DNA from: Candidatus Poribacteria bacterium
Lineage (GTDB): Bacteria > Poribacteria > WGA-4E > WGA-3G
Direction of reading: 5' to 3'
Length of the DNA stretch: 64,000 nucleotides
Assembly: GCA_028821605.1 (NCBI GenBank)
Contig: JAPPFM010000056.1
Location: 135,466-199,465, forward strand
Part shown: in pieces, positions 1 through 64,000 of the stretch
How the letters are laid out: every line of letters begins with the position of its first letter
How positions within the stretch are numbered: the first letter of the stretch is position 1
Translations under genes and position numbers: made by a program
The notes under the pieces: generated by a model
Seen by the model: the letters and a program-made list of their open reading frames with translations, nothing else
The model's database searches: none
What the model was told of the DNA's origin: nothing

Positions 1-1
1 C

Positions 2-2431
2 TCAAACGTAGAAACCCTTGTGACGGAGGAGTACATAAATAACCTCACCTTAGATGTATCGGGTGGGAAGATGTATTGGATAAACTCGAATCGGGACGCA
101 GGTACGTCTAAAATCCGTCGTGCCAACCTCGACGGTTCAAACGTAAAAATCCTTAGGGCGGAAGATCAGTACACAGCAGATCTTGTGTTGGATGTTTCGG
201 GCGGGAAGATGTACTGGATAGATTGGGACAGAGAGAACGACGAACCGTGGGGCGTTTTTCATCGTCGTCCTAAAATCCGTCGTGCCAACCTTGATGGCTC
301 AAATGTAGAAACTCTCAGGGCGGAGAAGGAGTTCGTCGTAGAGGCTCTTACCTTAGATATATCAAGCGGGAAGATGTATTGGCTCTCTGGCTATGATAGG
401 GACATCCATCGTGCGAACCTTGACGGATCAAACGTACAAACCCTTGTTGTGTCGGAAGCGGAGCCACATCAACTTGCCTTGGATGTTGCAGGCGGGAAGA
501 TGTACTGGATAGGCCGGGAGGGCCCGGGGTTATATAAAATCTTTCGTGCCAACCTCAACGGCTCAAATGTAGAAACCCTTGTGAAGCAAAGGTACACAAG
601 GGATGTCACCTTGGATGTCGCAGCTGGGAAGATGTATTGGATAGGTGTGGACGGAGGTGCCGATAAAATCCGTCGTGCGAATCTTGACGGATCAAACATT
701 GAGGACATTATCACAGCACCGGTAGAATACTTTGTCTTAATTCCCTCTCAAACACCGATGAACGCTCCATCGATGCCAGTGGTCTCGAAAAAACCTGAAG
801 TCGATACGCAACAGGTCCACGTCGATGCAGCCGATAGACCCCCGATGTATTGGATAAACACAACGGCAGGCACACTCCACCGGCTCGTCGATGCAGAAGT
901 GGAAAATCTCCTGCCAAGCGTCCGAAACGCTAATAGTCTCACCCTGGATGTCGTCAACGACAAGCTCTACTGGACAGAGAAGACCAGTAATACAACCGGC
1001 AGGGTTCGCCGCGCCGATCTGGATGGATCAAACGTTGCGTCGGTTCGGGAGTTCAACAACGTCCCCCTCGGTATTGCGGTTGATACATCAAATGGCAAGT
1101 TGTATGTGACCAACTCCCGTGGCAAAGTGCAGCGGTTAAACCTTGACGGGTCTAACTACGAGTGGAACTTCATCGTCAATTTGGATTCGCCGAAAGGGAT
1201 CGCTGTTGATGCTGCGGGGCGTAAAGTCTATTGGACAGAGCAGACAGGTGAGAATACTGGTAGGATTCGCCGCGCCGATCTGGATGGATCAAACGTTGCG
1301 TCGGTTCGGGAGTTCAACAACGTCCCCCTCGGTATTGCGGTTGATACATCAAATGGCAAGTTGTATGTGACCAACTCCCGTGGCAAAGTGCAGCGGTTAA
1401 ACCTTGACGGGTCTAACTACGAGTGGAACTTCATCGTCAATTTGGATTCGCCGAAAGGGATCGCTGTCGATGCTGCGGGGCAGAAGCTCTATCTCACAAG
1501 TTCTGACGGTAAAATCAGCCGTCGAAACTTGAGCGGTGGCGGTTCTCAAGTAGTCGTTGAAGGGTTAGTCAGCCCGGGGAATATAGTGCTGAACAACAGT
1601 ATCACAGCACCCGAGAAGTCCTCAACCTCGGAGACACCCGCCTCTAAAAATAAGTACGATGTGAATGGAGACGGCACGGTCAATGATGCAGATGCCAGCC
1701 TGGTCTCTGAAGCGATCAGCAACGGGTCAACGGATGCCAAATATGATGTCAACAACGATGGAAAAGTCAACTTTGATGACCTGAAACTCGTCTTGGACAA
1801 TCGGGATCGTGACCCTTACGATGTCAATGGAGATGGCACGGTCGATGACACGGACGCGAGTTTGGTCTCTGAAGCGATCAGCAACGGGTCAACCGATGCC
1901 ACATACGATGTCAACGACGATGGAAAAGTCAACTTCGATGACCTGAAACTCGTCTTAGACAATCGGGCAGAAGGGGCTGCGGGGGCACCGCTCATCGTTG
2001 GAAACCTGAAGTTGAATGCGGCACAGATTGCTCGCATTGAAGCACAGATCAATCTGCTGCTCGCAACAGGTGACCAGTCACCCGCAGCGATGCGGACGCT
2101 GGTTTACCTGCAGCAGCTCCTCACAACAGCACGTCCAGAGGAGACGCAGTTGCTTGCCAACTATCCGAATCCGTTCAACCCTGAAACTTGGATACCCTAT
2201 CAGTTGGCAGAGCCCGCCGAGGTCACGGTGTCGATCTATGCGATAGATGGGAAGTTAGTTCGGACGTTGGCGTTAGGGCACCAAGCGGCTGGCATCTATC
2301 AGTACCGGAATCGTGCGGCGTATTGGGATGGCAGAAATGATGTAGGTGAATCTGTAGCGAGTGGTGTGTATTTCTATACCCTAACCGCAGGCGATTTCAC
2401 TGCCACGCGAAAGATGCTAATTTGGAAATAG
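2..2431 (+). CDS. 5'-partial secreted YWTD (LDL-receptor class B type) beta-propeller repeat protein with two dockerin modules and a C-terminal Por_Secre_tail / FlgD-Ig-like sorting domain
   Basis: The ORF is open from the window edge (frame 2) to the stop at 2431, so the start lies upstream. It has at least 8 blades carrying KMYWI/KLYWT and RANLDGSNV motifs. Two dockerin type-I pairs follow (DVNGDGTVNDADASL / DVNNDGKVNFDDLKL). The C-terminus is NYPNPFNPETWIPYQL...SGVYFYTLTAGDF...KMLIWK. Confidence 0.75.
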   Translation, partial: SNVETLVTEEYINNLTLDVSGGKMYWINSNRDAGTSKIRRANLDGSNVKILRAEDQYTADLVLDVSGGKMYWIDWDRENDEPWGVFHRRPKIRRANLDGSNVETLRAEKEFVVEALTLDISSGKMYWLSGYDRDIHRANLDGSNVQTLVVSEAEPHQLALDVAGGKMYWIGREGPGLYKIFRANLNGSNVETLVKQRYTRDVTLDVAAGKMYWIGVDGGADKIRRANLDGSNIEDIITAPVEYFVLIPSQTPMNAPSMPVVSKKPEVDTQQVHVDAADRPPMYWINTTAGTLHRLVDAEVENLLPSVRNANSLTLDVVNDKLYWTEKTSNTTGRVRRADLDGSNVASVREFNNVPLGIAVDTSNGKLYVTNSRGKVQRLNLDGSNYEWNFIVNLDSPKGIAVDAAGRKVYWTEQTGENTGRIRRADLDGSNVASVREFNNVPLGIAVDTSNGKLYVTNSRGKVQRLNLDGSNYEWNFIVNLDSPKGIAVDAAGQKLYLTSSDGKISRRNLSGGGSQVVVEGLVSPGNIVLNNSITAPEKSSTSETPASKNKYDVNGDGTVNDADASLVSEAISNGSTDAKYDVNNDGKVNFDDLKLVLDNRDRDPYDVNGDGTVDDTDASLVSEAISNGSTDATYDVNDDGKVNFDDLKLVLDNRAEGAAGAPLIVGNLKLNAAQIARIEAQINLLLATGDQSPAAMRTLVYLQQLLTTARPEETQLLANYPNPFNPETWIPYQLAEPAEVTVSIYAIDGKLVRTLALGHQAAGIYQYRNRAAYWDGRNDVGESVASGVYFYTLTAGDFTATRKMLIWK
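1005..1490 (+). repeat. near-identical 2 x 261-bp tandem duplication (87 aa, two YWTD blades) inside the CDS
   Basis: The nucleotide string ttcgccgcgccgatctggatggatcaaacgttgcgtcggttcggg...gattcgccgaaagggatcgctgt occurs twice head to tail. The protein segment TGRVRRADLDGSNVASVREFNNVPLGIAVDTSNGKLYVTNSRGKVQRLNLDGSNYEWNFIVNLDSPKGIAVDAAG is repeated. Confidence 0.8.
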
Positions 2432-2594
2432 TATCAAATGACCTTAAGGTTTTATCCGCTTTATCCGAAAAGTCGCGAGTAGGAGTTTGCTCCTACAGCG
2501 CAGTGGCCTTCGGGGAGGGATGAAAATGAGTCGAGAGGCGCAGCCCCATATGAAGTTTAATAAAATATTTGGGTAATTCTATGTTCCCCCAGAC

Positions 2595-2623
2595 CCGGTA
2601 GGTGCGGTTTGTAACCGCACCGG
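2595..2623. terminator. GC-rich hairpin (ggtgcggtt-tgt-aaccgcacc) between convergent genes; possible bidirectional terminator, no U-tract
   Basis: Perfect 9-bp inverted repeat with a 3-nt loop, located between the stop at 2431 (+) and the stop at 2828 (-). Neither side has a T-run, so terminator function is uncertain. Confidence 0.3.
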
Positions 2624-2827
2624 ACTTCCACAAGAAATTACCCGATTAAATTCTTAATCTTCATTAGGGGCGGCATCTGTATAGGAATCGTTCTTTTGTG
2701 ATGTTCACTTTTTTACCCAACAGTTTTGCCCAAGGAGTTTTATCCCAGCCGAGTGTACCATTGGTTTACTTTCTCCCGAACGACCGTAAACCTCTCCAAA
2801 ACATAGATGCAAAGATTGATCGGTTGA

Positions 2828-3400
2828 TCAAAAATGTTCAAAATTTTTACGCAAACGAGAGCGATAGCCAGCACGTCTGAGCAGATCCGCGATAGTGGTT
2901 CTGTCGTGTTTTACCCCACCTTTAAGAAAAAACGCCTTGATTGCCCCGCCAACACCAACAGCCGCTGCAATACGAAATAACCAATCAACCAATGTTTTCT
3001 TATAAGTCGAAACGGCTGTCGTCCCTGCCACAGCGGCTTCAACATTTCGAAGCCGATCATCAATAGATTGCGTGTCTGATCGGACATCAGCAATCTGTGT
3101 CTTAACATCTGAAATCTGTGTCTTGACATCAGCAATCTGCGTTTGCATATCAGATTTGACATCAGCAATCTGTATTTGTATATCAGATTTGACATCAGTA
3201 ATCTGTGTTTGTATATCAGCAATCTGCGTTTGCATATCAGATTTGACATTAGCAATCTGCGTTTGCATATCAGATTTGACATTAGCAATCTGTGCCTTGA
3301 GTTCCGAAGACTGATTTTGTATATCAGAACGCAATAACTCAAACATCTCTTTAGTTGTTATCGTGTTATCGTTCACCTTTTTTTCTCCATTTGTCCACAA
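2828..3400 (-). CDS. coiled-coil tandem-repeat protein with a single C-proximal transmembrane helix (hypothetical; XhlA/DUF1640-like architecture)
   Basis: Translation shows seven or more 7-11-aa repeat units (QIA(N/D)VKSDMQT), then a hydrophobic helix LVDWLFRIAAAVGVGGAIKAFFL and a basic tail. The start is uncertain (MWTNG or the internal MFELL). Confidence 0.5.
   Translation of the reverse strand: MWTNGEKKVNDNTITTKEMFELLRSDIQNQSSELKAQIANVKSDMQTQIANVKSDMQTQIADIQTQITDVKSDIQIQIADVKSDMQTQIADVKTQISDVKTQIADVRSDTQSIDDRLRNVEAAVAGTTAVSTYKKTLVDWLFRIAAAVGVGGAIKAFFLKGGVKHDRTTIADLLRRAGYRSRLRKNFEHF
3060..3300. repeat. 33-bp (and truncated 21-bp) coding tandem repeats
   Basis: The unit atcagatttgacatcagcaatctg(t/c)gtttg(c/t)at is reiterated. 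Alternate-frame ORFs 2911..3342 and 3072..3314 are artifacts of this periodicity. Confidence 0.7.
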
Positions 3401-3463
3401 GCCGAAGGTTCGGAGTTTTAGACCTAAAGAAAATGTAGATCAAAAATTAGAGATGTCTAACTG

Positions 3464-4525
3464 TTAGACTTCGCCGTCCCAATAACTCAGACTCGGATCT
3501 TTACGGTAAATCTTTCCGACGACGTAAGGTAGTACTTTATTGGAATCAGGATATTCGCTTACGTCGTGTGGTGTAGTCGTACCGAGAATGAATAGCGTGA
3601 CTGGGGCATCGCTGCTATTCAAAAACTTATGTGCGCCAATTGTGCCCGGCGGAAAGGCGATGAAATCACCTTCCGTTACTTCCACATCGCCTCGTGGGGT
3701 CTTGAGTGTACAGGAGCCTTCCATCACATAGCACATCTCCTCGCCGAAGTTGTGGAAATGCATGGGGAAACTCATCTTATCCGGTTGGAGACGGATCACG
3801 CGGTATCCCAAATTTTTGCCACCGATGAGTGGATCAATGTCTTTGTCCTCGAAGTCGTAAGGATGAGGGGCGTTTTTATATTGCCACTCTATTTCATCAA
3901 TATGGATTCGGTTGATATAGATATCTCGACGCGCTTGCAGGCAATCAACGAGGTGTTGGCGTGCGTCTTTAAAGATAGAGTGACCGTCACCGACGAGAAT
4001 CGTATTGAAGCGGAGTGCTAAAATTTTGCGGAGTTCAAGTGCTGCTTTCGGCGGATCACTCAGTTTACTATCGGCAAGTAGTGTCAGTGCTCCCATCGGT
4101 TCACCCACTACGAGGTCTCCGAACAAGACGGTCTGTTTCTCTGGAAAATAAAGGGCGATTTCACCCGGACTTTTCCCGTGTCTGAGATGAATGGCGTGTA
4201 AGCCCGGCACAATCGCCTCACGGTCCTGAACCGTTCGAGTCGGTGTGATGTTCAACGCATCCGCATCGGCTTCATGCACAATCACATCGGCCCCTGTCCA
4301 TTCTTGAAACGCAGCAGCTTCGCGTTCATGATCGGCATTGGTCAGCACAATTGATTTTGCGCCGCCAAGTGCGGTCAGGTGCTCTCGATCATCCTCAGAG
4401 ATTGGGACCGGATCTATCAGAATATTTCCGTCCGAGCGCACCCACAAATGTCCGTTAAAATCTATCTGTCGCTCTGGACTAAAAACCCCCCAAGTGTATA
4501 TATCTTCAAAAATCGAACGTTTCAT
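3464..4525 (-). CDS. MBL-fold metallo-hydrolase domain fused to a C-terminal cupin domain
   Basis: The N-terminal 210 aa have the MBL-like pattern (LTNADHEREAAAFQEWTGADVIVHEADAD, HLRHGKSPGEIALYF...LFGDLV). The C-terminus carries cupin motifs HFHNFGEEMCYVMEG and PPGTIGAHKFLN. Its start codon overlaps the stop of the upstream lipoprotein gene. Confidence 0.7.
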   Translation of the reverse strand: MKRSIFEDIYTWGVFSPERQIDFNGHLWVRSDGNILIDPVPISEDDREHLTALGGAKSIVLTNADHEREAAAFQEWTGADVIVHEADADALNITPTRTVQDREAIVPGLHAIHLRHGKSPGEIALYFPEKQTVLFGDLVVGEPMGALTLLADSKLSDPPKAALELRKILALRFNTILVGDGHSIFKDARQHLVDCLQARRDIYINRIHIDEIEWQYKNAPHPYDFEDKDIDPLIGGKNLGYRVIRLQPDKMSFPMHFHNFGEEMCYVMEGSCTLKTPRGDVEVTEGDFIAFPPGTIGAHKFLNSSDAPVTLFILGTTTPHDVSEYPDSNKVLPYVVGKIYRKDPSLSYWDGEV

Positions 4526-5055
4526 TGTTGTTTACCCTTTGAAACAAGTCCGTAGACCTCAAGTTCATGTATGAAGGCTCTGCCTAACTTTATTTGCGGC
4601 ACAATTGCGCCACGCCTCGGATCATACCGACTGGCTTGTTTTTCATCATCGGTGGTGCCGCTGACGTAGATTCGGATTGCATCTGTCACAACACCACTGA
4701 CACGCATTTTAATGATTGGACTTTCGTTGTTCTGAATCTGCATAATTGCACGCCAACGTCCTTCGCCTTCCAATTTCTCGTATATCATGGCGTTTATAAT
4801 ATTAGTCCCGTTGATGGTAATCCGATGAATCGCCTTTTCTGTGGGTAAGTTTAGATGAATCCATCGTCCGTTGGTGTATCCTCTCGTCTTCACATTGCCA
4901 TCTATCATTTCAGGTGAGGTGCAAGTGACCCCTTCTGTAACGGCGTAATTGTAGAGCTCCTGCGGTTCTATCAGCATTTGCAGTGCCTTGGATTGGCACC
5001 CTGCAAGGAATGCTATTGCAAAAAACGTTATGAAAATAGAAAGGTAACGTCGCAT
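4522..5055 (-). CDS. lipoprotein of unknown function (signal peptide + lipobox LAGC)
   Basis: MRRYLSIFITFFAIAFLAGCQSK is a typical SPII signal. The ORF track extends to 5103, but the internal Met at 5055 gives the signal peptide. The stop overlaps the start of the MBL-cupin gene, so the two are translationally coupled. Confidence 0.55.
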   Translation of the reverse strand: MRRYLSIFITFFAIAFLAGCQSKALQMLIEPQELYNYAVTEGVTCTSPEMIDGNVKTRGYTNGRWIHLNLPTEKAIHRITINGTNIINAMIYEKLEGEGRWRAIMQIQNNESPIIKMRVSGVVTDAIRIYVSGTTDDEKQASRYDPRRGAIVPQIKLGRAFIHELEVYGLVSKGKQQ

Positions 5056-5342
5056 CTTTCCCTCCCGCTTGATGTTTTCACTTTTCAAGATATTATACCA
5101 CATTTCTCGGTTTCTTTAAAGCGGAATTTTACGAAAATCGTTGCTTTAAAACGGCACTCCACATATAATGCCTTATCTGTATTCATAAGTATAGTGACCT
5201 CTAAAAATAATGAGACACATTTTGGAAGACGGACGAGGAAACCTTGAAGAAACACCCAAGCAAAAACCCCCTACGAACCGTCTTCTGTTAAAGATAAAAT
5301 GTCTATTTAATTGTTGGTTTTACTATAAAAGGAGAAGACACA

Positions 5343-6380
5343 ATGTATAAAAGCGCGATATTGGGATGCCGCGGCCGTGCACGTGGACACGCACGCGCCT
5401 ACGAACACGTCAAGGGCGGGAAACTCGCCGCGATCTGCGACATGAAAGAAGACCTACTCAACGATTTCGGTGATGAATTTGGCATTGACGCTCGCTACAC
5501 CGATCTCGATGAGATGCTTTCAAAAGAAAAACCGGATCTGCTACACATCGTTACCGCACCGGTGCTACGCGGTAGCAATGAACGTATCCGCTATCCGCTA
5601 ATGAACCAGGCTTCTGAACACGGTGTACCTGCAGCAATCGTCGAAAAACCGATCGCCGTTGAAAGCGAAGATTGGCGGCAGATATCCGAGCTTGCCGAAC
5701 ATACTAAAACGAAGTTCGTTGTCAATACACAACTCAATTTCCATCCGCAGAACCTCGCCCTCAAGCGTGATGTCGCGGAAGGTAAAATCGGTGCGATTAA
5801 ATTTATTGAGGCAAGCGCGCGTAATCCTCCCGTTGACCAAGCACCACACGTCCTACAACTCGTGTCGTCCTATATTGACAACTCACAGCCCGTGAAGGTC
5901 CAAGGGCAAATTTCGGGGACAGGACAACTCGATTCTGCGCAACCCTCACCCGCAAACGCTACCGCTTTGGTTACTTACGCAAATGGCGTGCAAACCTCCG
6001 TTGCGTTCGGGCCGGAGATGGCACCACGCGTGCTTCCTGACACTGGAAATAACCGACATAAGCGCGTGTGTGTGTTCGGTGAACAAGGGTTTGTCCATTG
6101 GCGGTTTGAGAGTTGGGAACGGCATCTACCGGGAAGTGGATATGAAGGCGGCGACCTGAACTACGGCGCGCAGGATGTCATCGCCCAGGGTGGACTCACG
6201 GACGCGGTTTTTGAGTGGCTTGACGACGAAAGTAAAGTGCATCCGACACATCTCAAGCAATCTCTCGCCGAATTCAACCTGCTTTTGGGAATTTATTATA
6301 GCGGTCTGACAAACACCGTCGTTGAATTGCCGTTCGATCCACCAGATGGAATGATTGACATGTTCAGAGAACGGCTTTAG
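5343..6380 (+). CDS. Gfo/Idh/MocA family NAD(P)-dependent oxidoreductase
   Basis: N-terminal Rossmann motif ILGCRGRARGHARAY, plus the EKP motif (AAIVEKPIA). Strong SD aaaggag sits 9 nt upstream of the ATG. Confidence 0.8.
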   Translation: MYKSAILGCRGRARGHARAYEHVKGGKLAAICDMKEDLLNDFGDEFGIDARYTDLDEMLSKEKPDLLHIVTAPVLRGSNERIRYPLMNQASEHGVPAAIVEKPIAVESEDWRQISELAEHTKTKFVVNTQLNFHPQNLALKRDVAEGKIGAIKFIEASARNPPVDQAPHVLQLVSSYIDNSQPVKVQGQISGTGQLDSAQPSPANATALVTYANGVQTSVAFGPEMAPRVLPDTGNNRHKRVCVFGEQGFVHWRFESWERHLPGSGYEGGDLNYGAQDVIAQGGLTDAVFEWLDDESKVHPTHLKQSLAEFNLLLGIYYSGLTNTVVELPFDPPDGMIDMFRERL

Positions 6381-6549
6381 AGGTAGTAGGCGCGCCGTTC
6401 ACCGTTCCTTCACAGGCACCTTTCACGCATCCTAAAAGAATAGGACTTACGCAATTTTCTAATGAGTACCTTACCGACCGCACGCCGCTGGCGAGGTTTG
6501 AAACCTCGCCAGTAAAGAAAGCTGCATAAGTCCTGAAGAGATAACCCTC

Positions 6550-7701
6550 ATGAATAACATTATCTACATGGACAATCACGCCACAACACCGGTTGCACCC
6601 GAAGTGTTAGAGGCAATGCTGCCTTACCTTACCACGCATTTCGGTAACGCCTCCAGCACACACCCGTTTGGTCTTGCTGCAAAGAACGCAGTAGACCAGG
6701 CGCGCCATCAGGTCGCTGAATTACTCGGTTGTTCAGCAGAAGAGATTATCTTCACCAGTGGCGCGACCGAGTCGGACAATCTCGCTGTCAGAGGAATCGC
6801 CTACGCCTTTAAAGAAAAGGGTAACCACATCATTACAAGTGCCGCCGAGCATCACGCAATCCTTGATACCTGCCACGCTTTGGCAGCAGAAGGGTTCAAA
6901 ACGACATATCTTCCGGTGGACAAGTATGGGAGGGTAAGTCCTGACGATGTTGCAGCCGCGATAACCCCAAAGACCATTTTGATGAGTTTCATGTATGCGA
7001 ATAACGAAGTCGGCACGATAAATCCTATTACCGACATTGCCGCTGTTGCTGCCAAACATGACGTGCTTTTTCATTCAGACGCTGTGCAGGGAATCGGACA
7101 GCTGCCCTCGAATATGACGGCACTCGGCTTAGATCTCGCATCTCTGACGGCACATAAAATTTACGGTCCCAAGGGTATCGGCGCGCTTTACGTCCGGAGA
7201 AACTGTTCTCAACCGCGTTCGCTTTTCTATGGTGGTGGTCAGGAGGAGGGTGTTCGTCCGGGTACCTTGAATGTCCCCGGAATCGTCGGCTTAGGAGCAG
7301 CGTGTGAACTTTCTAAAAAATATATGGAGATGGGAAAAAGTCGTGTGGCAACCTTACGCGACGCACTCCATCAGAAATTAGGCATACACTTGGATGATCT
7401 TCACCTCAACGGGCATCCGGAACAGCGTCTGCCCGGCAATTTGAATCTTTGCTTTGCGGGTGTACAGAGCCATGCTTTGCTGATGGGGCTTAAAAGTGCA
7501 GCAGTATCAACTGGATCTGCATGTGATTCGGAGTCGGTGAAAGCATCACATGTCTTGGTTGCAATGGGGGTTCCGAACGAACTGGCGTTGACTGCTGTCC
7601 GTTTCGGTTTAGGACGCTACAACACTGCTGAAGAGGTTGGCATCGTTGCTGATGAAGTCATAAAAGTCGTCAATCGGTTGCGGGCATTGGCACCTGAATA
7701 G
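6550..7701 (+). CDS. cysteine desulfurase (IscS/NifS family, PLP-dependent class V aminotransferase)
   Basis: Motifs YMDNHATTPVAPEVLEAM, SAHKIYGPKGIGALYVRR (PLP lysine) and the active-site loop STGSACDSE. Length 383 aa. Confidence 0.85.
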   Translation: MNNIIYMDNHATTPVAPEVLEAMLPYLTTHFGNASSTHPFGLAAKNAVDQARHQVAELLGCSAEEIIFTSGATESDNLAVRGIAYAFKEKGNHIITSAAEHHAILDTCHALAAEGFKTTYLPVDKYGRVSPDDVAAAITPKTILMSFMYANNEVGTINPITDIAAVAAKHDVLFHSDAVQGIGQLPSNMTALGLDLASLTAHKIYGPKGIGALYVRRNCSQPRSLFYGGGQEEGVRPGTLNVPGIVGLGAACELSKKYMEMGKSRVATLRDALHQKLGIHLDDLHLNGHPEQRLPGNLNLCFAGVQSHALLMGLKSAAVSTGSACDSESVKASHVLVAMGVPNELALTAVRFGLGRYNTAEEVGIVADEVIKVVNRLRALAPE

Positions 7702-7726
7702 TAATGCTTTAAGTCCCTTGCTTCGG

Positions 7727-7945
7727 TTACGGATGATTTTTGGCGGCGTGTTCGGCAATCAATTCACGCACGGCAGGTACTAACTCTAAAGGAACCTCTA
7801 TCAGCACATTGGATTCATTCTGCAATGCCATTTCAGCTTCAGCGACGGCTTCATCCTCTGTTTGTTGGTCGTAGTATGCAATGACGCTCTGGACGCGTTC
7901 CTCATCCCAACCGGGTGGAAATTCATTTTGTTTTTTCATCGTCAA
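7727..7945 (-). CDS. small acidic hypothetical protein (antitoxin-like WDEE...VP..LVP.VRELIA family); no partner toxin seen
   Basis: 72-aa ORF whose sequence pattern PPGWDEERVQSVIAYYDQQTEDEAVAEAE...LVPAVRELIAEHA recurs in small cyanobacterial-type proteins. Function unknown. Confidence 0.4.
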   Translation of the reverse strand: MTMKKQNEFPPGWDEERVQSVIAYYDQQTEDEAVAEAEMALQNESNVLIEVPLELVPAVRELIAEHAAKNHP

Positions 7946-8130
7946 CCTTTCCTTACTATTTCATTGCTAAATCAAAATGATTATAGCGTAAATCGGATTA
8001 AGCTGCCAAGAGTATTTTTCTACAGAAACATCCTTCTGATCGTGACACTCTTACTTCTCGCTGGCAGGTCTCCTACCTCCCCTTTTCTCATGTTTACAGG
8101 TGTATAAAGTTCTGGCATTCGGTATAATCG

Positions 8131-8358
8131 TAGGTTGGGTTGAGCGGTAAACCCTCATGAACCGCACATTTTACAGAGAATGTCTATTGCAAGCAACGAG
8201 AATCGTATAGAAATAAGAATAGCGAAACCCAACACGCCAAATACGATAGCAGATATGTTGGGTTTCACTTCTGTTCTGGTGTTTTCAGGTGGTTGGTTGT
8301 ATCTGAAGATTATCGCTTCTATGAGGTCTTCAGTAAGGTCCCGTTCAACCCAACCTAC
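8131..8358 (+). ncRNA. candidate structured sRNA (rod-like, 6S-like closing stem) or MITE
   Basis: 18-nt arms gtaggttgggttgagcgg (8131-8148) and ccgttcaacccaacctac (8341-8358) are inverted repeats enclosing about 190 nt. An internal hairpin gaaacccaaca...tgttgggtttc is present. A TATAAT box lies at 8123-8128 just upstream of the 5' arm, and a U-rich run gggattttg follows the 3' arm. The overlapping ORFs 7862..8107 and 8180..8368 have no protein-like features. Confidence 0.3.
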
Positions 8359-8454
8359 GGGATTTTGACAAAATATTTATACATCCGTGCTGATGGAGTT
8401 GTTGAAATTTTCCTGATAATGTGTTACACTTTTATCACGTAGTCTAAGCATCGA

Positions 8455-9099
8455 GTGAAGGAAAAACGTATGTCATCTATTGCAGCCCGAACCTACCTAA
8501 CCCCAGAAGAATATATCGTTGCCGAACGCAAGGCGACACTCAAAAGCGAATATCTGAGCGGCGAGATCGTCGCAATGTCGGGGGCAAGTGATACACATAA
8601 TCTTATCACGATGAATACGTCAAATGCCCTTTACAATCAATTGGCAGACCGAGGATGCAGAGTCTACGCCAGCGATATGCGCGTCGGAATTAGCGCAGGA
8701 GTTTCCTACTTCTATCTGGATATTGCCGTTACTTGTGATAAACCCCGCTTCGAGGATGACGTTTTCGATACACGCATCAATCCACAGGTTATTATTGAAG
8801 TGCTTTCTGATTCAACCTTAGGCTATGATCAAGGCGAAAAATTCATACGCTATCGGCGACTGGAATCACTTCAAGAATACATCCTTATTTCACAAGATCA
8901 GGTTCAAGTCGATCACTATCTCCGTCAAGGCAAACAATGGGTGCTTACTGAATTCAGCGCACTTGAGGATGTGTTACGGCTTGTTTCAATTGGTGCAGAA
9001 CTCCCCTTGCATCAGGTTTACAGATTCATCGATCTGGAAACCGATGATGCCCTTCAAACCACCCATACCGTCTCAAAAAGGGACTCTATTTCATGCTGA
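8455..9099 (+). CDS. Uma2 family (DUF820) putative restriction-endonuclease-like protein
   Basis: Uma2 hallmarks: YLTPEEYIVAERKA...SEYLSGEIVAMSGASDTHN, CRVYASDMRV, YFYLDIAV, PQVIIEVLSDST. Confidence 0.75.
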   Translation: MKEKRMSSIAARTYLTPEEYIVAERKATLKSEYLSGEIVAMSGASDTHNLITMNTSNALYNQLADRGCRVYASDMRVGISAGVSYFYLDIAVTCDKPRFEDDVFDTRINPQVIIEVLSDSTLGYDQGEKFIRYRRLESLQEYILISQDQVQVDHYLRQGKQWVLTEFSALEDVLRLVSIGAELPLHQVYRFIDLETDDALQTTHTVSKRDSISC

Positions 9100-11141
9100 C
9101 CCTTGAGCAACTCGTCACTTGTGGATTGGAAAAAGCAGAGGCGTTGCAGATAACCGAAGCCGTCAATCGGATATTGCCAACACAGTCCCCAACAGCCTGC
9201 TGGTACGAAATTTCGCGCTACATCCTCACGCCACAACACCCGTTTGCCCTGCACCAATTGCTTTATGAAACAGTATACGCCGACTTTGATCGTACGACAC
9301 ACGGTCCTCCACCTGCATGGTTTCCTACAGATGAAGACATCACCGAAGCAAATATAACGCGTCTAATGGCGGAATTACACATCAAAACCTACCCTGAGTT
9401 TCATGCCTGGTCAATTGCCAATCGTGACACGTTTTGGCAGATGATGATCGACACATTGGGGATCAAAGCAGCAGGCGTATATCCGAAGGCACAACGAGAC
9501 GCAACGGGTATCGCAACAAAACTTGCGAAGCTCAACATCGTCGAAAGCTGCTTTAAGGCACCTAACGATGCCATCGCGATTGTTGCCCAACGCGAAAACG
9601 ACGAAAGGCTGCAAACGCTCACCTATCAGGAACTGGAATCTCTCACAAATCGGGTTGCAAACGGACTTGTTGAAATCGGTATGGAGCAAGGCGACGCTAT
9701 AGCAATTGACATGCCGATGACTGCTGAATCTGTCGCTGTCTATTTGGGGATTGTCAAAGCAGGATGTGTTGTTGTTGGTATTGCCGATAGTTTTGCACCG
9801 GATGAGATAGCTACCCGTCTCCGTATTGGCAATGCAAAAGCAATCTTCACACAGGATTATATCAACAGAGCAAGTAAACGTCTCCCGTTGTATGAAAAGG
9901 TTATCGCTGCAAATGCCCCGAAAGCGATTGTTTTTTCTTCTGAAGGCGGTGACACTGTTGCGCGACCTCAACGTGAAGACGATATGACGTGGGGCGACTT
10001 CCTTAGTGACATGGAGACCTTCACTGCTGTTCCGTGCCATCCTGATGCACATACCAATATCCTTTTCTCCTCCGGCACCACTGGCGAACCGAAGGCGATT
10101 CCGTGGACACATACCACACCGATTAAAACCGCCGTAGATGCCTACCTACACCACGACATTCACCCCGGCGATGTGCTGGCATGGTACACAAATCTCGGTT
10201 GGATGATGGGACCTTGGCTCATCTACGCCAGTTTCATCAACAAAGCCACTATCGCCTTATATGATGGCGTGCCAACTGGGCGTGGCTTCGGTGTTTTTGT
10301 CCAAAATGCGGAGGTCAGCATGCTCGGTGTCGTGCCTACCCTTGTCCGCGCATGGAAGAATACAGGGTGTATGCACGGGCTGGACTGGCGTGCGATTCGA
10401 GCGTTCAGTTCGACGGGTGAATGCTCTAATCCGGAGGAGATGCTTTTCCTCATGTCCCTCGCTGACTATAAGCCGGTGATTGAATACTGTGGTGGCACCG
10501 AAATCGGAGGCGGTTATATCACTGGCACACGCGTCCAACCCGCTGCACCTTCTATGTTCACAACGCCAGCACTCGGTGTGGATTTCCTACTCTTTGATGG
10601 GAACGGGAAACCGACAGAAAACGGCGAAGTTTTCATCATCCCACCCTCGCTCGGTCTCTCTACGAGTTTGCTCAACGCTGACCACAATGAAGTCTATTTT
10701 GCAGGAACGCCGCAACCCAATCTACGCCGCCACGGCGATGCGATTGAGCGGTTAGGCAATGGCTTTGAAACCGAACCTTGGCTTGCGGGGATTAAATATC
10801 GCGTTCACGGTCGGGTTGACGATACGATGAACCTGAGCGGTATTAAGGTAAGTTCGGCAGAGATTGAAGAGGTGCTTAACGTCGTCAGTGAGGTACAGGA
10901 GACAGCAGCGGTCGCTGTCTCACCGAAAGATGGCGGTCCGAGTCAACTCGTCATCTACGCCGTGCTGACAGTATCAGAAACAGCACCCACAAAACAAGAA
11001 CTTCACACGACGTTGCAAACCGCGCTTTCCGCCCATCTCAACCCGTTATTCAGAATTCACGAGGTCGTTATCGTAAACGCATTACCGCGAACCGCTTCTA
11101 ATAAAATTATGCGTCGTCTTTTGCGCCAGCAAGCGATGTGA
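9093..11141 (+). CDS. AMP-binding acyl-CoA synthetase (acetyl-/acetoacetyl-CoA synthetase-like)
   Basis: AMP-binding signature LFSSGTTGEPKAIPWTH, an N-terminal ACS/AACS-like region (ANITRLMAELHIKTYPEFHAWSIANRDTFWQ) and a C-terminal SNKIMRRLL. The ATG overlaps the upstream Uma2 stop by 7 bp. Confidence 0.8.
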   Translation: MLTLEQLVTCGLEKAEALQITEAVNRILPTQSPTACWYEISRYILTPQHPFALHQLLYETVYADFDRTTHGPPPAWFPTDEDITEANITRLMAELHIKTYPEFHAWSIANRDTFWQMMIDTLGIKAAGVYPKAQRDATGIATKLAKLNIVESCFKAPNDAIAIVAQRENDERLQTLTYQELESLTNRVANGLVEIGMEQGDAIAIDMPMTAESVAVYLGIVKAGCVVVGIADSFAPDEIATRLRIGNAKAIFTQDYINRASKRLPLYEKVIAANAPKAIVFSSEGGDTVARPQREDDMTWGDFLSDMETFTAVPCHPDAHTNILFSSGTTGEPKAIPWTHTTPIKTAVDAYLHHDIHPGDVLAWYTNLGWMMGPWLIYASFINKATIALYDGVPTGRGFGVFVQNAEVSMLGVVPTLVRAWKNTGCMHGLDWRAIRAFSSTGECSNPEEMLFLMSLADYKPVIEYCGGTEIGGGYITGTRVQPAAPSMFTTPALGVDFLLFDGNGKPTENGEVFIIPPSLGLSTSLLNADHNEVYFAGTPQPNLRRHGDAIERLGNGFETEPWLAGIKYRVHGRVDDTMNLSGIKVSSAEIEEVLNVVSEVQETAAVAVSPKDGGPSQLVIYAVLTVSETAPTKQELHTTLQTALSAHLNPLFRIHEVVIVNALPRTASNKIMRRLLRQQAM

Positions 11142-11248
11142 CCTTTGCAAAAAGATTGACTTATGCAATTTTTTTAGGTATACTTAACAGATACCCGAGT
11201 GACATACACTTGTTTTTTCTATCACTTTGTGGAAAAGGAGATGTTCTG

Positions 11249-11992
11249 ATGGAAACGCACCCCAATGCACGCCACATCCCTTACGCTCCCACAGAAACTG
11301 CCGACCTATACCCTGAATCGGATGGAAAACCTATGGCTGAGACGGATATGCACGCAGTGGCTATCATCGATTTACGGCAACGTTTTGACGGCTTCTTCGC
11401 GGATAACCCGGATACTTATGTATCGGGGACTCTCATGATGTATGATATAGAGGGCCCCAGCCGCACAGCCGTCTCACCCGATATCCTCGTCTCTTTCGGC
11501 ATAGGCAAGAAACTCCGCCGCACCTATAAGGTGTGGGAAGAGGGAAAGCCGCCAGACTTCGTGATGGAGTTTTCGAGCAAAGGAACGTTTCAAAATGACT
11601 TAGGGCATAAAAAGGCACATTACGCGTCAATGGGAATACCGGAGTATTTTCTCTGCGATATAGATAGACGCTATCTGCCCACGCCGCTGATGGGGTTTCG
11701 CCTCAAAGGTGAGACTTATGAGCGGATACCCGAGAACGTAGATGGTAGTATTCCTTCTGTGACGTTAGGCGTATCGTTCCATCTGTTGGATGAGGGGTTA
11801 GCCGTTTATGCGGAAGCGATGGAACACTGGCTGCAAACGCCTGCAGAGGCAGCAGAGGCAGCAGAGCAGCGTGCGGAACAAGAAGCCGCCGCACACGCGC
11901 GTGAAGCCGCCGCACGCGCCGAAGCGGAAGCGGAAGTCTCGCGCCTGCGCGAGGAGCTCGAGCATCTCAAAGCGCGCTTGTCAGATGACTAA
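11249..11992 (+). CDS. Uma2 family (DUF820) protein with C-terminal Ala/Glu-rich coiled-coil tail
   Basis: Starts METHPNARHIPYAPTETADLYPESDGKPMAETDMH with SD aaggag 7 nt upstream; the track ORF start at 11138 lacks an RBS. The C-terminal tail is AEAAEAAEQRAEQEAAAHAREAAARAEAEAEVSRLREELEHLKARL. Confidence 0.75.
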   Translation: METHPNARHIPYAPTETADLYPESDGKPMAETDMHAVAIIDLRQRFDGFFADNPDTYVSGTLMMYDIEGPSRTAVSPDILVSFGIGKKLRRTYKVWEEGKPPDFVMEFSSKGTFQNDLGHKKAHYASMGIPEYFLCDIDRRYLPTPLMGFRLKGETYERIPENVDGSIPSVTLGVSFHLLDEGLAVYAEAMEHWLQTPAEAAEAAEQRAEQEAAAHAREAAARAEAEAEVSRLREELEHLKARLSDD

Positions 11993-12060
11993 CGCTTGAT
12001 GCGCGCAGCCCCAAAATTTCGTACTATATTAGAAAATCACGCACTTGCAATGGAGACCAC

Positions 12061-13276
12061 TATGGAAAAACAGTTCAAAGTTAGAGCAGCACATTGTGAT
12101 TATCGCGCAACGGAAGAGGAAATCTATCAAACACTCCGTCGCATCACCGACCCGCTCACCCGTGCTTGGAAACCGATTGAAACCGCCAAGAAGGTGGTCA
12201 TGAAATTCAACATGATGAAGCCACCTGAGCGGATTATCTATTACGAGGGTCGGCGCCGAGAATTAGTAGATGATGCCACCTGCCGTGCCGTGCTGCGGTT
12301 GATTAAGGAGCATACGACAGCGCAGCTTATCGCGACTGACACAAACCCCTACACGCATGGACATCGGATGCCGCCTGATTTCAATTACCTGCACCATTTG
12401 AAAGAATTTGATGTGCAGTTCGTTGATTCCAACTTACCACCTTTCAAGGACTACGATGTGCCCGGCGGCGGTTCAATGTTTGACCGCTACACGTTGAGTG
12501 CGTGTTTCGACGATGCGGATGCGGTCGTCTCCGTGGCGAAGATGAAGAACCACGCCTTCATGGGGATTACCTTATGCACCAAAAACCTGTTCGGATTGCC
12601 GCCGATGCTCCTTCCAGAAGGGAGGACACGCAGTTATTACCACCATCTCATCCGCCTCTCCTATGTGCTTCCAGACCTGGCACTCATTACGAAGCCGTGT
12701 CTCAATATCATTGACGCATTGACCGGACAGTGGGGACGCGAATGGGGCGGCGAGGGCAGAATCTGTAACGCACTCATCGCGGGTGACCATCCAATCTCCA
12801 CCGATACTGTTGGGATGTACTTGATGGGACACGATCCGGCATCCGATTGGCCCACACCACCGTTCAAACGCGATCGGAACCATATCCTCATCGCTGCGCA
12901 GCGTGGATACGGCACTGTTAACCTCGATGACATCGATTGGGAGAGTGAAGTCACGGCACCCTTAGCGGAGTTTGATTCTGTCGAAACAGATACTCCTGAA
13001 ACAGTCGCGAACTGGCGACGGACAACGTGTGAGCAGGGGTTGGTCTATCAAGAAAATCAGAAAGAACTCATTGACCGGTATCGAGACAACTTCATCTATA
13101 TGCAAGGCGGTGAAGTCGTTTGGAGCGGACCGGATCCGTCGAATCTCGGCAGCCGTCGGCAGCTAAGCGGTAAAAAGAAGGACAGTGCGCTCTGGCTCAA
13201 GCTCGTTGATGCTGAGGAACATGAAGGTGAACGTTTTAACGTCTATGACGAGTGCTTGAAAGACTTTGCTGCATAA
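12061..13276 (+). CDS. DUF362-like domain protein (hypothetical)
   Basis: The K-V-V-M-K-F-N-M-M-K-P motif resembles the DUF362 N-terminal strand. The start is placed at MEKQF, which has a GGAG 7 nt upstream; 11996 and 12049 are alternative starts. Confidence 0.4.
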
Positions 13277-13386
13277 ATTCCTTTGTCTGAATCTCGGATT
13301 ATCATGGATGACGCCGATTTTAAGAGGTTTCTGACTTGAGAAAGACAGTCCACTTTGGATAGAAAAGTTAAGAAGGAGCGTTCAAA

Positions 13387-14139
13387 ATGGGTATCACCGA
13401 CGCGCAAAAGAAGCAATTGGACGAACAGGGGTGCATCGTCATTCCAGACGTGCTTTCCGACGAGGAGATTGAGGTCTATAGAGCCGATATTCTCAGGTTG
13501 GCAGAAGAGGAGAAGCAGAACGGGTTGGCGCGTCAACATACCGACGGGCGTGGACAGCATGTCCGTTGGTTGGTGAACAAGGGACAGATGTATGAGAAAC
13601 TCGTTGCCAGACCCAAAGTGATGCCCTTCTTTGAGCACCTCCTTGGTCCCGATTATACGTTGAGCACGCTTACCTCGAACATTATTGATCCGGGCGCACC
13701 AGATGGTGGCTACCACGTTGATAGCGTGTTAGGGTCTATGCCGGAGCCGCTGCCCAGTTTCCCACTGGTCGCCAACAGCCTCTGGCTGCTCGACGATTTC
13801 ACACCGGAGAACGGTGGTACACGTCACGTCCCCGGTATCCATCTTCAGCGAATTAAACCGCCCCCAGGCACGACGCACCACCCCGATGAGGTCCGACTCT
13901 CTGCCCCGAAAGGTTCCGTATTCCTGTTCAACGGTGCGATCTGGCATTCTGCGGGTGCCAACAAAACTGATCGGCAGCGCATCGCGTTGATCTGTTTCTG
14001 TTGCCGTTCTTTTATCAAACCGATGTTTGACTTCGTGCATCATCTCAACCCGGAAGTCGTCGAGCGCGCCACCCCAACCATGCGCCGAATCTACGGGTTT
14101 GATTCCCAACCTCAACCCCCAGATCAACCCACGCGGTAA
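13387..14139 (+). CDS. phytanoyl-CoA dioxygenase (PhyH) family Fe(II)/2-oxoglutarate oxygenase
   Basis: Facial-triad context GGYHVDS ... AIWHSAGAN, with an arginine in KTDRQRIAL. Confidence 0.75.
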   Translation: MGITDAQKKQLDEQGCIVIPDVLSDEEIEVYRADILRLAEEEKQNGLARQHTDGRGQHVRWLVNKGQMYEKLVARPKVMPFFEHLLGPDYTLSTLTSNIIDPGAPDGGYHVDSVLGSMPEPLPSFPLVANSLWLLDDFTPENGGTRHVPGIHLQRIKPPPGTTHHPDEVRLSAPKGSVFLFNGAIWHSAGANKTDRQRIALICFCCRSFIKPMFDFVHHLNPEVVERATPTMRRIYGFDSQPQPPDQPTR

Positions 14140-14186
14140 TTACATTTCACTGACGGGGTTTCTTAACTTCTCCTTTCATGATGGAT

Positions 14187-14212
14187 GCCCTCTTCGTTGG
14201 CGAGGGTTTTGG
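14187..14212 (+). terminator. weak intrinsic terminator (gccctc-ttcgttggc-gagggtttt)
   Basis: 5-6-bp stem, 9-nt loop, then TTTT, 48 nt after the PhyH stop. Confidence 0.35.
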
Positions 14213-14513
14213 AAGAACTCACACGCGGTTCTTCCTAACCTCGCAAATAAAACTGTACCCTTAACCGTAAATCTCACGTTATAACTTAAAGCGCATGCTT
14301 TAGCAATTTCTGACCTTTATGCAATAACCTATAAAAGGTCGTTATCTGATACCATTTTTAATTGAATACCTTTCAATGTGCATGTAGCATAAACTTTTAG
14401 TTTGTGCCACCCTATTTCCTTTCAGAAAAGTTGTTCATGCGATATTTATTTTCAGAAATGGTATGAGAACTGAATAATCGCTTCCTAAAAGGAGAACAAG
14501 AGGAGATTCTATT

Positions 14514-14939
14514 ATGACTATGATAACCGTTCAGTGGCAGAGATGTCTCAAGAACTCTCTTTGGTGTCAATTCAATGAAAAACTCTTGAGCAATGGTCGT
14601 TTTGAGACCCGTCTCGGTGACCATAGTGTCAATATTAGCGGCATCTATATCATCTGGACAGGGATTGACAACCGCACGGTACTTAAAGTCGGAAGCGGAA
14701 TTATTAAGGATAAATTGGAAGAACATCTCAGAGATCCTGAAATTCAAGCCTATAAACCTACACGATTATACGCTACGTGGGCTTCTACTCTATCTGTAAT
14801 TGGAGCAGAAGAGATCCAAAAAGGCGTAGAGAAGTTTCTTGATATTGTATTTAAACCGAAATTGGTAGAACACTTACCTGATGTTGATCTTGTAATGGTC
14901 AACCTACCTCGGTGGAATAAACCGGTGCCCCCACTGTGA
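14514..14939 (+). CDS. GIY-YIG nuclease-domain small protein (UPF0213/YhbQ-like core with 40-aa N-terminal extension)
   Basis: Motifs SGIYIIW...VLKVGSG.IKDKLEEH follow the GIY-YIG consensus. A good SD gaggag lies 9 nt upstream. The antisense ORF 14412..14747 was rejected. Confidence 0.45.
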   Translation: MTMITVQWQRCLKNSLWCQFNEKLLSNGRFETRLGDHSVNISGIYIIWTGIDNRTVLKVGSGIIKDKLEEHLRDPEIQAYKPTRLYATWASTLSVIGAEEIQKGVEKFLDIVFKPKLVEHLPDVDLVMVNLPRWNKPVPPL

Positions 14940-15178
14940 GAAGTCCAACTATAGTGGATTTCAAAATTGATGAAACACGCCACAGCGGGCGAGGGAATCT
15001 TGCCCCTACGAGAGGTGGTCTCCGCGCAACCCTGACATAGGAGATTGCCTGCTGTGTTTCTAACCTCACCTAATTCCGAAAACCGGTAATTGTCCTTTCC
15101 TCATACAAGAGCAGGCTCCAACTCGCGATCATGGAACCAACAGAAACCCGCATGGCTCTGGCTATGTCTTGTTTTTAC

Positions 15179-15208
15179 TTGCCTTCATCAGAATTGGCAT
15201 GCTATACT
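15179..15208 (+). promoter_or_regulatory. sigma70-like promoter candidate (TTGCCT-18 nt-TATACT) upstream of the RM-fusion gene
   Basis: The hexamers are read directly from the sequence, 59 nt upstream of the ATG at 15267. Confidence 0.3.
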
Positions 15209-15266
15209 GATGCCATATCCACGTCCTTTTTTAATGACCCAAGCCTAAATATTTACAGAAAATATC

Positions 15267-18224
15267 ATGCCAAACCGACGCGAAACAACAATCACAAATG
15301 AATTGGTGAACATCTTACGAAACATGCGCCACGGATGGGAGCTCGAAACGGAAGTCAACGCTTTCATCCGAGGCAATAGCGAACTTGATGCCATTGTCAT
15401 TGAACACGGTAGAGAACCCGTCGGGATTGAAGCAAAATTCGCAACCACCACCAATGCCAGAAATTTGATTGAACAGGCAGAAACAAGGCTTGTTCTGGAA
15501 CTTGAAACGGAATATCATGTCGTTGGAAAAACGCTCAATAACGTCATGGCAATCCTGTACCCTGACCGTTTTAAGACGATGCAGGGAAAGGATATCAACC
15601 CACACCTACGCGCTGCGGATGACCTACAATACAAACTCGTCAATACAGTCGGTAATACCGTAGGACACTTCCCAGAAAATGGATGGGCGGAAGGCACTGT
15701 AGGCGACATCGCAAACGCGCTCCACGTTGGCGCAATGCCGACCTCTCAACTTGAAGAGGCAGCGGAAGAGATGGAGAAAAGTATCAACAAGGCAGCTTAC
15801 CTTCTTGAAGATGCTATCGTTGATCATCCTGCCATCGCCAAGAAAATTGAGACGATTCTGCACCAAGAGGTTTCCTCTAAAACGGAAGATAACACAGAAG
15901 AAAAACCGAATGTCCAGACACTCCGCATGGCAGCATTGATTATCACCGATGCTTTTGTCTTCCAAAGTTCCCTTGCCGGTAAAGCAGAGATGGAATCTGT
16001 TCGCTCACTCCGACAACTCCTACCGATAATTGATTATGCTGATGTTATTGAGGACTGGAACACGATTCTCAAGGTTAATTATCGCCCAATCTTTGAGGAT
16101 GCCCGAAACCTCGTTGAGGCACTCGCTACGGATGACAGACTTGTCAAATATATCTTAAAACTCCTCTGTGAGGCTGCAAAAGACCTTGTTGATACCGGTA
16201 TTGCCCAGATTCACGAACTCGCGGGTATTGTGTTCCAAAAACTCATCACCGACAGGAAATACGTCAAGGCGAACTATACGCTTCCCGAAAGCGCGGTGCT
16301 GCTCTCCACCCTTGTGATGCCTGAACTGCCGAAGGGTAAACTCCCGAAAGTGGCAGACTTCGCTTGCGGAACAGGGGCACTCCTCAACGGTGTCTATCAA
16401 CGTATTCTGTCTCTGTATGAGCAATCGGGCGGCAACGGTAAAGACATCCATCAGCGAATGTTAGAGAAGCACATCGGTGGTGTAGATATTATGCCGAATG
16501 CGACACACCTCACCGCTGCTGCGCTTGCGAGTACGTATGCAGGTGTCAAAATCGGCGGCACGCAAATAGTTACTGCCCCTTACGGTGTAATCGATACTGG
16601 CGGCTACGCGATCGGCTCATTGGAATTGCTTGATGATATAAAACTATTTGACACAGAGGCAGAGCAGATAGGCGGTGAGGAAAATACCGTCGTTAAACTC
16701 CAACAGACATTCCAACACGGTGATATTGATATTGTCATACAAAATCCTCCCTTCACAAGGCCGGGATCGGATAGCAATACCGAGGTGCCAAAATCTACTT
16801 TCCAAGGCAGTGATCGACCCAAAGAAGATCAGAAGTTGATGCAGGCCACGCTGAAATCTAAAAATACAAGAGTAACTGATGGCGCTAACGGCTTCGTTTC
16901 TGCTTTCGTAGACCTTGCTGACAAAAAACTGAGGAACGGTGGTACAATGGGTTTCATTTTGCCACTGACAGTGTTGAGATCTCCGACTACGCAAGAACTG
17001 CGCGATATGTGGGCAAACGAATACCACAACGTAGTCGTGATAACCATGGCGCAGGCAAAAGCAGAAGACTGCACATTCTCTGCAGACACAACTATGGCAG
17101 AATGTATCATTGTCGCAACGAAAGGCATAGATGAAAACACTGGACGTGGGAAGTTTATCTGTCTTGCTGATAAACCACATAGTTCTCTTGAATCCGTTGA
17201 AATAGCAAATCGGGTTAATAGAAGCGACGAAGCACGAAGACTTGAAGATGCCCCTAACGGCGGTGATACTATTAACGTTGGAAACACAAATAACGGTCTA
17301 ATGTTGGATTGCCCAATCAAAGAAGGTGTTCCGTGGATCGCAACACGAGCAAGATCCGTGGCATTACTACAGATGGCAAACAAGCTGACAATTGGGAAAC
17401 TGCACTTTCCGATGTCAAGAGAGACTTTACCGATTCACATTTGCCAAGTACAAGATATTGCAAAGGTGGGTTCAGCAGATTCTTATCGGGAAAAAGATGG
17501 CCCGTTTATTATGGTTGAGGATTATGAGCCAAATAGTGATGGTTATGACGCATTGTGGAGAGTTGATGCTCCTTTACAGCGTGCTATGATTGCCGCACCG
17601 GATTCTACTGCGATACCACGTTCAAATGACAATGCTATGGTCAAGCGGATTTTAGACTGTTTCAGCAGAACTCACTATCATATTAATCTGAGATTTACCT
17701 CAAATTCGATTATTTCTTCCTTGACAGAAAAGCCCTCCATCGGTGTACGTTCAATGATTAACGTTTTACTCAATGACCAGCGTCACGAAATTGCTTGGAC
17801 GGTGTGGTGCAACTCAAGTTTAGGTTTGTTTTGTCACTGGGCACACAGCAGTAAACAACAGATGGGACGTGGCACCCTACGTCAACAAACATTAGAGACA
17901 CTGCCTACGCTGGATGTCCGTCAACTCTCCGATGAGGCGTTAGCAAACGCTGAAAAGGTGTTTGAACGGTTGAAATATAAACGTATGCTGCCTTTCAATG
18001 AGTGCGATCATGACCCCGTACGCAAAGAATTAGACTGCTGTCTACTAACAGAGGTGTTGGGAATTACGAGCGATAACGTGCTTGAATCCATGCAGACACT
18101 CCGCGAGATGCTCTGTGCTGAACCGAGTATTCACGGTGGGAAACAGTCTAAGTGCGACCTTGATACCGAGTTGGCGATGCTTAAGAAGAAGCGGATTGCT
18201 TTTCCGAGTTGGTATGTTGATTAA
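15267..18224 (+). CDS. MmeI-like single-chain restriction-modification enzyme candidate (Type IIG/IIL): N-terminal PD-ExK nuclease, gamma-class N6-adenine MTase, C-terminal TRD
   Basis: Order of motifs: D41...E55-A-K57 (ELDAIVIEHGREPVGIEAKF), then MTase motif I DFACGTGALL, motif IV NPPF, and GGTMGFILP, followed by about 380 aa of presumed target-recognition domain. The 985-aa length and domain order match MmeI-family enzymes. Confidence 0.65.
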   Translation: MPNRRETTITNELVNILRNMRHGWELETEVNAFIRGNSELDAIVIEHGREPVGIEAKFATTTNARNLIEQAETRLVLELETEYHVVGKTLNNVMAILYPDRFKTMQGKDINPHLRAADDLQYKLVNTVGNTVGHFPENGWAEGTVGDIANALHVGAMPTSQLEEAAEEMEKSINKAAYLLEDAIVDHPAIAKKIETILHQEVSSKTEDNTEEKPNVQTLRMAALIITDAFVFQSSLAGKAEMESVRSLRQLLPIIDYADVIEDWNTILKVNYRPIFEDARNLVEALATDDRLVKYILKLLCEAAKDLVDTGIAQIHELAGIVFQKLITDRKYVKANYTLPESAVLLSTLVMPELPKGKLPKVADFACGTGALLNGVYQRILSLYEQSGGNGKDIHQRMLEKHIGGVDIMPNATHLTAAALASTYAGVKIGGTQIVTAPYGVIDTGGYAIGSLELLDDIKLFDTEAEQIGGEENTVVKLQQTFQHGDIDIVIQNPPFTRPGSDSNTEVPKSTFQGSDRPKEDQKLMQATLKSKNTRVTDGANGFVSAFVDLADKKLRNGGTMGFILPLTVLRSPTTQELRDMWANEYHNVVVITMAQAKAEDCTFSADTTMAECIIVATKGIDENTGRGKFICLADKPHSSLESVEIANRVNRSDEARRLEDAPNGGDTINVGNTNNGLMLDCPIKEGVPWIATRARSVALLQMANKLTIGKLHFPMSRETLPIHICQVQDIAKVGSADSYREKDGPFIMVEDYEPNSDGYDALWRVDAPLQRAMIAAPDSTAIPRSNDNAMVKRILDCFSRTHYHINLRFTSNSIISSLTEKPSIGVRSMINVLLNDQRHEIAWTVWCNSSLGLFCHWAHSSKQQMGRGTLRQQTLETLPTLDVRQLSDEALANAEKVFERLKYKRMLPFNECDHDPVRKELDCCLLTEVLGITSDNVLESMQTLREMLCAEPSIHGGKQSKCDLDTELAMLKKKRIAFPSWYVD

Positions 18225-18260
18225 TTTAAACTACCTGCAGGAAATCCGGAGAAATAAATT

Positions 18261-19067
18261 ATGCCAAACAAACGGTATCAAGAATTACTATTCTCATCTC
18301 AGAAAAAACTGGATATTTCTGCTGAGCAGATCAGAAAATTAATCCCTACCTCAGGTGAAATAGGTACACTAATTGAAGAAATGTTCAGGTCCTATCTGGC
18401 AGAAGTATTACCTGAAAAAATAGGGATATCAAACGGATTTGTAATGGATTCGGAAGGTGGCGAATCAAGGCAAATGGATATTATCCTATATGATAAAATG
18501 AACACACCTCGCATATTTACCAGTACCGCTGCTCAAGTTTTCCCAGTTGAATCTACATTCGCTTGTGGTGAAATTAAGACTCAACTCAATGCAAGAGAAC
18601 TAAAAGATAGTTTTGAAAAATGCTTAAGTTACAAGAATCTACATCGAAAAGCTTATTTTGATCAAAATGATAGCGATATAAAGTACTTCCATAAATTGTT
18701 CGGAGAAGAAAAAGAACATTGGGAATCAATTTTTTTCACTATTTCTGTTGAGTGTATGACTGGTAGTGGTCTGTTGATGGAATACCAACGTATTATTGAG
18801 GCAGAAAGCCTACCTCTTCATAAGAGAATAGATACAATTTTTTCATTATATAGCACCGATGGGAATAACATAATAGCAAATTGTAGTGAAGAAGGACTCG
18901 ATTTTCTTCCTAATAAGAATGGTCAGTTTCGTGCTATATCAGTGGAAAAATCCTGGGCATTGTTTATCAATCTGTTATTGAGATACATGGTTAACGTACC
19001 CGCGGAACCTATTAATATGATTAAATATGCTGGGAGATCCCTTAGTGATTACGGAATTATAAATTAA
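18261..19067 (+). CDS. AT-rich orphan hypothetical protein with PD-(D/E)xK-like core (QMDIILYD ... ACGEIK)
   Basis: About 35% GC and A/T-ending codons, against about 50% for the window. The putative catalytic strands are D-hydrophobic (MDIILYD) and E-x-K (GEIKTQ). No family could be assigned by eye. Confidence 0.4.
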   Translation: MPNKRYQELLFSSQKKLDISAEQIRKLIPTSGEIGTLIEEMFRSYLAEVLPEKIGISNGFVMDSEGGESRQMDIILYDKMNTPRIFTSTAAQVFPVESTFACGEIKTQLNARELKDSFEKCLSYKNLHRKAYFDQNDSDIKYFHKLFGEEKEHWESIFFTISVECMTGSGLLMEYQRIIEAESLPLHKRIDTIFSLYSTDGNNIIANCSEEGLDFLPNKNGQFRAISVEKSWALFINLLLRYMVNVPAEPINMIKYAGRSLSDYGIIN

Positions 19068-19119
19068 GATTCTGGATCCAGTATATTCTGATCATACTTA
19101 CTATTTTGGAGAGATTGAC

Positions 19120-19518
19120 ATGCAAATTGAAGATTATTTTAACTTTTTGGCAGAAGATGATATTCGCATTAAAGGCACACGTATAGGCATAGAATCTGTC
19201 CTAGACGAGTATATTAACTACAAACAAACAGCAGAGACAATTGCTGAACGTTTTCATACGGTTACACTGGAACAGGTTTATGCTACAATCCTATATTATC
19301 TGCAAAATAAAGAAAAAGTTGGTGCGTATTTGGAGGATTATCTGGAATATTGCCGAAAAGCTCGAGAAGAGCAGGAGAAAAATCCTTCTCCTGGTGTTAT
19401 TCGCCTGCGTGAACTTATAGCAGAAAGGCGAAAAACTTCTGATAATTCACGCCCGGATATCTCGAAAAACAGTTCCGAAAGCACAACACCATCTCCATCC
19501 AAATATGAACGGGAATAA
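19120..19518 (+). CDS. DUF433 domain protein (antitoxin-like partner of DUF5615)
   Basis: IRIKGTRIGIESVLDEY...ERFHTVTLEQVYATILYY matches the DUF433 pattern (GTRI.V..VL....EEI...YP.LT.E.V.AAL.YY). Confidence 0.6.
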   Translation: MQIEDYFNFLAEDDIRIKGTRIGIESVLDEYINYKQTAETIAERFHTVTLEQVYATILYYLQNKEKVGAYLEDYLEYCRKAREEQEKNPSPGVIRLRELIAERRKTSDNSRPDISKNSSESTTPSPSKYERE

Positions 19519-19520
19519 AG

Positions 19521-19880
19521 ATGCGTCGGTATCTGTTGGACGAACATATTCCGCCAATCTACCGCACGCAATTGCTTTATCATGAATCCTCACTAACGGT
19601 CTTGGAGATTGGCGATCAAGGCGTACCTGCAAGAGGAACATCCGACCCGGAAATCCTGCGCTGGTGTGAGCAGAACGACTTCAGTTTGATAACAAACAAT
19701 CGGAAAAGTATGCCCCAACATCTCGCTGACCATCTATCAGCAGGACATCATATACCAGGCATTTTCACGATTAATCTCAATGCGTCAATAGGATTGATAA
19801 TTGAACAATTGATTCTCATTGCTGGAGCATCCGATGAAGATGAATATATTGACCAAATCGTCTTCATCCCACTTAGATGA
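19521..19880 (+). CDS. DUF5615 (Mut7-C/PIN-like) putative toxin
   Basis: LLDEHIPPI...SDPEILRWCEQNDFSLITNN matches the DUF5615 consensus. The start lies 3 nt after the DUF433 stop, so the two form a classic coupled pair. Confidence 0.6.
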   Translation: MRRYLLDEHIPPIYRTQLLYHESSLTVLEIGDQGVPARGTSDPEILRWCEQNDFSLITNNRKSMPQHLADHLSAGHHIPGIFTINLNASIGLIIEQLILIAGASDEDEYIDQIVFIPLR

Positions 19881-19904
19881 GGAAAAGGATGGAAATCTCC
19901 AAAG

Positions 19905-20693
19905 TTAGTTTCGTTCGATCATTGACTGCTTGAGTGAACCCCACGTTACCGCCAGTTTTCCAATAGGTTCAACCGCCAACGCCAGTGTATGCAATCGCCT
20001 CACGTCGGCATCACTTAACGCCCCCTCAAAAATGGCAACTTCGTCAATAGCACCGGCGTACCAGATACCGCCCAAGTGCTGTGTGTAGGCGATTGTCGGC
20101 TTGTGGGCGGCACCGTAAGCGATACTGATTGGATCGGGTGCCGGAGTCGTCTTTTTTAGTTCACCGTCCAGGTAGATACGGACAGATTTTTTGCTCTCAA
20201 CAACTCCAACAACATGATGCCACTCGCCATCGGCGGGGAACGGCACATAAGCGGAGGGCCAATGCTTTGCCGCGTTTGCTGTGTCCGCACGAATCCAGAT
20301 GCCAACACTATTGTTATCAAGCAGTTGGATGCCGTAGTTGTATTTGTCATAGATCGGATTTCGTGTGCCAAGGGTCGGCTTAATAATCGCCTCCATCGTC
20401 ACAGAAGGGAAGAAGAGGTCCTCACCCATTCGTATCAAATCAACAGCACCGTCAAAATCAAGGGCTTCACTGCGAAACCCATCTATTTGGTTGGGTTTGC
20501 CTGTAATGGTTCCGCCGTTCTTTCCGAAAACATCTTTAACGTCTTTGCCTTGAACGGTGTTTTTGTCAAGGGTCCAAAGTGCCGCAAGCCCCATTTTGAC
20601 TCTTGGATCCTCGGCTACTGCGGATTGAATCACCGTGATAGAAATCACGAAACCGACTAAAAGCAGAGCGGAGAGAGACAATTTCGTTTTCAT
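19905..20693 (-). CDS. secreted LamG/concanavalin-A-like jelly-roll domain protein
   Basis: Signal peptide MKTKLSLSALLLVGFVISITVIQSAVA. LamG-type core (ALDFDGAVDLI...; WHHVVGVVESKKSVRIYLDGEL). Paralog of the next gene. Confidence 0.65.
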   Translation of the reverse strand: MKTKLSLSALLLVGFVISITVIQSAVAEDPRVKMGLAALWTLDKNTVQGKDVKDVFGKNGGTITGKPNQIDGFRSEALDFDGAVDLIRMGEDLFFPSVTMEAIIKPTLGTRNPIYDKYNYGIQLLDNNSVGIWIRADTANAAKHWPSAYVPFPADGEWHHVVGVVESKKSVRIYLDGELKKTTPAPDPISIAYGAAHKPTIAYTQHLGGIWYAGAIDEVAIFEGALSDADVRRLHTLALAVEPIGKLAVTWGSLKQSMIERN

Positions 20694-20742
20694 TGAAACA
20701 TTCCTCCTTAGATTCTAATTTCCTTCTCTGGAATCTTCAAAG

Positions 20743-21561
20743 TTAGTTCTGTTCAGCCATTGATTGTTTTATCCTGCCCCATGTTACAGTGAGTTTACCT
20801 GACGCTTCAACTGACAATGCATCCCGAAGTTTCATCGTGATGTCTTGGATCTCATTTTCAGTCAACGCCTGACTGAAAATTGCCACATCATCAAGCACTC
20901 CTGCCCAATAATCGCCTCTTGGCGCGCCCCAGCGTCCGATTCTTATCGGTTCTGTATTGTGGTCGGGCGGAATATCGGTCGCAGTTTCGCCCTCCATCTC
21001 GCCGTCTATATACGCCCGAAGCACCTTGCCATCGTATGTCGCAGCGACGTGATGCCATTTACCGTCCGCAGCGACTGTTGTGCTAAAGGCAGTCTTCCAA
21101 TTGGCACCCGTCGTGTAGTTCACGCCCAACAATTTTGTATCACCAGCAATAAAGACACCGTAATTTCTCGGTCTCCCAGCAATAGGCTCTTTTCCGAGCA
21201 CGGTTTGCCACTTACCGTTCGGATTCGTTTTGACCCATGCTGATATCGTGTATTCCGTGAGATTGAAAATATCATCGTGTCGGATTTCCACGATATTACC
21301 GTTTCCATCGAAATCGAGGGCTCTTCCCGTCTTGCCCGGAACCCGTTTCGCGCCCATAATATCGCCATCATGCCCGTTCCCTGAAGCATCCTCTGCCGTA
21401 TCGCCTCCGTTCTCGTCAAAAAGCCATGCGGCAAGGAGCGCATCTTCCAATACATTTGCTACGGATATGCTGGTCGTACACAGTAGCCCAATCAGAGTTA
21501 TTAATATCCCTACAAGTGATTTCTGAACAGCCATCATACGCTCCTTTTCCAGCAACATCAA
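20743..21561 (-). CDS. secreted LamG/concanavalin-A-like jelly-roll domain protein (paralog)
   Basis: Signal-like TM LVGILITLIGLLCTTSISVA. Core motifs ALDFDGNGNIVEI...YTISAWVK...WHHVAATYDGKVLRAYIDGE. The ATG overlaps the upstream PhyH stop (ATGA). Confidence 0.65.
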   Translation of the reverse strand: MMLLEKERMMAVQKSLVGILITLIGLLCTTSISVANVLEDALLAAWLFDENGGDTAEDASGNGHDGDIMGAKRVPGKTGRALDFDGNGNIVEIRHDDIFNLTEYTISAWVKTNPNGKWQTVLGKEPIAGRPRNYGVFIAGDTKLLGVNYTTGANWKTAFSTTVAADGKWHHVAATYDGKVLRAYIDGEMEGETATDIPPDHNTEPIRIGRWGAPRGDYWAGVLDDVAIFSQALTENEIQDITMKLRDALSVEASGKLTVTWGRIKQSMAEQN

Positions 21562-22421
21562 TTGGACTCGGAAACAGGCAGCACATCGCGTTCGACTTCG
21601 TGGACCTTGTCTGGAAAGGTTTTACCACGAATCCATACGACGGGTTGCCTTGTCCTACTATTCGGTGCAGCAGGATGTGCCCAGTCTGCTTGGGCACTGA
21701 GGTAGTGGATAACATAACTCCGACGAAACCGTAGACTATGATTGTCCATGCTCTTATGCAGGAGATGACTATGGAACCAGATCACAGCGCCGGGTGGTAC
21801 TTCTACCGGAATACCGTCTTCATCGCGTGCACCGCGCGCCAACTTGAACTCGCGTTGTTGTGAACCCTCAAGATCGTCATGCTCAAAAATATCCCATTTA
21901 TGGCTGCCGGGGATAACATAGAGACAACCGTTTTCGCGATCTGCCGCGTCAATGGCTGTCCACGTTCCAACAGTCGTCTCGGTATTAAACCGATTGCAGA
22001 AATAGAACTTGTCCTGATGCCATGGGAAACCGAGACCAATCTTCGGTGCCTTCCAGATAAACAGATTATTGATACCGAGGATGTCTGGACCAAGAATGTC
22101 AACAAGTGGATCGGTGAGGCGAGGATCGCGGACGCGGGCAAGGAATTCTGGGCAGTAGCAGCTGGGATGATGAATCTTGTGCATCGCATAAATGCCTTGC
22201 TCCTCCGCTTTCCCATCTCTGACGAGTGCGTTTTGATTGATGTTTGTGGACGGAAATGGACGTTTCCTGTCCACAACGTCTTCAGCGACTTGACGGAGGA
22301 CATCATTCTCTTCAGCGGAAAATACGTTCAACCGAACAACGTAACCCTTCTCGTTCCAGTGTGTCAACTCCTTCGCGCTCAAACCAAAACGCCTGTCTTG
22401 TGGTGTTGCTTCTGTCGGCAT
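21558..22421 (-). CDS. phytanoyl-CoA dioxygenase (PhyH) family oxygenase
   Basis: WHQD ... WFHSHLLHKS motifs. Highly similar, at protein and nucleotide level, to the adjacent upstream paralog. Confidence 0.75.
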   Translation of the reverse strand: MPTEATPQDRRFGLSAKELTHWNEKGYVVRLNVFSAEENDVLRQVAEDVVDRKRPFPSTNINQNALVRDGKAEEQGIYAMHKIHHPSCYCPEFLARVRDPRLTDPLVDILGPDILGINNLFIWKAPKIGLGFPWHQDKFYFCNRFNTETTVGTWTAIDAADRENGCLYVIPGSHKWDIFEHDDLEGSQQREFKLARGARDEDGIPVEVPPGAVIWFHSHLLHKSMDNHSLRFRRSYVIHYLSAQADWAHPAAPNSRTRQPVVWIRGKTFPDKVHEVERDVLPVSESN

Positions 22422-22439
22422 GGCTGTCTCCTGTTAATG

Positions 22440-23294
22440 TCAAGCCGATTCTGGGATTGGTAGAACATCGCGTTCGACTTCGTGAACCTTGTCGGGAAAG
22501 GTCCTACCGCGAATCCACATGACGGCTGAACCTCCCGTAGGTTTAGGCGTTGTCCATTCTGCTTGCGCACTGAGGTAATGAGCAACGAAACTACGGCGGA
22601 ACCGTAGGCTATGATTGTCCATGCTCTTATGCAGAAGGTGGCTGTGAAACCAGATGACTGCCCCCGGTGGCACCTCTACTGGGACACCGTCTTCGTCGCG
22701 GACACCACGTGCCAATTTGAATTCACGTTGTTGTGAACCTTCAAGGTCGTCGTGCTGAAAGATGTCCCATTTATGGCTACCCGGGATAACGTAGAGACAC
22801 CCGTTCTCCCGATCTGCTGGGTCGATAGCCGTCCACGTCCCGACAGTCGTCTTTGTCCTAAACCGAGTGCGGAAATAGAATTTATCTTGATGCCATGGGA
22901 AACCGAGACCAATCTTCGGTGCTTTCCAGATAAACAACGTATTGATACCGAGAATGTCTGGACCGAGAAGGTCAACGATTGGGTCGGTTAGACGCGGATC
23001 GCGCACACGGGCGAGGAATTCTGGGTCGTAGCAGCTCGGAAAATGAATTTTGTGTATGGCGTAGATACCTTGCTGCTCTGCTTTTCCATCTCTAACGAGG
23101 GCATTCTGATCAATATGTTCAGGCGGAAATGGACGTTTCCGGTCAACAATATCTTCCGCAACTTGCCGGAACGCATCGTTTTCTTCAGCGGTGAATACGT
23201 CCAAGCGGACCAGATAACCGTTCTCATTCCAATATGCTAATTCGTCCGCGCTCAAGCCAAAACGCCGATCCTGTAGCGTTGATTCTGTGTTCAT
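22440..23294 (-). CDS. phytanoyl-CoA dioxygenase (PhyH) family oxygenase (tandem paralog)
   Basis: Same motifs as the previous gene, in the same orientation, with an 18-bp spacer. Confidence 0.75.
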   Translation of the reverse strand: MNTESTLQDRRFGLSADELAYWNENGYLVRLDVFTAEENDAFRQVAEDIVDRKRPFPPEHIDQNALVRDGKAEQQGIYAIHKIHFPSCYDPEFLARVRDPRLTDPIVDLLGPDILGINTLFIWKAPKIGLGFPWHQDKFYFRTRFRTKTTVGTWTAIDPADRENGCLYVIPGSHKWDIFQHDDLEGSQQREFKLARGVRDEDGVPVEVPPGAVIWFHSHLLHKSMDNHSLRFRRSFVAHYLSAQAEWTTPKPTGGSAVMWIRGRTFPDKVHEVERDVLPIPESA

Positions 23295-23441
23295 TACGAT
23301 CTCCTGTTTCAGAGCATACGGGACAGATGAAAGAATTTCCGAACCGCCGCAAAAATCATAGCATATTTTGGGAAAAAGTCAAGAAAAATCAGAACGGTTC
23401 AATTACCGCGAGGTGCCCTTACACAAAAGCGGATACGTGCG

Positions 23442-25586
23442 TTAAAATTTATATGTGGCTCCGAAAGTGAAATTAAACGGAAACCGCACAGGACTCTTAT
23501 ACTCCGAGGTCTCCAAGTCTATCGGAAATTCTTCGGAATCCGCTTTCTTGAATTCCTCAACAAATTTATCAGGGAAACTGAAATTTATCTCATTTTGGCT
23601 GTTATAGACATTCCAGACTTCAATGAATTCAGTTACAGGAATGCTCCATTGCGTTCTTTCCCGACTCAACCGAAGGTCTAAGCGGTGATATGCTTGAAAC
23701 GCAGTGGGTGCAATCGCGCCTGCGACATCAGAGAGAAGTGGATGCATACCGAGCGTGACGGGATCTTGGATCATTAGGAGTGTGCTTAGAGGAACTGCGG
23801 AAGTACCGCTTACATATTGCCACTTTGCGCCGATACTGACTTTGGGTCTCGGACTATAGTTAGCAACGAGACTGGCAATGTGTGTATTGTCAAAAAGAAA
23901 GGGTTTGTAGAGTGCGTCGGGGGTCTCACGCCGTTCTGCATGGGTGTAGGCGTAAGAGAGCCATCCGAAAAACCTTTCGCTCATACGGTGCCTCAGGAAA
24001 ATCTCTGCCCCGTTTACAAAGCCAGTGCCTTGATTGCGATATGCGGTTGTAATCAGTGTATCCGTGTCATCAAAGAGTGCGTCAACATTGACAGCTCGGG
24101 TGACCAATTTTTCCATGTCTTTGTAATAAAGCGCAAATTTGAGTTGTGTTTGGGGTGAGAGTTCATGCTCTAATTCGACGACATAATGTTCGGTTATGCT
24201 CGATTTCAGGTCTCTGTTCCCATCTGTTTTGAGGACTTGATACGCGAACGGGCTCTGTTCGTATCTACCATAAGCGAATCGGAGGGTAGAGGTCGTCGGG
24301 AGTGTTAAGCTAAGGCTGCCGCGTGGTTGAATTGAGAGTTCCTCCGTCAAATTGAGGTAATCAAACCGCACGCCCAGCGCGACTGATAGAAAGGATAGTG
24401 GATCGTAACGTGCCTGTAGGTATCCCTCTGCCTGCTGGAAGTCGTAATGGAATGCATCGAATTTCTCTTTCCAAACGAGTTTCTCGTCATCAGCACTGAT
24501 ATTCTGTGGGAGAAGGGTGTGTGTCGCACTCTCGGCTGGACTGAAGGCGAAGAGAAATCCTGGTTCAAGTTGAAGTTTCGGAGTGAGCTTGTAGGCGATG
24601 TCTTCGCGAAGGGTATACGTTGGCGTGTTAACTTGGACTGAGTAGATAAATTTCTCACTTGGCGATGCTTCACTTTGGCTCGGATTGCCACCGAAATTGA
24701 TATTGAGGAAGTTATAAGAATGCGTAAGTGAAAGATGGGATATGAGTCTATCGGTGAGATGCGAGCGGAGGTGGATGCCTTCTGCCTGAAACCCGTTCTT
24801 GAAATAGGCGGAAGAACGTGATGTTTCTTCTGATTCGGTGTTAGAAAAGTCGAAATGATCTGTCGCACCTATAGCGTTGACAGTGAGGTGATGTTTTTCG
24901 GTGAGTTGGTATGCAAATTTAAGTTCATAATCCGACCAAGTGGGAAATGTCCAATCAAAGAAAAGTCCGAGTATAAGATTATAGGTTGCGAAACGTCCAG
25001 CGACGGACGCATAACCCTTGTCCCCGATTTTGGTTTCAAAGAACCCATACGGCGATATAAAATTGAAGTCCACGACACCGCCCCTCTGTTTATTCAAACG
25101 TTCGCGCGTTCGGATGTCAATAACCGATTGCGCATCCAATCCGAATTCTGCACCGTAGCCAGCTGCATACACATAAATACTTTCAATACTATCCGAATGT
25201 GTCGTTGAGAAGAGTCCGCCAAAGTGAAACGGATAACTCAGCGGAGTCCTGTCAATATAGATGCGCGTATCGCCGGGTGCACTCCCGCGGATATGGAAGG
25301 CGCGGAGGAAATCGTTGGGGACACCGATTCCTGGCAGTGTCGTGATGGCTCTGAGTGCATCACTTCCTGCACTGATCTGGACGAGTTCGCTGCCTCGCAT
25401 TTCTTTACGGCTGATCGTTGGGTGAAGGCGTTGTCCTTCCACAACCACTGTTTCAAGTTGGACACCTGTTCCAACGGACTGTTCGGTGCTTTCCGGTGTA
25501 TCCTCTTGAGCAGGGTTCGTCTCGGCAAACACAGAGAACGGCATCATGATCCCAATAGATAGGAGGAAAAATAAGCAAGATTTCAT
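23442..25586 (-). CDS. TonB-dependent receptor-like outer-membrane beta-barrel protein
   Basis: Signal peptide MKSCLFFLLSIGIMMPFSVFA. Plug-like region VVVEGQRL...LPGIGVPNDFLRAFHIRGSAPGD. C-terminal aromatic terminus ...FGATYKF. The track ORF start at 25667 was trimmed to the signal-peptide Met. Confidence 0.65.
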   Translation of the reverse strand: MKSCLFFLLSIGIMMPFSVFAETNPAQEDTPESTEQSVGTGVQLETVVVEGQRLHPTISRKEMRGSELVQISAGSDALRAITTLPGIGVPNDFLRAFHIRGSAPGDTRIYIDRTPLSYPFHFGGLFSTTHSDSIESIYVYAAGYGAEFGLDAQSVIDIRTRERLNKQRGGVVDFNFISPYGFFETKIGDKGYASVAGRFATYNLILGLFFDWTFPTWSDYELKFAYQLTEKHHLTVNAIGATDHFDFSNTESEETSRSSAYFKNGFQAEGIHLRSHLTDRLISHLSLTHSYNFLNINFGGNPSQSEASPSEKFIYSVQVNTPTYTLREDIAYKLTPKLQLEPGFLFAFSPAESATHTLLPQNISADDEKLVWKEKFDAFHYDFQQAEGYLQARYDPLSFLSVALGVRFDYLNLTEELSIQPRGSLSLTLPTTSTLRFAYGRYEQSPFAYQVLKTDGNRDLKSSITEHYVVELEHELSPQTQLKFALYYKDMEKLVTRAVNVDALFDDTDTLITTAYRNQGTGFVNGAEIFLRHRMSERFFGWLSYAYTHAERRETPDALYKPFLFDNTHIASLVANYSPRPKVSIGAKWQYVSGTSAVPLSTLLMIQDPVTLGMHPLLSDVAGAIAPTAFQAYHRLDLRLSRERTQWSIPVTEFIEVWNVYNSQNEINFSFPDKFVEEFKKADSEEFPIDLETSEYKSPVRFPFNFTFGATYKF

Positions 25587-25728
25587 AGGTGAGTTTCGAC
25601 TTCCTTTAGGATAGGTTGTGAACGGTGTAAACAGAATGAGATACTTGAAAAACGTCAATCTCAGCATGCTGAATAGCGTGCTTATCGCCTATGCAGCCAC
25701 ACAAGCGTTTGCGAACAACGCTGAAACC

Positions 25729-27288
25729 TTACGGTTTCTCAAAAATCGTCTCGTCTAACGTGCTGTCAATCTCTGTTTTTGTAATGGTGTAATTGACCGT
25801 TAGCGCACCGTCCCCAATAGAGATTTCATAGGAATTGGGCAACATTACACCTTCATAATCCGTATAATCGGCGTAGTGAAGGACCGCGATAGCATTTTTG
25901 ACGTTTAGATCTGTATAGGTAGTCTTCGCCCCGACGAGTAGGTTAGAAGCTTTATCGATATAGAATACATCTTCCGTGTCAATAACTCGAATCACGGAGC
26001 ATTCCTTACCTCGGAACAGTTCATCTTCAATTTGTTGAAATACACTGCTACCAAGTTCTTCGTAGATTGCCTGCAATGGATCTATATAGGTTGTGCTTTT
26101 GGCACGCCCATATTCTGTTTCTGGCAGGATAGTTGGACTATTTCCCATAACGGATTTCCAACCGCCTTCATCATTCCAGACACTGGTTTCACTGAAGAGT
26201 TCACCGAAGTCCTGCTGGTTATACGATTTTTTTCCAACGACTGCTGCTATTTCAACGCGACCTGATTCGTTTACAGGTTGCCCATTCCACTGCGTTAATT
26301 GTGCGTCGCCGGAACGTCGGACATTCCGAATTTCTGAGAGCCGCGCGAGACCGCCAATAGCATTAAAGTGTGATTCAAGTATATCGTTGAGTTTCATGCC
26401 TGTACTACTCCTTTTATTACTGCTGTCAATATTTCCAAACTGATTTCGGACATCAGGCTTTGATGTGAGATCAAGAACAATGGGAACGTCAATAAGCTCG
26501 ACAGTCATCTCGGATGTAGCATCAAAACTGTAAGGCCGCTGGAAACGCGCCAAGTATTGGTTGCTGATGCCGAGCATCATCACAACCAGAATAAGAGTTG
26601 AAGTCGCAATTGCCCACGGCACTACTGGTGGGTTTCCGCCAGTAGGAGATAAGGGTTTGATCCGCGGAATTTCTCGCATGATGTTTTCGGTTAAATTGGG
26701 AGACAGTTGGAAACTGCTCAGTGCCTCGCGAATCATCGGTTCGTGCTTTTTTAAGCGTTGCAGGGCGCGGCGGACACGCATCCGAACTGTATCGGCGGAC
26801 ATCCCTAAAAACGCGCCTATCTCCTCATAAGTCATTTCGCCGAAGTAGTAGAGCGTGACGACAGTGCGATCGCTTTCCTTCAACTTCGCCAATAAGTTTT
26901 TGACCAATTCGCGTTTGGTTTCCGCTGCACTTTCCGCTTGCTTTGTAGCTACGTAACTGGAGTAAGAAGTTCCGTCTGCTATTGCCATATCTATTTCCTC
27001 CACGGATTGCGTTTGGATCCGTTTCTTGCGAAGCCACGCGAGGCAGCAACGGTTCGTAATAACGTAAAGCCATCCCGGAAACTGACTTGGATTTTTCAGC
27101 GTTGCCAATTTTCGATAGACCTGTAGGAATGTTTCCTGCGTAATATCTTCAGCGATATGGAAATCCCCTATTTTTCGCCATGCAAGCGCGTGAACCCGCT
27201 TCTGGTACTTTCTAACCAAACACGCAAAAGCAGCATCGTCACCTTCAAGGATACGTTGAATTAGTTCAATATTGTCATTTCTCATCAA
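25729..27288 (-). CDS. ECF sigma-70 factor fused to a transmembrane anti-sigma-like C-terminal extracytoplasmic domain (LolA/DUF4367-like)
   Basis: Sigma region 2 (HIAEDITQETFLQVYRKL) and region 4 (YEEIGAFLGMSADTVRMRVRRALQRL), then a TM helix VVPWAIATSTLILVVMMLGI and about 280 aa of extracytoplasmic domain. Confidence 0.7.
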   Translation of the reverse strand: MMRNDNIELIQRILEGDDAAFACLVRKYQKRVHALAWRKIGDFHIAEDITQETFLQVYRKLATLKNPSQFPGWLYVITNRCCLAWLRKKRIQTQSVEEIDMAIADGTSYSSYVATKQAESAAETKRELVKNLLAKLKESDRTVVTLYYFGEMTYEEIGAFLGMSADTVRMRVRRALQRLKKHEPMIREALSSFQLSPNLTENIMREIPRIKPLSPTGGNPPVVPWAIATSTLILVVMMLGISNQYLARFQRPYSFDATSEMTVELIDVPIVLDLTSKPDVRNQFGNIDSSNKRSSTGMKLNDILESHFNAIGGLARLSEIRNVRRSGDAQLTQWNGQPVNESGRVEIAAVVGKKSYNQQDFGELFSETSVWNDEGGWKSVMGNSPTILPETEYGRAKSTTYIDPLQAIYEELGSSVFQQIEDELFRGKECSVIRVIDTEDVFYIDKASNLLVGAKTTYTDLNVKNAIAVLHYADYTDYEGVMLPNSYEISIGDGALTVNYTITKTEIDSTLDETIFEKP

Positions 27289-27480
27289 ACACCTCTAACG
27301 GAAAATGCTTTATCTACCTTTATCTACTATATAGTGACGCGACTTGAGGGGAAAAGCGTACACAATTCCGCGAAAAAGTGGAAAACTTTACACACCTACC
27401 TCAAAGTTTGCGTAAATATTCTAAAGTATGCTAAAATAGCGTACTGGTTCAAAATCACTGTCTGACACGGAGGAACGACA

Positions 27481-28659
27481 ATGAGCACGAATGAATCACA
27501 AGCGAAGGAAACTTACCGCGCGACTGCATTCGCGGATTTCGAACCTGAACTTTCGGCTCCGGGTGCCACACCTGAAAGATTGGCATACTTAAAGGAGCAC
27601 GGCTTTGTCATCATCAACGATTTTGTTGATAACCCGTGGATTCCTATTCTTCGAGAAGCCGGACGGCGTGTTACCGAGGCATGCGCCCCGGAACACGTCT
27701 ACGACAAAATCGACTGTTCAAAGGGTTACGTACATCGTGCAGCGGAAGATGAACCGTGGGCAATCCGGGGACTCATCCATCCTGCTTTCGATGAGCCAAG
27801 TTTCGCCGAATTCCACGGCTCTTCGGATTTCTTGGATTTCATTACCTCATGGTGTCACGGGGTTCAACCTGAGGACCTGACATTTAGTGGCATGCTGCTA
27901 TGGGCGAACCCCCGACGGAACGAGAATGGTCCAAGTTGGCACAGAGACGTGACATGGTGGGGTGATGGAGCAGGCTACTTCTCACAGCGGGAGATCCGTG
28001 GAGATACCCCTGAAGATTATTCAGAAGAGGTGGAGCGGATCCGTTGGAAAGAGATTCAAGAAGGCAACGAGAAGCGAATCACCGAACGGAACGGCGTAAG
28101 CATGTTTTTGGCACTCACAGACGACGAATGCCATGAACTCATCCCTGGTAGCCACCACCGGTGGCGCACTCCGTTTGAACACGATGTCCTACTCCCACAA
28201 TCGATGAAGGATCAAGGTGTTCCGTATACACCGAGCTGGAATAAGAAAGACCCGTTACCTGGTCAGGTCGCCATTCGGCTCAAGCCGGGTGAGGCACTCA
28301 TCCGAAATGGCAACAACATCCATACCGGACACACTGTGCCTGAACGGGAGCGCAACACACTGTCAATTGGTTGGTCGAAATGGTCGGGTGAATTCACTGG
28401 CGAGCCGTCAGTCGCGGACGCACGGAACGCGTGGCAATTGGATCCTGCTGTCCGAGAGGCTTTACCGCACACGTGGATGCAGACGGCGTGGGACCGCTGG
28501 GCGGAAACGCAGAAACTCGGTGAAACACTTGAAGACCGGTATGCTGGTTATGACATCCGGCAGATCAAATCCGGAAAAGTCGTTGGCTGGCGCACTGAAT
28601 TGGAACGTCAAGCCGCTGCAGCCGGTGACGCGTGGGAATCTTTCCAAACCGTTGGCTAA
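27481..28659 (+). CDS. PhyH-like Fe(II)/2OG dioxygenase family protein with C-terminal extension
   Basis: GPSWHRDVTWWGDG and NIHTGHT motifs. 392 aa. Confidence 0.55.
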   Translation: MSTNESQAKETYRATAFADFEPELSAPGATPERLAYLKEHGFVIINDFVDNPWIPILREAGRRVTEACAPEHVYDKIDCSKGYVHRAAEDEPWAIRGLIHPAFDEPSFAEFHGSSDFLDFITSWCHGVQPEDLTFSGMLLWANPRRNENGPSWHRDVTWWGDGAGYFSQREIRGDTPEDYSEEVERIRWKEIQEGNEKRITERNGVSMFLALTDDECHELIPGSHHRWRTPFEHDVLLPQSMKDQGVPYTPSWNKKDPLPGQVAIRLKPGEALIRNGNNIHTGHTVPERERNTLSIGWSKWSGEFTGEPSVADARNAWQLDPAVREALPHTWMQTAWDRWAETQKLGETLEDRYAGYDIRQIKSGKVVGWRTELERQAAAAGDAWESFQTVG

Positions 28660-28735
28660 TCCCCAACTATAGTGAATTCTCAAAATAGGTAGACTTTTAC
28701 CTATAGGTACTCCATTAGCGAACTTTCTAAATTCA

Positions 28736-28777
28736 CCTATCCCCTGTCCCCCTGATAAGGGGGATTTAGGGGATAGG
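28736..28777. other. C-rich imperfect palindrome (cctatcccctgtccccc tgataa gggggatttaggggatagg)
   Basis: 17-nt arms with one 3-nt bulge, 77 nt after the PhyH-like stop, in a 600-bp AT-rich non-coding gap. Confidence 0.4.
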
Positions 28778-29272
28778 TGCCGATTGGTTACGTCTCGGTC
28801 GTGGGTGTTGTTCACACATTCCCTTTCCCTTTCTATCTCTTTCTTTCCCTTCTTACCGCCCAAATCGCTGAATATAGCAATTTTTTGCGTTTTATCCTAA
28901 ATAGGACTTACGCAGTCTGCTCATTTGTAGCACAAACTTTCCAGTTTGTGTCAGAAAAATGTGTGTTTTTAGGAAAGTTCCGATCTCACAGGACGTGCTA
29001 TGACTACAATCGCGTAAGTTCTGCTAAATTTACACTTACTCACAGTAAAGGGACTTGCAGAGAGTTCTCCGTTTTCTAAAGCCCATGCCGTAAACTCTTA
29101 AATCAAGTTCACGTTAATATTAGCACTTGAGAAAGTAAAGCAAAATAAAACATACTATAGTTGGTTTTCGTTGTCTGATGAAAAATATCAAATAGAAAGC
29201 CAGAAATTAGCAAAACTGAGATGCCTACCGAAAATACGGTCAGAAGTGGGGCTAAAATGGGGGATTCTTAAA

Positions 29273-30466
29273 ATGAAGAACCTAAGCACAATCCTTTGTG
29301 GATTAATCCTGTTCGGGTTACTTGTTTTCATACTAAAAGTTAGTACGCCTGATGTACCAAAACGGATGGTATTCATTCCAGCGGGCGATGGCATGGACGC
29401 GTTCTACATGGATGTCTATGAAGTCACGAACGCAGACTATAAAAAATTCATTGATGCCAATCCTCAGTGGCAAAAAGACAAAGCCTTAATCTCAATTGTA
29501 GGGAATAAATACCTATCCGTTTGGGATAACAATATGTATCCAAAGGGTAAAGCAAATCATCCAGTAGTGAACGTTAGTTGGTTTGCAGCGAAGGCTTATG
29601 CGGAATGGGTTGGCAAAGACTTGCCGACAGACGCACAGTGGGAAAGAGCGGCGCGCGGCACACCGGTAGGGAAGAGATACAACTCCGTTGCATCTATCAC
29701 GTTCGGTTTTCCCGCGGCGCGTGCCACCTTGATAGAGAGGAAATATCCTTGGGGCGATGCTGAACCCCAGAGTAGAGCGAACTATAACCGTTACACACCT
29801 ACGACGGACTTCAGCGATCCGCCTACAAAAGAGGTTGGTAGTTATTTCCCAAACGAATACGGACTCTACGACATGGTAGGTAACGTTGCGGAATGGTGCT
29901 TAGACGGGTTAAATTTTGACGATATCCGTGGTAGGTATCATAGAGTCCGCGGCGGTTCTTGGTTTGACGGTGCCGAGGGTATCCGAATCACGAGGAAAAG
30001 TCAATACCCCGTAGATGGTGCTGTAGCGACGCTGGGTTTTCGTTGCGCGTCGTCAACAGCGGAGACGAATCCAACGACAAAGGTGGCAACTGAGATGGCT
30101 TCTTTTCTCTATGATGAGATGCGTAACCAGTTTGATAACGTATGCTATAGCGTGTCAAAAGGTTATGCTGCACATACTGACCTTAATCTCAAGTTCGCTG
30201 AAATTGTGACCTCCAATACCGGCTATCCTCGTACATTTGGAAAGGAGCTCATCCGTATTTTCCGAGAGGTCAATGCTGAACAGATGGAACCGGACAGCTT
30301 TTCTGAGCGGCTTGCTATCAACCACGATCTGATGCTTAGACTGTGGAGGCTCTATCTTGAGATTCACTTCGAGCACAGTGAGAAGAGTGCTTATGAGAAG
30401 TTACGTCTGTTCAAGGAGAACCTTACGGAAAATATGAACGACATTATTGTGCCAGATAGAAGCTAA
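29273..30466 (+). CDS. formylglycine-generating enzyme (FGE/SUMF1) family protein with N-terminal TM anchor and 130-aa C-terminal extension
   Basis: MVFIPAGDG, FYMDVYEVTNADYKKFI, HPVVNVSWFAAKAYAEWVGKDLPTDAQWERAARG, GLYDMVGNVAEWCLD, RVRGGSWFD, GFRCA. Start placed at MKNLSTILCGLILFGLLVFIL. Confidence 0.7.
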   Translation: MKNLSTILCGLILFGLLVFILKVSTPDVPKRMVFIPAGDGMDAFYMDVYEVTNADYKKFIDANPQWQKDKALISIVGNKYLSVWDNNMYPKGKANHPVVNVSWFAAKAYAEWVGKDLPTDAQWERAARGTPVGKRYNSVASITFGFPAARATLIERKYPWGDAEPQSRANYNRYTPTTDFSDPPTKEVGSYFPNEYGLYDMVGNVAEWCLDGLNFDDIRGRYHRVRGGSWFDGAEGIRITRKSQYPVDGAVATLGFRCASSTAETNPTTKVATEMASFLYDEMRNQFDNVCYSVSKGYAAHTDLNLKFAEIVTSNTGYPRTFGKELIRIFREVNAEQMEPDSFSERLAINHDLMLRLWRLYLEIHFEHSEKSAYEKLRLFKENLTENMNDIIVPDRS

Positions 30467-30481
30467 AAGCACACCATCCGA

Positions 30482-30545
30482 ATAGGCACGGGGTGGAAGT
30501 TACACCCCGCGCCTATCCCATCACTACTCCCTTTCTTTGTTTTAT
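30482..30545 (+). terminator. intrinsic terminator (ataggcacggggtg...caccccgcgcctat followed by T-rich tract)
   Basis: 14-bp stem with one mismatch, then cccatcactactccctttctttgtttt. Confidence 0.5.
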
Positions 30546-30731
30546 CCTCAAAAACCGAAGCGGTCTCCAAATTTTTGCTTGACTTTGCCTTCTGGGTATG
30601 GCATCATAAATTTGGATATGCTCTCTTGCTCACAATACAAATCAACCGGTGCATTATAATTAAACAACAGCCAACTGCATTGCCTAAAAAATTGGCAGGG
30701 GAGGCGCACGAGGTAGGGGAGGCGAATTGTA

Positions 30732-32186
30732 ATGACAGGATTTGAGGAATACAACACTGATGGATTTTATGACGAGATGTTCGCGCCAGATGGGAGTGCC
30801 CGTCCTGCTGCCCAGATGTTGGCAGAGCGGATTGAGAGTTTTCCTGAAGGCGAACTCACGCGTCGCCAAATTGCCGCTGAATATGCGTTGCTCCGAATGG
30901 GCATCACGTTCAACGTCTACGCGGACGAGCAGGGTGTCGAAAAAATCTTTCCGTTCGATCTCATTCCACGAATTATTGATGCCAGTGAATGGGAATGGAT
31001 AGAACGTGGACTCAAACAGCGCATCCAAGCGCTGAACCTATTCATTGACGACGTTTACCACGACCAAAAAATTCTTAAAGACGGTATCGTCCCGGCAGAT
31101 GTGGTGCTTTCATCGGAAAGATACCTACAACCCTGCATCGGTTTAGACCCGCCGCGCGGGATCTGGTGCCATATCACTGGCACAGATTTAGTTCGCGATG
31201 GCGATGGACAAGTTTATGTATTGGAAGATAATCTCGGTTGTCCATCTGGTGTCTCTTATGTCGTGGAAAACCGGCAGTTAATGAAGCGCACCTTTCCGCA
31301 ACTCTTTGGGATGTCGCAAATTCAACCGGTCGAAGATTATCCGAGTCAACTGCTGAATACGCTCCGGTACCTCGTAACCGACAAAATCTTATCTCCTGAA
31401 GTTGCGGTACTAACCCCTGGCGTTTATAACTCCGCATACTTTGAGCACTCCTTTCTGGCGCAGCAGATGGGGGTTGAATTGGTTGAGGGGCGCGATCTCG
31501 TCGTAATGGACGGGTTTGTGCACGCGCGAACGACGAAGGGTTTTGAGCGGGTTGATGTTATCTACCGCCGCATTAACGACGATTTCCTTGACCCGAAAGC
31601 GTTCAAACCGGAATCAATGCTCGGCGTTCCGGGATTGATGGAGGTTTACAAAGCCGGACGTGTCGCTTTGGTTAATGCCCCTGGCACCTGTGTCGCTGAC
31701 GACAAAGTCGTCTGTGCTTTCGTCCCTGAGATCATCAAGTATTATCTCGGTGAAGACATTATCGTCCCAAACGTTCCGACCTATATGTGTTGGAAAGATA
31801 GCGATCAGAAATATGTGCTGGAGCATCTCGACGAACTCGTTGTGAAAGAAGCCAACCAGTCTGGCGGCTATGGAATGCTGATCGGTCCCCACGCAACTAA
31901 AGCAGAACACGAGGAGTTTGCCCGCCGAATCAAAGATAATCCGCGTAATTACATCGCGCAACCGACACTCTCGCTTTCACGTGTGCCGGTGCTTATTGAC
32001 GATCATTTTGAGGGACGGCACGTTGATTTGCGTCCGTTTATCCTTTACGGTGAAGAGATTTACGTCCTCCCAGGTGGATTGACACGGGTCGCACTCAAAA
32101 AGGGTTCGCTTGTCGTCAACTCGTCACAGGGTGGGGGTAGCAAGGATACGTGGGTCTTATCGGGGCCGTCAGGAAAAGGCGCGTAG
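30732..32186 (+). CDS. circularly permuted type-2 ATP-grasp protein (CP_ATPgrasp_2)
   Basis: The N-terminus FEEYNTDGFYDEMFAPDGSARP...GITFNVY and the overall pattern are typical of this family. SD ggggagg upstream. Confidence 0.8.
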   Translation: MTGFEEYNTDGFYDEMFAPDGSARPAAQMLAERIESFPEGELTRRQIAAEYALLRMGITFNVYADEQGVEKIFPFDLIPRIIDASEWEWIERGLKQRIQALNLFIDDVYHDQKILKDGIVPADVVLSSERYLQPCIGLDPPRGIWCHITGTDLVRDGDGQVYVLEDNLGCPSGVSYVVENRQLMKRTFPQLFGMSQIQPVEDYPSQLLNTLRYLVTDKILSPEVAVLTPGVYNSAYFEHSFLAQQMGVELVEGRDLVVMDGFVHARTTKGFERVDVIYRRINDDFLDPKAFKPESMLGVPGLMEVYKAGRVALVNAPGTCVADDKVVCAFVPEIIKYYLGEDIIVPNVPTYMCWKDSDQKYVLEHLDELVVKEANQSGGYGMLIGPHATKAEHEEFARRIKDNPRNYIAQPTLSLSRVPVLIDDHFEGRHVDLRPFILYGEEIYVLPGGLTRVALKKGSLVVNSSQGGGSKDTWVLSGPSGKGA

Positions 32187-32282
32187 AGGCGAGATTCCTT
32201 CGCCTCTACACAAAAGCGCGAAAAGCCAAACAACGTGCGGCTTGGATTCTCTAACGGATCGGTGTTCATAAAATCTATCTGA

Positions 32283-32306
32283 CTGACCGCAAGGAAAATT
32301 AAAAAT
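32283..32306 (+). promoter_or_regulatory. copy 1 of conserved leader motif (C)TGACCGCAAGGAAAATTAAAAAT immediately 5' of the alpha-E gene
   Basis: Shares about 22-27 nt with the leaders at 33418-33450 and about 40683-40711. Confidence 0.45.
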
Positions 32307-33293
32307 ATGCTGAGTCGCGTTGCTGAATCAATTTATTGGATGAGTCGCTACATTGAACGTGCCGAGAATGTCGCCCGTTTTGTCGATGTCAACCTGCGTT
32401 TAATCCTTGATGCACCCGTCGGTATGCAGGCACAGTGGGAGCCTCTTGTTGCGACCACAGGCGATGATGAAGTGTTTGCTGAGCGTTACGGAGAGGCATC
32501 ACGTGAAGCCGTCATCCGATTTTTAGCGTTTGACACTGAAAATCCAAATTCAATTGTCTCTTGCTTGCGGGCTGGTCGAGAAAACGCGCGGTCGATACGC
32601 GAAAATATATCGTCAGAGATGTGGGAGCAGCTGAACGATGCCTACTTACTGGTAGCAAACACTTCCGAACAGTGGGCGATGGCAGAACCGCATGAATTCT
32701 TTACAGAGATCAAACTCGCATCACACCTCTTCATGGGACTCACAGATAATATCATGTCCCATAGCGAAGGGTGGCACTTCTGTCAGTTGGGACGTTTGAT
32801 TGAACGCGCGGACAAAACCTCGAGAATCGTTGATGTTAAATATTTTATTCTCCTTCCGTCTATCTGGGATGTGGACACACCTTTTGACGACATTCAATGG
32901 GGGGCACTTTTACACTCTGCCAGCGGTTTTGAAATGTATCGACGTACCTATGGACTCATCTCTCCGGACGATGTCGTCGCTTTTTTGCTGTTAGATCGTG
33001 AATTTCCACGGTCGGTTCTCTACTGTCTCTCCAAGGCGGAGGAGTCACTGCACGCGATATCCGGTACCCCGTTGGAAACCTTCTCCAATCCAGCAGAGCA
33101 GCGTTTGGGGCAGCTCCGTTCCGAATTTGCGTATGCCCAAGTCAAACAGGTACTCACGTCGGGTTTGCATGAATTCCTTGATGCTTTCCAAACCAAGCTG
33201 AACTTAGTCGGTGATGATATTTACAAGACATTTTTTGCCTTGCGACCTGTCAATGGAGAACCCGCTGCGGAACAGGAACAGTCTCAGTTGTGA
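32307..33293 (+). CDS. alpha-E domain protein (partner of CP ATP-grasp)
   Basis: The N-terminus LSRVAESIYWMSRYIERAENVARFVDVN is the alpha-E signature. Confidence 0.8.
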   Translation: MLSRVAESIYWMSRYIERAENVARFVDVNLRLILDAPVGMQAQWEPLVATTGDDEVFAERYGEASREAVIRFLAFDTENPNSIVSCLRAGRENARSIRENISSEMWEQLNDAYLLVANTSEQWAMAEPHEFFTEIKLASHLFMGLTDNIMSHSEGWHFCQLGRLIERADKTSRIVDVKYFILLPSIWDVDTPFDDIQWGALLHSASGFEMYRRTYGLISPDDVVAFLLLDREFPRSVLYCLSKAEESLHAISGTPLETFSNPAEQRLGQLRSEFAYAQVKQVLTSGLHEFLDAFQTKLNLVGDDIYKTFFALRPVNGEPAAEQEQSQL

Positions 33294-33417
33294 GTTATTT
33301 AAAGAGAAGGGGCGGGAAACCTGTCCCCTACGGAGCATCTAATTCTCCTCTTAAACGGAAAGCAAAGCATCGCGCCGGGACGGATATACGGAGTGGGATC
33401 TTATCAGTAAAATTCCG

Positions 33418-33450
33418 CTAACCGAACCGCAAGGAAATATTAAAAAAACA
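33418..33450 (+). promoter_or_regulatory. copy 2 of conserved leader motif CTAACCGAACCGCAAGGAAATATTAAAAAAA
   Basis: Immediately 5' of the long transglutaminase gene. Confidence 0.45.
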
Positions 33451-33453
33451 GAT

Positions 33454-36400
33454 ATGTCAATTCGTGTAGGAATCAACCACAAATCTCTATATCGCTATGA
33501 CCGGCTCGTCGGCTTATCGCCACATATTTTTCGGTTGAGACCCGCGGTCCACTGTCGCACACCGATTGAGGCGTATTCGCTCAAAATTGAACCCGAAGAA
33601 CACTTCATTAATTGGCAGCAAGATCCGTTTGGCAATTATCAAGCCCGTGTCGTTTTTCTACAACCCACATACGCCTTGTCGGTTGAGGTCGATCTTATTG
33701 CGGATATGACCGTCATCAATCCCTTCGATTTTTTCCTTGAAGCGAGTGCTGAACATTACCCATTTTTCTATGAGGCGCAGCTCAAACAAGAACTCACACC
33801 GTTCCTTGAAGTCAAAGAAAACGGACCCTTGTTGACAGCGTGGTTGGCAGATATTCCTCGGACGAAGAAGAAATTCAATGACTTCCTTGTTGACATCAAC
33901 AGATCTTTGCGGGAACATATAAAATACACGATTCGGATGGAACCAGGGGTCCAGTCCTGCGAAGAGACTTTAGGAAAGCAAATCGGTTCATGCCGGGACA
34001 CAGGGTGGCTGCTTGTCCAGATTTTGCGACATCTCGGTTTGGCTGCCCGTTTTGTTTCTGGTTACCTTGTACAACTTGTCGCTGATCAAAAACCTGTGAC
34101 AGGTCCCGCCGGTCCTCCGCAGGACTTCACCGATTTGCACGCTTGGTGCGAGGTTTACGCACCCGGAGCAGGGTGGATAGGATTAGATCCGACATCCGGC
34201 TTACTTGCAGGAGAAGGACATATTCCATTGGCGTGTGTGCCAGACCCGGTGAGTGCCGCGCCTGTCACTGGCTACACAGATCCATGCCAAACAGAATTTA
34301 CCTATAGCAACACTGTCCAACGTATCTACGAAGACCCGCGCGTGACGAAACCCTACACGGAAACACAGTGGGCTGATATTAATGCGCTCGGTCAACAGGT
34401 TGATGAGGATATAATTCAGAATGATATCCGATTGACAATGGGCGGTGAACCTACTTTCGTGTCAGTGGATGACACAGAGGGTGCGGAATGGGATACGGAA
34501 GCGGATAGCCCGAGGAAAAGAGAATTAGGTGCCGGACTCTTACAACGTTTACGCGATAGTTTCGGACCCAGCGGTGCACTCTACTACGGACAAGGGAAAT
34601 GGTATCCGGGTGAACCTTTACCGCGATGGAAATTCGGGTGTTTTTGGCGCAAGGACGGGGTGCCCGTGTGGCGGAACGATAAACTTCTCGCTGAACCTCA
34701 CAAGGATTATGGCTTCGGTTCCCGAGACGCAGAGCGATTTACACATCGCCTCGCCGAATGCTTGAAACTCTCACCAGACCAGATAGTTCCAGCTTATGAA
34801 GATGCACTCTTTTTCCTTTGGACAGAAGACAGGCTTCCGGTTAACATTAATCCGCTTGAATTTGACTTCAAGGAGGCTTCCGAACGACATCGTCTCGCGC
34901 AACTTCTGCAAACAGAGACACTCGGTGAACCCGTTGGCTACGCCCTACCGTTACGCTGGGATCTTGTGGACGATACTTGGGAGAGTTGTGTATGGAATTT
35001 CCGGGGTGGACAGATGTTCTTAACGCCCGGTGATTCACCCATCGGGTTGCGTCTGCCACTGGAGTCTATACAATGGGTGCCACCGAAACAGCGGGAGATG
35101 GTTTATGAGCGCGACCCGCTTGAACCGCGTGAGGAGAGTTTAGATACAGATAGTGAAGACAGACTCCCAACAGAGAACAGAGAGGCGGAAGCAATTTTTC
35201 ACACTGCCTTATGTATTGAACCGCGCGAGGGACGATTGCACATTTTTATTCCACCCTTGACGCACTTAGAGCACTATCTGCGACTCCTTGAAGCAATTGA
35301 AGCGACCGCTGAAGCCTTGGGTATGCCGGTAATTCTTGAAGGATATGAGGTCCCATACGATTCCCGAATTGAATCTCTGAATGTGACACCCGACCCAGGG
35401 GTCATTGAGGTAAACATTCATCCAGCGAAAAATTGGGATGAGGTGGTACATAACACCACAACGCTCTATGCACAAGCAAGGTTAGCTGGACTTAGTGCTG
35501 AAAAATTCATGTTGGATGGTCGGCATACTGGCACGGGAGGCGGCAATCATATTGTGATTGGTGGAGCCGCCCCGGCGGATAGCCCGTTTTTGCGAAAGCC
35601 TCACTTACTGCGAAGCCTTATCACCTATTGGCAGCATCATCCCGCTTTGTCTTATCTCTTTTCCGGTACATTCATCGGACCGACGAGTCAAGCTCCTCGC
35701 GTGGATGAGGGGCGCGATGAACAACTCTATGAACTTGAGGTCGCTTTTGAGCAGATGCCTGATGAAATGGGTGATGAGGAAGATGTTCCACCTTGGCTGG
35801 TAGACCGGCTGCTGAGACACCTCATGGTAGATCTCACCGGTAATACGCATCGTGCGGAGTTCTGTATTGATAAACTTTATTCACCCAATGCAGCGAGTAG
35901 AAGACTCGGATTGCTTGAACTACGGGCTTTTGAGATGCCGCCGCACGCCCAGATGAGTGTCGTGCAGATGCTGTTGGTGCGCGCATTAATCGCCAAATTC
36001 TGGAAGACACCCTACAAAGGCAAACTGGTACGCTGGGGGACAGAATTACACGATCGCTTCATGCTCCACCACTACGTCCACGCCGATATACAGGAGGTCA
36101 TTACTGAACTCCAAGCAGCAGGCTATTCGTTTGAAATGGCGTGGCTTGAACCGTTTTTTGAATTCCGTTTTCCGAAGTTGGGCACTACAAATATACAAGA
36201 TATTGAATTGGAACTAAGGATGGCAATTGAACCGTGGCATGTACTCGGTGAGGAGGTAACCCGGACGGGGACCTCGCGTTTCGTTGATTCTTCTGTTGAG
36301 CGGCTCCAAGTGAAGGTCAGTGGATTGACAGATTCCCGCTACATCGTCACATGCAATGGACGACGCTTGATACTTCACAACACTGGCACACATGGAGAAT

Positions 36401-36777
36401 ATGTCGGTGGGGTGCGCTATCGTGCGTGGCAACCGCCATCAGCGTTGCATCCTACAATCGGTGTCCACTCACCGCTCGTGTTTGACATCATCGACACATG
36501 GAACGGGCGCGCAATTGGTGGCTGTACCTATCACGTTTCCCATCCGGGTGGGCGACACTATGACACCTTCCCAGTCAACGCCTACGAGGCGGAAGCCCGA
36601 CGTGTAAGTCGGTTCGGGGCTGATGGACATACACCAGGCGTTATTCAACCGCGCCCGTCAGCACCTGCAGCTGGACATTTTCTGGCTGAGGGGAATCCGC
36701 CTGGTCCGATAGATGTCCCACCAGAAGAGACAAATGCTGAATATCCTTACACTTTAGATCTCCGCCGAATTCTTTAG
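33454..36777 (+). CDS. long transglutaminase-family protein (Bact_transglu_N + transglutaminase core + DUF2126-like C-terminal region; Rv2566-like)
   Basis: N-terminus MSIRVGINHKSLYRYDRLVGLSPHIFRLRPA. Cys-containing core GSCRDTGWLLVQILRHLGLAARFVSGYL. 1107 aa. Confidence 0.8.
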   Translation: MSIRVGINHKSLYRYDRLVGLSPHIFRLRPAVHCRTPIEAYSLKIEPEEHFINWQQDPFGNYQARVVFLQPTYALSVEVDLIADMTVINPFDFFLEASAEHYPFFYEAQLKQELTPFLEVKENGPLLTAWLADIPRTKKKFNDFLVDINRSLREHIKYTIRMEPGVQSCEETLGKQIGSCRDTGWLLVQILRHLGLAARFVSGYLVQLVADQKPVTGPAGPPQDFTDLHAWCEVYAPGAGWIGLDPTSGLLAGEGHIPLACVPDPVSAAPVTGYTDPCQTEFTYSNTVQRIYEDPRVTKPYTETQWADINALGQQVDEDIIQNDIRLTMGGEPTFVSVDDTEGAEWDTEADSPRKRELGAGLLQRLRDSFGPSGALYYGQGKWYPGEPLPRWKFGCFWRKDGVPVWRNDKLLAEPHKDYGFGSRDAERFTHRLAECLKLSPDQIVPAYEDALFFLWTEDRLPVNINPLEFDFKEASERHRLAQLLQTETLGEPVGYALPLRWDLVDDTWESCVWNFRGGQMFLTPGDSPIGLRLPLESIQWVPPKQREMVYERDPLEPREESLDTDSEDRLPTENREAEAIFHTALCIEPREGRLHIFIPPLTHLEHYLRLLEAIEATAEALGMPVILEGYEVPYDSRIESLNVTPDPGVIEVNIHPAKNWDEVVHNTTTLYAQARLAGLSAEKFMLDGRHTGTGGGNHIVIGGAAPADSPFLRKPHLLRSLITYWQHHPALSYLFSGTFIGPTSQAPRVDEGRDEQLYELEVAFEQMPDEMGDEEDVPPWLVDRLLRHLMVDLTGNTHRAEFCIDKLYSPNAASRRLGLLELRAFEMPPHAQMSVVQMLLVRALIAKFWKTPYKGKLVRWGTELHDRFMLHHYVHADIQEVITELQAAGYSFEMAWLEPFFEFRFPKLGTTNIQDIELELRMAIEPWHVLGEEVTRTGTSRFVDSSVERLQVKVSGLTDSRYIVTCNGRRLILHNTGTHGEYVGGVRYRAWQPPSALHPTIGVHSPLVFDIIDTWNGRAIGGCTYHVSHPGGRHYDTFPVNAYEAEARRVSRFGADGHTPGVIQPRPSAPAAGHFLAEGNPPGPIDVPPEETNAEYPYTLDLRRIL

Positions 36778-36778
36778 G

Positions 36779-36843
36779 GGTTATCGGTCATCGGTTAAAG
36801 AGGTAGTTGATTTTACAAAACCACCTCTTAACTGACAACTAAT
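36779..36843. repeat. short member of MITE-like palindromic element family (arms GTTATCGGTCATCGGTTAAAGAGGT / ACCTCTTAACTGACAACTAAT)
   Basis: Inverted arms around an 18-nt centre, between the transglutaminase stop and the next ATG. Confidence 0.55.
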
Positions 36844-36860
36844 TGGATAAAGACAAAGAA

Positions 36861-39587
36861 ATGCAACGCGCAGATGTAAAAGATTGGACGGTAATCGGTG
36901 ATAGTTATAACACCATCGAATCGTCCCGTGGACGTACAGGCAATGTTCCCGGTAAGCAGATCGATGAGATGTTGGGTGCGGATAGACAAATAAATCCGCA
37001 CTGGCACGCCTTCATGCAGGCACTCGACACGTTAGGACTCGCGGAGATGGAATCTCGCGACAAAGAGGTGCAACGTCTGCTTCGAGAGAACGGTGTCACC
37101 TACGTCTTACACGGGGAACAGCAGGGACATCGCCCGTGGGAATTAGATCCCATTCCACTAATTATCTCAAAAATAGATTGGGAAACGATCTCTGACGGAC
37201 TTACACAACGAGCGGAGCTGCTAAACCTAATTTTGGCGGATCTCTATGGTGAGCGAACCTTAATCAAAGATGGGTTGATACCACCAGAAGTGATTTATGC
37301 GCATGCTGGATTTTTGCGAGCGTGTGTCGGGCTTGTTCCGTTTGGATTCCCTTTCCTCTTGAGTTATGCCGCCGATTTGGCGCGCGGACCGGACGGCGAA
37401 ATGTGGATACTCGGTGATCGGGCACAGGCACCATCAGGTGCAGGCTACGCGCTCGAAAATCGCACCGCCCTCGCGCGCGCACTACCGAACCTCTTTGGTG
37501 AAGTCGGCGTTCATCGACTCTCTTTTTTCTTCCGCGCACTACAAAACAGCGTCGTGGACCTACAACACCAACTTGAAACTGCTTCCCGTATTGCGCCGCA
37601 TCAAACAGACAACCCACAGGTCGTTGTACTGACCCCTGGTCCCCTCAACGAAACTTATTTTGAACACGCGTATCTCGCAAACTACCTCGGTTACACCTTA
37701 GTCCAAGGTGATGACTTGACGGTGTGGGATGGGCGCGTTTGGTTGAAGTCGCTTGATGGCTTGCGCCCTGTCGATATTATTTTGCGCCGAGTGGATGATG
37801 TTTTTTGTGATCCGTTGGAACTCCGACAGGATTCAAGACTTGGGGTCGCAGGTTTGCTGGAAGCGATTCGACAGGGAAACGTGGTTGTGATAAATCCGCC
37901 GGGCAGCGGTGTTTTAGAAAATCCGGGCTTGATGCCGTTCCTGCCGAACATCGCAAAACGGTTGTTGGGTGAAGACCTACGTCTCCCCTCTGTCGCAACA
38001 TGGTGGTGTGGGCAACCGAAGCAGCGCGACTATGTGTTGGCAAACCTTAAAAAGTTAGTCGTCAAACCTATTCACCGTCAACCGGGCGGACGACCCCTGT
38101 TTGGAAGTGAACTCGATAGTAGTCAACTTGATGCACTTCGCGCTCGGATTAATGCCAAACCGCATCTCTATGTCGGGCAGGAGCATGTTCACTTCTCCAC
38201 AACACCCTCGCTGATTGAAGGGAAACTTGAACCCCGCCGTGCGATTCTTCGTAGTTTTTTGTTCGCAGAGAGAGATGGCTACACCGTGATGCCAGGTGGG
38301 CTTACCCGTTGTGCAGGCGAGAAGGGTGAACTGACAATCTCAATCCAAGATGGTGGAGTTAGTAAAGACACCTGGGTACTTGCCTCTGAACCTGAACCGC
38401 ATGTCAGTTTATGGCAGCGACGTATCACCGAGGTGATGGGTCCTGCTTCTACGAGTCCGGCTGGATTGTCGAGTCGTGCAGCTGAGAATCTGTTCTGGGT
38501 AGGTCGCTATGCGGAACGGGCAGAGGGACAAGCGCGGCTCCTGCGGATTATGTTGAATAAGGTCAAGATGGGTAGGATGGGCTTGGAGACTTCCCACTTA
38601 GCACAAGGACTACCTTCCGCGCTCTTTACGGAGACCTTCGGTGACGATGAAAGGGAAGTATCGGAACTCGCGTATCTCCACAGCATGCTCCGCTCCCTGA
38701 CCGGTTTAACTTCATCGCACCCGGGTTTCGTCAGAAAAGACGAACAGTCGTTAGAAGATGAGCTTCTTTCCATCATGCTGGACGTGGAAAACACCGGCAG
38801 CTTGGTGTCTACGCTTCAGGCACTTCTCACCGCGGCTTACGCAGTCAGAGACCGCTGGTCTACCGACACATGGCGTGTGATGAACGGCATTGAAGATCTA
38901 TGTGCTGCCCTTGAAAAAAGCGTTCCCGGAGATGGAGATGCAAGTCCACAGATATTGACGGACCTCGTGCTGCAAGAAGCGGAATTAGCCTCACTGGATC
39001 AACTCATGATCTTTCTTTCAGCACTGAGTGGGCTTAATGCCGAAAACATGACGCAAACGATCGGTTGGATTAGTTTGGATATGGGACGGCGTATTGAACG
39101 CGCACTGCTTCTCATGGTGCTTTGCCGTTCGAGTCTTGTCGCCGTTCAGGACGACTGGGTTGAATATATGTTACTTGAATCTGTCCTTGCTGCCGCCGAG
39201 AGCCTGATCACTTACCGCAGCCGCTATCGTACAACACTCCACTTTCCAACTGTCTTAGAGTTGCTACTTCTTGACGAGAACAACCCGCGCTCGCTCTTAT
39301 ATCAGTTGAAACGGCTTGAGGAACAGATACGTATCCTCCCAAGGGAAAAACTCGGTTACCGGCTTAGCGAGGAGGAACAACTCATTCTGGAGGCTTTAAC
39401 GCAGTTGCAGCTTTCTAATACAATTGACCTCGCCGAGCGTTCGGAGCACACAACACAACGTAAGGGGTTAGAAAAACTCCTTGTCCGCCTTGCACAGATA
39501 CTGGTTGACATTTCCGATGTCCTCACGCAGACCTATTTTAGCCACGTCCAAAGACCGCAGCAGTTGATTACAACCGATAACCTTTAG
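36861..39587 (+). CDS. CP type-2 ATP-grasp fused to alpha-E domain (Rv2567-like)
   Basis: The N-terminal half parallels ORF 30732 (IDEMLGADRQINPHW...). The C-terminal half carries AENLFWVGRYAERAEGQARLLRIML (alpha-E). 36843 is an alternative start. Confidence 0.75.
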   Translation: MQRADVKDWTVIGDSYNTIESSRGRTGNVPGKQIDEMLGADRQINPHWHAFMQALDTLGLAEMESRDKEVQRLLRENGVTYVLHGEQQGHRPWELDPIPLIISKIDWETISDGLTQRAELLNLILADLYGERTLIKDGLIPPEVIYAHAGFLRACVGLVPFGFPFLLSYAADLARGPDGEMWILGDRAQAPSGAGYALENRTALARALPNLFGEVGVHRLSFFFRALQNSVVDLQHQLETASRIAPHQTDNPQVVVLTPGPLNETYFEHAYLANYLGYTLVQGDDLTVWDGRVWLKSLDGLRPVDIILRRVDDVFCDPLELRQDSRLGVAGLLEAIRQGNVVVINPPGSGVLENPGLMPFLPNIAKRLLGEDLRLPSVATWWCGQPKQRDYVLANLKKLVVKPIHRQPGGRPLFGSELDSSQLDALRARINAKPHLYVGQEHVHFSTTPSLIEGKLEPRRAILRSFLFAERDGYTVMPGGLTRCAGEKGELTISIQDGGVSKDTWVLASEPEPHVSLWQRRITEVMGPASTSPAGLSSRAAENLFWVGRYAERAEGQARLLRIMLNKVKMGRMGLETSHLAQGLPSALFTETFGDDEREVSELAYLHSMLRSLTGLTSSHPGFVRKDEQSLEDELLSIMLDVENTGSLVSTLQALLTAAYAVRDRWSTDTWRVMNGIEDLCAALEKSVPGDGDASPQILTDLVLQEAELASLDQLMIFLSALSGLNAENMTQTIGWISLDMGRRIERALLLMVLCRSSLVAVQDDWVEYMLLESVLAAAESLITYRSRYRTTLHFPTVLELLLLDENNPRSLLYQLKRLEEQIRILPREKLGYRLSEEEQLILEALTQLQLSNTIDLAERSEHTTQRKGLEKLLVRLAQILVDISDVLTQTYFSHVQRPQQLITTDNL

Positions 39588-39626
39588 TCCCGGGGAGCAC
39601 CTCACAGTCTCCATAGGATTACTGCG

Positions 39627-40508
39627 ATGAATTACAAGATCGTCCATAAAACTGAATACAGCTATACCCATCCCGTGAACCTCTGCTATAACGAGGCGCG
39701 TTTGAGTCCCCGGAGTTTTGCTCATCAGGATTGTAGCGAGAGTCAGTTCGTTGTGGACCCCGAACCTAAAGAGTGCCGAGAACGTCAGGATTTCTTTGGA
39801 AACACCGTTTACTATTTCACAATCCAGCAGCCTCATAATCAACTCACCGTTAGGGTTACGAGTCGTGTGAACGTCAAAGACAGAGAGATGCAACTGAATT
39901 TCGCCAAGCACCTCACTTGGGAGGAGGTGCGACAGCAGTTGCAAACGGATCAGAATTCGGGAATTCTGGAGATGCGGCAATATGTTCTTGACTCTCCAAT
40001 GGTTCCGATGATGCCCGAACTCCACGCTTATGCTGAAAAGTCGTTTACCAAAAGAAAACCGCTGCTCGAAGCTGTTAACGATTTGACCACTCGTCTCTAC
40101 ACCGATTTTACCTACGATCCGGGCTTCACGACAATCGCAACACCGTTGGCTGATGTCATAGAGCATCGTCGGGGTGTTTGTCAAGATTTTGCGCACCTCG
40201 GTATCGGGTGTCTACGTGCGTTGGGGCTTGCTGCGCGTTACGTCAGCGGCTATATTGAGACTGTCCCGCCACCGGATCAGGAGCCGTTAGCGGGTGCCGA
40301 TGCCTCCCATGCGTGGTTTTCTGTTTATCTCCCGCAGCTTGGCTGGGTAGATTTCGATCCGACAAATAACCAGATACCAGCAGATCAGCACATCACAATC
40401 GCATGGGGAAGAGACTATGCGGACGTAACGCCGCTGAAGGGTGTTGTCTTTGGGAGTGGCACACATGAATTATCTGTCTCGGTGGATTGTAAACGGGAAA
40501 ATTTTTAA
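39627..40508 (+). CDS. transglutaminase-family protein (Bact_transglu_N + core; Rv2569c-like)
   Basis: MNYKIVHKTEYSYTHPVNLCYNEARLSPRS, RGVCQDFAHLGIGCLRALGLAARYVSGY, HAW...DPTN. Confidence 0.8.
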   Translation: MNYKIVHKTEYSYTHPVNLCYNEARLSPRSFAHQDCSESQFVVDPEPKECRERQDFFGNTVYYFTIQQPHNQLTVRVTSRVNVKDREMQLNFAKHLTWEEVRQQLQTDQNSGILEMRQYVLDSPMVPMMPELHAYAEKSFTKRKPLLEAVNDLTTRLYTDFTYDPGFTTIATPLADVIEHRRGVCQDFAHLGIGCLRALGLAARYVSGYIETVPPPDQEPLAGADASHAWFSVYLPQLGWVDFDPTNNQIPADQHITIAWGRDYADVTPLKGVVFGSGTHELSVSVDCKRENF

Positions 40509-40521
40509 CCAGTCGCATGCT

Positions 40522-40640
40522 GGTTATCAGTTTTCAGTTCGGTTTTTCTGCGAAAAACCTTTCAGTTTTCAGAAAGAGACTTTGGAATTATCCAAAACCT
40601 CTTGTAACTGACGACTGACAGCTGATAACTGAAAACTATT
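40522..40640. repeat. MITE-like palindromic element copy (TIR GGTTATCAGTTTTCAGTTCGG ... CTGACGACTGACAGCTGATAACTGAAAACTATT)
   Basis: Inverted terminal arms. The right end is identical over about 30 nt to the copy at 44430-44459. Confidence 0.6.
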
Positions 40641-40682
40641 AAAGCGGATCTACGGAGAGGAACGCGAAAATCACCAAGACCC

Positions 40683-40711
40683 CTAACCGAACCGCAAGGA
40701 AAATTAAAATA
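40683..40711 (+). promoter_or_regulatory. copy 3 of conserved leader motif CTAACCGAACCGCAAGGAAAATTAAAATA
   Basis: Immediately 5' of the MazG-like gene. Confidence 0.45.
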
Positions 40712-40996
40712 ATGACAATTGAAGCGTTTCAGAAGCAAATTGAAGCTATCTATTACACGCGCGATGCTGAGCGCGGCGTACCACTAACCTTTACATGGTT
40801 CGTTGAAGAGGTCGGCGAATTGGCGAAGGAAATCCGCAAACAGCCGCAGGACATAGAACGGCTGCGAGAGGAATTCGCCGATGTTTTTGCATGGCTCGCC
40901 ACGTTAGCGAGCCTGCTCGGTATTTCCTTAGAAGATGCCGCGCAAATCTACGCAGCGGGCTGCCCGAAATGCAAAGATACGCCCTGCGACTGTTAA
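40712..40996 (+). CDS. MazG-like nucleotide pyrophosphohydrolase domain small protein with C-terminal CPKC...C.C motif
   Basis: EEVGELAKE ... EEFADVFAWL matches the MazG NTP-PPase helical core. 94 aa. Confidence 0.55.
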   Translation: MTIEAFQKQIEAIYYTRDAERGVPLTFTWFVEEVGELAKEIRKQPQDIERLREEFADVFAWLATLASLLGISLEDAAQIYAAGCPKCKDTPCDC

Positions 40997-41010
40997 CTCG
41001 CGTGGTGGAC

Positions 41011-42282
41011 TTAATTTCCATTCAAAAACCGATCGAAGTTACCGCCGAACAGGTTGTTGACATCCCGCTCAATCTCTGCCGAAGTCGGTGCCCACCCGAC
41101 ATCGAGAAGCGTTTGATATTTCTCTACCAAAACGTCCGCGATAATCTGACGCGAGTGTTTCCACTTATAGACAAGCTGATCCAAAATTCGTGCATCGGAA
41201 TGCTGTGGGATAACACTCAAACCGAGCAGTTCAATCCGTTCTCGTGTAATCTCCTCAATGACGCTCGGATTGTTCATAAACCACCAACATCCGAATATCA
41301 TCAAATTCTTGAATTTCCGCCCAATCACACACAATTCATGCTGGTTCTCGCGAGACAGCAGGGTAACGAGAAACTTATTGTCAGGATTTTCACGGAGTAG
41401 CGTTTCCAGACTCGTCAGATCCGCTTTCCCACTTCCGTCACCTGCCATCTGAAGTTGTGGGTTAACGGCGCGTTTCACGCCAATCATCAGCGCGAACGGA
41501 ACGTTAAATTCACGCGAAATCGGTAGTATGCAGTTGTCAAAGAGCCTTCCAAGGACACCATCCTCAGGGTATTGGAAATCCGGTGGGAGGGAGACCGCCA
41601 TATATTTCGGGTTCATTCGTTGAATCCATGTTTCCAAAAATCTGCGGACTTCCTTGTAAGTCTTCTCTGTTGATAGATCAGGATCAACATCATAGCCGAG
41701 ACCGAGAAGGTGATCATAACCGACTTCTTGGTAAGTGTTGATGAGGACATCCATCCGAAGTGCCGCTTCAAAGCGCGTGTCACCCGTGTCACCAGATTGC
41801 CAGACCGGTGCTTCTGCCGAATCAAAAGGATCGTTCGTCATCACCACTTTAGAGACTTTTGCGCGTTCAAAAACAGTGTCAATAAATGCCTCAACGGTGG
41901 TATCCGCAAAGTAGTCGCGGTAGTCCTGTAGATTGCGAGAACCGACATCTAACCCCAATTCATTTAAAGCCGTCACAACCCCTCGGCACGCCTCACTCAC
42001 CGGTGAGTTCTCAATAAAAAGCGTCTGCCAGATGAGATCTGCTTGTTCCGTCTTTGTCATCGCCCAGAACTGCTGATATGAGATATCCGATTTGCGGAAG
42101 ACTTCAGCGATAAGGTAGTGATAGGTAAGCAATTCATCTATACCCCATAACAACAAGTCACCGAAGGGCGGACTAAAGAGGTGTGTGTGAATATCTGTGA
42201 TGTTTTGCGTGTCAACAGCGTCAAAAACAGCGGTTTTCAACTGTTCTGTGGTAGCAAGTGTCTGTGTTTGATTCATGTTCAT
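41011..42282 (-). CDS. uxaC: glucuronate (uronate) isomerase family protein
   Basis: ITDIHTHLFSPPF aligns with UxaC PIFDYHCHLPP. The C-terminal FGCWWFMNN...DARILDQLVYKW...NLFGGNFDRF aligns with E. coli UxaC FGSGWWFND...DSRSFLSYTRHEYFRR...NICFNNARDYF. Confidence 0.6.
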   Translation of the reverse strand: MNMNQTQTLATTEQLKTAVFDAVDTQNITDIHTHLFSPPFGDLLLWGIDELLTYHYLIAEVFRKSDISYQQFWAMTKTEQADLIWQTLFIENSPVSEACRGVVTALNELGLDVGSRNLQDYRDYFADTTVEAFIDTVFERAKVSKVVMTNDPFDSAEAPVWQSGDTGDTRFEAALRMDVLINTYQEVGYDHLLGLGYDVDPDLSTEKTYKEVRRFLETWIQRMNPKYMAVSLPPDFQYPEDGVLGRLFDNCILPISREFNVPFALMIGVKRAVNPQLQMAGDGSGKADLTSLETLLRENPDNKFLVTLLSRENQHELCVIGRKFKNLMIFGCWWFMNNPSVIEEITRERIELLGLSVIPQHSDARILDQLVYKWKHSRQIIADVLVEKYQTLLDVGWAPTSAEIERDVNNLFGGNFDRFLNGN

Positions 42283-42385
42283 TTAACCCTCCAGATTCTG
42301 AAAAAAATAATTAAAAAAAACGGACGTTGACACCTTCCAACTCCCTTTGAACGAACTCGCCGCAGTCCTTCATTGAAACGTTGGA

Positions 42386-43387
42386 TCATAAAATAGAGTC
42401 AAACGGCGGATACTCCAATCCCCACTGTTCCCTAACAGTATCCATGGTCTTCATGATGGATAGAGACTCATCCAGCGGCATCACACGGCTTTCGAGTCTC
42501 CGTTCTCGGAGGCAGTTTATAACCTCAATCACTTGGTTTTCAAAGCCATTTGCGATGAACGGTATCTTGATGTGTACGGGATCTTTTCCAGTCCGAATGA
42601 GCGTCGCAGAAGTCGCTTGCCAGAATTCGGGAATATGTATTGATCCTTCGGTTCCGATGATGCGTGCTTCCTTTGAGGTTTCGGTTCTGATAGCACAGAA
42701 TAAATTGGCTATCTGTCCAGCGTCATAGCCTAACAGGATAGACGCTTGTTCGTCCACGTTGGTTGCTCCGATGTGTGCCAGACTGGTGATCTTAGATGGT
42801 GCACCGAATACCATATAGGCAAGCGCGACCGTATAAACGCCAACGTCCAAAAGCCCACTGCCCCCTAACTTTGGATTGAACAATCTACCTTCAAGGACTT
42901 CGGTACTCAGCGTTTTTCGAGATCCGTGATCCGCTGTCAGCAAACGCGGTTCGCCTATGGCACCCTCAGCCAACCATTCCCGAACTTTAACGATTATGGG
43001 AAGAAAGCGGGTCCACATGGCTTCCATCAGAAATTGCTGGCTTTCTCGAGCGCATGCTATCAGTTCCTCTGCCTGCCCTGCGTCCACAGTGAGAGGCTTT
43101 TCACATAAAACCGCTTTCCCTGCTTCCAGACACAGCATCGCACACTCCTTGTGAAAAGGGTGCGGCGTTGCCACATAGATAACGTCCACTTCAGGATCGT
43201 TCGCCAATTCGATGTAACTGCCGTGTCTATATGGAATGTCAAACGTGTCTGCAAATGTGTTGGCTCTCTGGGGATCGCGTGAACCGACAGCGACAATCTC
43301 AGTGTCAGGAACCGCTTTCAGTCCAGTGGCGAATTTATGTGCAATACCACCGGGACCGAGTATACCCCACCTGATCTTCTTCGGCAT
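42386..43387 (-). CDS. Gfo/Idh/MocA family oxidoreductase
   Basis: IRWGILGPGGIAHKF Rossmann motif; LCEKPL. Confidence 0.8.
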   Translation of the reverse strand: MPKKIRWGILGPGGIAHKFATGLKAVPDTEIVAVGSRDPQRANTFADTFDIPYRHGSYIELANDPEVDVIYVATPHPFHKECAMLCLEAGKAVLCEKPLTVDAGQAEELIACARESQQFLMEAMWTRFLPIIVKVREWLAEGAIGEPRLLTADHGSRKTLSTEVLEGRLFNPKLGGSGLLDVGVYTVALAYMVFGAPSKITSLAHIGATNVDEQASILLGYDAGQIANLFCAIRTETSKEARIIGTEGSIHIPEFWQATSATLIRTGKDPVHIKIPFIANGFENQVIEVINCLRERRLESRVMPLDESLSIMKTMDTVREQWGLEYPPFDSIL

Positions 43388-43402
43388 TCGGATCTCCTAT
43401 TT

Positions 43403-43834
43403 TTAAGGAGTAGGTTCTGATTCAATTTTGCTGGTAATAAAATTAATGATCTCTTCGGGGGAGTGTTTGCCGAATCGGATGTAAACACCGCGGAAGTTTT
43501 CGAGGCGTGTTGGGTGGGCGAACGGACTGAGCAGCACCCCGTTCGCGTCGGTGTAGAAACTGCGAAATGTTTCCCAAGGTCGTTCCAACTTGTAGAAACA
43601 ACAACTTGTAATGATAAGCTTATCCACTTCAAACTGGTGGTGAAACGGCAGAAAATATTTATAGAGCGACCCGATCAAAAAAATAGCCGACAGGACAGCG
43701 ACATAAATTAATTGGAAACCCAGATAGATGATAAGCAAGAGGAGTAGAAGAAAAAGCCCTAACAATACAGATTTGCGCCAATTCTCAACGAGTGGATGCA
43801 CTGTCCATGAAAGCGTTGTAGGCGCGTGCGACAT
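43403..43834 (-). CDS. hypothetical membrane protein (2 TM)
   Basis: Hydrophobic LLGLFLLLLLLIIYLGFQLIYVAVLSAIFLIGSLY. No recognisable family. Confidence 0.4.
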   Translation of the reverse strand: MSHAPTTLSWTVHPLVENWRKSVLLGLFLLLLLLIIYLGFQLIYVAVLSAIFLIGSLYKYFLPFHHQFEVDKLIITSCCFYKLERPWETFRSFYTDANGVLLSPFAHPTRLENFRGVYIRFGKHSPEEIINFITSKIESEPTP

Positions 43835-43876
43835 ATCGGAACTCTTTTTTATACGTGTTTGTGGACGCGAACGAGG

Positions 43877-44296
43877 CTATTCTGTGGTATCTGTGGCACC
43901 GCCATCAATCTCTGTCTTTGAGTCATCTTGGGTATCACTCCCACTGCCTTCATCTGTTGGGGTTTCGATAGTCTCTCCACCTGTAGTATCAGCAGGCTCG
44001 GTTGTGGCTTCCTGTGTCGTTTTCTGCTCAATCGGCGTGAGTTCACTGCCGGTATCTTCACCGTAGAAACGCATGAGGAACAGTGAAATAACCATAAACC
44101 CGATAGCGAGCCATGTCGTCAACTTACCCAGAAATGTCGCTGCACCGCGCCCTCCGAGGACAGACTGCATTTCCGCACCACCGAACGCGCTCGATGAAAG
44201 CCCTTCGCCTTTGCTGTCCTGCAAAAGAATAATCAGTGTCAGAACAACACAGATTGGCACGAAGAGAAACACTATAAAACCCATGATAATTTCCAT
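43877..44296 (-). CDS. secG: preprotein translocase subunit SecG with acidic Thr/Glu-rich C-terminal extension
   Basis: LLQDSKGEGLSSSAFGG...GGRGAATFLGKLTTWLAIGFMVISLFL matches SecG. Strong SD aggagga 8 nt upstream of the ATG. Lies downstream of tpiA, as is typical. Confidence 0.7.
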   Translation of the reverse strand: MEIIMGFIVFLFVPICVVLTLIILLQDSKGEGLSSSAFGGAEMQSVLGGRGAATFLGKLTTWLAIGFMVISLFLMRFYGEDTGSELTPIEQKTTQEATTEPADTTGGETIETPTDEGSGSDTQDDSKTEIDGGATDTTE

Positions 44297-44318
44297 CTGA
44301 TCATTTCCTCCTATGAAT

Positions 44319-44459
44319 GGTTATCAGTTACCAGTTATCGGTTGTCGGTTAAGAGGGTGTTTGGTAACAATTCCCCAACTTCGGGTACTCCAGAAGGAGG
44401 TAAATCGTTACAAATTCCCTCTTTAACTGATAACTGACGACTGACAACTGAAAACTATT
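44319..44459. repeat. MITE-like palindromic element copy (GGTTATCAGTTACCAGTTATCGGTTGTCGGTTAAGAGGG ... CCCTCTTTAACTGATAACTGACGACTGACAACTGAAAACTATT)
   Basis: Long inverted terminal repeats, inserted between tpiA and secG. The right arm overlaps the last 12 codons and the stop of tpiA. Confidence 0.65.
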
Positions 44460-45193
44460 TTCGCAAACGATTCCGCTTCAAGACTTGCACCGCCGACAAG
44501 GGCACCGTCCACATCAGGCTGCGCTATGAGTTCCGCCGCATTTTCCGGTTTAACACTACCACCGTATTGAATACATATCTGTGACGCGACTTCTGCTGAG
44601 TAAGCGTCTACCAGTAGCCCTCGAATGAAATTATGCACTTCCTGTGCTTGGTCGGGTGTCGCCGTTTTTCCAGTGCCGATTGCCCAAACCGGTTCGTAAG
44701 CAATGACACAAGACAACAGGTCGGCGGCGGATAAACCCGCAATACCTCCTGTGACGTGACTCTCAATCACTGCTTTCGTTTGATTGGCTTCTCGTTCTTC
44801 AAGCTGCTCTCCGACACAGATAATCGGCTTTAAGTCGTGTGCTAAGGCTGCTTTCGTCTTCTGATTAACGCTATCATTTGTCTCGCCGAAGTATTGCCGC
44901 CGCTCCGAGTGCCCGATAATGACGTAGTCACATCCGACATCTTTTAACAGTGGTGCTGAGACTTCACCGGTAAATGCACCGCTGTCTTCTGAATAAACAT
45001 CTTGGGCAGCGAGGCGAATGTTACTGTCGGCTATAGTGTCGCTAACCGCGGCAAGGGCGGTGAACGGGGGTGCTACGATGATTTCAACATCGGTGTCATC
45101 TGCAACTAACGCCTTTAACGCCGTTGTGAGCGCGACCGCCTCTGAGATCGTTTTGTTCAGTTTCCAATTCCCTGCAATGATCGGTATTCTCAT
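44423..45193 (-). CDS. tpiA: triose-phosphate isomerase
   Basis: IIAGNWKLN, IIGHSERR, AYEPVWAIGTG. Start placed at MRIPIIAGNWK with SD ggaaagga; the track ORF starts 4 codons earlier and overlaps the gap stop. The C-terminal 10 aa (FSCQSSVIS) are encoded by the MITE-like element. Confidence 0.9.
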   Translation of the reverse strand: MRIPIIAGNWKLNKTISEAVALTTALKALVADDTDVEIIVAPPFTALAAVSDTIADSNIRLAAQDVYSEDSGAFTGEVSAPLLKDVGCDYVIIGHSERRQYFGETNDSVNQKTKAALAHDLKPIICVGEQLEEREANQTKAVIESHVTGGIAGLSAADLLSCVIAYEPVWAIGTGKTATPDQAQEVHNFIRGLLVDAYSAEVASQICIQYGGSVKPENAAELIAQPDVDGALVGGASLEAESFAKIVFSCQSSVIS

Positions 45194-45204
45194 AGTCCTT
45201 TCCA

Positions 45205-46323
<1,119 letters not shown>

Positions 46324-46473
46324 TCAGAATACAGGCTTGCAAGCGATACTCCTTGATTTGCTATGATACAAGTCTTACGATTTACATCTTTTTTAATTAT
46401 ACTCTAAACTGCAGTAAATTGCAAACGCGTTGTTAACGGATTTGACCGCTCTGAGGCAATTTGACTTGACAAT

Positions 46474-47322
46474 TTGAATAATTTCAGATACCCTATTGGC
46501 ATGTCCACAGACACCAATAAAAAATCGTATCAACCTACCGAGAGTTTCCGTGCTATCCCTGTCGCAGTGCCCGAGAATCTCGGTAACATTCGAGTTATCC
46601 TCTTTGAACCACGTGAACCCGGAAATATTGGCTCTGTCGCCAGAGTCGTGAAAGGTATGGGGCTATCACAGCTCTATCTGGTAAATCCTGTTCCGTTCCA
46701 AGATGTCGATGCAGCGTGGTATATGGCACACGGTGCGAAGGATATTCTCGAAAATTGCCACGTCGTTCCTGAACTGAAAGACGCACTTGACGGCATCCAA
46801 TATCTGGTGGGGACGACACACCGTCGCCGTGATGTACGTCTACCGCAGCCTGTACCTGCCCGCGAGGCGGCGCAAACGATCGCTACAATTTCGCAGGATA
46901 AATCGGTCGCACTGCTTTTTGGACGCGAAGACTTTGGCTTGTCTACCGATCAAATGAGTCTCTGCCAGTTGACCGCAAGCGTACCAATGGCGACGAAAAA
47001 CCCATCTCTGAACTTAGCACAGGCAGTCCAAATCTTTGCCTATGAGGTCTTCGTCGCGAGTCTGGATGAGTATCCACCCTCCGAAATCGACCACGCCGAA
47101 GTGAACGCCTTGGAAGAGTTCTACGAGCGTGTGACTCGCCTGTTGGATAAGGTAGGCGTGACTCCATATAACCAAGACTGGGAGACGTATTTAAAGTCAT
47201 TGCGGCGCGTCTTCTCTCGTACCCCGTTGGAGGCAAGAGACATCGCTACACTGGACATAATTTTCTCTACGACCTATCGGCACATTGAACGTCTTGAGAA
47301 AAAATTAGCAGAGGATAAATAG
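46474..47322 (+). CDS. SpoU/TrmH-class RNA 2'-O-methyltransferase (TrmJ-like)
   Basis: IRVILFEPREPGNIGSVARVVKGMGLSQLYLVNP matches TrmJ motif 1. The start may be the internal Met at about 46501. Confidence 0.65.
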   Translation: MNNFRYPIGMSTDTNKKSYQPTESFRAIPVAVPENLGNIRVILFEPREPGNIGSVARVVKGMGLSQLYLVNPVPFQDVDAAWYMAHGAKDILENCHVVPELKDALDGIQYLVGTTHRRRDVRLPQPVPAREAAQTIATISQDKSVALLFGREDFGLSTDQMSLCQLTASVPMATKNPSLNLAQAVQIFAYEVFVASLDEYPPSEIDHAEVNALEEFYERVTRLLDKVGVTPYNQDWETYLKSLRRVFSRTPLEARDIATLDIIFSTTYRHIERLEKKLAEDK

Positions 47323-47378
47323 TTTTCGTCGCATCTGTTGTCGAAATGGATACGCCCAAAATCTTACGGTAAGAAGTC

Positions 47379-48974
47379 ATGAAAACATTTGGCACTTATG
47401 GACCCGTGAATCCTGAAGAGAATTACGTCGTCTCACGCGCTGAGGAGCTCGCTGATTTCATCAAGCGCGTCAAACTCGGGCGATATATCGTTATCTTCGC
47501 GCCACGACAAACAGGTAAGACCACGTTTTTCCAATGGGCTTTGGAAGCACTCGCAGCTGATACCACAGAAACCTATTTCCCGATTGAACTCAATTTTGAA
47601 GTGTATGAAGACTATACGGCACCTGATTTCTACGCATCGCTCTACAAAAGAATTTACAAAGAGATTAAGCGCGTTTTCCAGAAGCGCGGCATCGTGCCAT
47701 CTGAAGCTTTAATCCAATTCTTGGAGAACACACAGTTAACCAATCACGTTGCAATGCTCGAATTCTTTCAAGAGTTCGCAACTTTTCTTGAAGATGAGAA
47801 ACTCGTCTTCATCATTGACGAGTTTGATGGTATCCCGCGCGATGCTGTGAGCGGTTTCCTTCGTTCACTCCGTAATATCTATGTTCACAGTTCTATGAGT
47901 CAATGTCCCTACAGTGTTGGCATTGTAGGCGTTAAGAATATCGCGCAGCGCAATTTAGACCGCTCTATCTCGCCCTTCAATATCCAAGACGAGTTCACCT
48001 TGCCTAACTTCACAGTTGAACAGGTCAACGAACTCCTTGCACAGTATACGCATGAAGTTGGTCAAGCCTTCGCACCCGAGGTTGTTGAGAATATTCACAG
48101 ACAGACTGCTGGACAGCCGTTCCTCGTCAATCGGTTCGCGCAAATCCTTACCGAGGAGATGAACGTTCTGAAGACCGAGACGATTACAATGACGCACTTT
48201 TCAAAAGCACACGCAGAAATTCTTGAAGAGAATAACACCAACCTTACACATCTGGTGACGAATATTCGCAGGGACCCGCGCTTTAAAAACATTCTAATGG
48301 AAATCGTTTCTTACGAGAGGGGAGTCCGTTTTAGTTTACGCCAAGAAATCATCAGCGAACTCGCCACTTACGGCGTAATCGCGAGAGGGGCTGACGATCG
48401 CTGTGAAATCATCAACCCGATTTATCACTACTGCATCCTACAAACATTCAGACCTATAGTGAACGGGTTAGAAAAAGATTACTTCCCTGAAGATACCGAT
48501 TTTCCCGACTATCTCACACCCATGGAGCAGATTAATATGGAGCCGCTCCTTGATAACTTCCGAGATTTCATCACACGTGTCGGATTTCGGATACTCCAAG
48601 TCCCAGAAACACCGAAAGAATTTGCCGGTCAAGACCTTCTCTATGCCTACCTCGACCAGTTCGTTAGTTTAATCCGCGGGGTAATGTACCTTGAAGTTCA
48701 AACAGGACGCGGCAGAATGGACCTTGTCATCTTCCAAAATGGACAGAAATACATCGTCGAAACAAAGATTTGGGAAGGTCAGCGTCGCTATGAGGCAGCT
48801 AAGAAACAACTCGCAGCATATCTCAAACTGGAGGGAGTGAGCGAAGGATATTACGTCGTCTTCGACCATCGTGCCGAGCCAGAACCCCGCGTAGAAACAG
48901 AGACAATAGACAATTTGACAATCCGGAGTTACGTTATCCCTGTCGTCCAAGAAGCCCCTTCACAACAGAGATAA
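47379..48974 (+). CDS. AAA-ATPase-like (PF09820-type) protein with C-terminal PD-(D/E)xK (PDDEXK_9-like) domain
   Basis: Walker A IFAPRQTGKTTF, Walker B FIIDEFDGIP. C-terminus MDLVIFQNGQKYIVETKIWEG (D...E-T-K). Confidence 0.6.
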   Translation: MKTFGTYGPVNPEENYVVSRAEELADFIKRVKLGRYIVIFAPRQTGKTTFFQWALEALAADTTETYFPIELNFEVYEDYTAPDFYASLYKRIYKEIKRVFQKRGIVPSEALIQFLENTQLTNHVAMLEFFQEFATFLEDEKLVFIIDEFDGIPRDAVSGFLRSLRNIYVHSSMSQCPYSVGIVGVKNIAQRNLDRSISPFNIQDEFTLPNFTVEQVNELLAQYTHEVGQAFAPEVVENIHRQTAGQPFLVNRFAQILTEEMNVLKTETITMTHFSKAHAEILEENNTNLTHLVTNIRRDPRFKNILMEIVSYERGVRFSLRQEIISELATYGVIARGADDRCEIINPIYHYCILQTFRPIVNGLEKDYFPEDTDFPDYLTPMEQINMEPLLDNFRDFITRVGFRILQVPETPKEFAGQDLLYAYLDQFVSLIRGVMYLEVQTGRGRMDLVIFQNGQKYIVETKIWEGQRRYEAAKKQLAAYLKLEGVSEGYYVVFDHRAEPEPRVETETIDNLTIRSYVIPVVQEAPSQQR

Positions 48975-48990
48975 TGCTGAGGAAAAATCT

Positions 48991-49215
48991 GTGAAAGATA
49001 AGATACTTGAGAAATTTGAGGCAATCGCAAAAGCAGAAGGGATATGCCCTATTGAAGATGTGATGCGTCGTGGTATGGATGCCCTCGAAAAAGAACTTGA
49101 TCCAATTGAACTCAGTCGCTTTATTGTCGAATTACGACGGATGAAATCAGGCGTATCCGAAATCCAAGACCGGATTCCACTTGATAAATCTGCGAAACGG
49201 ATCCGCAATGATTGA
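48991..49215 (+). CDS. small hypothetical protein (GTG start)
   Basis: 74-aa ORF with an aggaaa SD-like sequence 7 nt upstream. No recognisable motifs. Confidence 0.3.
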   Translation: MKDKILEKFEAIAKAEGICPIEDVMRRGMDALEKELDPIELSRFIVELRRMKSGVSEIQDRIPLDKSAKRIRND

Positions 49216-49333
49216 ACACACTAAAAAGAAGTTAGAAAATTCAACTTGAAATTCTGGGGTGTACTAACGTATCATATATGTATAGGAACGGAATAGTCTT
49301 GCAAGTGTGGAACGTTTATAAAATAGACGAAAA

Positions 49334-52300
49334 ATGCGATATATCAAACCCATCGTTTGGCTCATCTTTATCCTCTCTGGTGCCAGTGGACTCATTTATG
49401 AAGTCATCTGGATGCGGCAGCTCACGCTCATCTTCGGCAGCACCGTCTTCGCAACGAGTACCGTCCTGACCGCATTTATGGCAGGACTCGCACTCGGCAG
49501 CTACTACTTCGGTAGGAAGATCGACGAAAGCACACAGTCACCACTACGGATTTACGCGCTTTTGGAAGCGGGTATCGGTGCGTTCTGCCTTGTCTGGCCC
49601 CTCATTTTAGGGGCATTAAGTGCCATTTATGTTTTGGTTCATCGCAATATCACATCAGAGTTCTACACCCTCTCGCTCATCCGGTTCGTGCTAACGTTCG
49701 GGGTTCTGTTAATTCCCTCCACACTGATGGGTGGCACTCTACCGGTGCTAACCCGCTTTTTTGTGAAAAGGTTGGAGCAGCTCGGCACCAATATTGGGAT
49801 TCTGTATGCGTTGAACACATTCGGTGCCGTTATCGGAACTGTGGCAGCAGGATTTTTCCTAATTGAAGCGTTAGGTGTTCGATGGACGCTCGGTGTCGGT
49901 ATCGCTATTAATTTCGGCGTAGCAGCGGTTGCATTAGCGTTATCACAGAAGGTATCGGAAACAGAAGAGGTCAGCAGTCAGCAAAGCGATTTTCTTGCTG
50001 ATAGCCGACAGCCGACGGTTTCCGATAGCCATCCCTCCGACAACCGACAACCGACAACCGACAACTCTAAATTGGTATTATGGGCAATAGGCATCTCCGG
50101 GTTCTGTGCGTTGGCTTATGAAGTGTTGTGGACACGCATCATGGTCTTCTTCCTTGGGAGTACAACCTATGCGTTCGCGACGATGCTTGCTGCGTTCCTA
50201 TTCGGTATCGCGCTGGGGAGTATGGTATTTGCACGTTGGGTTGACCGGGTTAAACAACCTGTAGTAGTTTTCGGTATTATTCAACTCGGTATCGGACTTT
50301 TCGCGCTTCTCCTGATGCCCGCGTTTGAGGAGTTGTACGGCATGAGCCGTGCGTTCCAGTCCACCTTTGGCGGAAGTAGGTTCTGGGCATTTTTCTCCTG
50401 TTTCCTTGTGATGTGCCTTCCAACGTTTCTGATGGGCACGAGTTTTCCACTTGTGACGAAAATCTATACCGGCAGCGCACGTCAACTCGGTAGGAGCATT
50501 GGGAACGTCTATGCAGTCAACACAGTCGGGAGCATTTTAGGGGCGTTTTTTGCAGGATTCATCCTGATCCCACTTCTGGGCATCCGACCGAGCATCGTGC
50601 TAATGGTGGCTTTGAACACAGGCATCGGGTGCCTGCTTGTTTTAAGAGGTGAATGGCGGGCTGAAACCGGGAAATCGCTCCTACAAGGGGTAAGCATCGG
50701 GATGCCGATCCTCAACGCTGGATTGGCTGTTATCATGTTGCTCACCGTGAATCAACCGCTCTTTCTGAAAAGTGCCATTTTCAAAACGCAACGCCCCGGC
50801 GATACACTCGTTGATTACAACGAGGAGGTGGACGCGACCGTAACAACGTTAAAAGATGATGAAGGGGTCTATCGTCTCTATGTAGACACAAATCAGGCAG
50901 CGGATGCCTCGCGCTGGGATTCACCGTCGCATCGCGTCATCGCACATCTACCGTTGCTACTGCATCCACGTCCAAAACGTGCCCTCGTCGTCGGGTTCGG
51001 TATGGGGCTTACTTCGTATTCCATAACACAGCACGGTGTGCAAGTTGACGCAGTGGAACTGTCGAGCGGCGTGATTTCCGCTGCACAGAAGTATTTCACG
51101 CACGTCAACGGGAATGTGTTTGAAAACCCTCAATTTAACTATAGACTCAACGATGGGCGAAACCATATCCTGATGACGAAGACGAAATACGATATGATCT
51201 CGACGGGGATCATTCATCCGCTCGTCAGTGCGGGGAGTTCCAACATTTACACCGCCGATTTCTACCGTTTGTGTCGTCGGATTTTGAGCGAAGATGGGAT
51301 CATGTGCCAGTGGGTGCCATTGCATCGCTTACCAGAGGCGCACTATAAGATGATTGTGCGCACCTTCATTGAGGTGTTCCCGCACACAACGCTCTGGTAT
51401 AAGTACACACCGGATTTTGTGATTCTTATCGGCACACGTGAACCGCTGCGGATTGACTACAAAAACTTCATCGAACGCTCACAGATAGCGAGTATTCGAG
51501 AAGGGCTTGCTGCCGATGATCTGGATGGGATGTCGCTGCTCGATTCATTCATGATGGGACCTGAGAATGTACGTAAGTACGCAGACATTGGACCTATCCA
51601 CACAGACAACCGACCTCGATTGGAATTTTTCCGTGGGGCAGATTTGGTGGGTACAACAACACAGAACGTTAAAGGGATGGCAGAATACCGGGAACGGGTG
51701 CTGCCTTACCTCACCAACTACGGCACGACACTCGCAGAGAAACGGGACGCACGAGAGAAACTTGACACCTATTTTAGAGCCACACAGAGATTGATTCGTG
51801 GACAAATTGCTTATGCAAGCGCGCAGTATCAAAATGCCGCGGCACTCATGAACGAAGCGGTGGAACTCAATCCCGTTGACGAGACGATTCGCTATAACTT
51901 TGGGGTCGTCGCAGGTTTAATTCGCGAAGGTGAACAGGAAGAACTCCAACAGATTGAACGGCAGGTACAGCAGACGATGGCACAAAACCCTGATGACCTT
52001 CAGGGACACCTCCATTTGGCAACGTTGTATGAGATGCAAGGTGAACTCGGAAAGGCAGCAACGGAGTTAGAGGAATTACTCAGACGCGATCCGAAGAGAT
52101 TTGAGGTCTATCTGCTCTTAGGTCCGCTGTATGAACGTCAGGAACGCTACAAAGACGCGCTTCGCACCTATGAACGGCTTGAACGACTGGAGACAACTTT
52201 GCAATTGCCAGCACCCATTTTTGCAGCAATGGCGGGCCTCCATCTGCAATTGGAAAACATAACTGAAGCCGAAAAATATGGAAAGAAGGGCATCGCCGCG

Positions 52301-52495
52301 GATGTCAATTCGTGGCGGTCCTATTACGTTCTCGGAAACGTTTACGCCGCCATGAATCAGCTGGAGAAACAGATAGATGCCTACAACAACGCTTTGAAAG
52401 CGATTGATGAGGTCATTCGTGTCACCGCTGATTCGAGCGATCTATTGAGTGCCAGAGAACAGATCCAGAACGAACTTGAACAACTTAAAAGATAA
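49334..52495 (+). CDS. fused polytopic-membrane / spermidine-synthase-like (polyamine aminopropyltransferase fold) protein with C-terminal TPR repeats
   Basis: About 12 TM helices in two halves. Then ALVVGFGMGLTSYSITQHG...VDAVELSSGVI...NYRLNDGRNHI (SpeE-like). Then TPR-like repeats (YNFGVVAGL..., LATLYEMQGELGKA, YLLLGPLYERQERYKDA). Confidence 0.7.
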   Translation: MRYIKPIVWLIFILSGASGLIYEVIWMRQLTLIFGSTVFATSTVLTAFMAGLALGSYYFGRKIDESTQSPLRIYALLEAGIGAFCLVWPLILGALSAIYVLVHRNITSEFYTLSLIRFVLTFGVLLIPSTLMGGTLPVLTRFFVKRLEQLGTNIGILYALNTFGAVIGTVAAGFFLIEALGVRWTLGVGIAINFGVAAVALALSQKVSETEEVSSQQSDFLADSRQPTVSDSHPSDNRQPTTDNSKLVLWAIGISGFCALAYEVLWTRIMVFFLGSTTYAFATMLAAFLFGIALGSMVFARWVDRVKQPVVVFGIIQLGIGLFALLLMPAFEELYGMSRAFQSTFGGSRFWAFFSCFLVMCLPTFLMGTSFPLVTKIYTGSARQLGRSIGNVYAVNTVGSILGAFFAGFILIPLLGIRPSIVLMVALNTGIGCLLVLRGEWRAETGKSLLQGVSIGMPILNAGLAVIMLLTVNQPLFLKSAIFKTQRPGDTLVDYNEEVDATVTTLKDDEGVYRLYVDTNQAADASRWDSPSHRVIAHLPLLLHPRPKRALVVGFGMGLTSYSITQHGVQVDAVELSSGVISAAQKYFTHVNGNVFENPQFNYRLNDGRNHILMTKTKYDMISTGIIHPLVSAGSSNIYTADFYRLCRRILSEDGIMCQWVPLHRLPEAHYKMIVRTFIEVFPHTTLWYKYTPDFVILIGTREPLRIDYKNFIERSQIASIREGLAADDLDGMSLLDSFMMGPENVRKYADIGPIHTDNRPRLEFFRGADLVGTTTQNVKGMAEYRERVLPYLTNYGTTLAEKRDAREKLDTYFRATQRLIRGQIAYASAQYQNAAALMNEAVELNPVDETIRYNFGVVAGLIREGEQEELQQIERQVQQTMAQNPDDLQGHLHLATLYEMQGELGKAATELEELLRRDPKRFEVYLLLGPLYERQERYKDALRTYERLERLETTLQLPAPIFAAMAGLHLQLENITEAEKYGKKGIAADVNSWRSYYVLGNVYAAMNQLEKQIDAYNNALKAIDEVIRVTADSSDLLSAREQIQNELEQLKR

Positions 52496-52701
52496 TATTT
52501 TTTAATTGACATTCATCCATCGTTTCTGATGTTGTCAAGGCTAACTGTCTGAGTGTCTTGCTTATTGAGCAGGCGCGGTTTTGATATGAATTTCGGAAAC
52601 GATTCGGTGTTTAATGATGTAAAATGCCTACCGTAAATGGTGGGAATTTCTGAATAGGAGGAACCCTTGCATCTGGTAAACAAGCAAGGGAATATCTAAC
52701 A

Positions 52702-54729
52702 ATGTCTCAAGAAACCCAAGAAGCCACATCGCCTTGTTTAAAAAGAACCCATTATTGTGGGGACCTACGCTTAACCGATGCGGGAACGACCGCACAACTC
52801 AACGGTTGGGTCAAACGTCGCCGCGACCACGGTGGGGTCATCTTCGTCGATTTACGCGACAGGACAGGCATCACACAAGTCGTCTTTGACCCGCAGATTG
52901 ACGAAAAAGCACATGTTCTCGCCGATGCTGTTAGAGGTGAATTCGTGCTGAACGTCAGCGGCACCGTCCGTGAACGCGATCCGGGCGAATTGCTCTTCCA
53001 CGCAGATGCAGCGTATCAGGCAGAACTCGCCGATGGCACCCTTTCCCCCGCGTTCCGAGCCTTGTTTTCGGATGTTGACGCTAAATACACCCTCTCTGAA
53101 GAAATTGAAGTCGCAATCCGAGTCGCTGGCACGCGTTGGCTGCTCACCGATGTCGAAAATAATCGGACATATCATATTGAGAACGGGGAAAACGGACTCG
53201 ACATCTTTCAAGGCACAGTCAATCCAGAACTTGATACGGGTGAGATTGAAGTCGCTGTGGATTCTCTGCAGATTCTAAATACTGCCAAAACACCGCCGTT
53301 CCCTGTTGAAGATGATATTGACGTGGCGGAAGACATTCGGATGCGCTATCGGTTCATTGATCTGCGTCGTCCTGAGATGCAAAAAACTTTGGCAATGCGG
53401 CATCAGGCGGCACTCGCAGCACGTAACTACATGAACGAGCAGGGTTTCCTTGAAATTGAGACACCTATTTTGATGAACAGCACGCCCGAAGGGGCACGCG
53501 ATGTCCTTGTGCCGAGTCGTCATTATCCGGGTAGATTCTATGCGCTCCCGCAATCACCGCAGCAGTTTAAGCAGATTCTCATGATGAGCGGTGTTGATCG
53601 GTACTTCCAAATCGCGCGATGCTTCCGCGATGAAGACACCCGTTCCGACAGGCAGCTGGAGTTCACGCAGCTTGATATTGAGATGTCATTCGCAGGGGTG
53701 GACGATGTACTTGAGGTGACCGAAGGGTTGATGAAACGAATATTTGAGGAGGCAGGTGGTATTCCTGTCCAAACACCTTTCCTACGTCTACCCTATCATG
53801 AATCAATGGCACGTTTCGGAAACGACAAACCCGATACGCGATTCGGCATGGAACTCACCGAGCTCTCTGATGTTATGGCGGATTGTGATTTCCAAGTGTT
53901 CACACGCACCTTGGAAAGCGGTGGAGAAGTCAAAGCTATCGCTGCACCGGGTGGAGCGGACTTTTCACGCAAAGATATTGACGATCTGACCGAGTTTGTT
54001 GCCACTTACCGAGCAAAAGGCTTGGCGTGGGTCAAGGTCACAACAGATGGCTTCTCGTCCGGTATCGTTAAGTTCTTCACAACAGAGCAACTTGAAACGG
54101 CACAAGAACGAACAGGGGCGCAGCCGGGGGACATCATGTTCTTTGTTGCTGACAGACCGAAAGTCGTTGCCGATGCACTTGGCAATCTCCGTCTCCATCT
54201 CGGACGAAAACTCAACCTTATTGACGAAACCCGATACAATTTCTTGTGGATTGTCGATTATCCGCTGTTTGAATGGAACGAGGATGAAAATCGGTACGAA
54301 CCTTTCCACCATCTGTTCACAGGCGCGACGGGAGAGACTTTACCGCTGTTAGAAACAGATCCGGGGAAGGTCCAGAGCCAACACTACGATCTCGTATGTA
54401 ATGGGTATGAAATCTGTAGCGGAAGCGTCAGGATTCACCAATGGGATATCCAACAGAAGATCTTCAACATTCTGGACATCACCCCGGAAGAGGTCGAAAG
54501 TCGGTTTGGCTATTTCATAGAGGCATTGGCGTATGGCACACCCCCGCATGCCGGCATCGCACCCGGACTTGACCGGATGGTGATGTTGATGAGAAACGAG
54601 GAAAACATCCGTGAAGTCATCGCATTCCCGAAATCGCAACAGGGGCTTTGCCCGCTCACGCATGCCCCGTCCGTTGTAACGGATGCACAGTTAGAAGAAC
54701 TCTCCATCCACGTTGATGTAGACGGCTAA
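52702..54729 (+). CDS. aspS: aspartate--tRNA ligase with about 78-aa insertion in the N-terminal anticodon-binding domain
   Basis: Class II motifs FRDEDTRSDRQLEFTQLDIEMSF and GSVRIHQWDIQQKIF...YGTPPHAGIAPGLDRMVMLM. 675 aa against about 590 typical. Confidence 0.9.
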   Translation: MSQETQEATSPCLKRTHYCGDLRLTDAGTTAQLNGWVKRRRDHGGVIFVDLRDRTGITQVVFDPQIDEKAHVLADAVRGEFVLNVSGTVRERDPGELLFHADAAYQAELADGTLSPAFRALFSDVDAKYTLSEEIEVAIRVAGTRWLLTDVENNRTYHIENGENGLDIFQGTVNPELDTGEIEVAVDSLQILNTAKTPPFPVEDDIDVAEDIRMRYRFIDLRRPEMQKTLAMRHQAALAARNYMNEQGFLEIETPILMNSTPEGARDVLVPSRHYPGRFYALPQSPQQFKQILMMSGVDRYFQIARCFRDEDTRSDRQLEFTQLDIEMSFAGVDDVLEVTEGLMKRIFEEAGGIPVQTPFLRLPYHESMARFGNDKPDTRFGMELTELSDVMADCDFQVFTRTLESGGEVKAIAAPGGADFSRKDIDDLTEFVATYRAKGLAWVKVTTDGFSSGIVKFFTTEQLETAQERTGAQPGDIMFFVADRPKVVADALGNLRLHLGRKLNLIDETRYNFLWIVDYPLFEWNEDENRYEPFHHLFTGATGETLPLLETDPGKVQSQHYDLVCNGYEICSGSVRIHQWDIQQKIFNILDITPEEVESRFGYFIEALAYGTPPHAGIAPGLDRMVMLMRNEENIREVIAFPKSQQGLCPLTHAPSVVTDAQLEELSIHVDVDG

Positions 54730-54738
54730 GGTAGAAAG

Positions 54739-54860
54739 AGTTATCGGTTTGCCTCGCAGTGAGAGTTATCAGTTTTCAGTCCGAGACGCTTTGTGGCAGT
54801 AACACAATTTGTACCTGCCACAAGAAGTTAACTGACAACCGATAACTGATGACTGATAAC
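54739..54860. repeat. MITE-like palindromic element copy with internal TTGTGGCAG...CTGCCACAA hairpin
   Basis: Arms GAGTTATCGGTTTGCC...GAGAGTTATCAGTTTTCAGTC and GTTAACTGACAACCGATAACTGATGACTGATAAC, between aspS and the Uma2 gene. Confidence 0.6.
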
Positions 54861-54883
54861 CAAAAAATAAAGGAGATAGCACG

Positions 54884-55591
54884 ATGAAAAGAAAAATAGG
54901 CACTGCCCCGACATTCGTCTATCCCGAATCAGACGGAGAACCGATGGCAGAAACTCCGAAACATCAGCAGGTGATGATAGATTGCATGGATATCCTACGA
55001 AACCATTTCCATGGGATCCGAGATGTGTATATCGGTGGGAACATGCTACTGTATTATGAAGAGGGGAATCCTCGGAAGAGCGTCTCCCCGGATGTCTTCA
55101 TGGTTCGTGGGCTGTCGAAAAAAGAACTCCGAACATATAAAACCTGGGAACAACCCGCCACCCTTGATTTTGTGTTAGAAGTTGCCAGCCCGAGTACGTA
55201 TACGAGAGACTTCAACGAGAAGATGGAGATATATGCCAAGATTCTGCGTGTCAAAGAGTATTATATCTATGACCCCTATCATGAAATTGAGCCCTATTTC
55301 GTTGGGTTCCGGCTTGTGGGTGAAACTTATGAGGAGATAGCATTCGTGAACGCACGACTCCCGTCTTCAGTGTTAGGTTTGGAGTTGGGTGAGCATGAGG
55401 GTTTGCTGCGTTTATATGACCCTGTTAAGTCTGCGTGGTTACTTACTTCTCAAGAACGCGTAGGAGAGGCGGAAACCCGCGTAGCACAAGAATCCCTGGC
55501 ACGACAGGAGGCGGAAACCCGTGTGCAACACGCCGAAGCCGAACTTGAAAAACTGCGTGCAGCACTCCAACGTTTAGAAACAACCAAATAG
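54884..55591 (+). CDS. Uma2 family (DUF820) protein with C-terminal coiled-coil tail
   Basis: TFVYPESDGEPMAETPKHQQ..., PDVFMV, coiled-coil EAETRVAQESLARQEAETRVQHAEAELEKLRAALQRL. This is the third Uma2 paralog in the window. Confidence 0.75.
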   Translation: MKRKIGTAPTFVYPESDGEPMAETPKHQQVMIDCMDILRNHFHGIRDVYIGGNMLLYYEEGNPRKSVSPDVFMVRGLSKKELRTYKTWEQPATLDFVLEVASPSTYTRDFNEKMEIYAKILRVKEYYIYDPYHEIEPYFVGFRLVGETYEEIAFVNARLPSSVLGLELGEHEGLLRLYDPVKSAWLLTSQERVGEAETRVAQESLARQEAETRVQHAEAELEKLRAALQRLETTK

Positions 55592-55595
55592 GAAA

Positions 55596-58500
55596 TTGAT
55601 GGTGAAAATCGGCAAATACCTCCCTATAGTGATCCTAATATGCGTCGGATTAGCGTTTGCAACAGCAGATGCCCAAGAAAACCTTGCACAACAGGTGTCC
55701 GCTATTTTTCAGCAAAACTGCTTGAATTGTCATGGACCCTCCGGTTCCTTTAAGGAAGCACTCCTGCTTGACCGCACCGCGCTTATTGATACGCAGGTCA
55801 TCATCCCAGGAAACCCAGAAAACTCAGAATTCTATAAACGACTCCTTGGACCGACTGAGAAGGGTCCGCAAATGCCGCTCAATCTACCACCGCTCTCACC
55901 AGAAGCCATTGAAACGATTGCCCGTTGGATTACCGCAGGCGCGCCAGATTGGGATGTGCAGCACGACATCAATTTCATAACCACAGATACAATACTCAAT
56001 ACCATCCGAAACCATCTAAAGTCGCTGGATCCGTTTGATCGTCCCTCCGCACGCTATTTTACAATGACGCATCTCTATAATGCCGGTGAAAGCCCTGAAA
56101 CTCTCAGCGACTATCGGATCGCGCTCTCTAAACTGATAAATAGCCTCTCGTGGAAGTTTGAGATCACGAATCCAACACCTATTGATGAAGCACAAACAAT
56201 CTTCCATATTGACCTACGGCGTTACGAATGGAATAATATCAGAACCGATGTGTGGACACAAATTGAGCAAGTATATCCGTACAACATTGTGTTTGATCCA
56301 GAAACACAAGCCGGTCTCCTTGAAAAACTGACACACCTGCAGACTGAAATGGGCAGCACAGTGCCGTTTGTCCATGTCGATTGGTTTCTTACGACCGCGT
56401 CGTTGCCACCACTCTATCACGACATTTTAGGTCTTCCACAAACAGACCGTGTGTTAGAGGCACAACTGGAGGTAAATGTTGCGAGCAATATCAGGAACGC
56501 CCCGGGGATAAATGTCTGGCGTGCGGGTTTCAACGATTCGGGTGTCTCCTCAAACAACCGCGTTGTGGAACGCCATACGTCTCGGTATGGTGCGTATTGG
56601 AAAAGTTACGACTTTGCTGGGAGCGTAGGTTCACAGAATATCTTTACGCACCCACTTGATTTCACACACGATGGTGGCGAAATTATCTTCAATCTCCCCA
56701 ACGGATTGCAGGCGTACTTGCTGGTTGACGTTAATGGTAACCGGCTGAACGACGCACCAATTGACATCGTTAGGAACCTTGCTGCGAGCAATCCGACAGT
56801 CCGGAACGGTCTCTCGTGTATTGGGTGCCATACGCAAGGCATGAAGAAGTTTGAAGATAGTGTGCGAGTGGCGATTGAACAAGATGACAACCCGCCGTAT
56901 AACAAAGAACAGGCACTACGCCTCTACGCTAAACAGTCAGTGCTTGATAATCTGGTTGCAAAAGATACACTAAGGTTTCAGCAGGCATTGGAAAAGATTG
57001 GCGGTCCGTTTGCGGATGATGCATCCAGACAACGCTTCTTCAAGCAACATGAAAATGAACCCATCCAACGGTTTCATGAATCGTTTCAATCACCCCTAAA
57101 TGCCTCGGACGCTGCTGCCGCTGTTGGATTGGAAACAGAAGCATTCCTCACACAGATCCGTGAGAAACAGAGTTTAAAAAACTTAGGACTACAAACGCTC
57201 ATAGATGTGAAGGGCACCGTGAAACGGGATGCATGGACATCTAACTTTGACGATGTAATTTCTGCGTTGAATACCCCTGATAGCATCCTTCCGCCAGTCG
57301 TGCAGCGTCCAGAACGCATTCCGGGTGCTGGTGTATACATTCCCGACCCGAACCTCCGCGCGGCAATTGCCGAAGCACTCGGCAAAGCACCTGGTGATCC
57401 GATTACGGTAGAAGATATGGCGATGTTGGCTGATCTGGACGCAAGGAATTATGATGAGCCGCGCAAGGAAAATATTAACAATTTAACGGGACTTGAGTTC
57501 GCAGTGAATCTCAAATTTCTACATATTGGTGGTAATTCAGTATCAGATTTATCGCCCCTTGCGGGGCTAATAAAACTAGATTTCTTAGATGTCCAGGATA
57601 ACTTAATATCAGATATATTGCCGCTTAAAGGATTGACTCGTCTAAAAGATTTAGTTCTTACTGATAACGTGATATCTGATTTTTCTCCCCTTATGGAGTT
57701 AACAACATTAAAAGAGGTATGGATTTCTGACAGCCCGGCATTTGACCTGTCACTACTTGGAAGATTGATTAACCTTGAGGGTGTGCATGCTTGGGATGTC
57801 CCCATAAAAGATCTATCCCCTCTTGCAGGATTGACAAAATTGAGATGGTTAGACTTTGGTCGTATTCCAATATCAGATCTTGCACCGTTAGCGAACCTAA
57901 CAAACCTGAGAAAACTGATATTTTACGATTGCGGCATAGAAGATATCTCGTCTCTGGCAGGATTGAAAGAGTTGAGATCTCTTATAATTCCTCACAACGC
58001 GATCTCAGATCTCTCGCCGTTGGCGGGGTTAACTCGTTTAGAAACTTTACATATCGTCAATAACCAAATATCAGATGTATCGCCCTTGGCAGGGTTAACC
58101 AACTTAGGCGAACTAAACCTCCGCAACAACTCAATAACAGATTTCTCACCTTTAGAGGCACTTTCCCAAAATACAAATATACTTACTGGTGAAGTGGCTA
58201 TACCCGATCTAAACCTCCGCGATGCAATTGCAGAGGCACTCGGTAAAGGTGATACTACAGTTGTTTCAATTACCGCTGAGGAAATGGCTACATTGACAAG
58301 TCTTGTTGTCAATGACAGAGGTATTCAAGATTTGATAGGACTTGAGTTTGCTATAAATTTGGAAAACCTATGGTTTGAACACAATCAGGTATCTGACCTA
58401 TCTTCTATCGCTAAATTAACCAAACTGCGCGAGTTACGGTTTGTAAGCAATCAGGTATCTGACCTATCCTCTATTGCTAAATTAACCAAACTGCGCGAGT

Positions 58501-61487
58501 TAAGGATTGATCACAATCCTATATCCGACTTATCGCCTATTGCAGGTTTCACGCAATTAGAAGTACTATCAATAAACGAGTTCCCACTATCTGACATATC
58601 ACCACTTTCAGGATTAATTAACTTGAAAACCTTTCACTCTTGGGGCAGCCCGATCGTTGACATGTCACCGCTCGTCAACTTATCGAAACTGGAAACACTT
58701 GATCTCTGCGGTGCCAAATTAGCAAATATACCATCTTTAGATAACTTAAAAAGTTTGAAAACACTGTATCTTGTTGATTGCAATATTTCGGATGTATCGT
58801 CCTTGTCAAGTTTAAGAGGTTTAGAACATTTTACAAAACTGAATCTCCATAGAAACAACATTATCTCAGACATATCGCCTTTAGCAGTGCTAACTAACCT
58901 GAAATGGCTAAATCTTTCATGGAATAATATCTCGGATGTATCTGCTTTAACAGACCTAACCAATCTGAAATGGCTAAGCCTTGAATTAAACAATGTTTCT
59001 GACGTATCTCCTTTAGCAAAGTTAACTAACTTGGAATGGCTAAATCTTACCAAGAATCCAATACCAGATTTCTCCGCTTTAGCGGTTCTTTCACAAAGTG
59101 CAAATATTCTTACTGGCGAGGTTGTTATCCACGATCCGAACCTCCGCGATGCAATTGCAGAGACACTCGGTAAAGGTGATACTACAGTTGTTTCAATTAC
59201 CGCTGAGGAAATGGCTACATTGACAAGTCTTGTTGCCAATAACAGAGGCATTGAAGATTTGACGGGGCTTGAGTTTGCAACAAATATAAACAGTCTGGAC
59301 CTCAATGGCAATCAGATTAGTGACATTTCACCCTTATCAGAATTGGTTAACTTGTCTCATTTAGAGCTTCGCCGTAACCAGATTAGCGATATCTCAGCCC
59401 TCACAGGATTAACCAACATAGTTTCTTTAAATATACGAGTCAATCCACTATCTGACATCTCATCCCTCGCGAATCTAATGAAAATGGACTTTTTAGAGGT
59501 TACTGATACCAACGTTTCTGACCTGTCACCGCTAGCAGAATTGGATAATCTGCGCGAATTTAAATCTTGGCACAGTCCTATATCTGACCTCTCTCCATTG
59601 GCACATCTAACCGTTATAGATGTATGTGGTGCCCCCATATCGGATCTCTCGGCACTGACAAACTCAACAAATTTGAGAGAGTTGTATCTTGTCAGAAACA
59701 ATATCTCAGATGTTTCATCCTTAGCGGGGTTAACAGGTTTAATACGTCTGAGTCTCGAGGGGAACAAAATATCGGATATATCGCCGCTTGTGGGTTTAAC
59801 GAACTTGAAATCACTAGCACTTCAGCACAACTCAATATCCGATTTTTCGCCTTTGGAACGATTAACTAAGACAACAGCTATATCTCGAGCCTTCAATCCT
59901 GGTTCACCCACAGGGGGTGCGAAGATAGAGGGACCTTGGCTATGGGTGACGGTCCCGGGAGATCACCTTGACAGCAGCACGGATTTACTCGCAGAAGCTA
60001 GTGGAGGTGACGTAACAGAACAGAACATTGCCATCAATGGTGTATCAGAAGGAATGTCTGTGGGACGCAATGTCTGGACAACTGGCAAGATTGCGCCTGA
60101 AGGACGCGCTAACATCACCGAAATGCTCAATTCTATCGGCATGGGAAACTATAGAGATAGTGGCAACCGTATCGTCTATGGTTCTGTAACCTTGGATTCA
60201 CCGCGTGAACAGAAGACAACAATGTTCGTGGGAAGCGATGACGGAATAAAGGTCTGGCTCAACGGTGAATTGGTTCACCAAGCACTTTTTTGGCATAGAG
60301 CTGAAGATTACCAGTATTTTTTCCCTGTCACCTTGAAACGTGGAAAAAATGTCTTGTTGGTCGCAGTTGACGGCAGGGGTTGGAACTCGAACAACGGTTT
60401 TTTTGGATTTGAAGTGGGTACAGAATACACTCTGCCAAACCCGCGTGTCAGATATATCTTCTCTGAGCCTTCAATCCATTCAGGTGATACCTTCACCCTC
60501 CAAATTGAAGCAGAAGATGTTTACGATTTAGCGGGATGGCAATTTAATATTGCGTTCGATTCTACCCCACTCGAAGCCGTTGAAGTCAACGAAGGCGATT
60601 TCCTCAAGACAGATGGTGGAACGACCTTCTTTCAGCAGGGTACAATTGATAACACTATAGGCAAAATTACCAAACTCAGTTCAGCAAGACTCAGCGAAGA
60701 CGGGGTCAGCGGTAAAGGTACGCTTCTGTCGGTGACATTTACAGCAAAAACAGCTGGACAAACGCAGTTGAAACTCGAAAATTTTCAACTCGCTGCTATC
60801 ACCGGTGTATCTATCCCTGCGGGTCCACATGAGGTTGTTATCACTGTAGAAGGGCAACTCGCTACTGGAGATGTGAATCGAGATGGACAGGTAAATATCC
60901 TGGATATGGTGCTTGTCGCTCGACACTTCGGGAAAACCGTGTCTGCCAACTCGGAAATTGACATGAATGGTGATGGTGTTGTCAATATCCAGGACCTTAT
61001 CATCGTGGCGCAACATCTCGGTGAATCAACCACCGCTGCATCACCTTCCGTCACTGCAGCAATAGACAACGGCGAACTAACGCCTGCGATGATACAAGCC
61101 TGGATCACGCAAGCGCAAATTGAAAACGACGGTTCCATCGCCTTCCAACAGGGCATCGCCAATCTTGAACGACTTTTGGCACTATTTATCCCAGAAGAAA
61201 CCGCCTTACTTCACAACTATCCAAACCCGTTCAACCCAGAGACGTGGATACCCTATCAACTGTCCGAACCGGCTGAGGTTACCTTGCGTATCTATGCTGT
61301 GAATGGCAGTTTGATCCGAACATTAGCATTAGGACAAATGCCCGCCGGCATCTACCAAACCCGCACCCGTGCCGCATATTGGGACGGCAAAAATAAGGTA
61401 GGCGAATCGGTCGCGAGTGGTGTCTATTTTTACACACTAACTGCAGGCGACTTTAACGCCACGAAAAAAATGTTGATAAGGAAATAG
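55596..61487 (+). CDS. giant (1963-aa) secreted multidomain protein: planctomycete-type cytochrome-c (PSCyt1-like, CxxCH) module, three leucine-rich-repeat blocks, beta-sandwich domain, cohesin-like domain, dockerin, Por_Secre_tail-like C-terminus
   Basis: Signal peptide. CLNCHGPSG...IIPGNPENSEFYKRLLGP...QMP (PSCyt1 pattern) and a second CIGCHT. About 37 22-aa LRRs (L.L..N.ISD.SPLA.LT.L). TFTLQIEAEDVYDLAGWQFNIAFDS...EGDFL (cohesin-like). DVNRDGQVNILDMVLVARHFG / DMNGDGVVNIQDLIIVAQHLG (dockerin). C-terminus NYPNPFNPETWIPYQL...SGVYFYTLTAGDFNATKKMLIRK. Confidence 0.8.
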   Translation: MMVKIGKYLPIVILICVGLAFATADAQENLAQQVSAIFQQNCLNCHGPSGSFKEALLLDRTALIDTQVIIPGNPENSEFYKRLLGPTEKGPQMPLNLPPLSPEAIETIARWITAGAPDWDVQHDINFITTDTILNTIRNHLKSLDPFDRPSARYFTMTHLYNAGESPETLSDYRIALSKLINSLSWKFEITNPTPIDEAQTIFHIDLRRYEWNNIRTDVWTQIEQVYPYNIVFDPETQAGLLEKLTHLQTEMGSTVPFVHVDWFLTTASLPPLYHDILGLPQTDRVLEAQLEVNVASNIRNAPGINVWRAGFNDSGVSSNNRVVERHTSRYGAYWKSYDFAGSVGSQNIFTHPLDFTHDGGEIIFNLPNGLQAYLLVDVNGNRLNDAPIDIVRNLAASNPTVRNGLSCIGCHTQGMKKFEDSVRVAIEQDDNPPYNKEQALRLYAKQSVLDNLVAKDTLRFQQALEKIGGPFADDASRQRFFKQHENEPIQRFHESFQSPLNASDAAAAVGLETEAFLTQIREKQSLKNLGLQTLIDVKGTVKRDAWTSNFDDVISALNTPDSILPPVVQRPERIPGAGVYIPDPNLRAAIAEALGKAPGDPITVEDMAMLADLDARNYDEPRKENINNLTGLEFAVNLKFLHIGGNSVSDLSPLAGLIKLDFLDVQDNLISDILPLKGLTRLKDLVLTDNVISDFSPLMELTTLKEVWISDSPAFDLSLLGRLINLEGVHAWDVPIKDLSPLAGLTKLRWLDFGRIPISDLAPLANLTNLRKLIFYDCGIEDISSLAGLKELRSLIIPHNAISDLSPLAGLTRLETLHIVNNQISDVSPLAGLTNLGELNLRNNSITDFSPLEALSQNTNILTGEVAIPDLNLRDAIAEALGKGDTTVVSITAEEMATLTSLVVNDRGIQDLIGLEFAINLENLWFEHNQVSDLSSIAKLTKLRELRFVSNQVSDLSSIAKLTKLRELRIDHNPISDLSPIAGFTQLEVLSINEFPLSDISPLSGLINLKTFHSWGSPIVDMSPLVNLSKLETLDLCGAKLANIPSLDNLKSLKTLYLVDCNISDVSSLSSLRGLEHFTKLNLHRNNIISDISPLAVLTNLKWLNLSWNNISDVSALTDLTNLKWLSLELNNVSDVSPLAKLTNLEWLNLTKNPIPDFSALAVLSQSANILTGEVVIHDPNLRDAIAETLGKGDTTVVSITAEEMATLTSLVANNRGIEDLTGLEFATNINSLDLNGNQISDISPLSELVNLSHLELRRNQISDISALTGLTNIVSLNIRVNPLSDISSLANLMKMDFLEVTDTNVSDLSPLAELDNLREFKSWHSPISDLSPLAHLTVIDVCGAPISDLSALTNSTNLRELYLVRNNISDVSSLAGLTGLIRLSLEGNKISDISPLVGLTNLKSLALQHNSISDFSPLERLTKTTAISRAFNPGSPTGGAKIEGPWLWVTVPGDHLDSSTDLLAEASGGDVTEQNIAINGVSEGMSVGRNVWTTGKIAPEGRANITEMLNSIGMGNYRDSGNRIVYGSVTLDSPREQKTTMFVGSDDGIKVWLNGELVHQALFWHRAEDYQYFFPVTLKRGKNVLLVAVDGRGWNSNNGFFGFEVGTEYTLPNPRVRYIFSEPSIHSGDTFTLQIEAEDVYDLAGWQFNIAFDSTPLEAVEVNEGDFLKTDGGTTFFQQGTIDNTIGKITKLSSARLSEDGVSGKGTLLSVTFTAKTAGQTQLKLENFQLAAITGVSIPAGPHEVVITVEGQLATGDVNRDGQVNILDMVLVARHFGKTVSANSEIDMNGDGVVNIQDLIIVAQHLGESTTAASPSVTAAIDNGELTPAMIQAWITQAQIENDGSIAFQQGIANLERLLALFIPEETALLHNYPNPFNPETWIPYQLSEPAEVTLRIYAVNGSLIRTLALGQMPAGIYQTRTRAAYWDGKNKVGESVASGVYFYTLTAGDFNATKKMLIRK

Positions 61488-61488
61488 T

Positions 61489-61580
61489 TCTCGGTTATCA
61501 GTTGTCAGTTAAGCCTTGTGGCAGTTGTACGTTACATGACTTCCACAACCCTCACTTTAACCTAAAACTGATAACTGAAA
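61489..61580. repeat. MITE-like palindromic element copy (CGGTTATCAGTTGTCAGTTAAG ... CTGATAACTGAAAG) with TTGTGGCAG...CCACAA core
   Basis: Lies between the stop of the giant gene and the transporter gene. Its arms match the family consensus. Confidence 0.6.
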
Positions 61581-61626
61581 GCCTGTATAGCAGGCGTGCC
61601 GACAACGAATAAAAGGGAGTCAAACT

Positions 61627-63222
61627 ATGAATGAAAACGAAAATGGAAGTAAGCCAAAGGTCAGTCTCGGTCTACTTTACGGAATTATCATTGCCATTGT
61701 TGCTGGTGCACTTATTGGAGGTTATGCCCCAGACTATGCAATCCACACAACAATCCTCGGTGAGATATTCTTAAACCTATTGAAGATGATAGTGGTACCG
61801 CTTGTCGTCTTGTCTATGATAGTCGGGATAACGAATTTAGGCGACATCCGTAACATCGGTTCCATCGGCGGACGGACTGTGCTGTACTACATGGCGACAA
61901 CCGCGCTCTCCGTTCTCGTTGGGATAATTCTCGTGAACATCATCTCACCGGGGAAGGGGTTATCACAAGGCGAAGAGCGTGCCGATCTGAGTTACACACT
62001 CTCTGGTGCTGAGATGCTCACGCTTGAAATGAGTGGCGAATTCAATCGGACCTATAACAATAAATATGTGATTACCCTCACGGACCAGGACATCCGTGGT
62101 GAAGTCGAATCCATTGACGGAACAACAGTCACAGTAAAATCGTGGCAACCCTTCAGGGATGCCCGTTACGTCACCACAGACGATGGGGAACGCTTGTTAT
62201 TCTCTGACGGTCAGCTCGTCCGGATAGAACCCGAAAGTACCGGTGAAGGCATTGACATCAGTTTGCCGATCGCCACAAGAATGTCCGACAAAACCGAGCG
62301 GACGATGGGTAATACCATCAAAGAGGTGTTCCTCGGCAACGAGAAGACCGGCAAAGAGGGGATGATCCCCTCAAACGTCTTCAAAGCGATGGTGCACACC
62401 GACATTCTGCCCTTAATCTTCTTCTCGCTCCTTATCGGTGCGGCTTTATCCATGCTTGGTGATGTTGGGAAACCCGTCATCTCTGTGATTTCGGGGTTAA
62501 ATGAGGCGGTGATGAAACTCGTCCATTGGATAATGTATGTCGCGCCTGTAGGTATCTTCGGTTTAATCGCAGGTAGGATCGGCGAGGCAAAAGGGTTCGC
62601 AGGTTTCTGGCCCGAACTTATCGCAGTTGGTAAGTATAGTGCGACAGTTATTTTAGGGCTTGGCGTACACGCTGTTATCATTTTACCGATACTCTTACTG
62701 TTCCTCGGACGTAGAAATCCGCTTAACTATTTCAAAGGTATGGCAACCGCTTTACTCAACGCCTTTTCGACAGCGAGTTCAAGTGCGACTTTGCCCCTAA
62801 CGATGGAGGGCGTTGAAAACCAGAACGGTGTCTCCAGACGCACCTCCAGTTTCGTGCTTCCGTTGGGCGCAACCATCAACATGGATGGCACCGCACTCTA
62901 TGAGGCAGTCGCTGTCATGTTCATCGCGCAGGTCTATGCAATTTCCATGGATCCAGCACAACAAATAGTTGTCGTGTTGACCGCGACTTTGGCAGCTATC
63001 GGCGCAGCGGGGATACCGGAAGCAGGGCTTGTTACAATGGTTATCGTACTCAGAGCCGTCGATCTCCCGGTTGAGGGGATAACGCTCATTCTTTCCATTG
63101 ATTGGCTACTCGACCGATTCCGTACCGCAGTTAACGTCTGGGGCGACAGCATTGGCGCAGGCGTGATTGAGACGTATGAATCCAGAGACAGCGATACAAC
63201 CGAAGCCCCAGCTACCACATAG
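61627..63222 (+). CDS. dicarboxylate/amino-acid:cation symporter (DAACS/GltP family) with about 130-aa insertion in the TM3-TM4 loop
   Basis: FLNLLKMIVVPLVVLSMIVGI, SSSATLPLT and NMDGTALYEAVAVMFIAQ are DAACS hallmarks. 531 aa against about 420-440 typical. Confidence 0.75.
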   Translation: MNENENGSKPKVSLGLLYGIIIAIVAGALIGGYAPDYAIHTTILGEIFLNLLKMIVVPLVVLSMIVGITNLGDIRNIGSIGGRTVLYYMATTALSVLVGIILVNIISPGKGLSQGEERADLSYTLSGAEMLTLEMSGEFNRTYNNKYVITLTDQDIRGEVESIDGTTVTVKSWQPFRDARYVTTDDGERLLFSDGQLVRIEPESTGEGIDISLPIATRMSDKTERTMGNTIKEVFLGNEKTGKEGMIPSNVFKAMVHTDILPLIFFSLLIGAALSMLGDVGKPVISVISGLNEAVMKLVHWIMYVAPVGIFGLIAGRIGEAKGFAGFWPELIAVGKYSATVILGLGVHAVIILPILLLFLGRRNPLNYFKGMATALLNAFSTASSSATLPLTMEGVENQNGVSRRTSSFVLPLGATINMDGTALYEAVAVMFIAQVYAISMDPAQQIVVVLTATLAAIGAAGIPEAGLVTMVIVLRAVDLPVEGITLILSIDWLLDRFRTAVNVWGDSIGAGVIETYESRDSDTTEAPATT

Positions 63223-63239
63223 CAACCTCTGATATGTTT

Positions 63240-63335
63240 AATCTGGAAGCATGGAAGTCTCAGCCTTCCATCCCTTCCGTTGAAAAATCGAAAACTGGAA
63301 GTATGGAAGGTTGGAAAAATCTCCTTCCATCCTTC
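63240..63335. terminator. two GGAAG-based hairpins (atggaag-tctcagc-cttccat; atggaaggttggaaaaatctccttccat) downstream of the transporter gene
   Basis: Inverted repeats read directly from the sequence. The ORF 63234..63437 over them is not protein-like. Confidence 0.35.
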
Positions 63336-63364
63336 CTTATACCGTTAATCTGTTTCTGTAAACA

Positions 63365-64000
63365 TAATGAGCACTCGAACCGAACCGAACCCACAGCAAC
63401 CAGCACTCAACGGTGCAGCAATCCTCGCAATTATTAGTGTCGTGCTCGCCGCGGGGTGGATAGCATTCGCCTACTACAAAGGATCTTCCGCAGAGAGTAG
63501 CCGGATCCTGCTCTTACACCCGATAGTGCCGATACTGTTGATTGTGTTGCTTATCCGCGTTTACCGCTGGATCGACATCAGAAGTATCGTCATTCTGGAA
63601 ATACTGATGATTGCTCTGTGGATTTTTATACGTTTGTTAGGTGTGCTAACGCCTTTCATTTTGGGGTTCGGATTTGCTTATATCTTCAGGTTTCTCTGGA
63701 ATTCTTTTCCCTTCAAAGCGCGCTACCAACGCGGCATCGCAACTGTACTGATTGTGCTCCTCTGTGGCGGGCTGCTTTTCTACACAGGAAAACAGGTTAG
63801 CAAGCAAGCGAGCCAAATGGGAAGTGGATTGCTGAAGTTTTATCATGAAACTATGCTTCCGTATGCCATAGGTGAAACCTTTGAGGCAGTTGCTATCAGT
63901 AGAGGTGAGGTTACCTCACCCCTACATGAGGACGAGATTACAGAAAGAAACGAACAAGCGACAGAAACGTTCTATCTCGGGACGAATCATGGGGTTTATG
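63365..64000 (+). CDS. 3'-partial polytopic membrane protein (AI-2E/UPF0118-like transporter N-terminus)
   Basis: Frame-2 ORF open to the window end and absent from the ORF track: MSTRTEPNPQQPALNGAAILAIISVVLAAGWIAF...LLGVLTPFILGFGFAYIF... Confidence 0.4.

Follow-up and report, generated by a model that had tools for sequence, protein, structure and literature searches.

The window (a 64-kb stretch of Candidatus Poribacteria DNA, analyzed over its whole length) carries five palindromic intergenic elements, whose limits we refined to positions 36780 to 36846, 40523 to 40640, 44316 to 44459, 54740 to 54860, and 61483 to 61582. An initial annotation had reported these five copies and had placed all of them at gene ends; each was confirmed close to where it had been located, and each lies at the end of a gene and between co-directional genes (5/5). 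Two inverted arms of tandem heptamers flank a core made of hairpin modules, which we designate A to E. When the copies were folded, a check that the annotation had suggested, each of the five gave a long hairpin from either strand, with energies of -19 to -65 kcal/mol and z scores of -2.4 to -9.

Element 1 begins 2 nt past the TAG of a transglutaminase gene (the stop ends at 36777) and consists of the left arm GTTATCG GTCATCG (36780 to 36793), a 39-nt E-type hairpin, GTTAAAGAGG...CCTCTTAAC (36794 to 36832), and a decayed right arm, TGACAAC TAATTGG (36833 to 36846), with the next ATG (36861) 14 nt farther on. Element 2, which separates a transglutaminase-like gene (stop ending at 40508) from mazG (start at 40712), has a two-unit left arm (40523 to 40536), the module C mini-hairpin GTTCGGTTTTTCTGCGAAAAACCTTTCA (40537 to 40564), an E-like core (40572 to 40608) preceded by one extra unit, and a four-unit right arm (40609 to 40636) followed by a terminal TATT. 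Element 3 opens with AATG and a four-unit left arm (44320 to 44347), continues with the 80 nt of module A (44348 to 44427), and closes with a four-unit right arm (44428 to 44455) and TATT. Its neighbor genes, tpiA and secG, are on the minus strand; the tpiA open reading frame (ORF) continues across the arm (44459 to 44426) and ends with the TAA of GTTAAAG (44425 to 44423), such that the element overlaps the last tpiA codons, and the secG ribosome-binding site, AGGAGG, lies 7 nt beyond the element. The right ends of elements 2 and 3, which had been described as identical over about 30 nt, do match in register, but at 27 of 32 positions, and only AACTGAAAACTATT is exact.

Element 4 lies between aspS (stop ending at 54729) and a Uma2-family gene (start at 54884) and comprises an outer GTTATCG unit, module D (GTTTGCCTCGCAGTGAGA, 54747 to 54764), a two-unit left arm (54765 to 54778), the module B hairpin core (54779 to 54832), and a four-unit right arm (54833 to 54860). 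Element 5 starts with AATA, which together with the base that follows supplies the TAG stop codon of an LRR/cohesin/dockerin gene; a three-unit left arm (61487 to 61507), a module B-like core (61508 to 61561), and a three-unit right arm (61562 to 61582) follow, upstream of a sodium:dicarboxylate symporter gene (start at 61627). The internal hairpin that these two elements had been said to share is real, reading TTGTGGCAG...CTGCCACAA in element 4 and TTGTGGCAG...TTCCACAA in element 5.

The window also holds smaller pieces beyond the five copies. On the minus strand, a solo two-unit array (39568 to 39581; TTACAAC CGATAAC on the plus strand) encodes the last residues (...ITTDNL*) of a 908-amino-acid ATP-grasp protein, and a perfect (CGACAAC)x4 array (50038 to 50065) lies in frame within an MFS/spermidine-synthase/TPR ORF, where it contributes ...DNRQPTTDN... 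to an inter-domain linker of the protein; degenerate units of greater age occur just upstream of it (about 50000 to 50037). By inspection only, we recognized a probable degenerate E-type core with decayed arms directly past a stop codon (TTAAAGAGAAGGGG...CTCCTCTTAAAC, 33293 to 33356, no strand assigned) and a possible plus-strand remnant, AATAGTTTTCG...GTTGTCG (47318 to 47345), whose AATAG supplies the TAG that ends a SpoU methylase gene.

Arms, modules, and hosts of the family

The arm motif GTTNTCRGTTNTCR, allowing at most one mismatch, matched the window 24 times, compared with 1.7 ± 1.4 times in shuffled sequences (maximum, 6), an enrichment of ~14-fold above chance. The 64-kb window contains 7 arrays of at least three units, whereas none occurred in 277 kb of unrelated metagenome loci, which had been matched with the transglutaminase-like protein. 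Among the matches listed for this protein in metagenome_contigs, relatives reached at most 61% identity and offered no orthologous sites, and these loci therefore served as a background control only. A chance origin of the heptamer motif was rejected on the basis of the shuffle counts and this background, and an assembly artifact was rejected given that numerous assemblies made independently contain the same elements, closed long-read chromosomes among them.

Poribacteria are uncultured symbionts of sponges, and what is known of their genome dynamics comes from assemblies only. The genes of the window resemble those of Poribacteria most closely. When genomes were scanned with the arm motif, 85 of the first 120 listed were Poribacteria metagenome-assembled genomes (MAGs), closed chromosomes included, and these carried the hairpin modules of the window. 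Many further copies were thus found, and the existence of a dispersed family, which the annotation had made dependent on such copies, is clear. The same scan also recovered Beggiatoaceae, Cyanobacteria, and Bacteroidetes, while a scan of viral_contigs gave 3 matches, so phages are not evident carriers.

Each arm is a tandem run of 2 to 5 degenerate heptamers; left arms read (GTTNTCR)n and right arms, in inverted form, (YGANAAC)n, such that the inverted arms span 14 to 35 nt plus the ends. These ends cap the arms as 5'-AATR...YATT-3', with conservation at the left end of A45, A47, T52, and R66 of 69 and mirrored values at the right. The annotation's shared inverted terminal arms were borne out in this form, but its single fixed terminal inverted repeat (TIR) was not, as the number of tandem units varies. 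A central GTTAAG...CTTAAC junction joins the arms to at least one exchangeable hairpin module: A (~80 nt), B (~54 nt), C (a 28-nt mini-hairpin), D (~18 nt), or E (~38 nt), which combine in differing ways across copies. Arm pairs in the Poribacteria loci were convergent in 66 cases and divergent in 4 (the 66 paired copies being counted in 85 Poribacteria loci, next to 5 copies in the window), a regularity that is inflated by the selection of these loci with the arm motif. Elements measure 65 to 145 bp in the window and 48 to 250 bp in other loci. Their 441 heptamer units are mixed (GTTGTCA, 94; GTTATCA, 83; GTTATCG, 57; and others), with GTTGTCG and GTTTTCA also among the common forms.

A covariance model built from the fold of the window copy of module A gathered 24 distinct copies, the window copy included, from the window and 89 loci. 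Modules C (21 copies) and D (16 copies) were confined to Poribacteria loci and were absent from 31 loci of other phyla. Module A copies were 56 to 80% identical, and pairs within a genome were no closer than pairs between genomes; these copies are old. The suggestion that the family was recently active is accordingly unsupported for module A, the one module in which it could be tested.

The elements occupy the short gap that runs from a stop codon to the ribosome-binding site and start of the next gene. The upstream stop lies at a median of ~4 nt from the element (0 to 10 nt from its left end in most copies), and the downstream start lies at a median of ~20 nt from its right end, with the ribosome-binding site kept. 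Among 61 classifiable copies, 45 were between co-directional genes, 7 between convergent genes, and 1 between divergent genes. Most element-bearing spacers are inside operons, ribosomal-protein and biosynthetic operons included, and the genes downstream include those for S11 and L15 (rpsK and rplO, in ribosomal-protein operons), lumazine synthase, PurE, and HisH. In the transcript, the arm next to the downstream start is always YGANAAC. The final codons of a gene can be replaced by element sequence: no frame of the leading arm contains a stop, so an ORF that enters it runs on to the TAA of GTTAAG.

Gain, loss, and core exchange at orthologous sites

Compared across related genomes (loci designated L plus a number), the same element sites can be empty, filled, truncated, or fitted with a different core. 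The clearly ancestral empty state is known from one comparison only, that of the tpiA-secG site, which is empty in L122, L123, and L124, where the ancestral C terminus ...IVRNVQ* is kept. The site is filled in the window, has a truncated core in L127, and has lost its center in L128 and L129. The insertion rewrote the C terminus of triose-phosphate isomerase: the ancestral spacer holds no seed palindrome, and coding sequence was lost on insertion. Given that presence and absence at this site conflict with the flanking-gene tree, in which the window is sister to the empty L122, recombination or loss must be invoked.

At the aspS-Uma2 site (element 4, L011, and L002), the arms are kept in three species around three different cores, one of which holds a nested foreign MITE-like insert. 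Element 1 is missing from the orthologous spacer of L210, and element 5 is missing from that of L011. Element 2 is common to the window and L210, with one compensatory change (GG..CC to GA..TC) in module C, and degenerate remnants occupy its site in L212 and L211; the solo array at 39568 to 39581 is present in L210 and missing in L212. Both this compensatory change and the retention of an element across species at some sites are compatible with some selection. The pair L014/L092 differs by 4 element polymorphisms in 8 kb, among them a flush junction, AATGGTT|AAC, in L092 opposite a filled site in L014. Unit number varies between orthologues (L064, L076, and L094), and one site carries an array made entirely of GTTGTCA-type units in one species but of GTTACCA-type units in another. 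Elements thus lose their centers by deletion, change unit number, and swap or nest cores while the arms persist.

Comparison with known repeats

The heptamers resemble the TAACTGA repeats, which occur as direct repeats in marine Beggiatoaceae, Cyanobacteria, and some Bacteroidetes (MacGregor 2015, Front Microbiol 6:1397, PMC4679880). GTTATCA is the reverse complement of TGATAAC, which reads TAACTGA in tandem. Both kinds of repeat form short intergenic arrays (2 to 6 units there, 2 to 5 in Poribacteria), both occur near start codons in the forward orientation and in ribosomal-protein operons, and translation into LITDN-like or VISYQLS-like peptides occurs occasionally in both. In the other phyla, however, the arrays are homogeneous (GTTATCA)n and solitary, whereas Poribacteria units are mixed and their arrays are inverted pairs around hairpin modules with AATR/YATT ends, at a median of 20 nt rather than about 1 nt from the start. 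The published account likewise gives the exact heptamer as the unit, related heptamers being rarely repeated, and counts 1 inverted repeat among 170 TAACTGA sets in the BOGUAY genome; Poribacteria are unmentioned in it (PMC4679880). Full-text literature searches found no paper linking Poribacteria to such heptamers, and Poribacteria were unmentioned in the top-ranked literature on MITEs and palindromic repeats.

REP, BIME, and REPIN sequences are 20- to 40-nt imperfect palindromes with a conserved GTAG or CGTC tag, found as extragenic palindromes at gene 3' ends in operons, in mosaics of a few motif types and without target-site duplication. The Poribacteria elements are likewise extragenic, mosaic, and multicopy, sit at gene 3' ends in operons as presumably co-transcribed hairpins, and lack target-site duplications. 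They differ in their AATR...YATT ends, in stems made of tandem heptamers, and in phylum; no GTAG/CGTC tag was seen, and their sequences are not similar to those of the REP-type elements of Proteobacteria (for examples, see PMC2817692 and PMC3116915).

With bacterial MITEs (Correia, RUP, Nezha, and others; reviewed in PMC3184786 and PMC10969869), the elements share small size, lack of coding capacity, dispersal, inverted ends, long hairpins, insertion polymorphism, and the ability to fuse to or extend ORFs, but they are without target-site duplication or, in ~0.9 Mb, an identifiable parent insertion sequence (IS), and their ends are variable-copy arrays rather than a fixed TIR. Tiny hairpin modules nested in other repeats also recall, by description, the small dispersed repeats (SDR) of Nostoc, whose nesting in other repeats is related in PMC5861425. 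In 2008, Elhai and coworkers reportedly described SDR that insert into tandem heptameric repeats, and SDR are not known to encode an enzyme. The cyanobacterial STRR heptamers, reportedly described by Mazel in 1990, are CCCCAGT, TTGGTCA, and CAACAGT; no GTTNTCR unit equals any of these sequences in any register.

Origin of the elements and possible roles

Taken together, these observations lead us to regard the elements as probably a selfish or neutral family of mosaic palindromes of the BIME/MITE kind, Poribacteria-wide and tolerated in operons. The elements would be copied between loci by a putative trans-acting activity; an activity that depends on hairpins, as with REP/RAYT, and recombination among heptamer arrays are the alternatives, and slippage and palindrome instability would then reshape the copies. 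They are presumably co-transcribed with their operons, in which case the mRNA should contain hairpins of 20 to 60 bp separating the cistrons. If these hairpins influence mRNA processing, stability, or translation at all, that would be incidental and would not explain why the elements exist.

That the elements are instead functional cis-acting RNAs, selected hairpins that set mRNA stability, RNase processing, or translational coupling, we consider unlikely, although it is the alternative that fares best. TAACTGA repeats have been proposed as translational regulator sites in Beggiatoaceae (PMC4679880), and a (UGAUAAC)n arm beside a start could act like them if the left arm sequestered it until a ribosome terminating upstream melted the stem. 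The YGANAAC arm always points toward the downstream start, as in MacGregor 2015 (PMC4679880), and the tight placement between stop and ribosome-binding site, the presence in essential operons, the retention at some sites, and the compensatory change in module C fit such a role. However, stop and start proximity follows trivially from insertion into operon spacers of 18 to 50 nt, close relatives without an element at the same site look none the worse, and copies decay and collapse. At the RNA level, the window gave no Rfam match at the gathering threshold, and RNAalifold returned no consensus structure from a MAFFT alignment of module A. In that module, 63% of cells were paired, compared with 35 to 57% in slid controls, with weak pair counts, and no co-evolution of its arms was detected (P = 0.59). 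Facing heptamers matched below chance (136 versus 165 ± 9), the variable positions thus being mismatched more often than expected; sense RNA was not favored over antisense RNA (sense more stable in 27 cases, antisense in 18; P = 0.63), and module A occurs in both orientations relative to genes. A role in RNA stability, which the initial annotation had put forward, may exist, but these tests yielded no signal of selection on the RNA.

A bolder and still somewhat less likely idea is that a dedicated heptamer-recognizing system lays down or extends GTTNTCR arrays, inserts modules flush at GTT|AAC without target duplication, and is horizontally shared among Poribacteria, Cyanobacteria, Beggiatoaceae, and Bacteroidota. 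It would represent a new form of small-element mobility and would explain the TAACTGA repeats of other phyla.

Growth in place, in which slippage would expand arrays from GTT|AAC seeds and hairpin-templated repair would make them symmetric with no need for transposition, seems improbable to us. The mini-palindromes AATGGTTAAC (L092) and ATGGTATTAAC (L073) lie exactly where relatives have full elements, coreless palindromes exist (L100, 1898 to 1926; L112, 7585 to 7635), and the differences in unit number and array type between orthologues would be accounted for. Mini-palindromes at such "empty" sites could be growth seeds rather than deletion footprints, but they are equally expected from symmetric central deletion of a palindrome. 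Moreover, complex cores such as the 80-nt module A are common to >20 unrelated loci in many species and must therefore have been copied from elsewhere, and the seedless ancestral tpiA-secG spacer, with its loss of coding sequence, does not suit growth from a seed.

Yet more doubtful is an identity as classical MITEs, which would have arisen by deletion from a DDE-type IS (such as IS630 or IS5) and be mobilized in trans by its transposase acting on the terminal inverted repeats. The MITE-like, nonautonomous family of the initial annotation stands insofar as the copies are small, dispersed, noncoding, palindromic, and polymorphic for insertion, but not as a classical MITE. The ends often read ...TA|GTT and AAC|TA... 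and could hide a TA duplication, but the flanking 4 nt are inverted (AATR/YATT) rather than direct, TG/CA variants (28 and 22 of 69) misfit a TA duplication, and the arms vary from 2 to 5 units. No target-site duplication was found in 69 elements, and the junctions at tpiA-secG and in L014/L092 are flush; 2-nt direct flank matches numbered 15/69, against ~12 expected from the palindromic TA consensus (estimated by hand from the end-frequency table). When a cognate transposase was sought, as the annotation had recommended, the ORFs enclosed by far-apart inverted arrays in ~0.9 Mb of related DNA proved to be ordinary genes only, and IS605 TnpB (OrfB) genes in L211, L213, and L214 were without heptamer arrays. 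The Uma2 endonuclease was considered as a partner and rejected, as few homologues lie near other elements and no clear association was seen.

Finally, it is scarcely credible that the elements are Rho-independent transcription terminators, as the initial annotation had suggested from their position at gene ends: stable hairpins do lie immediately past stop codons, and a terminator scan flagged the module C hairpin followed by TTTCAGTTTT, but no T-run follows the outer stems, the count of terminator-like structures did not exceed that in shuffled sequences, module C is found pointing either way with respect to transcription, and most copies lie within operons between co-directional genes, rpsK and rplO included.

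If the elements are indeed a mosaic palindrome family, a family that rebuilds spacers, swaps modules, and rewrites C termini would be a source of strain-level variation in Poribacteria and would probably also lead to broken assemblies and miscalled stops or starts; as markers for typing Poribacteria strains, its conserved ends and modules could be of use. The 20- to 60-bp hairpins in essential operons would amount to a natural experiment on bacterial tolerance. The family would also tie Poribacteria to the unexplained cross-phylum distribution of TAACTGA heptamers, as the first setting in which heptamers of this type form the arms of discrete, polymorphic elements, and its filled and empty alleles would make the origin of heptamer repeats testable.

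Heptamer arms and exchangeable cores

All five palindromic copies reported by the initial annotation were present in the window, at 36780-36846, 40523-40640, 44316-44459, 54740-54860, and 61483-61582 (elements 1 to 5). The fixed terminal inverted repeat ascribed to them was only half right: the arms are inverted, but each is a run of tandem 7-base units read in register, (GTTNTCR)n on the left and its inverse, (YGANAAC)n, on the right, with 2 to 4 units per arm in the window. The two-unit pattern (≤1 mismatch) occurred 24 times in the 64 kb, relative to 1.7 ± 1.4 times (maximum, 6) in dinucleotide-preserving shuffles, and arrays of at least three units numbered 7 in the window versus 0 in 277 kb from unrelated metagenomic loci. 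Each element folded as one long hairpin on either strand (-19 to -65 kcal/mol; z-scores of -2.4 to -9), and the hairpin said to be shared by the 54.7-kb and 61.5-kb copies was real. The right ends of the 40.6-kb and 44.4-kb copies were alike, although they matched at 27 of 32 bases in register rather than being identical over 30 nt. Additional units include a two-unit array at 39568-39581, within the last codons of an ATP-grasp gene whose protein ends ...ITTDNL-stop (39565-39587, plus strand), and probable remnants at 33293-33356 and 47318-47345. The five intact elements are all confined to the final 28 kb (36000-64000), and the first 36 kb has just one degenerate trace despite many co-directional spacers of 36 to 750 nt; by simple arithmetic, the chance of such a split under uniform placement is ~0.016.

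Anatomy across the phylum was read from loci picked by the arm motif itself, an ascertainment that applies to the counts that follow. Arm pairs in 85 Poribacteria loci were convergent, (GTTNTCR)n...(YGANAAC)n, in 66 cases and divergent in 4, so arm polarity is fixed. The element ends mirror each other: the left end is AATR (45, 47, 52, and 66 of 69 by position), the right end is YATT, and no conservation was found further out in the 69 elements. The most frequent of 441 heptamer units were GTTGTCA (94), GTTATCA (83), GTTATCG (57), GTTGTCG (41), and GTTTTCA (41).

Interior to the arms is a GTTAAG...CTTAAC junction surrounding a few recurrent hairpin cores. Module A (~80 nt; GTTAAGAG..TTTGTAACAAT..CTTGG-N6-CCAAG..ATTGTTACAAA..CTCTTAAC) occupies element 3; module B (~54 nt), the hairpin TTGTGGCAG-loop-CTGCCACAA, occupies elements 4 and 5; module C, the 28-nt mini-hairpin GTTCGGTTTTTCTGCGAAAAACCTTTCA, is in element 2; module D (GTTTGCCTCGCAGTGAGA) is in element 4; and module E (~38 nt; GTTAAAGAGG-N18-CCTCTTAAC) makes up element 1 as well as the interior of element 2. 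With a covariance model, 24 distinct copies of module A were recovered from the window and 89 loci, the window's own included, and one strand scored better by 3 to 46 bits in every copy. Modules C (21 copies) and D (16 copies) were confined to Poribacteria loci, with 0 in 31 loci of other phyla and 0 in 80 background loci. Core-less palindromes also occur (e.g., L100, 1898-1926). A sister heptamer family, GTTNCCA/TGGNAAC (GTTACCA, GTTGCCA, and GTTCCCA), forms like palindromes at L014 2090-2160 and at L092 5940-5965 and 7480-7600, with units at 44327-44333 in the window.

Distribution among bacteria

The window's triose-phosphate isomerase (TIM) and MazG are 87 to 97% identical to Candidatus Poribacteria MAG proteins. 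When the arm motif GTTNTCRGTTRTCRGTTAAG was scanned against one genome for each of 185,579 species, further copies were found beyond the window, and Poribacteria MAGs accounted for 85 of 120 among the matches listed, representing many species and including closed chromosomes. Four more stretches among the matches listed carry Poribacteria-type modules. The other matches listed came from Cyanobacteria (Nostocaceae, Microcystis, Scytonema, Nodularia, Planktothrix, and others), Parabeggiatoa, Bacteroidota, and a few further groups, and almost all non-Poribacteria matches listed were plain direct (GTTATCA)n arrays without an inverted partner. Two contigs classed as viral in IMG/VR (L217, ~200-420; L218, ~200-480) carry typical Poribacteria elements consisting of arms, an E core, and module C, which suggests that they are Poribacteria prophage or misclassified host fragments.

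The reverse complement of GTTATCA is TGATAAC, and tandem TGATAAC reads TAACTGA, a heptamer described as occurring abundantly as direct repeats ahead of start codons in marine Beggiatoaceae, 15 Cyanobacteria, and 5 Bacteroidetes (MacGregor 2015, PMC4679880). Only 1 of the 170 TAACTGA sets in the BOGUAY genome is inverted, and Poribacteria are absent from the text of that paper (PMC4679880). Full-text searching found no literature linking Poribacteria to the heptamer, and the top-ranked papers on MITEs and palindromic repeats did not mention the phylum. TAACTGA repeats are the closest known system by sequence, but their arrays are homogeneous, solitary, and start-adjacent, whereas those of Poribacteria are not. 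The searchable literature contains no description of inverted heptamer arrays that combine conserved caps with nested hairpin modules specific to Poribacteria.

Gain, loss, and remodeling at related sites

Only one clearly ancestral empty site was found, at tpiA-secG, where element 3 resides. The L122/L123 and L124 loci have an 18-nt tpiA-secG spacer and no element, and L122/L123 differ from the window by 7% at the nucleotide level over the gap and tpiA genes. The ancestral Poribacteria TIM ends ...SFAQIV(K/R)N(A/V)(Q/I/L)-stop, in place of which TIM of the window lineage ends ...SFAKIVFSCQSSVIS-stop; in the window itself (44423-44459, minus strand), the C terminus is ...IVFSCQSSVIS-stop, versus the ancestral ...IVKNAQ-stop. 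This new tail is a heptamer arm read in frame, and its stop is the TAA of GTTAAAG. Both the earlier ...TTCA(A)TAGG sequence and the AGGAGG ribosome-binding site are preserved to the right of element 3. L127 has the left arm as in the window and a core reduced to 40 nt, then resembling module E, while in L128/L129 the center is deleted and all that remains of the element is AATAGTTTTCAG joined to TAACTGGTAACTGGTAACTGATAACCATT. Since element presence and absence do not match the tree of the gap and tpiA genes, recombination or repeated loss was involved.

Other Poribacteria TIM ends (...KMAVSSQ, ...KRVISS, and ...FSNW) look heptamer-coded too. In a separate pair of assemblies that are 96% identical, a ~115-nt insertion between the gap and tpiA genes (L215 7800-7833 versus L216 7835-7949) brings the called TIM to 270 aa, up from 251; the scan detected no heptamer arrays in this insertion. 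A perfect (CGACAAC)x4 array at 50038-50065 lies inside an ORF and, together with older degenerate units before it (50000-50065), is translated as ...SRQPTVSDSHPSDNRQPTTDN..., a linker of the MFS/spermidine-synthase/TPR protein; repeat DNA has thus been co-opted as coding sequence. Long in-frame tandem repeats also occur in surface-protein genes (966-1967, 3083-3328, and 58375-59048): those in the first ORF of the window recur every 261 and 162 nt, others with nested 21-, 33-, and 87-nt periods overlap the ORFs at 2828-3400, and the 1,963-aa LRR/cohesin/dockerin protein has 66-nt LRR units.

At the aspS-Uma2 site, the flanks and heptamer arms are common to the window, L011, and L002, but the cores differ: 27 nt in L011, this 27-nt core together with a nested ~165-nt insert that has its own inverted ends (AGGACTTACGCAA...) in L002, and modules D and B in the window. 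Such inserts constitute a third, MITE-like family (~135 to 165 nt; AGGACTTACGCAA...TTGCGTAAGTCCT) found nested in or next to heptamer elements (L002 ~6110-6290, minus strand; L014 ~2160-2300), and the L002 copy has TAAA on both sides. A Uma2-family gene (PD-(D/E)XK, putative endonuclease; 54884-55591 in the window) lies directly downstream of element 4 in both the window and L011, and a homologue in L002 is beyond the LRR gene. A paralogue is present at ~11.3 kb in the window (11138-11992), another Uma2-family gene (L033, 6826-7218) falls inside an ~870-nt indel relative to L005, and one in a Scytonema locus (L042, 4202-4786) is ~120 nt from a (GTTATCA)n array; no clear association between Uma2 genes and elements was seen in these loci.

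Element 5 is missing from L011; L011 in turn carries an element past the symporter gene, at a position that lacks a heptamer element in the window. Two adjacent hairpins of a second, unrelated palindromic family (GGAAGnATGGAAGG ... CCTTCCATCCnTTCC) fill the window spacer at exactly this position; the family is found at 63245-63336 in the window, L052 6318-6397, and L011 ~5790-5840, and it has 5 matches in the window versus 1.3 expected. Element 1 is missing from L210 (93% identical overall), which shares element 2 with the window; decayed traces of element 2 persist in L212 and L211. In related strains, IS605-type TnpB (OrfB_IS605/Cas12f-like) genes (L211 2503-3339; L213 1-559; L214 1-698 and 2503-3339) break up the transglutaminase/ATP-grasp cluster, which is uninterrupted in the window, and a TIR-domain gene and a BrnT toxin gene adjoin mazG in these strains.

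The L014 and L092 loci (92 to 97% identical) have four element-site differences in 8 kb. At one, L092 reads ...CATAAATGGTT directly joined to AACTACTCC... where L014 holds a complete element bracketed by GTT and AAC; this junction is flush and shows no duplication. At a second site, one species has GTTGTCA-type arms with a B core and the other has GTTACCA-type arms with an E core. Further locus pairs behaved in like manner. Taken together, the data show a phylum-wide, modular family of noncoding palindromes that is polymorphic between relatives, inserts flush into tight gene-end spacers, can replace terminal codons, and decays as centers are deleted, units slip, and cores turn over.

Placement, selection, and mode of spread

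Of 61 classifiable elements, 45 had co-directional flanking genes, 7 had convergent ones, and 1 had divergent ones. The first unit usually begins 0 to 10 nt past the upstream stop codon, which is sometimes the TAG of the AATAG end, and the right end lies a median of 20 nt from the inferred downstream start, with the ribosome-binding site intact. Genes downstream of elements include those for ribosomal proteins S11 and L15, lumazine synthase, PurE, and HisH; neighbors in the window are transglutaminase, ATP-grasp, mazG, tpiA/secG, aspS, Uma2-family, LRR/cohesin/dockerin, and dicarboxylate symporter genes. Because they sit between co-directional genes, close to both stop and start, the elements are inside operons and must be transcribed through.

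This placement, like the kinship with TAACTGA repeats, fits a selected intercistronic RNA device, the main rival explanation, but none of the selection tests supported it, and we consider it improbable. Sense RNA did not fold better than antisense RNA (27 versus 18; Wilcoxon P = 0.63), and module A was antisense to genes in 9 to 10 cases and sense in 4 to 7. Left arms of module A copies were no more complementary to their own right arm than to that of another copy (permutation P = 0.59), so arm pairing comes from a conserved palindromic consensus and not from compensatory change. Facing heptamers agreed at variable positions less often than shuffled pairs did (136 versus 165 ± 9), and their disagreements were mostly transitions. 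The sole sign of selection was found in module C, where the window and L210 differ by a compensatory GG..CC-to-GA..TC change. This double change in the stem reads CGGTTTTTC...GAAAAACC versus CGATTTTTC...GAAAAATC (window 40539-40559 versus L210 4382-4402), and the right arm differs by 3 substitutions in 28 nt in the same comparison.

By mode of working, the Poribacteria family is closest to REP/BIME mosaics and MITEs, but it lacks the GTAG or CGTC tag that defines REPs. The remaining explanations are less likely. Neither target-site duplications nor, in ~0.9 Mb of related DNA, the parent IS of a classical MITE was found, so the MITE-like label first applied is not supported in its classical sense. 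Nor does the recent activity once proposed agree with module A identities, which were 56 to 78% within one genome and averaged 58% (maximum, 80%) between genomes: the family is old, with no recent burst. Growth in place from GTTAAC seeds is likewise a less likely origin. A role as transcription terminators, also put forward initially, is at odds with outer stems that have no T-run, terminator-like sites that are not enriched, and the location of most copies between co-directional genes; the one terminator-like structure is the small module C hairpin, which is present in both orientations.

We favor, with moderate confidence, a family of selfish or neutral palindromes that the host tolerates. 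Such DNA may spread via a putative trans-acting activity or via recombination between arrays. The leading arm appears to be open in all frames, and a stop would then be supplied by the GTTAAG junction or by the trailing arm, which has TGA and TAA in all frames, so that insertion at a gene end would cost only a short tail. The hairpins would be tolerated by Poribacteria rather than designed.

Follow-up and report, generated by a model that had tools for sequence, protein, structure and literature searches.

A palindromic heptamer repeat supplies the C-terminus and stop codon of tpiA in a lineage of Candidatus Poribacteria

Introduction

REP/BIME, Correia/NEMIS and ERIC elements are hairpin repeats found just past stop codons within operons, where they are thought to affect mRNA stability, processing and translation; REP elements near stop codons have been reported to lower translation of the upstream gene. 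In cyanobacteria, Elhai and colleagues are said to have described, in 2008, STRR heptamer arrays that are intergenic and have small palindromic SDR modules nested within them. REPINs, too, are hairpin-forming intergenic repeats (PMC3116915).

Two further systems concern the ends of genes directly. TAACTGA direct repeats are present in Beggiatoaceae, Thiocystis, Cyanobacteria and Bacteroidetes: read forward they place stops in all frames, read in reverse they are translatable (giving LSVISYQ-like peptides), and in Beggiatoaceae they overlap the ends of ORFs (MacGregor 2015, PMC4679880). In Coxiella burnetii, the palindromic elements QMITE1 and QMITE2 overlap gene 3′ ends by 1–50 bp and give these genes C-terminal residues and/or a stop codon; a QMITE2 copy in enhC produces a strain-specific extension, for which a scenario of RNase III action or ribosome stalling has been proposed (PMC5896051).

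Here we describe the 3′ end of tpiA, the gene for triose-phosphate isomerase (TPI), in the genome of a sponge-associated Candidatus Poribacteria. A literature search found no description of elements of this type in Poribacteria.

Results

In the window – the whole stretch of 64,000 nucleotides that was analysed – gapA (45205–46209), tpiA (44423..45205) and secG (43877..44296) form a gapA–tpiA–secG cluster on the minus strand, with a good promoter-like site upstream of gapA at 46396–46425 (promoter/terminator scan). The tpiA ORF encodes 260 aa; its relatives, identified by PF00121, are named Candidatus Poribacteria TPIs, and its second methionine, at residue 5, matches the 256-aa proteins among them. 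TPIs in the PDB align with the product over residues 5–251 (E=6e-80). The secG ORF encodes 139 aa, its identity resting on PF03840 in the orthologs; it starts at 44296 and has the Shine-Dalgarno (SD) sequence AGGAGG at 44307–44312.

Between the body of tpiA and the secG SD lies a palindrome of ~144 nt (about 44316–44459, hereafter E2), in which two arms of five 7-nt units surround a core hairpin. In mRNA sense the 5′ arm (44424..44459, minus strand, with its outer boundary at 44452–44459) reads AATAGTT TTCAGTT GTCAGTC GTCAGTT ATCAGTT, a run of reverse-oriented units of the form GTTNTCA; the 3′ arm (44316..44350, minus strand) reads AACCGAC AACCGAT AACTGGT AACTGAT AACCATT, the forward units TGANAAC. 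Both are of the TAACTGA type. The core (44351..44424, minus strand) consists of an inner stem (AAAGAGGG / CCCTCTT) around a nested hairpin (AATTTGTAACGATT ... AATTGTTACCAAA), the loop of which has CCUCCUUC. Tandem Repeats Finder (TRF) recovers the 7-nt array at 44425–44456 (4.6 copies, 84% matches, unit AACTGAC) together with an inverse-orientation partner at 44319–44351; the inverted-repeat arms 44320–44343 and 44425–44448 are 79% complementary over 24 nt, and an inverted-repeat search places the inner stem at 44351–44363 / 44411–44423. The first-pass annotation had placed the element directly upstream of the secG SD, and so it stands: 3 nt lie between the end of the 3′ arm (44316) and AGGAGG, and 19 nt separate the end of the forward arm from the secG ATG, with the canonical SD in between.

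The element has the capacity to fold strongly. In mRNA sense its folding energy is -55.6 kcal/mol, against -29.9 for shuffled sequences (z -6.5), and a 174-nt version of the region gives -59.3 kcal/mol (z -5.6); the antisense strand, at -67.9 kcal/mol, is the better fold of the two. The stop codon of tpiA is located within the hairpin stem. A terminator scan found no U-tract terminator in the element, the 3′ arm of which is followed by CAUAGGAGGAAAUGA, and the GC-rich stem-loop plus U-tract of an intrinsic terminator is thus not the structure present. Rfam covariance models gave no match at E<=1 across 40000–46500.

The ORF ends in ...EAESFAKIVFSCQSSVIS (also given as ...GGASLEAESFAKIVFSCQSSVIS), that is, ...SFAKIV-FSCQSSVIS before the stop. 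Read directly, the codons TTC AGT TGT CAG TCG TCA GTT ATC AGT (44426..44452, minus strand) are those of the 5′ arm and encode FSCQSSVIS, residues F252–S260; the TAA that follows (44423..44425, minus strand) lies where the arm meets the inner stem (CAGTTAAAGAGGG). The tail residues and the working stop codon are therefore found inside one arm, which bears out the central claim made from the sequence at first reading, namely that a repeat element supplies both. The extent of the contribution needs correction: 12 codons were claimed beside a list of 13 residues (AKIVFSCQSSVIS), whereas homology assigns nine codons plus the stop to the element, and nucleotide differences at most 12. The GTTAA motif containing the stop also occurs at the arm end of two further elements in the window, E0 (GGTTAAAGAGG) and E4 (CAGTTAAGCC), which are described below.

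The coding properties of the arms are asymmetric. Reverse units, (GTTATCA)n, are open in three frames (VISYQLS...), whereas forward units, (TGATAAC)n, have stops in all three; ideal units translate to VISYQLS and to stop-stop-LITDN respectively, and SVIS is part of the actual tail. TAACTGA repeats have just this asymmetry (MacGregor 2015, PMC4679880). With the GCG (Ala) codon at 44462–44464 as the starting point, the frame in use ends after 13 codons (TAA in CAGTTAAAG) and the other two after 2 and 37. Past the TAA the rest of the element has stops in all three frames, so that termination follows within 37 codons in any frame. Since the reverse units carry no stop in any frame, translation passes through the 5′ arm; and since any gene entered from the 5′ side would acquire a short tail only, the ends of genes would be permissive targets.

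That the tail is derived is evident from the orthologs. Among the closest 120 protein clusters – all of them Poribacteria TPIs, at 74–97% identity – conservation runs to ...SFA[QKE]IV and ends exactly there, to be followed in ~95 clusters by K-x-x-(x) and a stop (KNAQ, KFDQ, KFE, KNTI and similar). The FSCQSSVIS tail is confined to six close clusters (89–97% identity), one of which reads FSCQSSVIR. Solved TPI structures align to residues 250–252 only (...FAKIV); with homology ending at ...IV, the last nine residues lie outside the conserved enzyme. Homology makes F252, in place of the conserved K, the first residue that is not ancestral, while A-K-I-V fits A-[QKE]-I-V. Tails derived from heptamers are present in roughly 25 of the 120 clusters, and orthologs that have a tail and lack an element – the observation that would have spoken for an ancestral tail – were not found: each tail-bearing allele carries the element. 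Several independent assemblies contain the element-bearing allele, its clusters comprising 13–143 member sequences, and it is not an assembly artefact.

Three element-free relatives define the empty site. In L001 (GCA_022821965.1; TPI 93% identical) the gene ends ...CAA ATC GTG CGA AAT GTT CAA TAG gaaggaggaaatgagcaa ATG, with a tpiA–secG spacer of 18 nt; in L013 (90%) it ends ...GTG AAA AAC GCG CAA TAG gaggaaatcatcag ATG, with a spacer of 14 nt; in L008 (89%) the end is similar to that of L001, with TAA as the stop and a spacer again of 18 nt. The spacers of element-free relatives are thus 14–18 nt only, and alignment shows an insertion of 120–140 nt. The stop TAG overlaps the secG SD in both L001 (CAA TAG GAAGGAGGAAATGAGCAA ATG) and L013 (CAA TAG GAGGAAATCATCAG ATG). 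Precisely this arrangement survives in the window: directly after the 3′ arm comes the block CA TAG GAGGAAATGATCAG ATG, in which, by comparison with L013 and L001, a relic of the ancestral tpiA stop (TAG, 44311–44313) overlies AGGAGG, the two spanning 44307..44313 (minus strand). The matching block TAGGAGGAAATGATCAGATG is identical at 19 of 20 positions to TAGGAGGAAATCATCAGATG of L013. Because the TAG+SD relic lies downstream of the element, the element must have landed within the coding region, taking the place of the last four codons. The empty-site alleles and the relic together uphold the earlier proposal that the element was inserted at the 3′ end of tpiA at the expense of the native terminus. 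Measured against the empty sites, 7–17 nt of target were lost. ATAG stands at both junctions of the tpiA copy, either by chance or as a 4-nt target duplication; no consistent duplication is seen at the other copies.

The left boundary is less sharp. Heptamer periodicity extends back into the I and V codons of tpiA, and the K/E-I-V codons read [AAA/GAA] ATA GTT in all window-type alleles as against CAA ATC GTG in all element-free alleles. Given this departure from every empty allele, the replaced tract may begin as early as about 44459; these may be the ancestral codons changed by three substitutions, or may stem from the element. The conservative statement is that the boundary falls somewhere in 44452–44459. 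If the tract is the longer one, AAATCGTG of tpiA would have been overwritten to AAATAGTT with the coding of I-V kept. Insertion of the element past the stop, together with an 18-nt deletion and a frameshift, is a less parsimonious route to the same sequence and was rejected, as it would have had to recreate A-K-I-V by chance.

Junctions resembling AAATAG/TT (the slash marks the junction) recur elsewhere: AAATAG/TTCTCGG at E4, ATTAG/TTATCAG in L045 and AATTAG/TTTTTAG in L121. AATAGTT was considered as a terminal unit common to E1, E2 and E4. AAATAG is also found at the E4 site in L121, where the element is absent (no heptamer array was seen by eye at the orthologous site), and is therefore ancestral there. 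The motif may thus be a target preference rather than an element end, and the junctions suggest a preference for landing on TAG-like or heptamer-like microhomology.

The tpiA–secG junction is occupied by an allelic series. The element of L006 is identical to that of the window; in L005 the 3′ arm is one heptamer shorter, and in L007 (TPI 89%) the core is 41 nt shorter. In L003 and L004 (91%) both junctions are kept and the interior has collapsed to GTTTTCAGT joined to AACTGGTAACTGGTAACTGATAACC, leaving the tail FSNW and a 38-nt spacer. Other lineages have other tails: L010 ends ...IVK-RVISS, from GTTATAA units, with the right end of the hairpin (TAACCATTC) in common with the window; L009 ends ...IVK-MAVSSQ, from GCAGTYA units; and L011 (...KMAVSSRLRS) is a collapsed derivative of the L009 type. 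These changes fit expectations from slippage of tandem units and instability of long palindromes. In a neighbour-joining tree of TPI, which is poorly resolved, element-bearing and empty alleles interleave; recombination between strains is possible.

The tpiA element is not alone. At least four further hairpins of the same kind lie in the window, each 0–13 nt past a stop codon, and heptamer arrays of at least two units number 10, against 0.15 expected from mononucleotide shuffles. All four are on the plus strand. E0 (36778..36842; -19.5 kcal/mol, z -2.4) begins 1 nt past the TAG of a 1107-aa ORF and has the inner stem GTTAAAGAGG..CCTCTTAAC; E1 (40521..40643; -45.2 kcal/mol, z -6.0) begins 13 nt past the stop of a transglutaminase-like ORF; E3 (54740..54865; -44.1 kcal/mol, z -5.9) begins 10 nt past an aspS-like stop, upstream of a Uma2 gene; and E4 (61483..61582; -31.7 kcal/mol, z -3.9) abuts the TAG of a 1963-aa LRR/cohesin/dockerin ORF. 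TRF reports an array at 54829–54860 with the unit TAACTGA itself. The inner stem AAGAG../..CTCTT is common to E0, E1 and E2, the core CTTGTGGCAG to E3 and E4; both the AAGAG..CTCTT module and a mini-hairpin (GGTTTTTCTGCGAAAAACC) recur inside the heptamer arms of different loci.

Orthologous copies differ among strains by 7- or 14-nt steps, internal indels, nested insertions and replacement of whole cores; in L005 and L006, for instance, a palindrome of roughly 60 nt is inserted within the 3′ arm of E0. Another Poribacteria genome (L045) has a copy of the E1 type flanked by unrelated genes, with 87% identity over 116 nt; as that locus is non-orthologous, this type at least is dispersed. The core of the tpiA element had no other copy among the compared loci or in JGI metagenomes; the sole metagenome match to it (L134, AGAGRGAATTTGTAACGATTT) is unrelated, AT-rich sequence.

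A wider scan, with one genome per species and a query of four GTTNTCA units followed by GTT, matched at least 120 loci in Cyanobacteria, Acidobacteriota, Planctomycetota, Bacteroidota, Poribacteria, Parabeggiatoa and others. Among the matches listed, 33 of 120 loci have an inverse array within 250 nt. The complete layout of stop, reverse array, core, forward array and start recurs at loci of Planctomycetota and Acidobacteriota; L087, L059 and L023 are among the loci that show it.

Discussion

Our data make it very probable that a palindromic heptamer repeat was inserted or copied into the last codons of tpiA in one sub-lineage, was tolerated there, and has since been remodelled by 7-nt units. 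The ancestral gene ended ...IV-K/R-N-A/V-Q-TAG, with the TAG over the secG SD. Since entry of the element into the last four codons in one sub-lineage of Candidatus Poribacteria – by insertion, or by copying – translation runs through the open 5′ arm as FSCQSSVIS up to the TAA where arm and inner stem meet. Arms gain or lose whole 7-nt units and interiors are deleted, as would fit slippage and palindrome instability. As to how the element spread, recombination or template switching by way of heptamer microhomology would be favoured over a dedicated transposase. The TIM-barrel sequence up to ...SFAKIV is untouched, and the change to the enzyme is probably near-neutral and tolerated.

Consequences for expression are a separate issue. 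The tpiA stop has been displaced from the secG SD to a point 126 nt upstream of the secG start, which would have broken the tight stop/SD overlap along with any translational coupling that arose from it; secG presumably initiates independently, from its own SD 3 nt past the hairpin. The hairpin is most likely an element of mRNA stability, processing or partial decoupling, and it may stabilise the upstream gapA–tpiA message or act as a processing site.

It is a further step to suppose that the element was fixed because of such effects: that the hairpin or the forward arm would serve as a target for processing or binding, by RNase III or a post-transcriptional regulator for example, and would tune the ratio of gapA–tpiA to secG, with the tail as a by-product. 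Forward TAACTGA repeats before start codons have been proposed to bind a translational regulator (MacGregor 2015, PMC4679880); the recurrence of the stop, paired-array and start layout in Planctomycetota and Acidobacteriota, and of heptamer elements at the tpiA–secG junction in several Poribacteria lineages, would also accord with such a role. Nevertheless we regard it as doubtful: close relatives do well without the element, the structure is rapidly remodelled or collapsed among strains, and secG retains a normal SD. Folding energy, moreover, has no consistent strand bias across copies, and at tpiA it is the antisense strand that folds better; like the absence from close relatives and the rapid remodelling, this argues against strong selection on the structure.

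The first-pass annotation called the element MITE-like. Were it a classical MITE – a non-autonomous derivative of an insertion sequence, moved in trans by a transposase acting on terminal inverted repeats – one could readily account for the long inverted arms (24–35 nt, 79–93% complementary), the presence/absence polymorphism at orthologous sites, the E1-type copy at a non-orthologous locus and the ATAG at both junctions of the tpiA copy. The inverted arms suit the description. Other points speak against it: at the target 7–17 nt were removed rather than simply duplicated, and there is no clear target duplication; copies share heptamer arms and a short inner stem only, with cores that differ, the E2 core being found nowhere else among the compared loci and JGI metagenomes; arm length varies by whole heptamers; and Pfam found neither a transposase nor a RAYT, whether among 30 ORFs of the window or, for most of the others, among the annotated domains of their L005/L006 orthologs. 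A classical MITE is, on balance, improbable.

The relic also bears on the order of events. An element already present between the genes could have been read into after mutation of the native tpiA stop, much as an indel decides whether the enhC ORF of Coxiella reads into QMITE2 (PMC5896051), and the other copies in the window do sit just past stop codons. But element-free alleles offer no intergenic room – 14–18 nt, with the TAG on the SD in L001 and L013 – and the orthologous TAG+SD block is downstream, not upstream, of the element; read-through is accordingly very unlikely. Least credible is an ancestral or functionally selected TPI extension whose likeness to the repeat is incidental: the tail is kept in several clusters at 89–97% identity, but over 90 orthologous clusters lack it, homology to solved TPIs ends before it, its codons follow the register of a 7-nt DNA repeat paired with the downstream arm, and the collapsed allele cuts it to FSNW; the empty-site alleles rule the idea out.

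Having thus returned to insertion of a heptamer repeat, we may ask where the repeat belongs. The arms contain at least two tandem copies of the TAACTGA unit or its single-base variants, which is the criterion for TAACTGA repeats; the 7-nt unit is the same, the SVIS of the tail is exactly of the LSVISYQ type, and both kinds of repeat are mostly intergenic and adjoin gene ends (PMC4679880). They differ in arrangement. TAACTGA repeats form direct arrays, with one inverted case, and mostly stand within a few nucleotides of a start codon, usually without an SD (PMC4679880); at tpiA inverse arrays form hairpin arms around a core, the SD is kept, and unit degeneracy is greater (GTTNTCR). The taxa listed in that study do not include Poribacteria, Acidobacteriota or Planctomycetota, yet all three carry such arrays. 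With the Coxiella QMITEs the element shares the property of being a small palindrome over the end of a functional gene that supplies its C-terminus or stop; unlike them, with their defined terminal inverted repeats, direct repeats and family-wide identity, it has variable heptamer arms and cores and no clear target duplication. Nor does it have the organisation of REPs or REPINs (palindromes of 20–40 nt with a conserved head, arranged as doublets and associated with a RAYT): there is no GTAG/CGTC-type head, no RAYT (PF01797-type) in the window, and the arms are tandem heptamers. STRR arrays with SDR modules reportedly are likewise heptamer arrays with nested modules, although phylum, unit and module sequences differ. 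The tpiA element is best filed under TAACTGA-type heptamer repeats, in an inverse-pair hairpin arrangement. Repeats that supply C-termini and stops are already known; tpiA, a housekeeping gene, provides a new and well-resolved case of what is an ordinary event.

A more far-reaching reading is that inverse-paired TAACTGA-type arrays around nested cores constitute a distinct hairpin class that crosses phyla (Poribacteria, Acidobacteriota, Planctomycetota and others), lies between stop and next start, grows and shrinks by 7 nt, spreads without a dedicated transposase, by homing to stop-like or heptamer-like microhomology (AAATAG/TT), and routinely rewrites C-termini. We offer this as a speculation that is, at present, unlikely. 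Were it true, the tpiA tail, KMAVSSQ and KRVISS would be instances of harmless entry into gene ends: with one arm open and the rest closing every frame, such elements could enter the ends of genes without harm.

The tpiA case shows how the end of an essential and highly conserved enzyme can be rewritten by a small repeat, probably without harm, with empty, full, shortened and collapsed alleles all present in natural populations. For annotation it follows that C-terminal differences among Poribacteria, and odd "extensions" in MAGs, can be repeat-derived. The taxonomic range of TAACTGA-type repeats now takes in Poribacteria as well as, in the form of hairpin pairs, Acidobacteriota and Planctomycetota. 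The once tight junction between tpiA stop and secG SD, now split by a strong hairpin, is a natural experiment on translational coupling; and it is the wider occurrence of the hairpin arrangement, in several phyla, for which a survey of its own might prove worthwhile.

Folding of the tpiA–secG hairpin

The palindromic element that supplies the tail and stop codon of tpiA (44316-44459) folds better on the strand antisense to the gene than on the mRNA strand (-67.9 versus -55.6 kcal/mol); where its arms mismatch, A stands opposite C in the mRNA, and G opposite U in the antisense strand. A comparison of folds of both strands across the other element copies revealed no consistent strand bias. The core loop (44385-44398; mRNA sense UACCUCCUUCUGG) includes CCUCCU, the complement of the secG Shine-Dalgarno (SD) sequence 80 nt downstream, and also looks like the ancestral SD region in reverse complement. 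Given that the secG SD is unpaired in the minimum-free-energy fold, this complementarity may be a product of chance.

At the other end of the gene, the ATG of tpiA and the gapA ORF share one base (45205, the last of gapA), and the tpiA ORF opens with two in-frame Met codons (MERTMRIP). Since the TPI annotation is 4 residues shorter in many relatives, the second Met may be the true start.

Palindromic modules and their surroundings

In two closely related strains (L005, 20335-20400; L006, 11020-11075) a palindrome, TTTAACCATCAACTCG...CGAGTTGATGGTTAAA, roughly 60 nt long as estimated by eye, lies within the 3′ arm of E0, a further family copy (36778-36842 in the window); compared with both strains, the window E0 lacks it (36830-36845). 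A mini-hairpin, GGTTTT(T)CTGCGAAAA(A)CC, recurs within the heptamer arms of separate loci in more than one genome (window 40540-40562; L045, another member of the Poribacteria, at about 590-610 and 3760-3780), and calls to mind the very small dispersed repeats known from Nostoc. Downstream (3′) of the sodium:dicarboxylate symporter gene stands a different palindromic repeat (63240-63380), made up of GGAAGG/CCTTCC motifs, in place of which the orthologous site of Poribacteria MAG PCPOR4 (L121, 7470-7600) carries a heptamer hairpin resembling the family copy E1.

Three Uma2-family genes (PF05685, putative restriction endonuclease) are present in the 64-kb window (8455-9099, 11138-11992 and 54884-55591), one of them directly downstream of the family copy E3. 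The Uma2 family is greatly expanded in cyanobacteria too, and these bacteria also have heptamer repeats; that the genes are linked to the repeats is pure speculation.

Repeats within coding sequence

Heptamer arrays occur in frame (49975-50067) within an ORF encoding an MFS / spermidine-synthase / TPR protein (49334-52495). They comprise CCGACAA x4 plus GTCAGCAGTCAGCAA and encode the peptide ...VSSQQS...SDNRQPTTDNS; the forward units are of the CCGA variant, by which TGA/TAA stops are avoided. Between the window and L005 the encoded loop is hypervariable, while the protein of both flanks is 100% identical.

Long in-frame tandem repeats mark surface-type proteins of the window (966-1481, 1655-1967, 3083-3328, 58375-59048). 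An LDL-receptor-B/NHL/dockerin protein has a 261-nt duplication and 162-nt dockerin-like repeats, a minus-strand coiled-coil ORF has 21/33/87-nt repeats, and an LRR/cohesin/dockerin protein of 1963 aa has 66-nt LRR repeats.

Layout in other phyla

Acidobacteriota and Planctomycetota are absent from the published survey of TAACTGA repeats (MacGregor 2015, PMC4679880). Genomes of both phyla nonetheless show the arrangement again, with a stop codon followed by a reverse heptamer array, a short core, a forward heptamer array and then a start codon (L016, L023, L056, L059, L087 and other loci of the heptamer scan). Among the matches listed, from all phyla, an inverse partner array lies at most 250 nt away in 33 of 120 scanned loci.

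Follow-up and report, generated by a model that had tools for sequence, protein, structure and literature searches.

The window, i.e. the whole 64-kb stretch of poribacterial DNA analysed, carried on its + strand an uninterrupted open reading frame at 55596..61487, in which ATG 55599, with AGGAA upstream, was the likely start. The ORF claimed in an earlier sequence-only reading was therefore real, albeit with a likely length of 1962 rather than 1963 aa (whole gene with stop at 55599..61487, + strand). The exact 1962-aa sequence was found in public collections, being identical to NCBI MDE0469567.1 (Ca. Poribacteria) with "LRR domain-containing protein" as its sole NCBI annotation. Inspection of the translation by eye predicted an N-terminal Sec-type signal peptide, MVKIGKYLPIVILICVGLAFATADA followed by QE (aa 1–25; 55599..55673, +), with K3/K6, a hydrophobic core and A-D-A ahead of Q26. 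The domain inventory proposed earlier (PSCyt1, three LRR blocks, cohesin, dockerin and a FlgD_ig/TIGR04183 tail) was recovered nearly completely above the curated thresholds, including PSCyt1 and cohesin, the two domain scans named beforehand as the refutation test. No assignment had been given for aa ~110–565 (the remaining haem module) or aa 1431–1625 (the β-sandwich).

The N-terminal head is a two-haem module. Both CxxCH motifs ascribed to it were present, CLNCH at aa 41–45 (haem 1, C41-L-N-C44-H45; 55719-55733, +) and CIGCH at aa 407–411 (haem 2, C407-I-G-C410-H411; 56817-56831, +), each invariant across relatives in alignments of 35, 65, 16 and 90. The composition of the protein predicts 0.00076 CxxCH per protein, and two motifs occurred in 0 of 20000 shuffles. 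The head begins with a class-I/PSCyt1-type cytochrome c (aa ~30–115; 55686..55943, +), which has the CxxCH, a downstream Met and a PSCyt1 profile match of 22.9 bits in a whole-protein scan and 26.5 bits as a separate region (cut-off 22). M92 of the invariant pair M92-P93 is likely the axial Met of haem 1, whose ligands are probably His45/Met92. It is followed by a mainly helical middle part (aa ~116–299; 55944..56495, +) with a few short strands (aa 151–155, 201–205 and 257–259) and the invariant motifs RYFxxTHLYNAG, NSLSW and DWF..A..PPLYH, and by a beta-sheet haem domain with a putative cytochrome P460/c'-beta-like fold (aa ~300–415; 56496..56843, +). The latter contains the invariant polar residues R308, R321, E324, R325, Y333, W334, D338, E361 and R382, together with a nearly invariant H326 (at least 90%). 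A C-terminal helical part (aa ~416–565; 56844..57293, +) completes the module. The AlphaFold prediction of the head was unusable with a 35-sequence alignment (pLDDT 45.6), while the alignment of 90 sequences including Planctomycetes relatives gave a pLDDT of 89.7.

The whole ~540-aa module is common to Planctomycetes PSCyt1 proteins annotated as 'c-type cytochrome domain-containing' (36–43% identity), which keep both CxxCH and all key motifs. Since these proteins are the distant relatives of the head, its description as 'Planctomycetes-style' was correct. The fusion partners differ: TPR, WD40, FGE-sulfatase, NPCBM, FHA or HEAT domains in Planctomycetes, in contrast to LRR, beta-sandwich, cohesin, dockerin and a C-terminal domain (CTD) in Poribacteria. 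The head family counts thousands of members across Planctomycetes and Poribacteria and is without a curated model and without a solved relative. Among the closest known systems are the cytochromes P460 and c'-beta (e.g. 2je3, 6amg, 6hiu, 7s5o, 8brk), and the haem 2 site is probably P460/c'-beta-like. The internal sequence similarity of the P460/c'-beta superfamily is very low; a search of PDB sequences with a profile of aa 285–435 gave zero matches, Pfam scans of the members of this profile gave no cytochrome-family match, the PDB sequence search with the head returned generic cytochrome c domains only, and Foldseek against the PDB produced no match. Proteins of this superfamily have a c-type haem on a five-stranded antiparallel beta-sheet; the haem is five-coordinate, with a Lys–haem cross-link in P460. 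The residue K335 is either K or R among the distant relatives, and a universal Lys–haem cross-link is, therefore, unlikely.

The helical middle part also resembled, locally and below threshold, the N-terminal portion of fatty-acid cis/trans isomerase (CTI, PF06934), which likewise has an N-terminal haem c domain, aa ~78–193 being in register with profile positions 76–173. However, only ~14% of the profile was covered, with no CTI match over the second-haem region. Membership in CTI was rejected: the score was 11.5 bits against a cut-off of 25, covering only positions 76–173 of 692, the scores in ten re-scanned head relatives did not exceed 20.9 bits against 25, and the best E-value among 35 head relatives was 9.3e-05.

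The three LRR blocks announced by the sequence-only reading were confirmed downstream of the head, all on the + strand: block 1 with an internalin-like cap (IPDPNLRAAIAEALGK...) and 10 repeats of 22 residues (57339..58199), block 2 with a cap and 11 repeats (58200..59126) and block 3 with a cap and 9 repeats (59127..59888). The LRR_4 match reached 302 bits, and a manual count over the three blocks (10+11+9) gave ~30 units of 22 residues instead of the ~37 claimed. Next comes a conserved domain of ~195 aa without a Pfam model (aa 1431–1625; 59889..60473, +), which is the most variable module and probably a galactose-binding-like beta-sandwich, as suggested by sub-threshold but mutually consistent matches to BetaGal_ABD2 (5 of 11 members, best E 0.0016), RhaB_D2 (5 of 11), the GH2 N-terminal domain (2 of 11) and sialate O-acetylesterase 9ega (E 0.04). 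PA14 was considered for the same region on a lone weak RsgI3 match and discarded, the profile search having pointed to galactose-binding-like domains instead.

The claimed combination of cohesin and dockerin in one chain was upheld. The cohesin module (aa 1621–1745, Pfam match 1627–1723; 60459..60833, +) scored 38.2 bits with PF00963 against a gathering threshold of 24.1 over profile positions 11–108 of 139, and precomputed PF00963 matches were present in relatives. The type-I dockerin (aa 1746–1815; 60834..61043, +) scored 41.7 bits with Dockerin_1 (PF00404) against 22.9 and has both Ca-binding loops, DVNRDGQVNILD and DMNGDGVVNIQD. The identities of cohesin and dockerin co-vary between relatives as a pair (r = 0.78). 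Self- or hetero-oligomerisation through the two modules, as suggested earlier from the sequence, is plausible, and the co-variation speaks indirectly in its favour.

A conserved helical linker (aa 1816–1865; 61044..61193, +) leads to the C-terminal beta-sandwich sorting-type domain (FlgD_ig/TIGR04183 T9SS type A, NYPNPFNP...KKMLIRK; 61194..61484, +). The Por_Secre_tail-like or FlgD-Ig character of this end was borne out by TIGR04183 (28.5 bits against 23, aa 1874–1960 of 1962, i.e. the extreme C-terminus) and by FlgD_ig, whose 30.8–35.7 bits against a cut-off of 27 were higher than the scores of TIGR04183 and PF18962; Por_Secre_tail PF18962 itself was borderline (20.5 bits in a whole-protein scan and 27.4 for the isolated tail, cut-off 27). 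Another protein of this putative surface system, truncated by the window start (2..2431, +), consists of YWTD/LDL-receptor-B and NHL propellers with three dockerins (nt ~1631–1954), and its tail (nt 2138–2428) is 80% identical to that of the haem-LRR protein.

In the genomes of Poribacteria, at least 574 loci encode relatives, and nearly all complete ones have the same module order: two-haem module, 1–3 LRR blocks, β-sandwich, cohesin, dockerin, linker and CTD. Of 79 loci from Poribacteria, closed chromosomes included, nearly all showed this architecture, which was also found in full length at the syntenic site in ~20 species; the syntenic orthologue (L001, 1953 aa) is 85% identical overall. 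The view of the protein as an unusual chimeric mosaic was thus not supported: it is not a one-off chimera because it belongs to a large conserved poribacterial family. Compared to the orthologue, a sharply bounded divergent tract spans LRR block 3 and the β-sandwich, and the haem-LRR gene is one copy of a multi-copy, apparently recombining family that seems not to have been described before. Complete genomic loci have the full-length architecture, in contrast to the 'stand-alone' head or small tail entries in databases; the tail-only 'small cohesin-dockerin-CTD' proteins were dismissed as a separate group, being mostly fragments of long genes. Flank clustering of the 79 loci revealed no conserved partner gene beyond the syntenic block. 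The eukaryote-like repeat proteins with TIGR04183 tails of Kamke et al. 2014 (PMC3909097) come from the same phylum and likewise have LRRs (PF12799), signal peptides and a C-terminal sorting domain of the Por type. That paper describes neither a fixed order of seven modules nor a two-haem head nor a multi-copy family that recombines, and the words cytochrome, cohesin, dockerin and FlgD are absent from it. Two points of most interest were missing from the sequence-only reading: the head as a conserved ~540-aa two-haem module with a putatively P460/c'-beta-like domain, and the place of the gene in an apparently recombining multi-copy family.

We give about an even chance to the gene product being an exported, multi-module, probably self-assembling binding protein of a sponge-associated Poribacterium, either displayed on the surface or released, with a redox or small-ligand function of the haem head; both function and export route are deduced from the modules. 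Export would start with the Sec-type signal peptide, and covalent haem could be attached to the two invariant CxxCH sites only outside the cytoplasm. The autonomous ~540-aa head combines the class-I cytochrome c (haem 1), the helical region, the putative P460/c'-beta-fold domain (haem 2) and a helical bundle, and might be the distal functional unit, either a redox centre or one that binds or converts small ligands of the NO, NH2OH or CO type, in which haem 1 would relay electrons to a ligand-accessible haem 2. The three LRR arrays and the galactose-binding-like domain next to it, which are the variable and apparently recombining parts between relatives, may serve to bind glycans and proteins of the host or the matrix. 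The cohesin lies directly beside a canonical Ca-binding dockerin with which it co-varies, and such pairs could link family copies and other dockerin proteins, e.g. the propeller protein at 2-2431, into a non-covalent surface assembly, while the T9SS-type-A/FlgD-Ig-like end, common to other proteins of the genome, may direct outer-membrane passage or attachment.

An export route of the established kind was judged rather unlikely: as an ordinary T9SS cargo, the protein would be recognised by a divergent or overlooked poribacterial system (SprA/PorV/PorU-type), which would remove the TIGR04183 tail and attach the protein to the surface. The above-threshold TIGR04183 score and the weak similarity to tails found on T9SS proteins, PorU and PorZ among them, agree with this, as do the location of the tail at the extreme C-terminus, its K-rich final strand, its presence on different cargo-like proteins and the NCBI label 'T9SS type A sorting domain-containing protein' on relatives. 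However, FlgD_ig scores the tail at least equally well, no T9SS gene was found among the ORFs of at least 180 aa in the 64-kb window, and a literature search for Poribacteria and T9SS found nothing relevant. Kamke et al. 2014 (PMC3909097) had already reported TIGR04183 tails on poribacterial eukaryote-like proteins and, in the same work, found no genes for Por structural components in genomes of Poribacteria.

The protein might instead stay in the periplasm as a redox enzyme with the two-haem head as its business end, the LRR, cohesin, dockerin and Ig-like tail merely tethering or organising it. Such a location is typical of haem c proteins, surface exposure is not required by the Planctomycetes fusions of the head to TPR, WD40, FHA and FGE-sulfatase, and the phylum has no known outer-membrane translocon (PMC3909097). 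Against it, the LRR and beta-sandwich are where variation and recombination cluster, and the family has expanded to many copies, so that an exposed, ligand-facing protein fits better than a housekeeping enzyme; the sorting-type tail is, moreover, also found on unrelated cargo-like proteins. We consider the periplasmic enzyme unlikely, and the exposed binding protein remains the preferred reading.

Cellulosomal scaffoldins and anchoring proteins belong to the cohesin–dockerin systems of Clostridia. The present protein resembles them in that its single exported chain unites a cohesin with a type-I dockerin of the Ca-binding kind, and a similar polysaccharide-breakdown scaffold, with the cohesin recruiting dockerin-bearing glycoside hydrolases and the beta-sandwich as a carbohydrate-binding module, would accommodate both above-threshold scores and the weak likeness of the beta-sandwich to domains that bind sugar in GH2, beta-galactosidase and sialate O-acetylesterase. 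It is nevertheless improbable: in contrast to scaffoldins, which have several cohesins and a substrate-binding CBM and recruit dockerin-bearing enzymes, the single cohesin directly adjoins the dockerin, CBM3, an SLH anchor and a catalytic glycoside hydrolase module are absent from the protein, no enzyme partners are known here and the host is a sponge symbiont of Gram-negative type. The window contains one further dockerin protein, the propeller protein, which is no enzyme, and no paper linking Poribacteria to cohesin or dockerin was found among the open-access papers searched.

It is very improbable that the protein is secreted into sponge cells as an effector and, in the manner of Yersinia YopM or Listeria internalins, manipulates phagocytosis or signalling through its LRRs. 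Kamke et al. 2014 (PMC3909097) likened poribacterial eukaryote-like repeat proteins to pathogen virulence factors and suggested that ANK proteins serve to avoid host digestion, and the 22-residue LRRs with N-terminal caps are indeed of the type seen in Listeria class-1 internalins. The latter, however, lack the three tandem capped blocks of the present protein, which fell far below every class-1 internalin cut-off (NCBIfam NF033189 etc.; InlA 426.7 bits against 1600, InlH 385.8 against 1050), with the similarity limited to the LRR region and no matched stretch beyond. A size of ~2000 residues, two predicted covalent haems, the cohesin–dockerin pair and the surface-sorting tail speak for a cell-associated assembly and not for a translocated effector. 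An assembly or gene-call chimera, conceivable for repeat-rich genes, which often mis-assemble and whose database relatives are here often fragments, has practically no probability and is refuted by the recurrence of the full-length architecture in chromosome-level assemblies and syntenic orthologues.

For the preferred surface-binding protein, a bolder extension, itself unlikely, is that the head represents a third, very large P460/c'-beta branch with a class-I haem connected to a second haem that sits in a polar pocket open to ligands; in Poribacteria this head would be shown on recombining LRR stalks joined by matched cohesin–dockerin pairs, as a surface device sensing or converting NO or hydroxylamine from the sponge host or co-resident nitrifiers. 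Poribacteria are among the dominant marine-sponge symbionts. According to a 2025 review, the P460/c'-beta fold is confined to two small families, and the head, if confirmed as P460/c'-beta-like, would considerably extend this fold beyond the two small nitrogen-cycle/NO-binding families to which it has been assigned. The finding also sharpens the question raised in 2014 of how proteins with T9SS-type tails leave the cell in a phylum for which a T9SS has yet to be found. Finally, the gene joins a host-type binding array (LRR and beta-sandwich), a self-assembly device (cohesin–dockerin) and a two-haem head, and the protein modules are concrete, expressible targets for probing symbiont–host contact.

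The open reading frame proposed at 55596..61487 on the + strand proved to be real: TTG 55596 is its mechanical start, the next codon is ATG 55599, located behind an AGGAA box, and the 1962-aa ATG-started product is identical to NCBI MDE0469567.1. In the translation, a Sec-type signal peptide can be recognised at the N-terminus (MVKIGKYLPIVILICVGLAFATADA, followed by QE). Both CxxCH motifs of the sequence-only reading are present (CLNCH, aa 41–45; CIGCH, aa 407–411); 0.00076 such motifs would be expected from the composition of the protein (9 Cys and 36 His), and two were found in 0 of 20000 shuffles. The domain scan upheld the cohesin (38.2 bits, curated cut-off 24.1) and PSCyt1 (22.9 bits in the whole protein and 26.5 alone, cut-off 22) assignments, and also detected LRR_4 (302 bits, cut-off 27), Dockerin_1 with both canonical Ca loops (41.7 bits, cut-off 22.9), FlgD_ig (30.8–35.7 bits, cut-off 27) and TIGR04183 (28.5 bits, cut-off 23). 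The LRRs do form three blocks, but number about 30 (10, 11 and 9 per block, each repeat 22 residues long) instead of the 37 first counted; each block is capped, and the blocks share 45–53% pairwise identity and common DNA-level repeats. The G+C content at 58001–60000, within LRR blocks 2–3, is 41% compared to 46–49% around, probably because of the Leu/Asn/Ile/Ser-rich repeat composition.

The N-terminal two-haem module (head, aa ~26–565) combines a class-I cytochrome c (haem 1) with a beta-sheet domain (haem 2). In the domain scans, aa ~110–580 were covered by no Pfam or NCBIfam model. In alignments of close and distant relatives both CxxCH and a set of polar motifs were invariant or nearly so: RYFxxTHLYNAG, NSLSW, DWF..A..PPLYH, SGVSxNNRxxERH, YWKSYDF, HDGGExIFNLPNGLQ and NGxSCxxCHxxGM. 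A head profile search in 1.84 billion representatives returned 2009 matches at E<=1e-30 and 4281 at E<=1e-10, the distant relatives (36–43% identity) being from Planctomycetes (Gemmataceae, Planctomycetaceae) and named at source "c-type cytochrome domain-containing" or "mono/diheme cytochrome c family". The head is common to Poribacteria and Planctomycetes and, since the latter fuse it to TPR, WD40, FGE-sulfatase, NPCBM, FHA, HEAT or peptidase domains, it is an autonomous, widely used module, worth study in its own right. The consistent similarity to fatty-acid cis/trans isomerase was local (aa 78–193 against profile positions 76–173 of 692) and always sub-threshold, and membership in that family was rejected on these grounds.

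The AlphaFold model of the head, built from 90 diverse sequences (pLDDT 89.7, pTM 0.86), begins with a helical cytochrome c head; next come a predominantly helical region and a beta-sheet with strands between aa 306 and 383, then the haem-2 helix carrying C407xxC410H411 and, last, a helical bundle. Its best structural match, the dihaem iron oxidase FoxE (5mab_A, score 7.7), fits the class-I part, and it was followed by cytochromes c'-beta (8brk_A, rank 2, 6.5; 7s5o_A, rank 4, 5.6) and P460 (6hiu_B, rank 3, 5.9; 6amg_A, rank 6, 5.0; 2je3_A, rank 8, 4.7), these five each aligning 96–103 of 135–158 residues. Because the model has one substantial beta-sheet only, the P460/c'-beta matches would fall on the domain before haem 2. 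Members of this superfamily have a five-coordinate haem, binding NO, CO or NH2OH, and the abundance of invariant charged residues near haem 2 hints at a specific pocket and not a simple electron carrier.

The domain between LRR block 3 and the cohesin (aa 1431–1625) is conserved within the family (37–66% identity). Its profile, built from 11 members, gave weak but consistent matches to galactose-binding-like beta-sandwiches: sialate O-acetylesterase 9ega (E 0.04), GH2 N-terminal domains and, for 5 of the 11 members each, BetaGal_ABD2 and RhaB_D2.

The protein belongs to a large poribacterial family. The homologue search with the head (aa 1–584) gave more than 3000 matches, the best named ones being Ca. 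Poribacteria hypothetical proteins, and scanning one genome per species confirmed at least 574 loci. The best 79 of these were all from Ca. Poribacteria, with more than one copy in several genomes and many of them in chromosome-level assemblies. In about 65 of the 79 the ORF (1347–2313 aa) had the same order of head, 1–3 LRR blocks, unassigned domain, cohesin, dockerin, linker and C-terminal domain, occasionally with a longer gap before the cohesin, while most of the deviating loci were cut by contig ends. The "unusual chimera" of the sequence-only reading is, therefore, a mosaic of domains indeed, but not a one-off. The tail alone retrieved 7893 matches, the short ones being fragments of long genes since nearly all start inside upstream domains. 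Some paralogues carry an insertion ahead of the cohesin, after the beta-sandwich (loci L031, L034, L043, L048 and L068; L037, L039, L047, L062 and L074); it is ~150 residues long in some and 400–900 in others. Since a cohesin-like stretch opens two tail fragments (P0384 and P0389), a second cohesin may be present in part of the family.

The gene is syntenic in ~20 species (spermidine-synthase/MFS/TPR protein, AspRS, Uma2, big gene, SDF symporter), while no recurrent neighbour was found beside paralogues outside this block in the locus flanks compared. The syntenic orthologue (L001; 1953 aa, three LRR blocks) is 85% identical overall: 88–100% at aa 1–1200 and mostly 84–100% from aa ~1650 onward (74% in one 50-aa window, aa 1801–1850), but only 20–76% in a sharply bounded tract at aa ~1200–1650 (window ~59200–60550), which spans LRR block 3 and the beta-sandwich and reaches into the start of the cohesin, against ~95% in the rest of the gene. 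The low-G+C stretch partly overlaps this tract. At the same site in other species the neighbours are 87–95% identical, while head identity falls to 60–67% and the LRR block number differs. Such mosaic identity suggests segment exchange among paralogues, mainly in the presumed ligand-binding parts. When 67 complete relatives were compared, cohesin identity co-varied with dockerin identity (r = 0.78); neither followed that of the adjoining beta-sandwich (r -0.1 to -0.3) or, for paralogues, that of the head (r ~0.0). The two behave as a matched unit, via cognate co-evolution or cassette linkage.

Three Uma2 genes (PF05685, putative restriction endonuclease) are present in the window (8455–9099, 11138–11992 and 54884–55591), the last one stopping ~7 bases before the big gene start, and several species have copies on both sides of it (L003, L013, L023, L054 and others); this recurrence may be due simply to the high copy number of the family, though involvement in recombination there is possible. 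At 15267–19067 (+) a DUF6602 protein is encoded downstream of a 985-aa Eco57I-type restriction-modification methylase fusion, and the low G+C (39%) in the 2-kb bin 18001–20000, overlapping the DUF6602 gene, points to a possible mobile defence island. The 19905–27288 (-) cluster encodes two Laminin_G_3 proteins, two PhyH dioxygenases, a protein weakly matching the TonB-receptor plug and an ECF sigma factor with a long C-terminal extension; a third PhyH is at 13387–14139 and an FGE-sulfatase protein at 29171–30466. Two successive sets of circularly permuted ATP-grasp, Alpha-E and transglutaminase-like genes occupy 30732–40508 (+), including a DUF2126 amidoligase fusion (33454–36777) and a fused CP-ATP-grasp/Alpha-E protein (36843–39587).

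The ORF at 2–2431 (+), cut by the window start, encodes LDL-receptor class B (YWTD) and NHL beta-propellers, three dockerins and a FlgD_ig/Por-type tail with 80% identity to that of the studied protein. This eukaryote-like, dockerin-bearing product is very likely another client of the sorting and docking system that serves the studied protein. Scanning of the window ORFs of >=180 aa found no T9SS component; TIGR04183 tails on poribacterial eukaryote-like proteins, with no Por structural genes, were described previously (Kamke et al., 2014; PMC3909097). In the paper library searched, no work on poribacterial cohesins or dockerins turned up.

Overall, the analysis presents the protein as an exported protein of the haem c type, built from seven modules in fixed order. 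The tail would serve for outer-membrane passage or anchoring via a new route or a T9SS-like one that escaped detection, and the cohesin-dockerin pair for surface assembly of family members and other dockerin proteins, and the LRR arrays with the beta-sandwich for binding of host or matrix ligands, while the head would act as a redox or small-ligand centre. Alternatives to surface assembly include an ordinary T9SS cargo, a periplasmic enzyme, a cellulosome-like scaffold, a translocated effector and, finally, an artefact. The type is broadly known, i.e., a sponge-symbiont eukaryote-like repeat protein with a Por-type tail, of which the studied protein is an undescribed variant; it would be of high interest if both the P460-like, ligand-reactive head and the surface display hold true.
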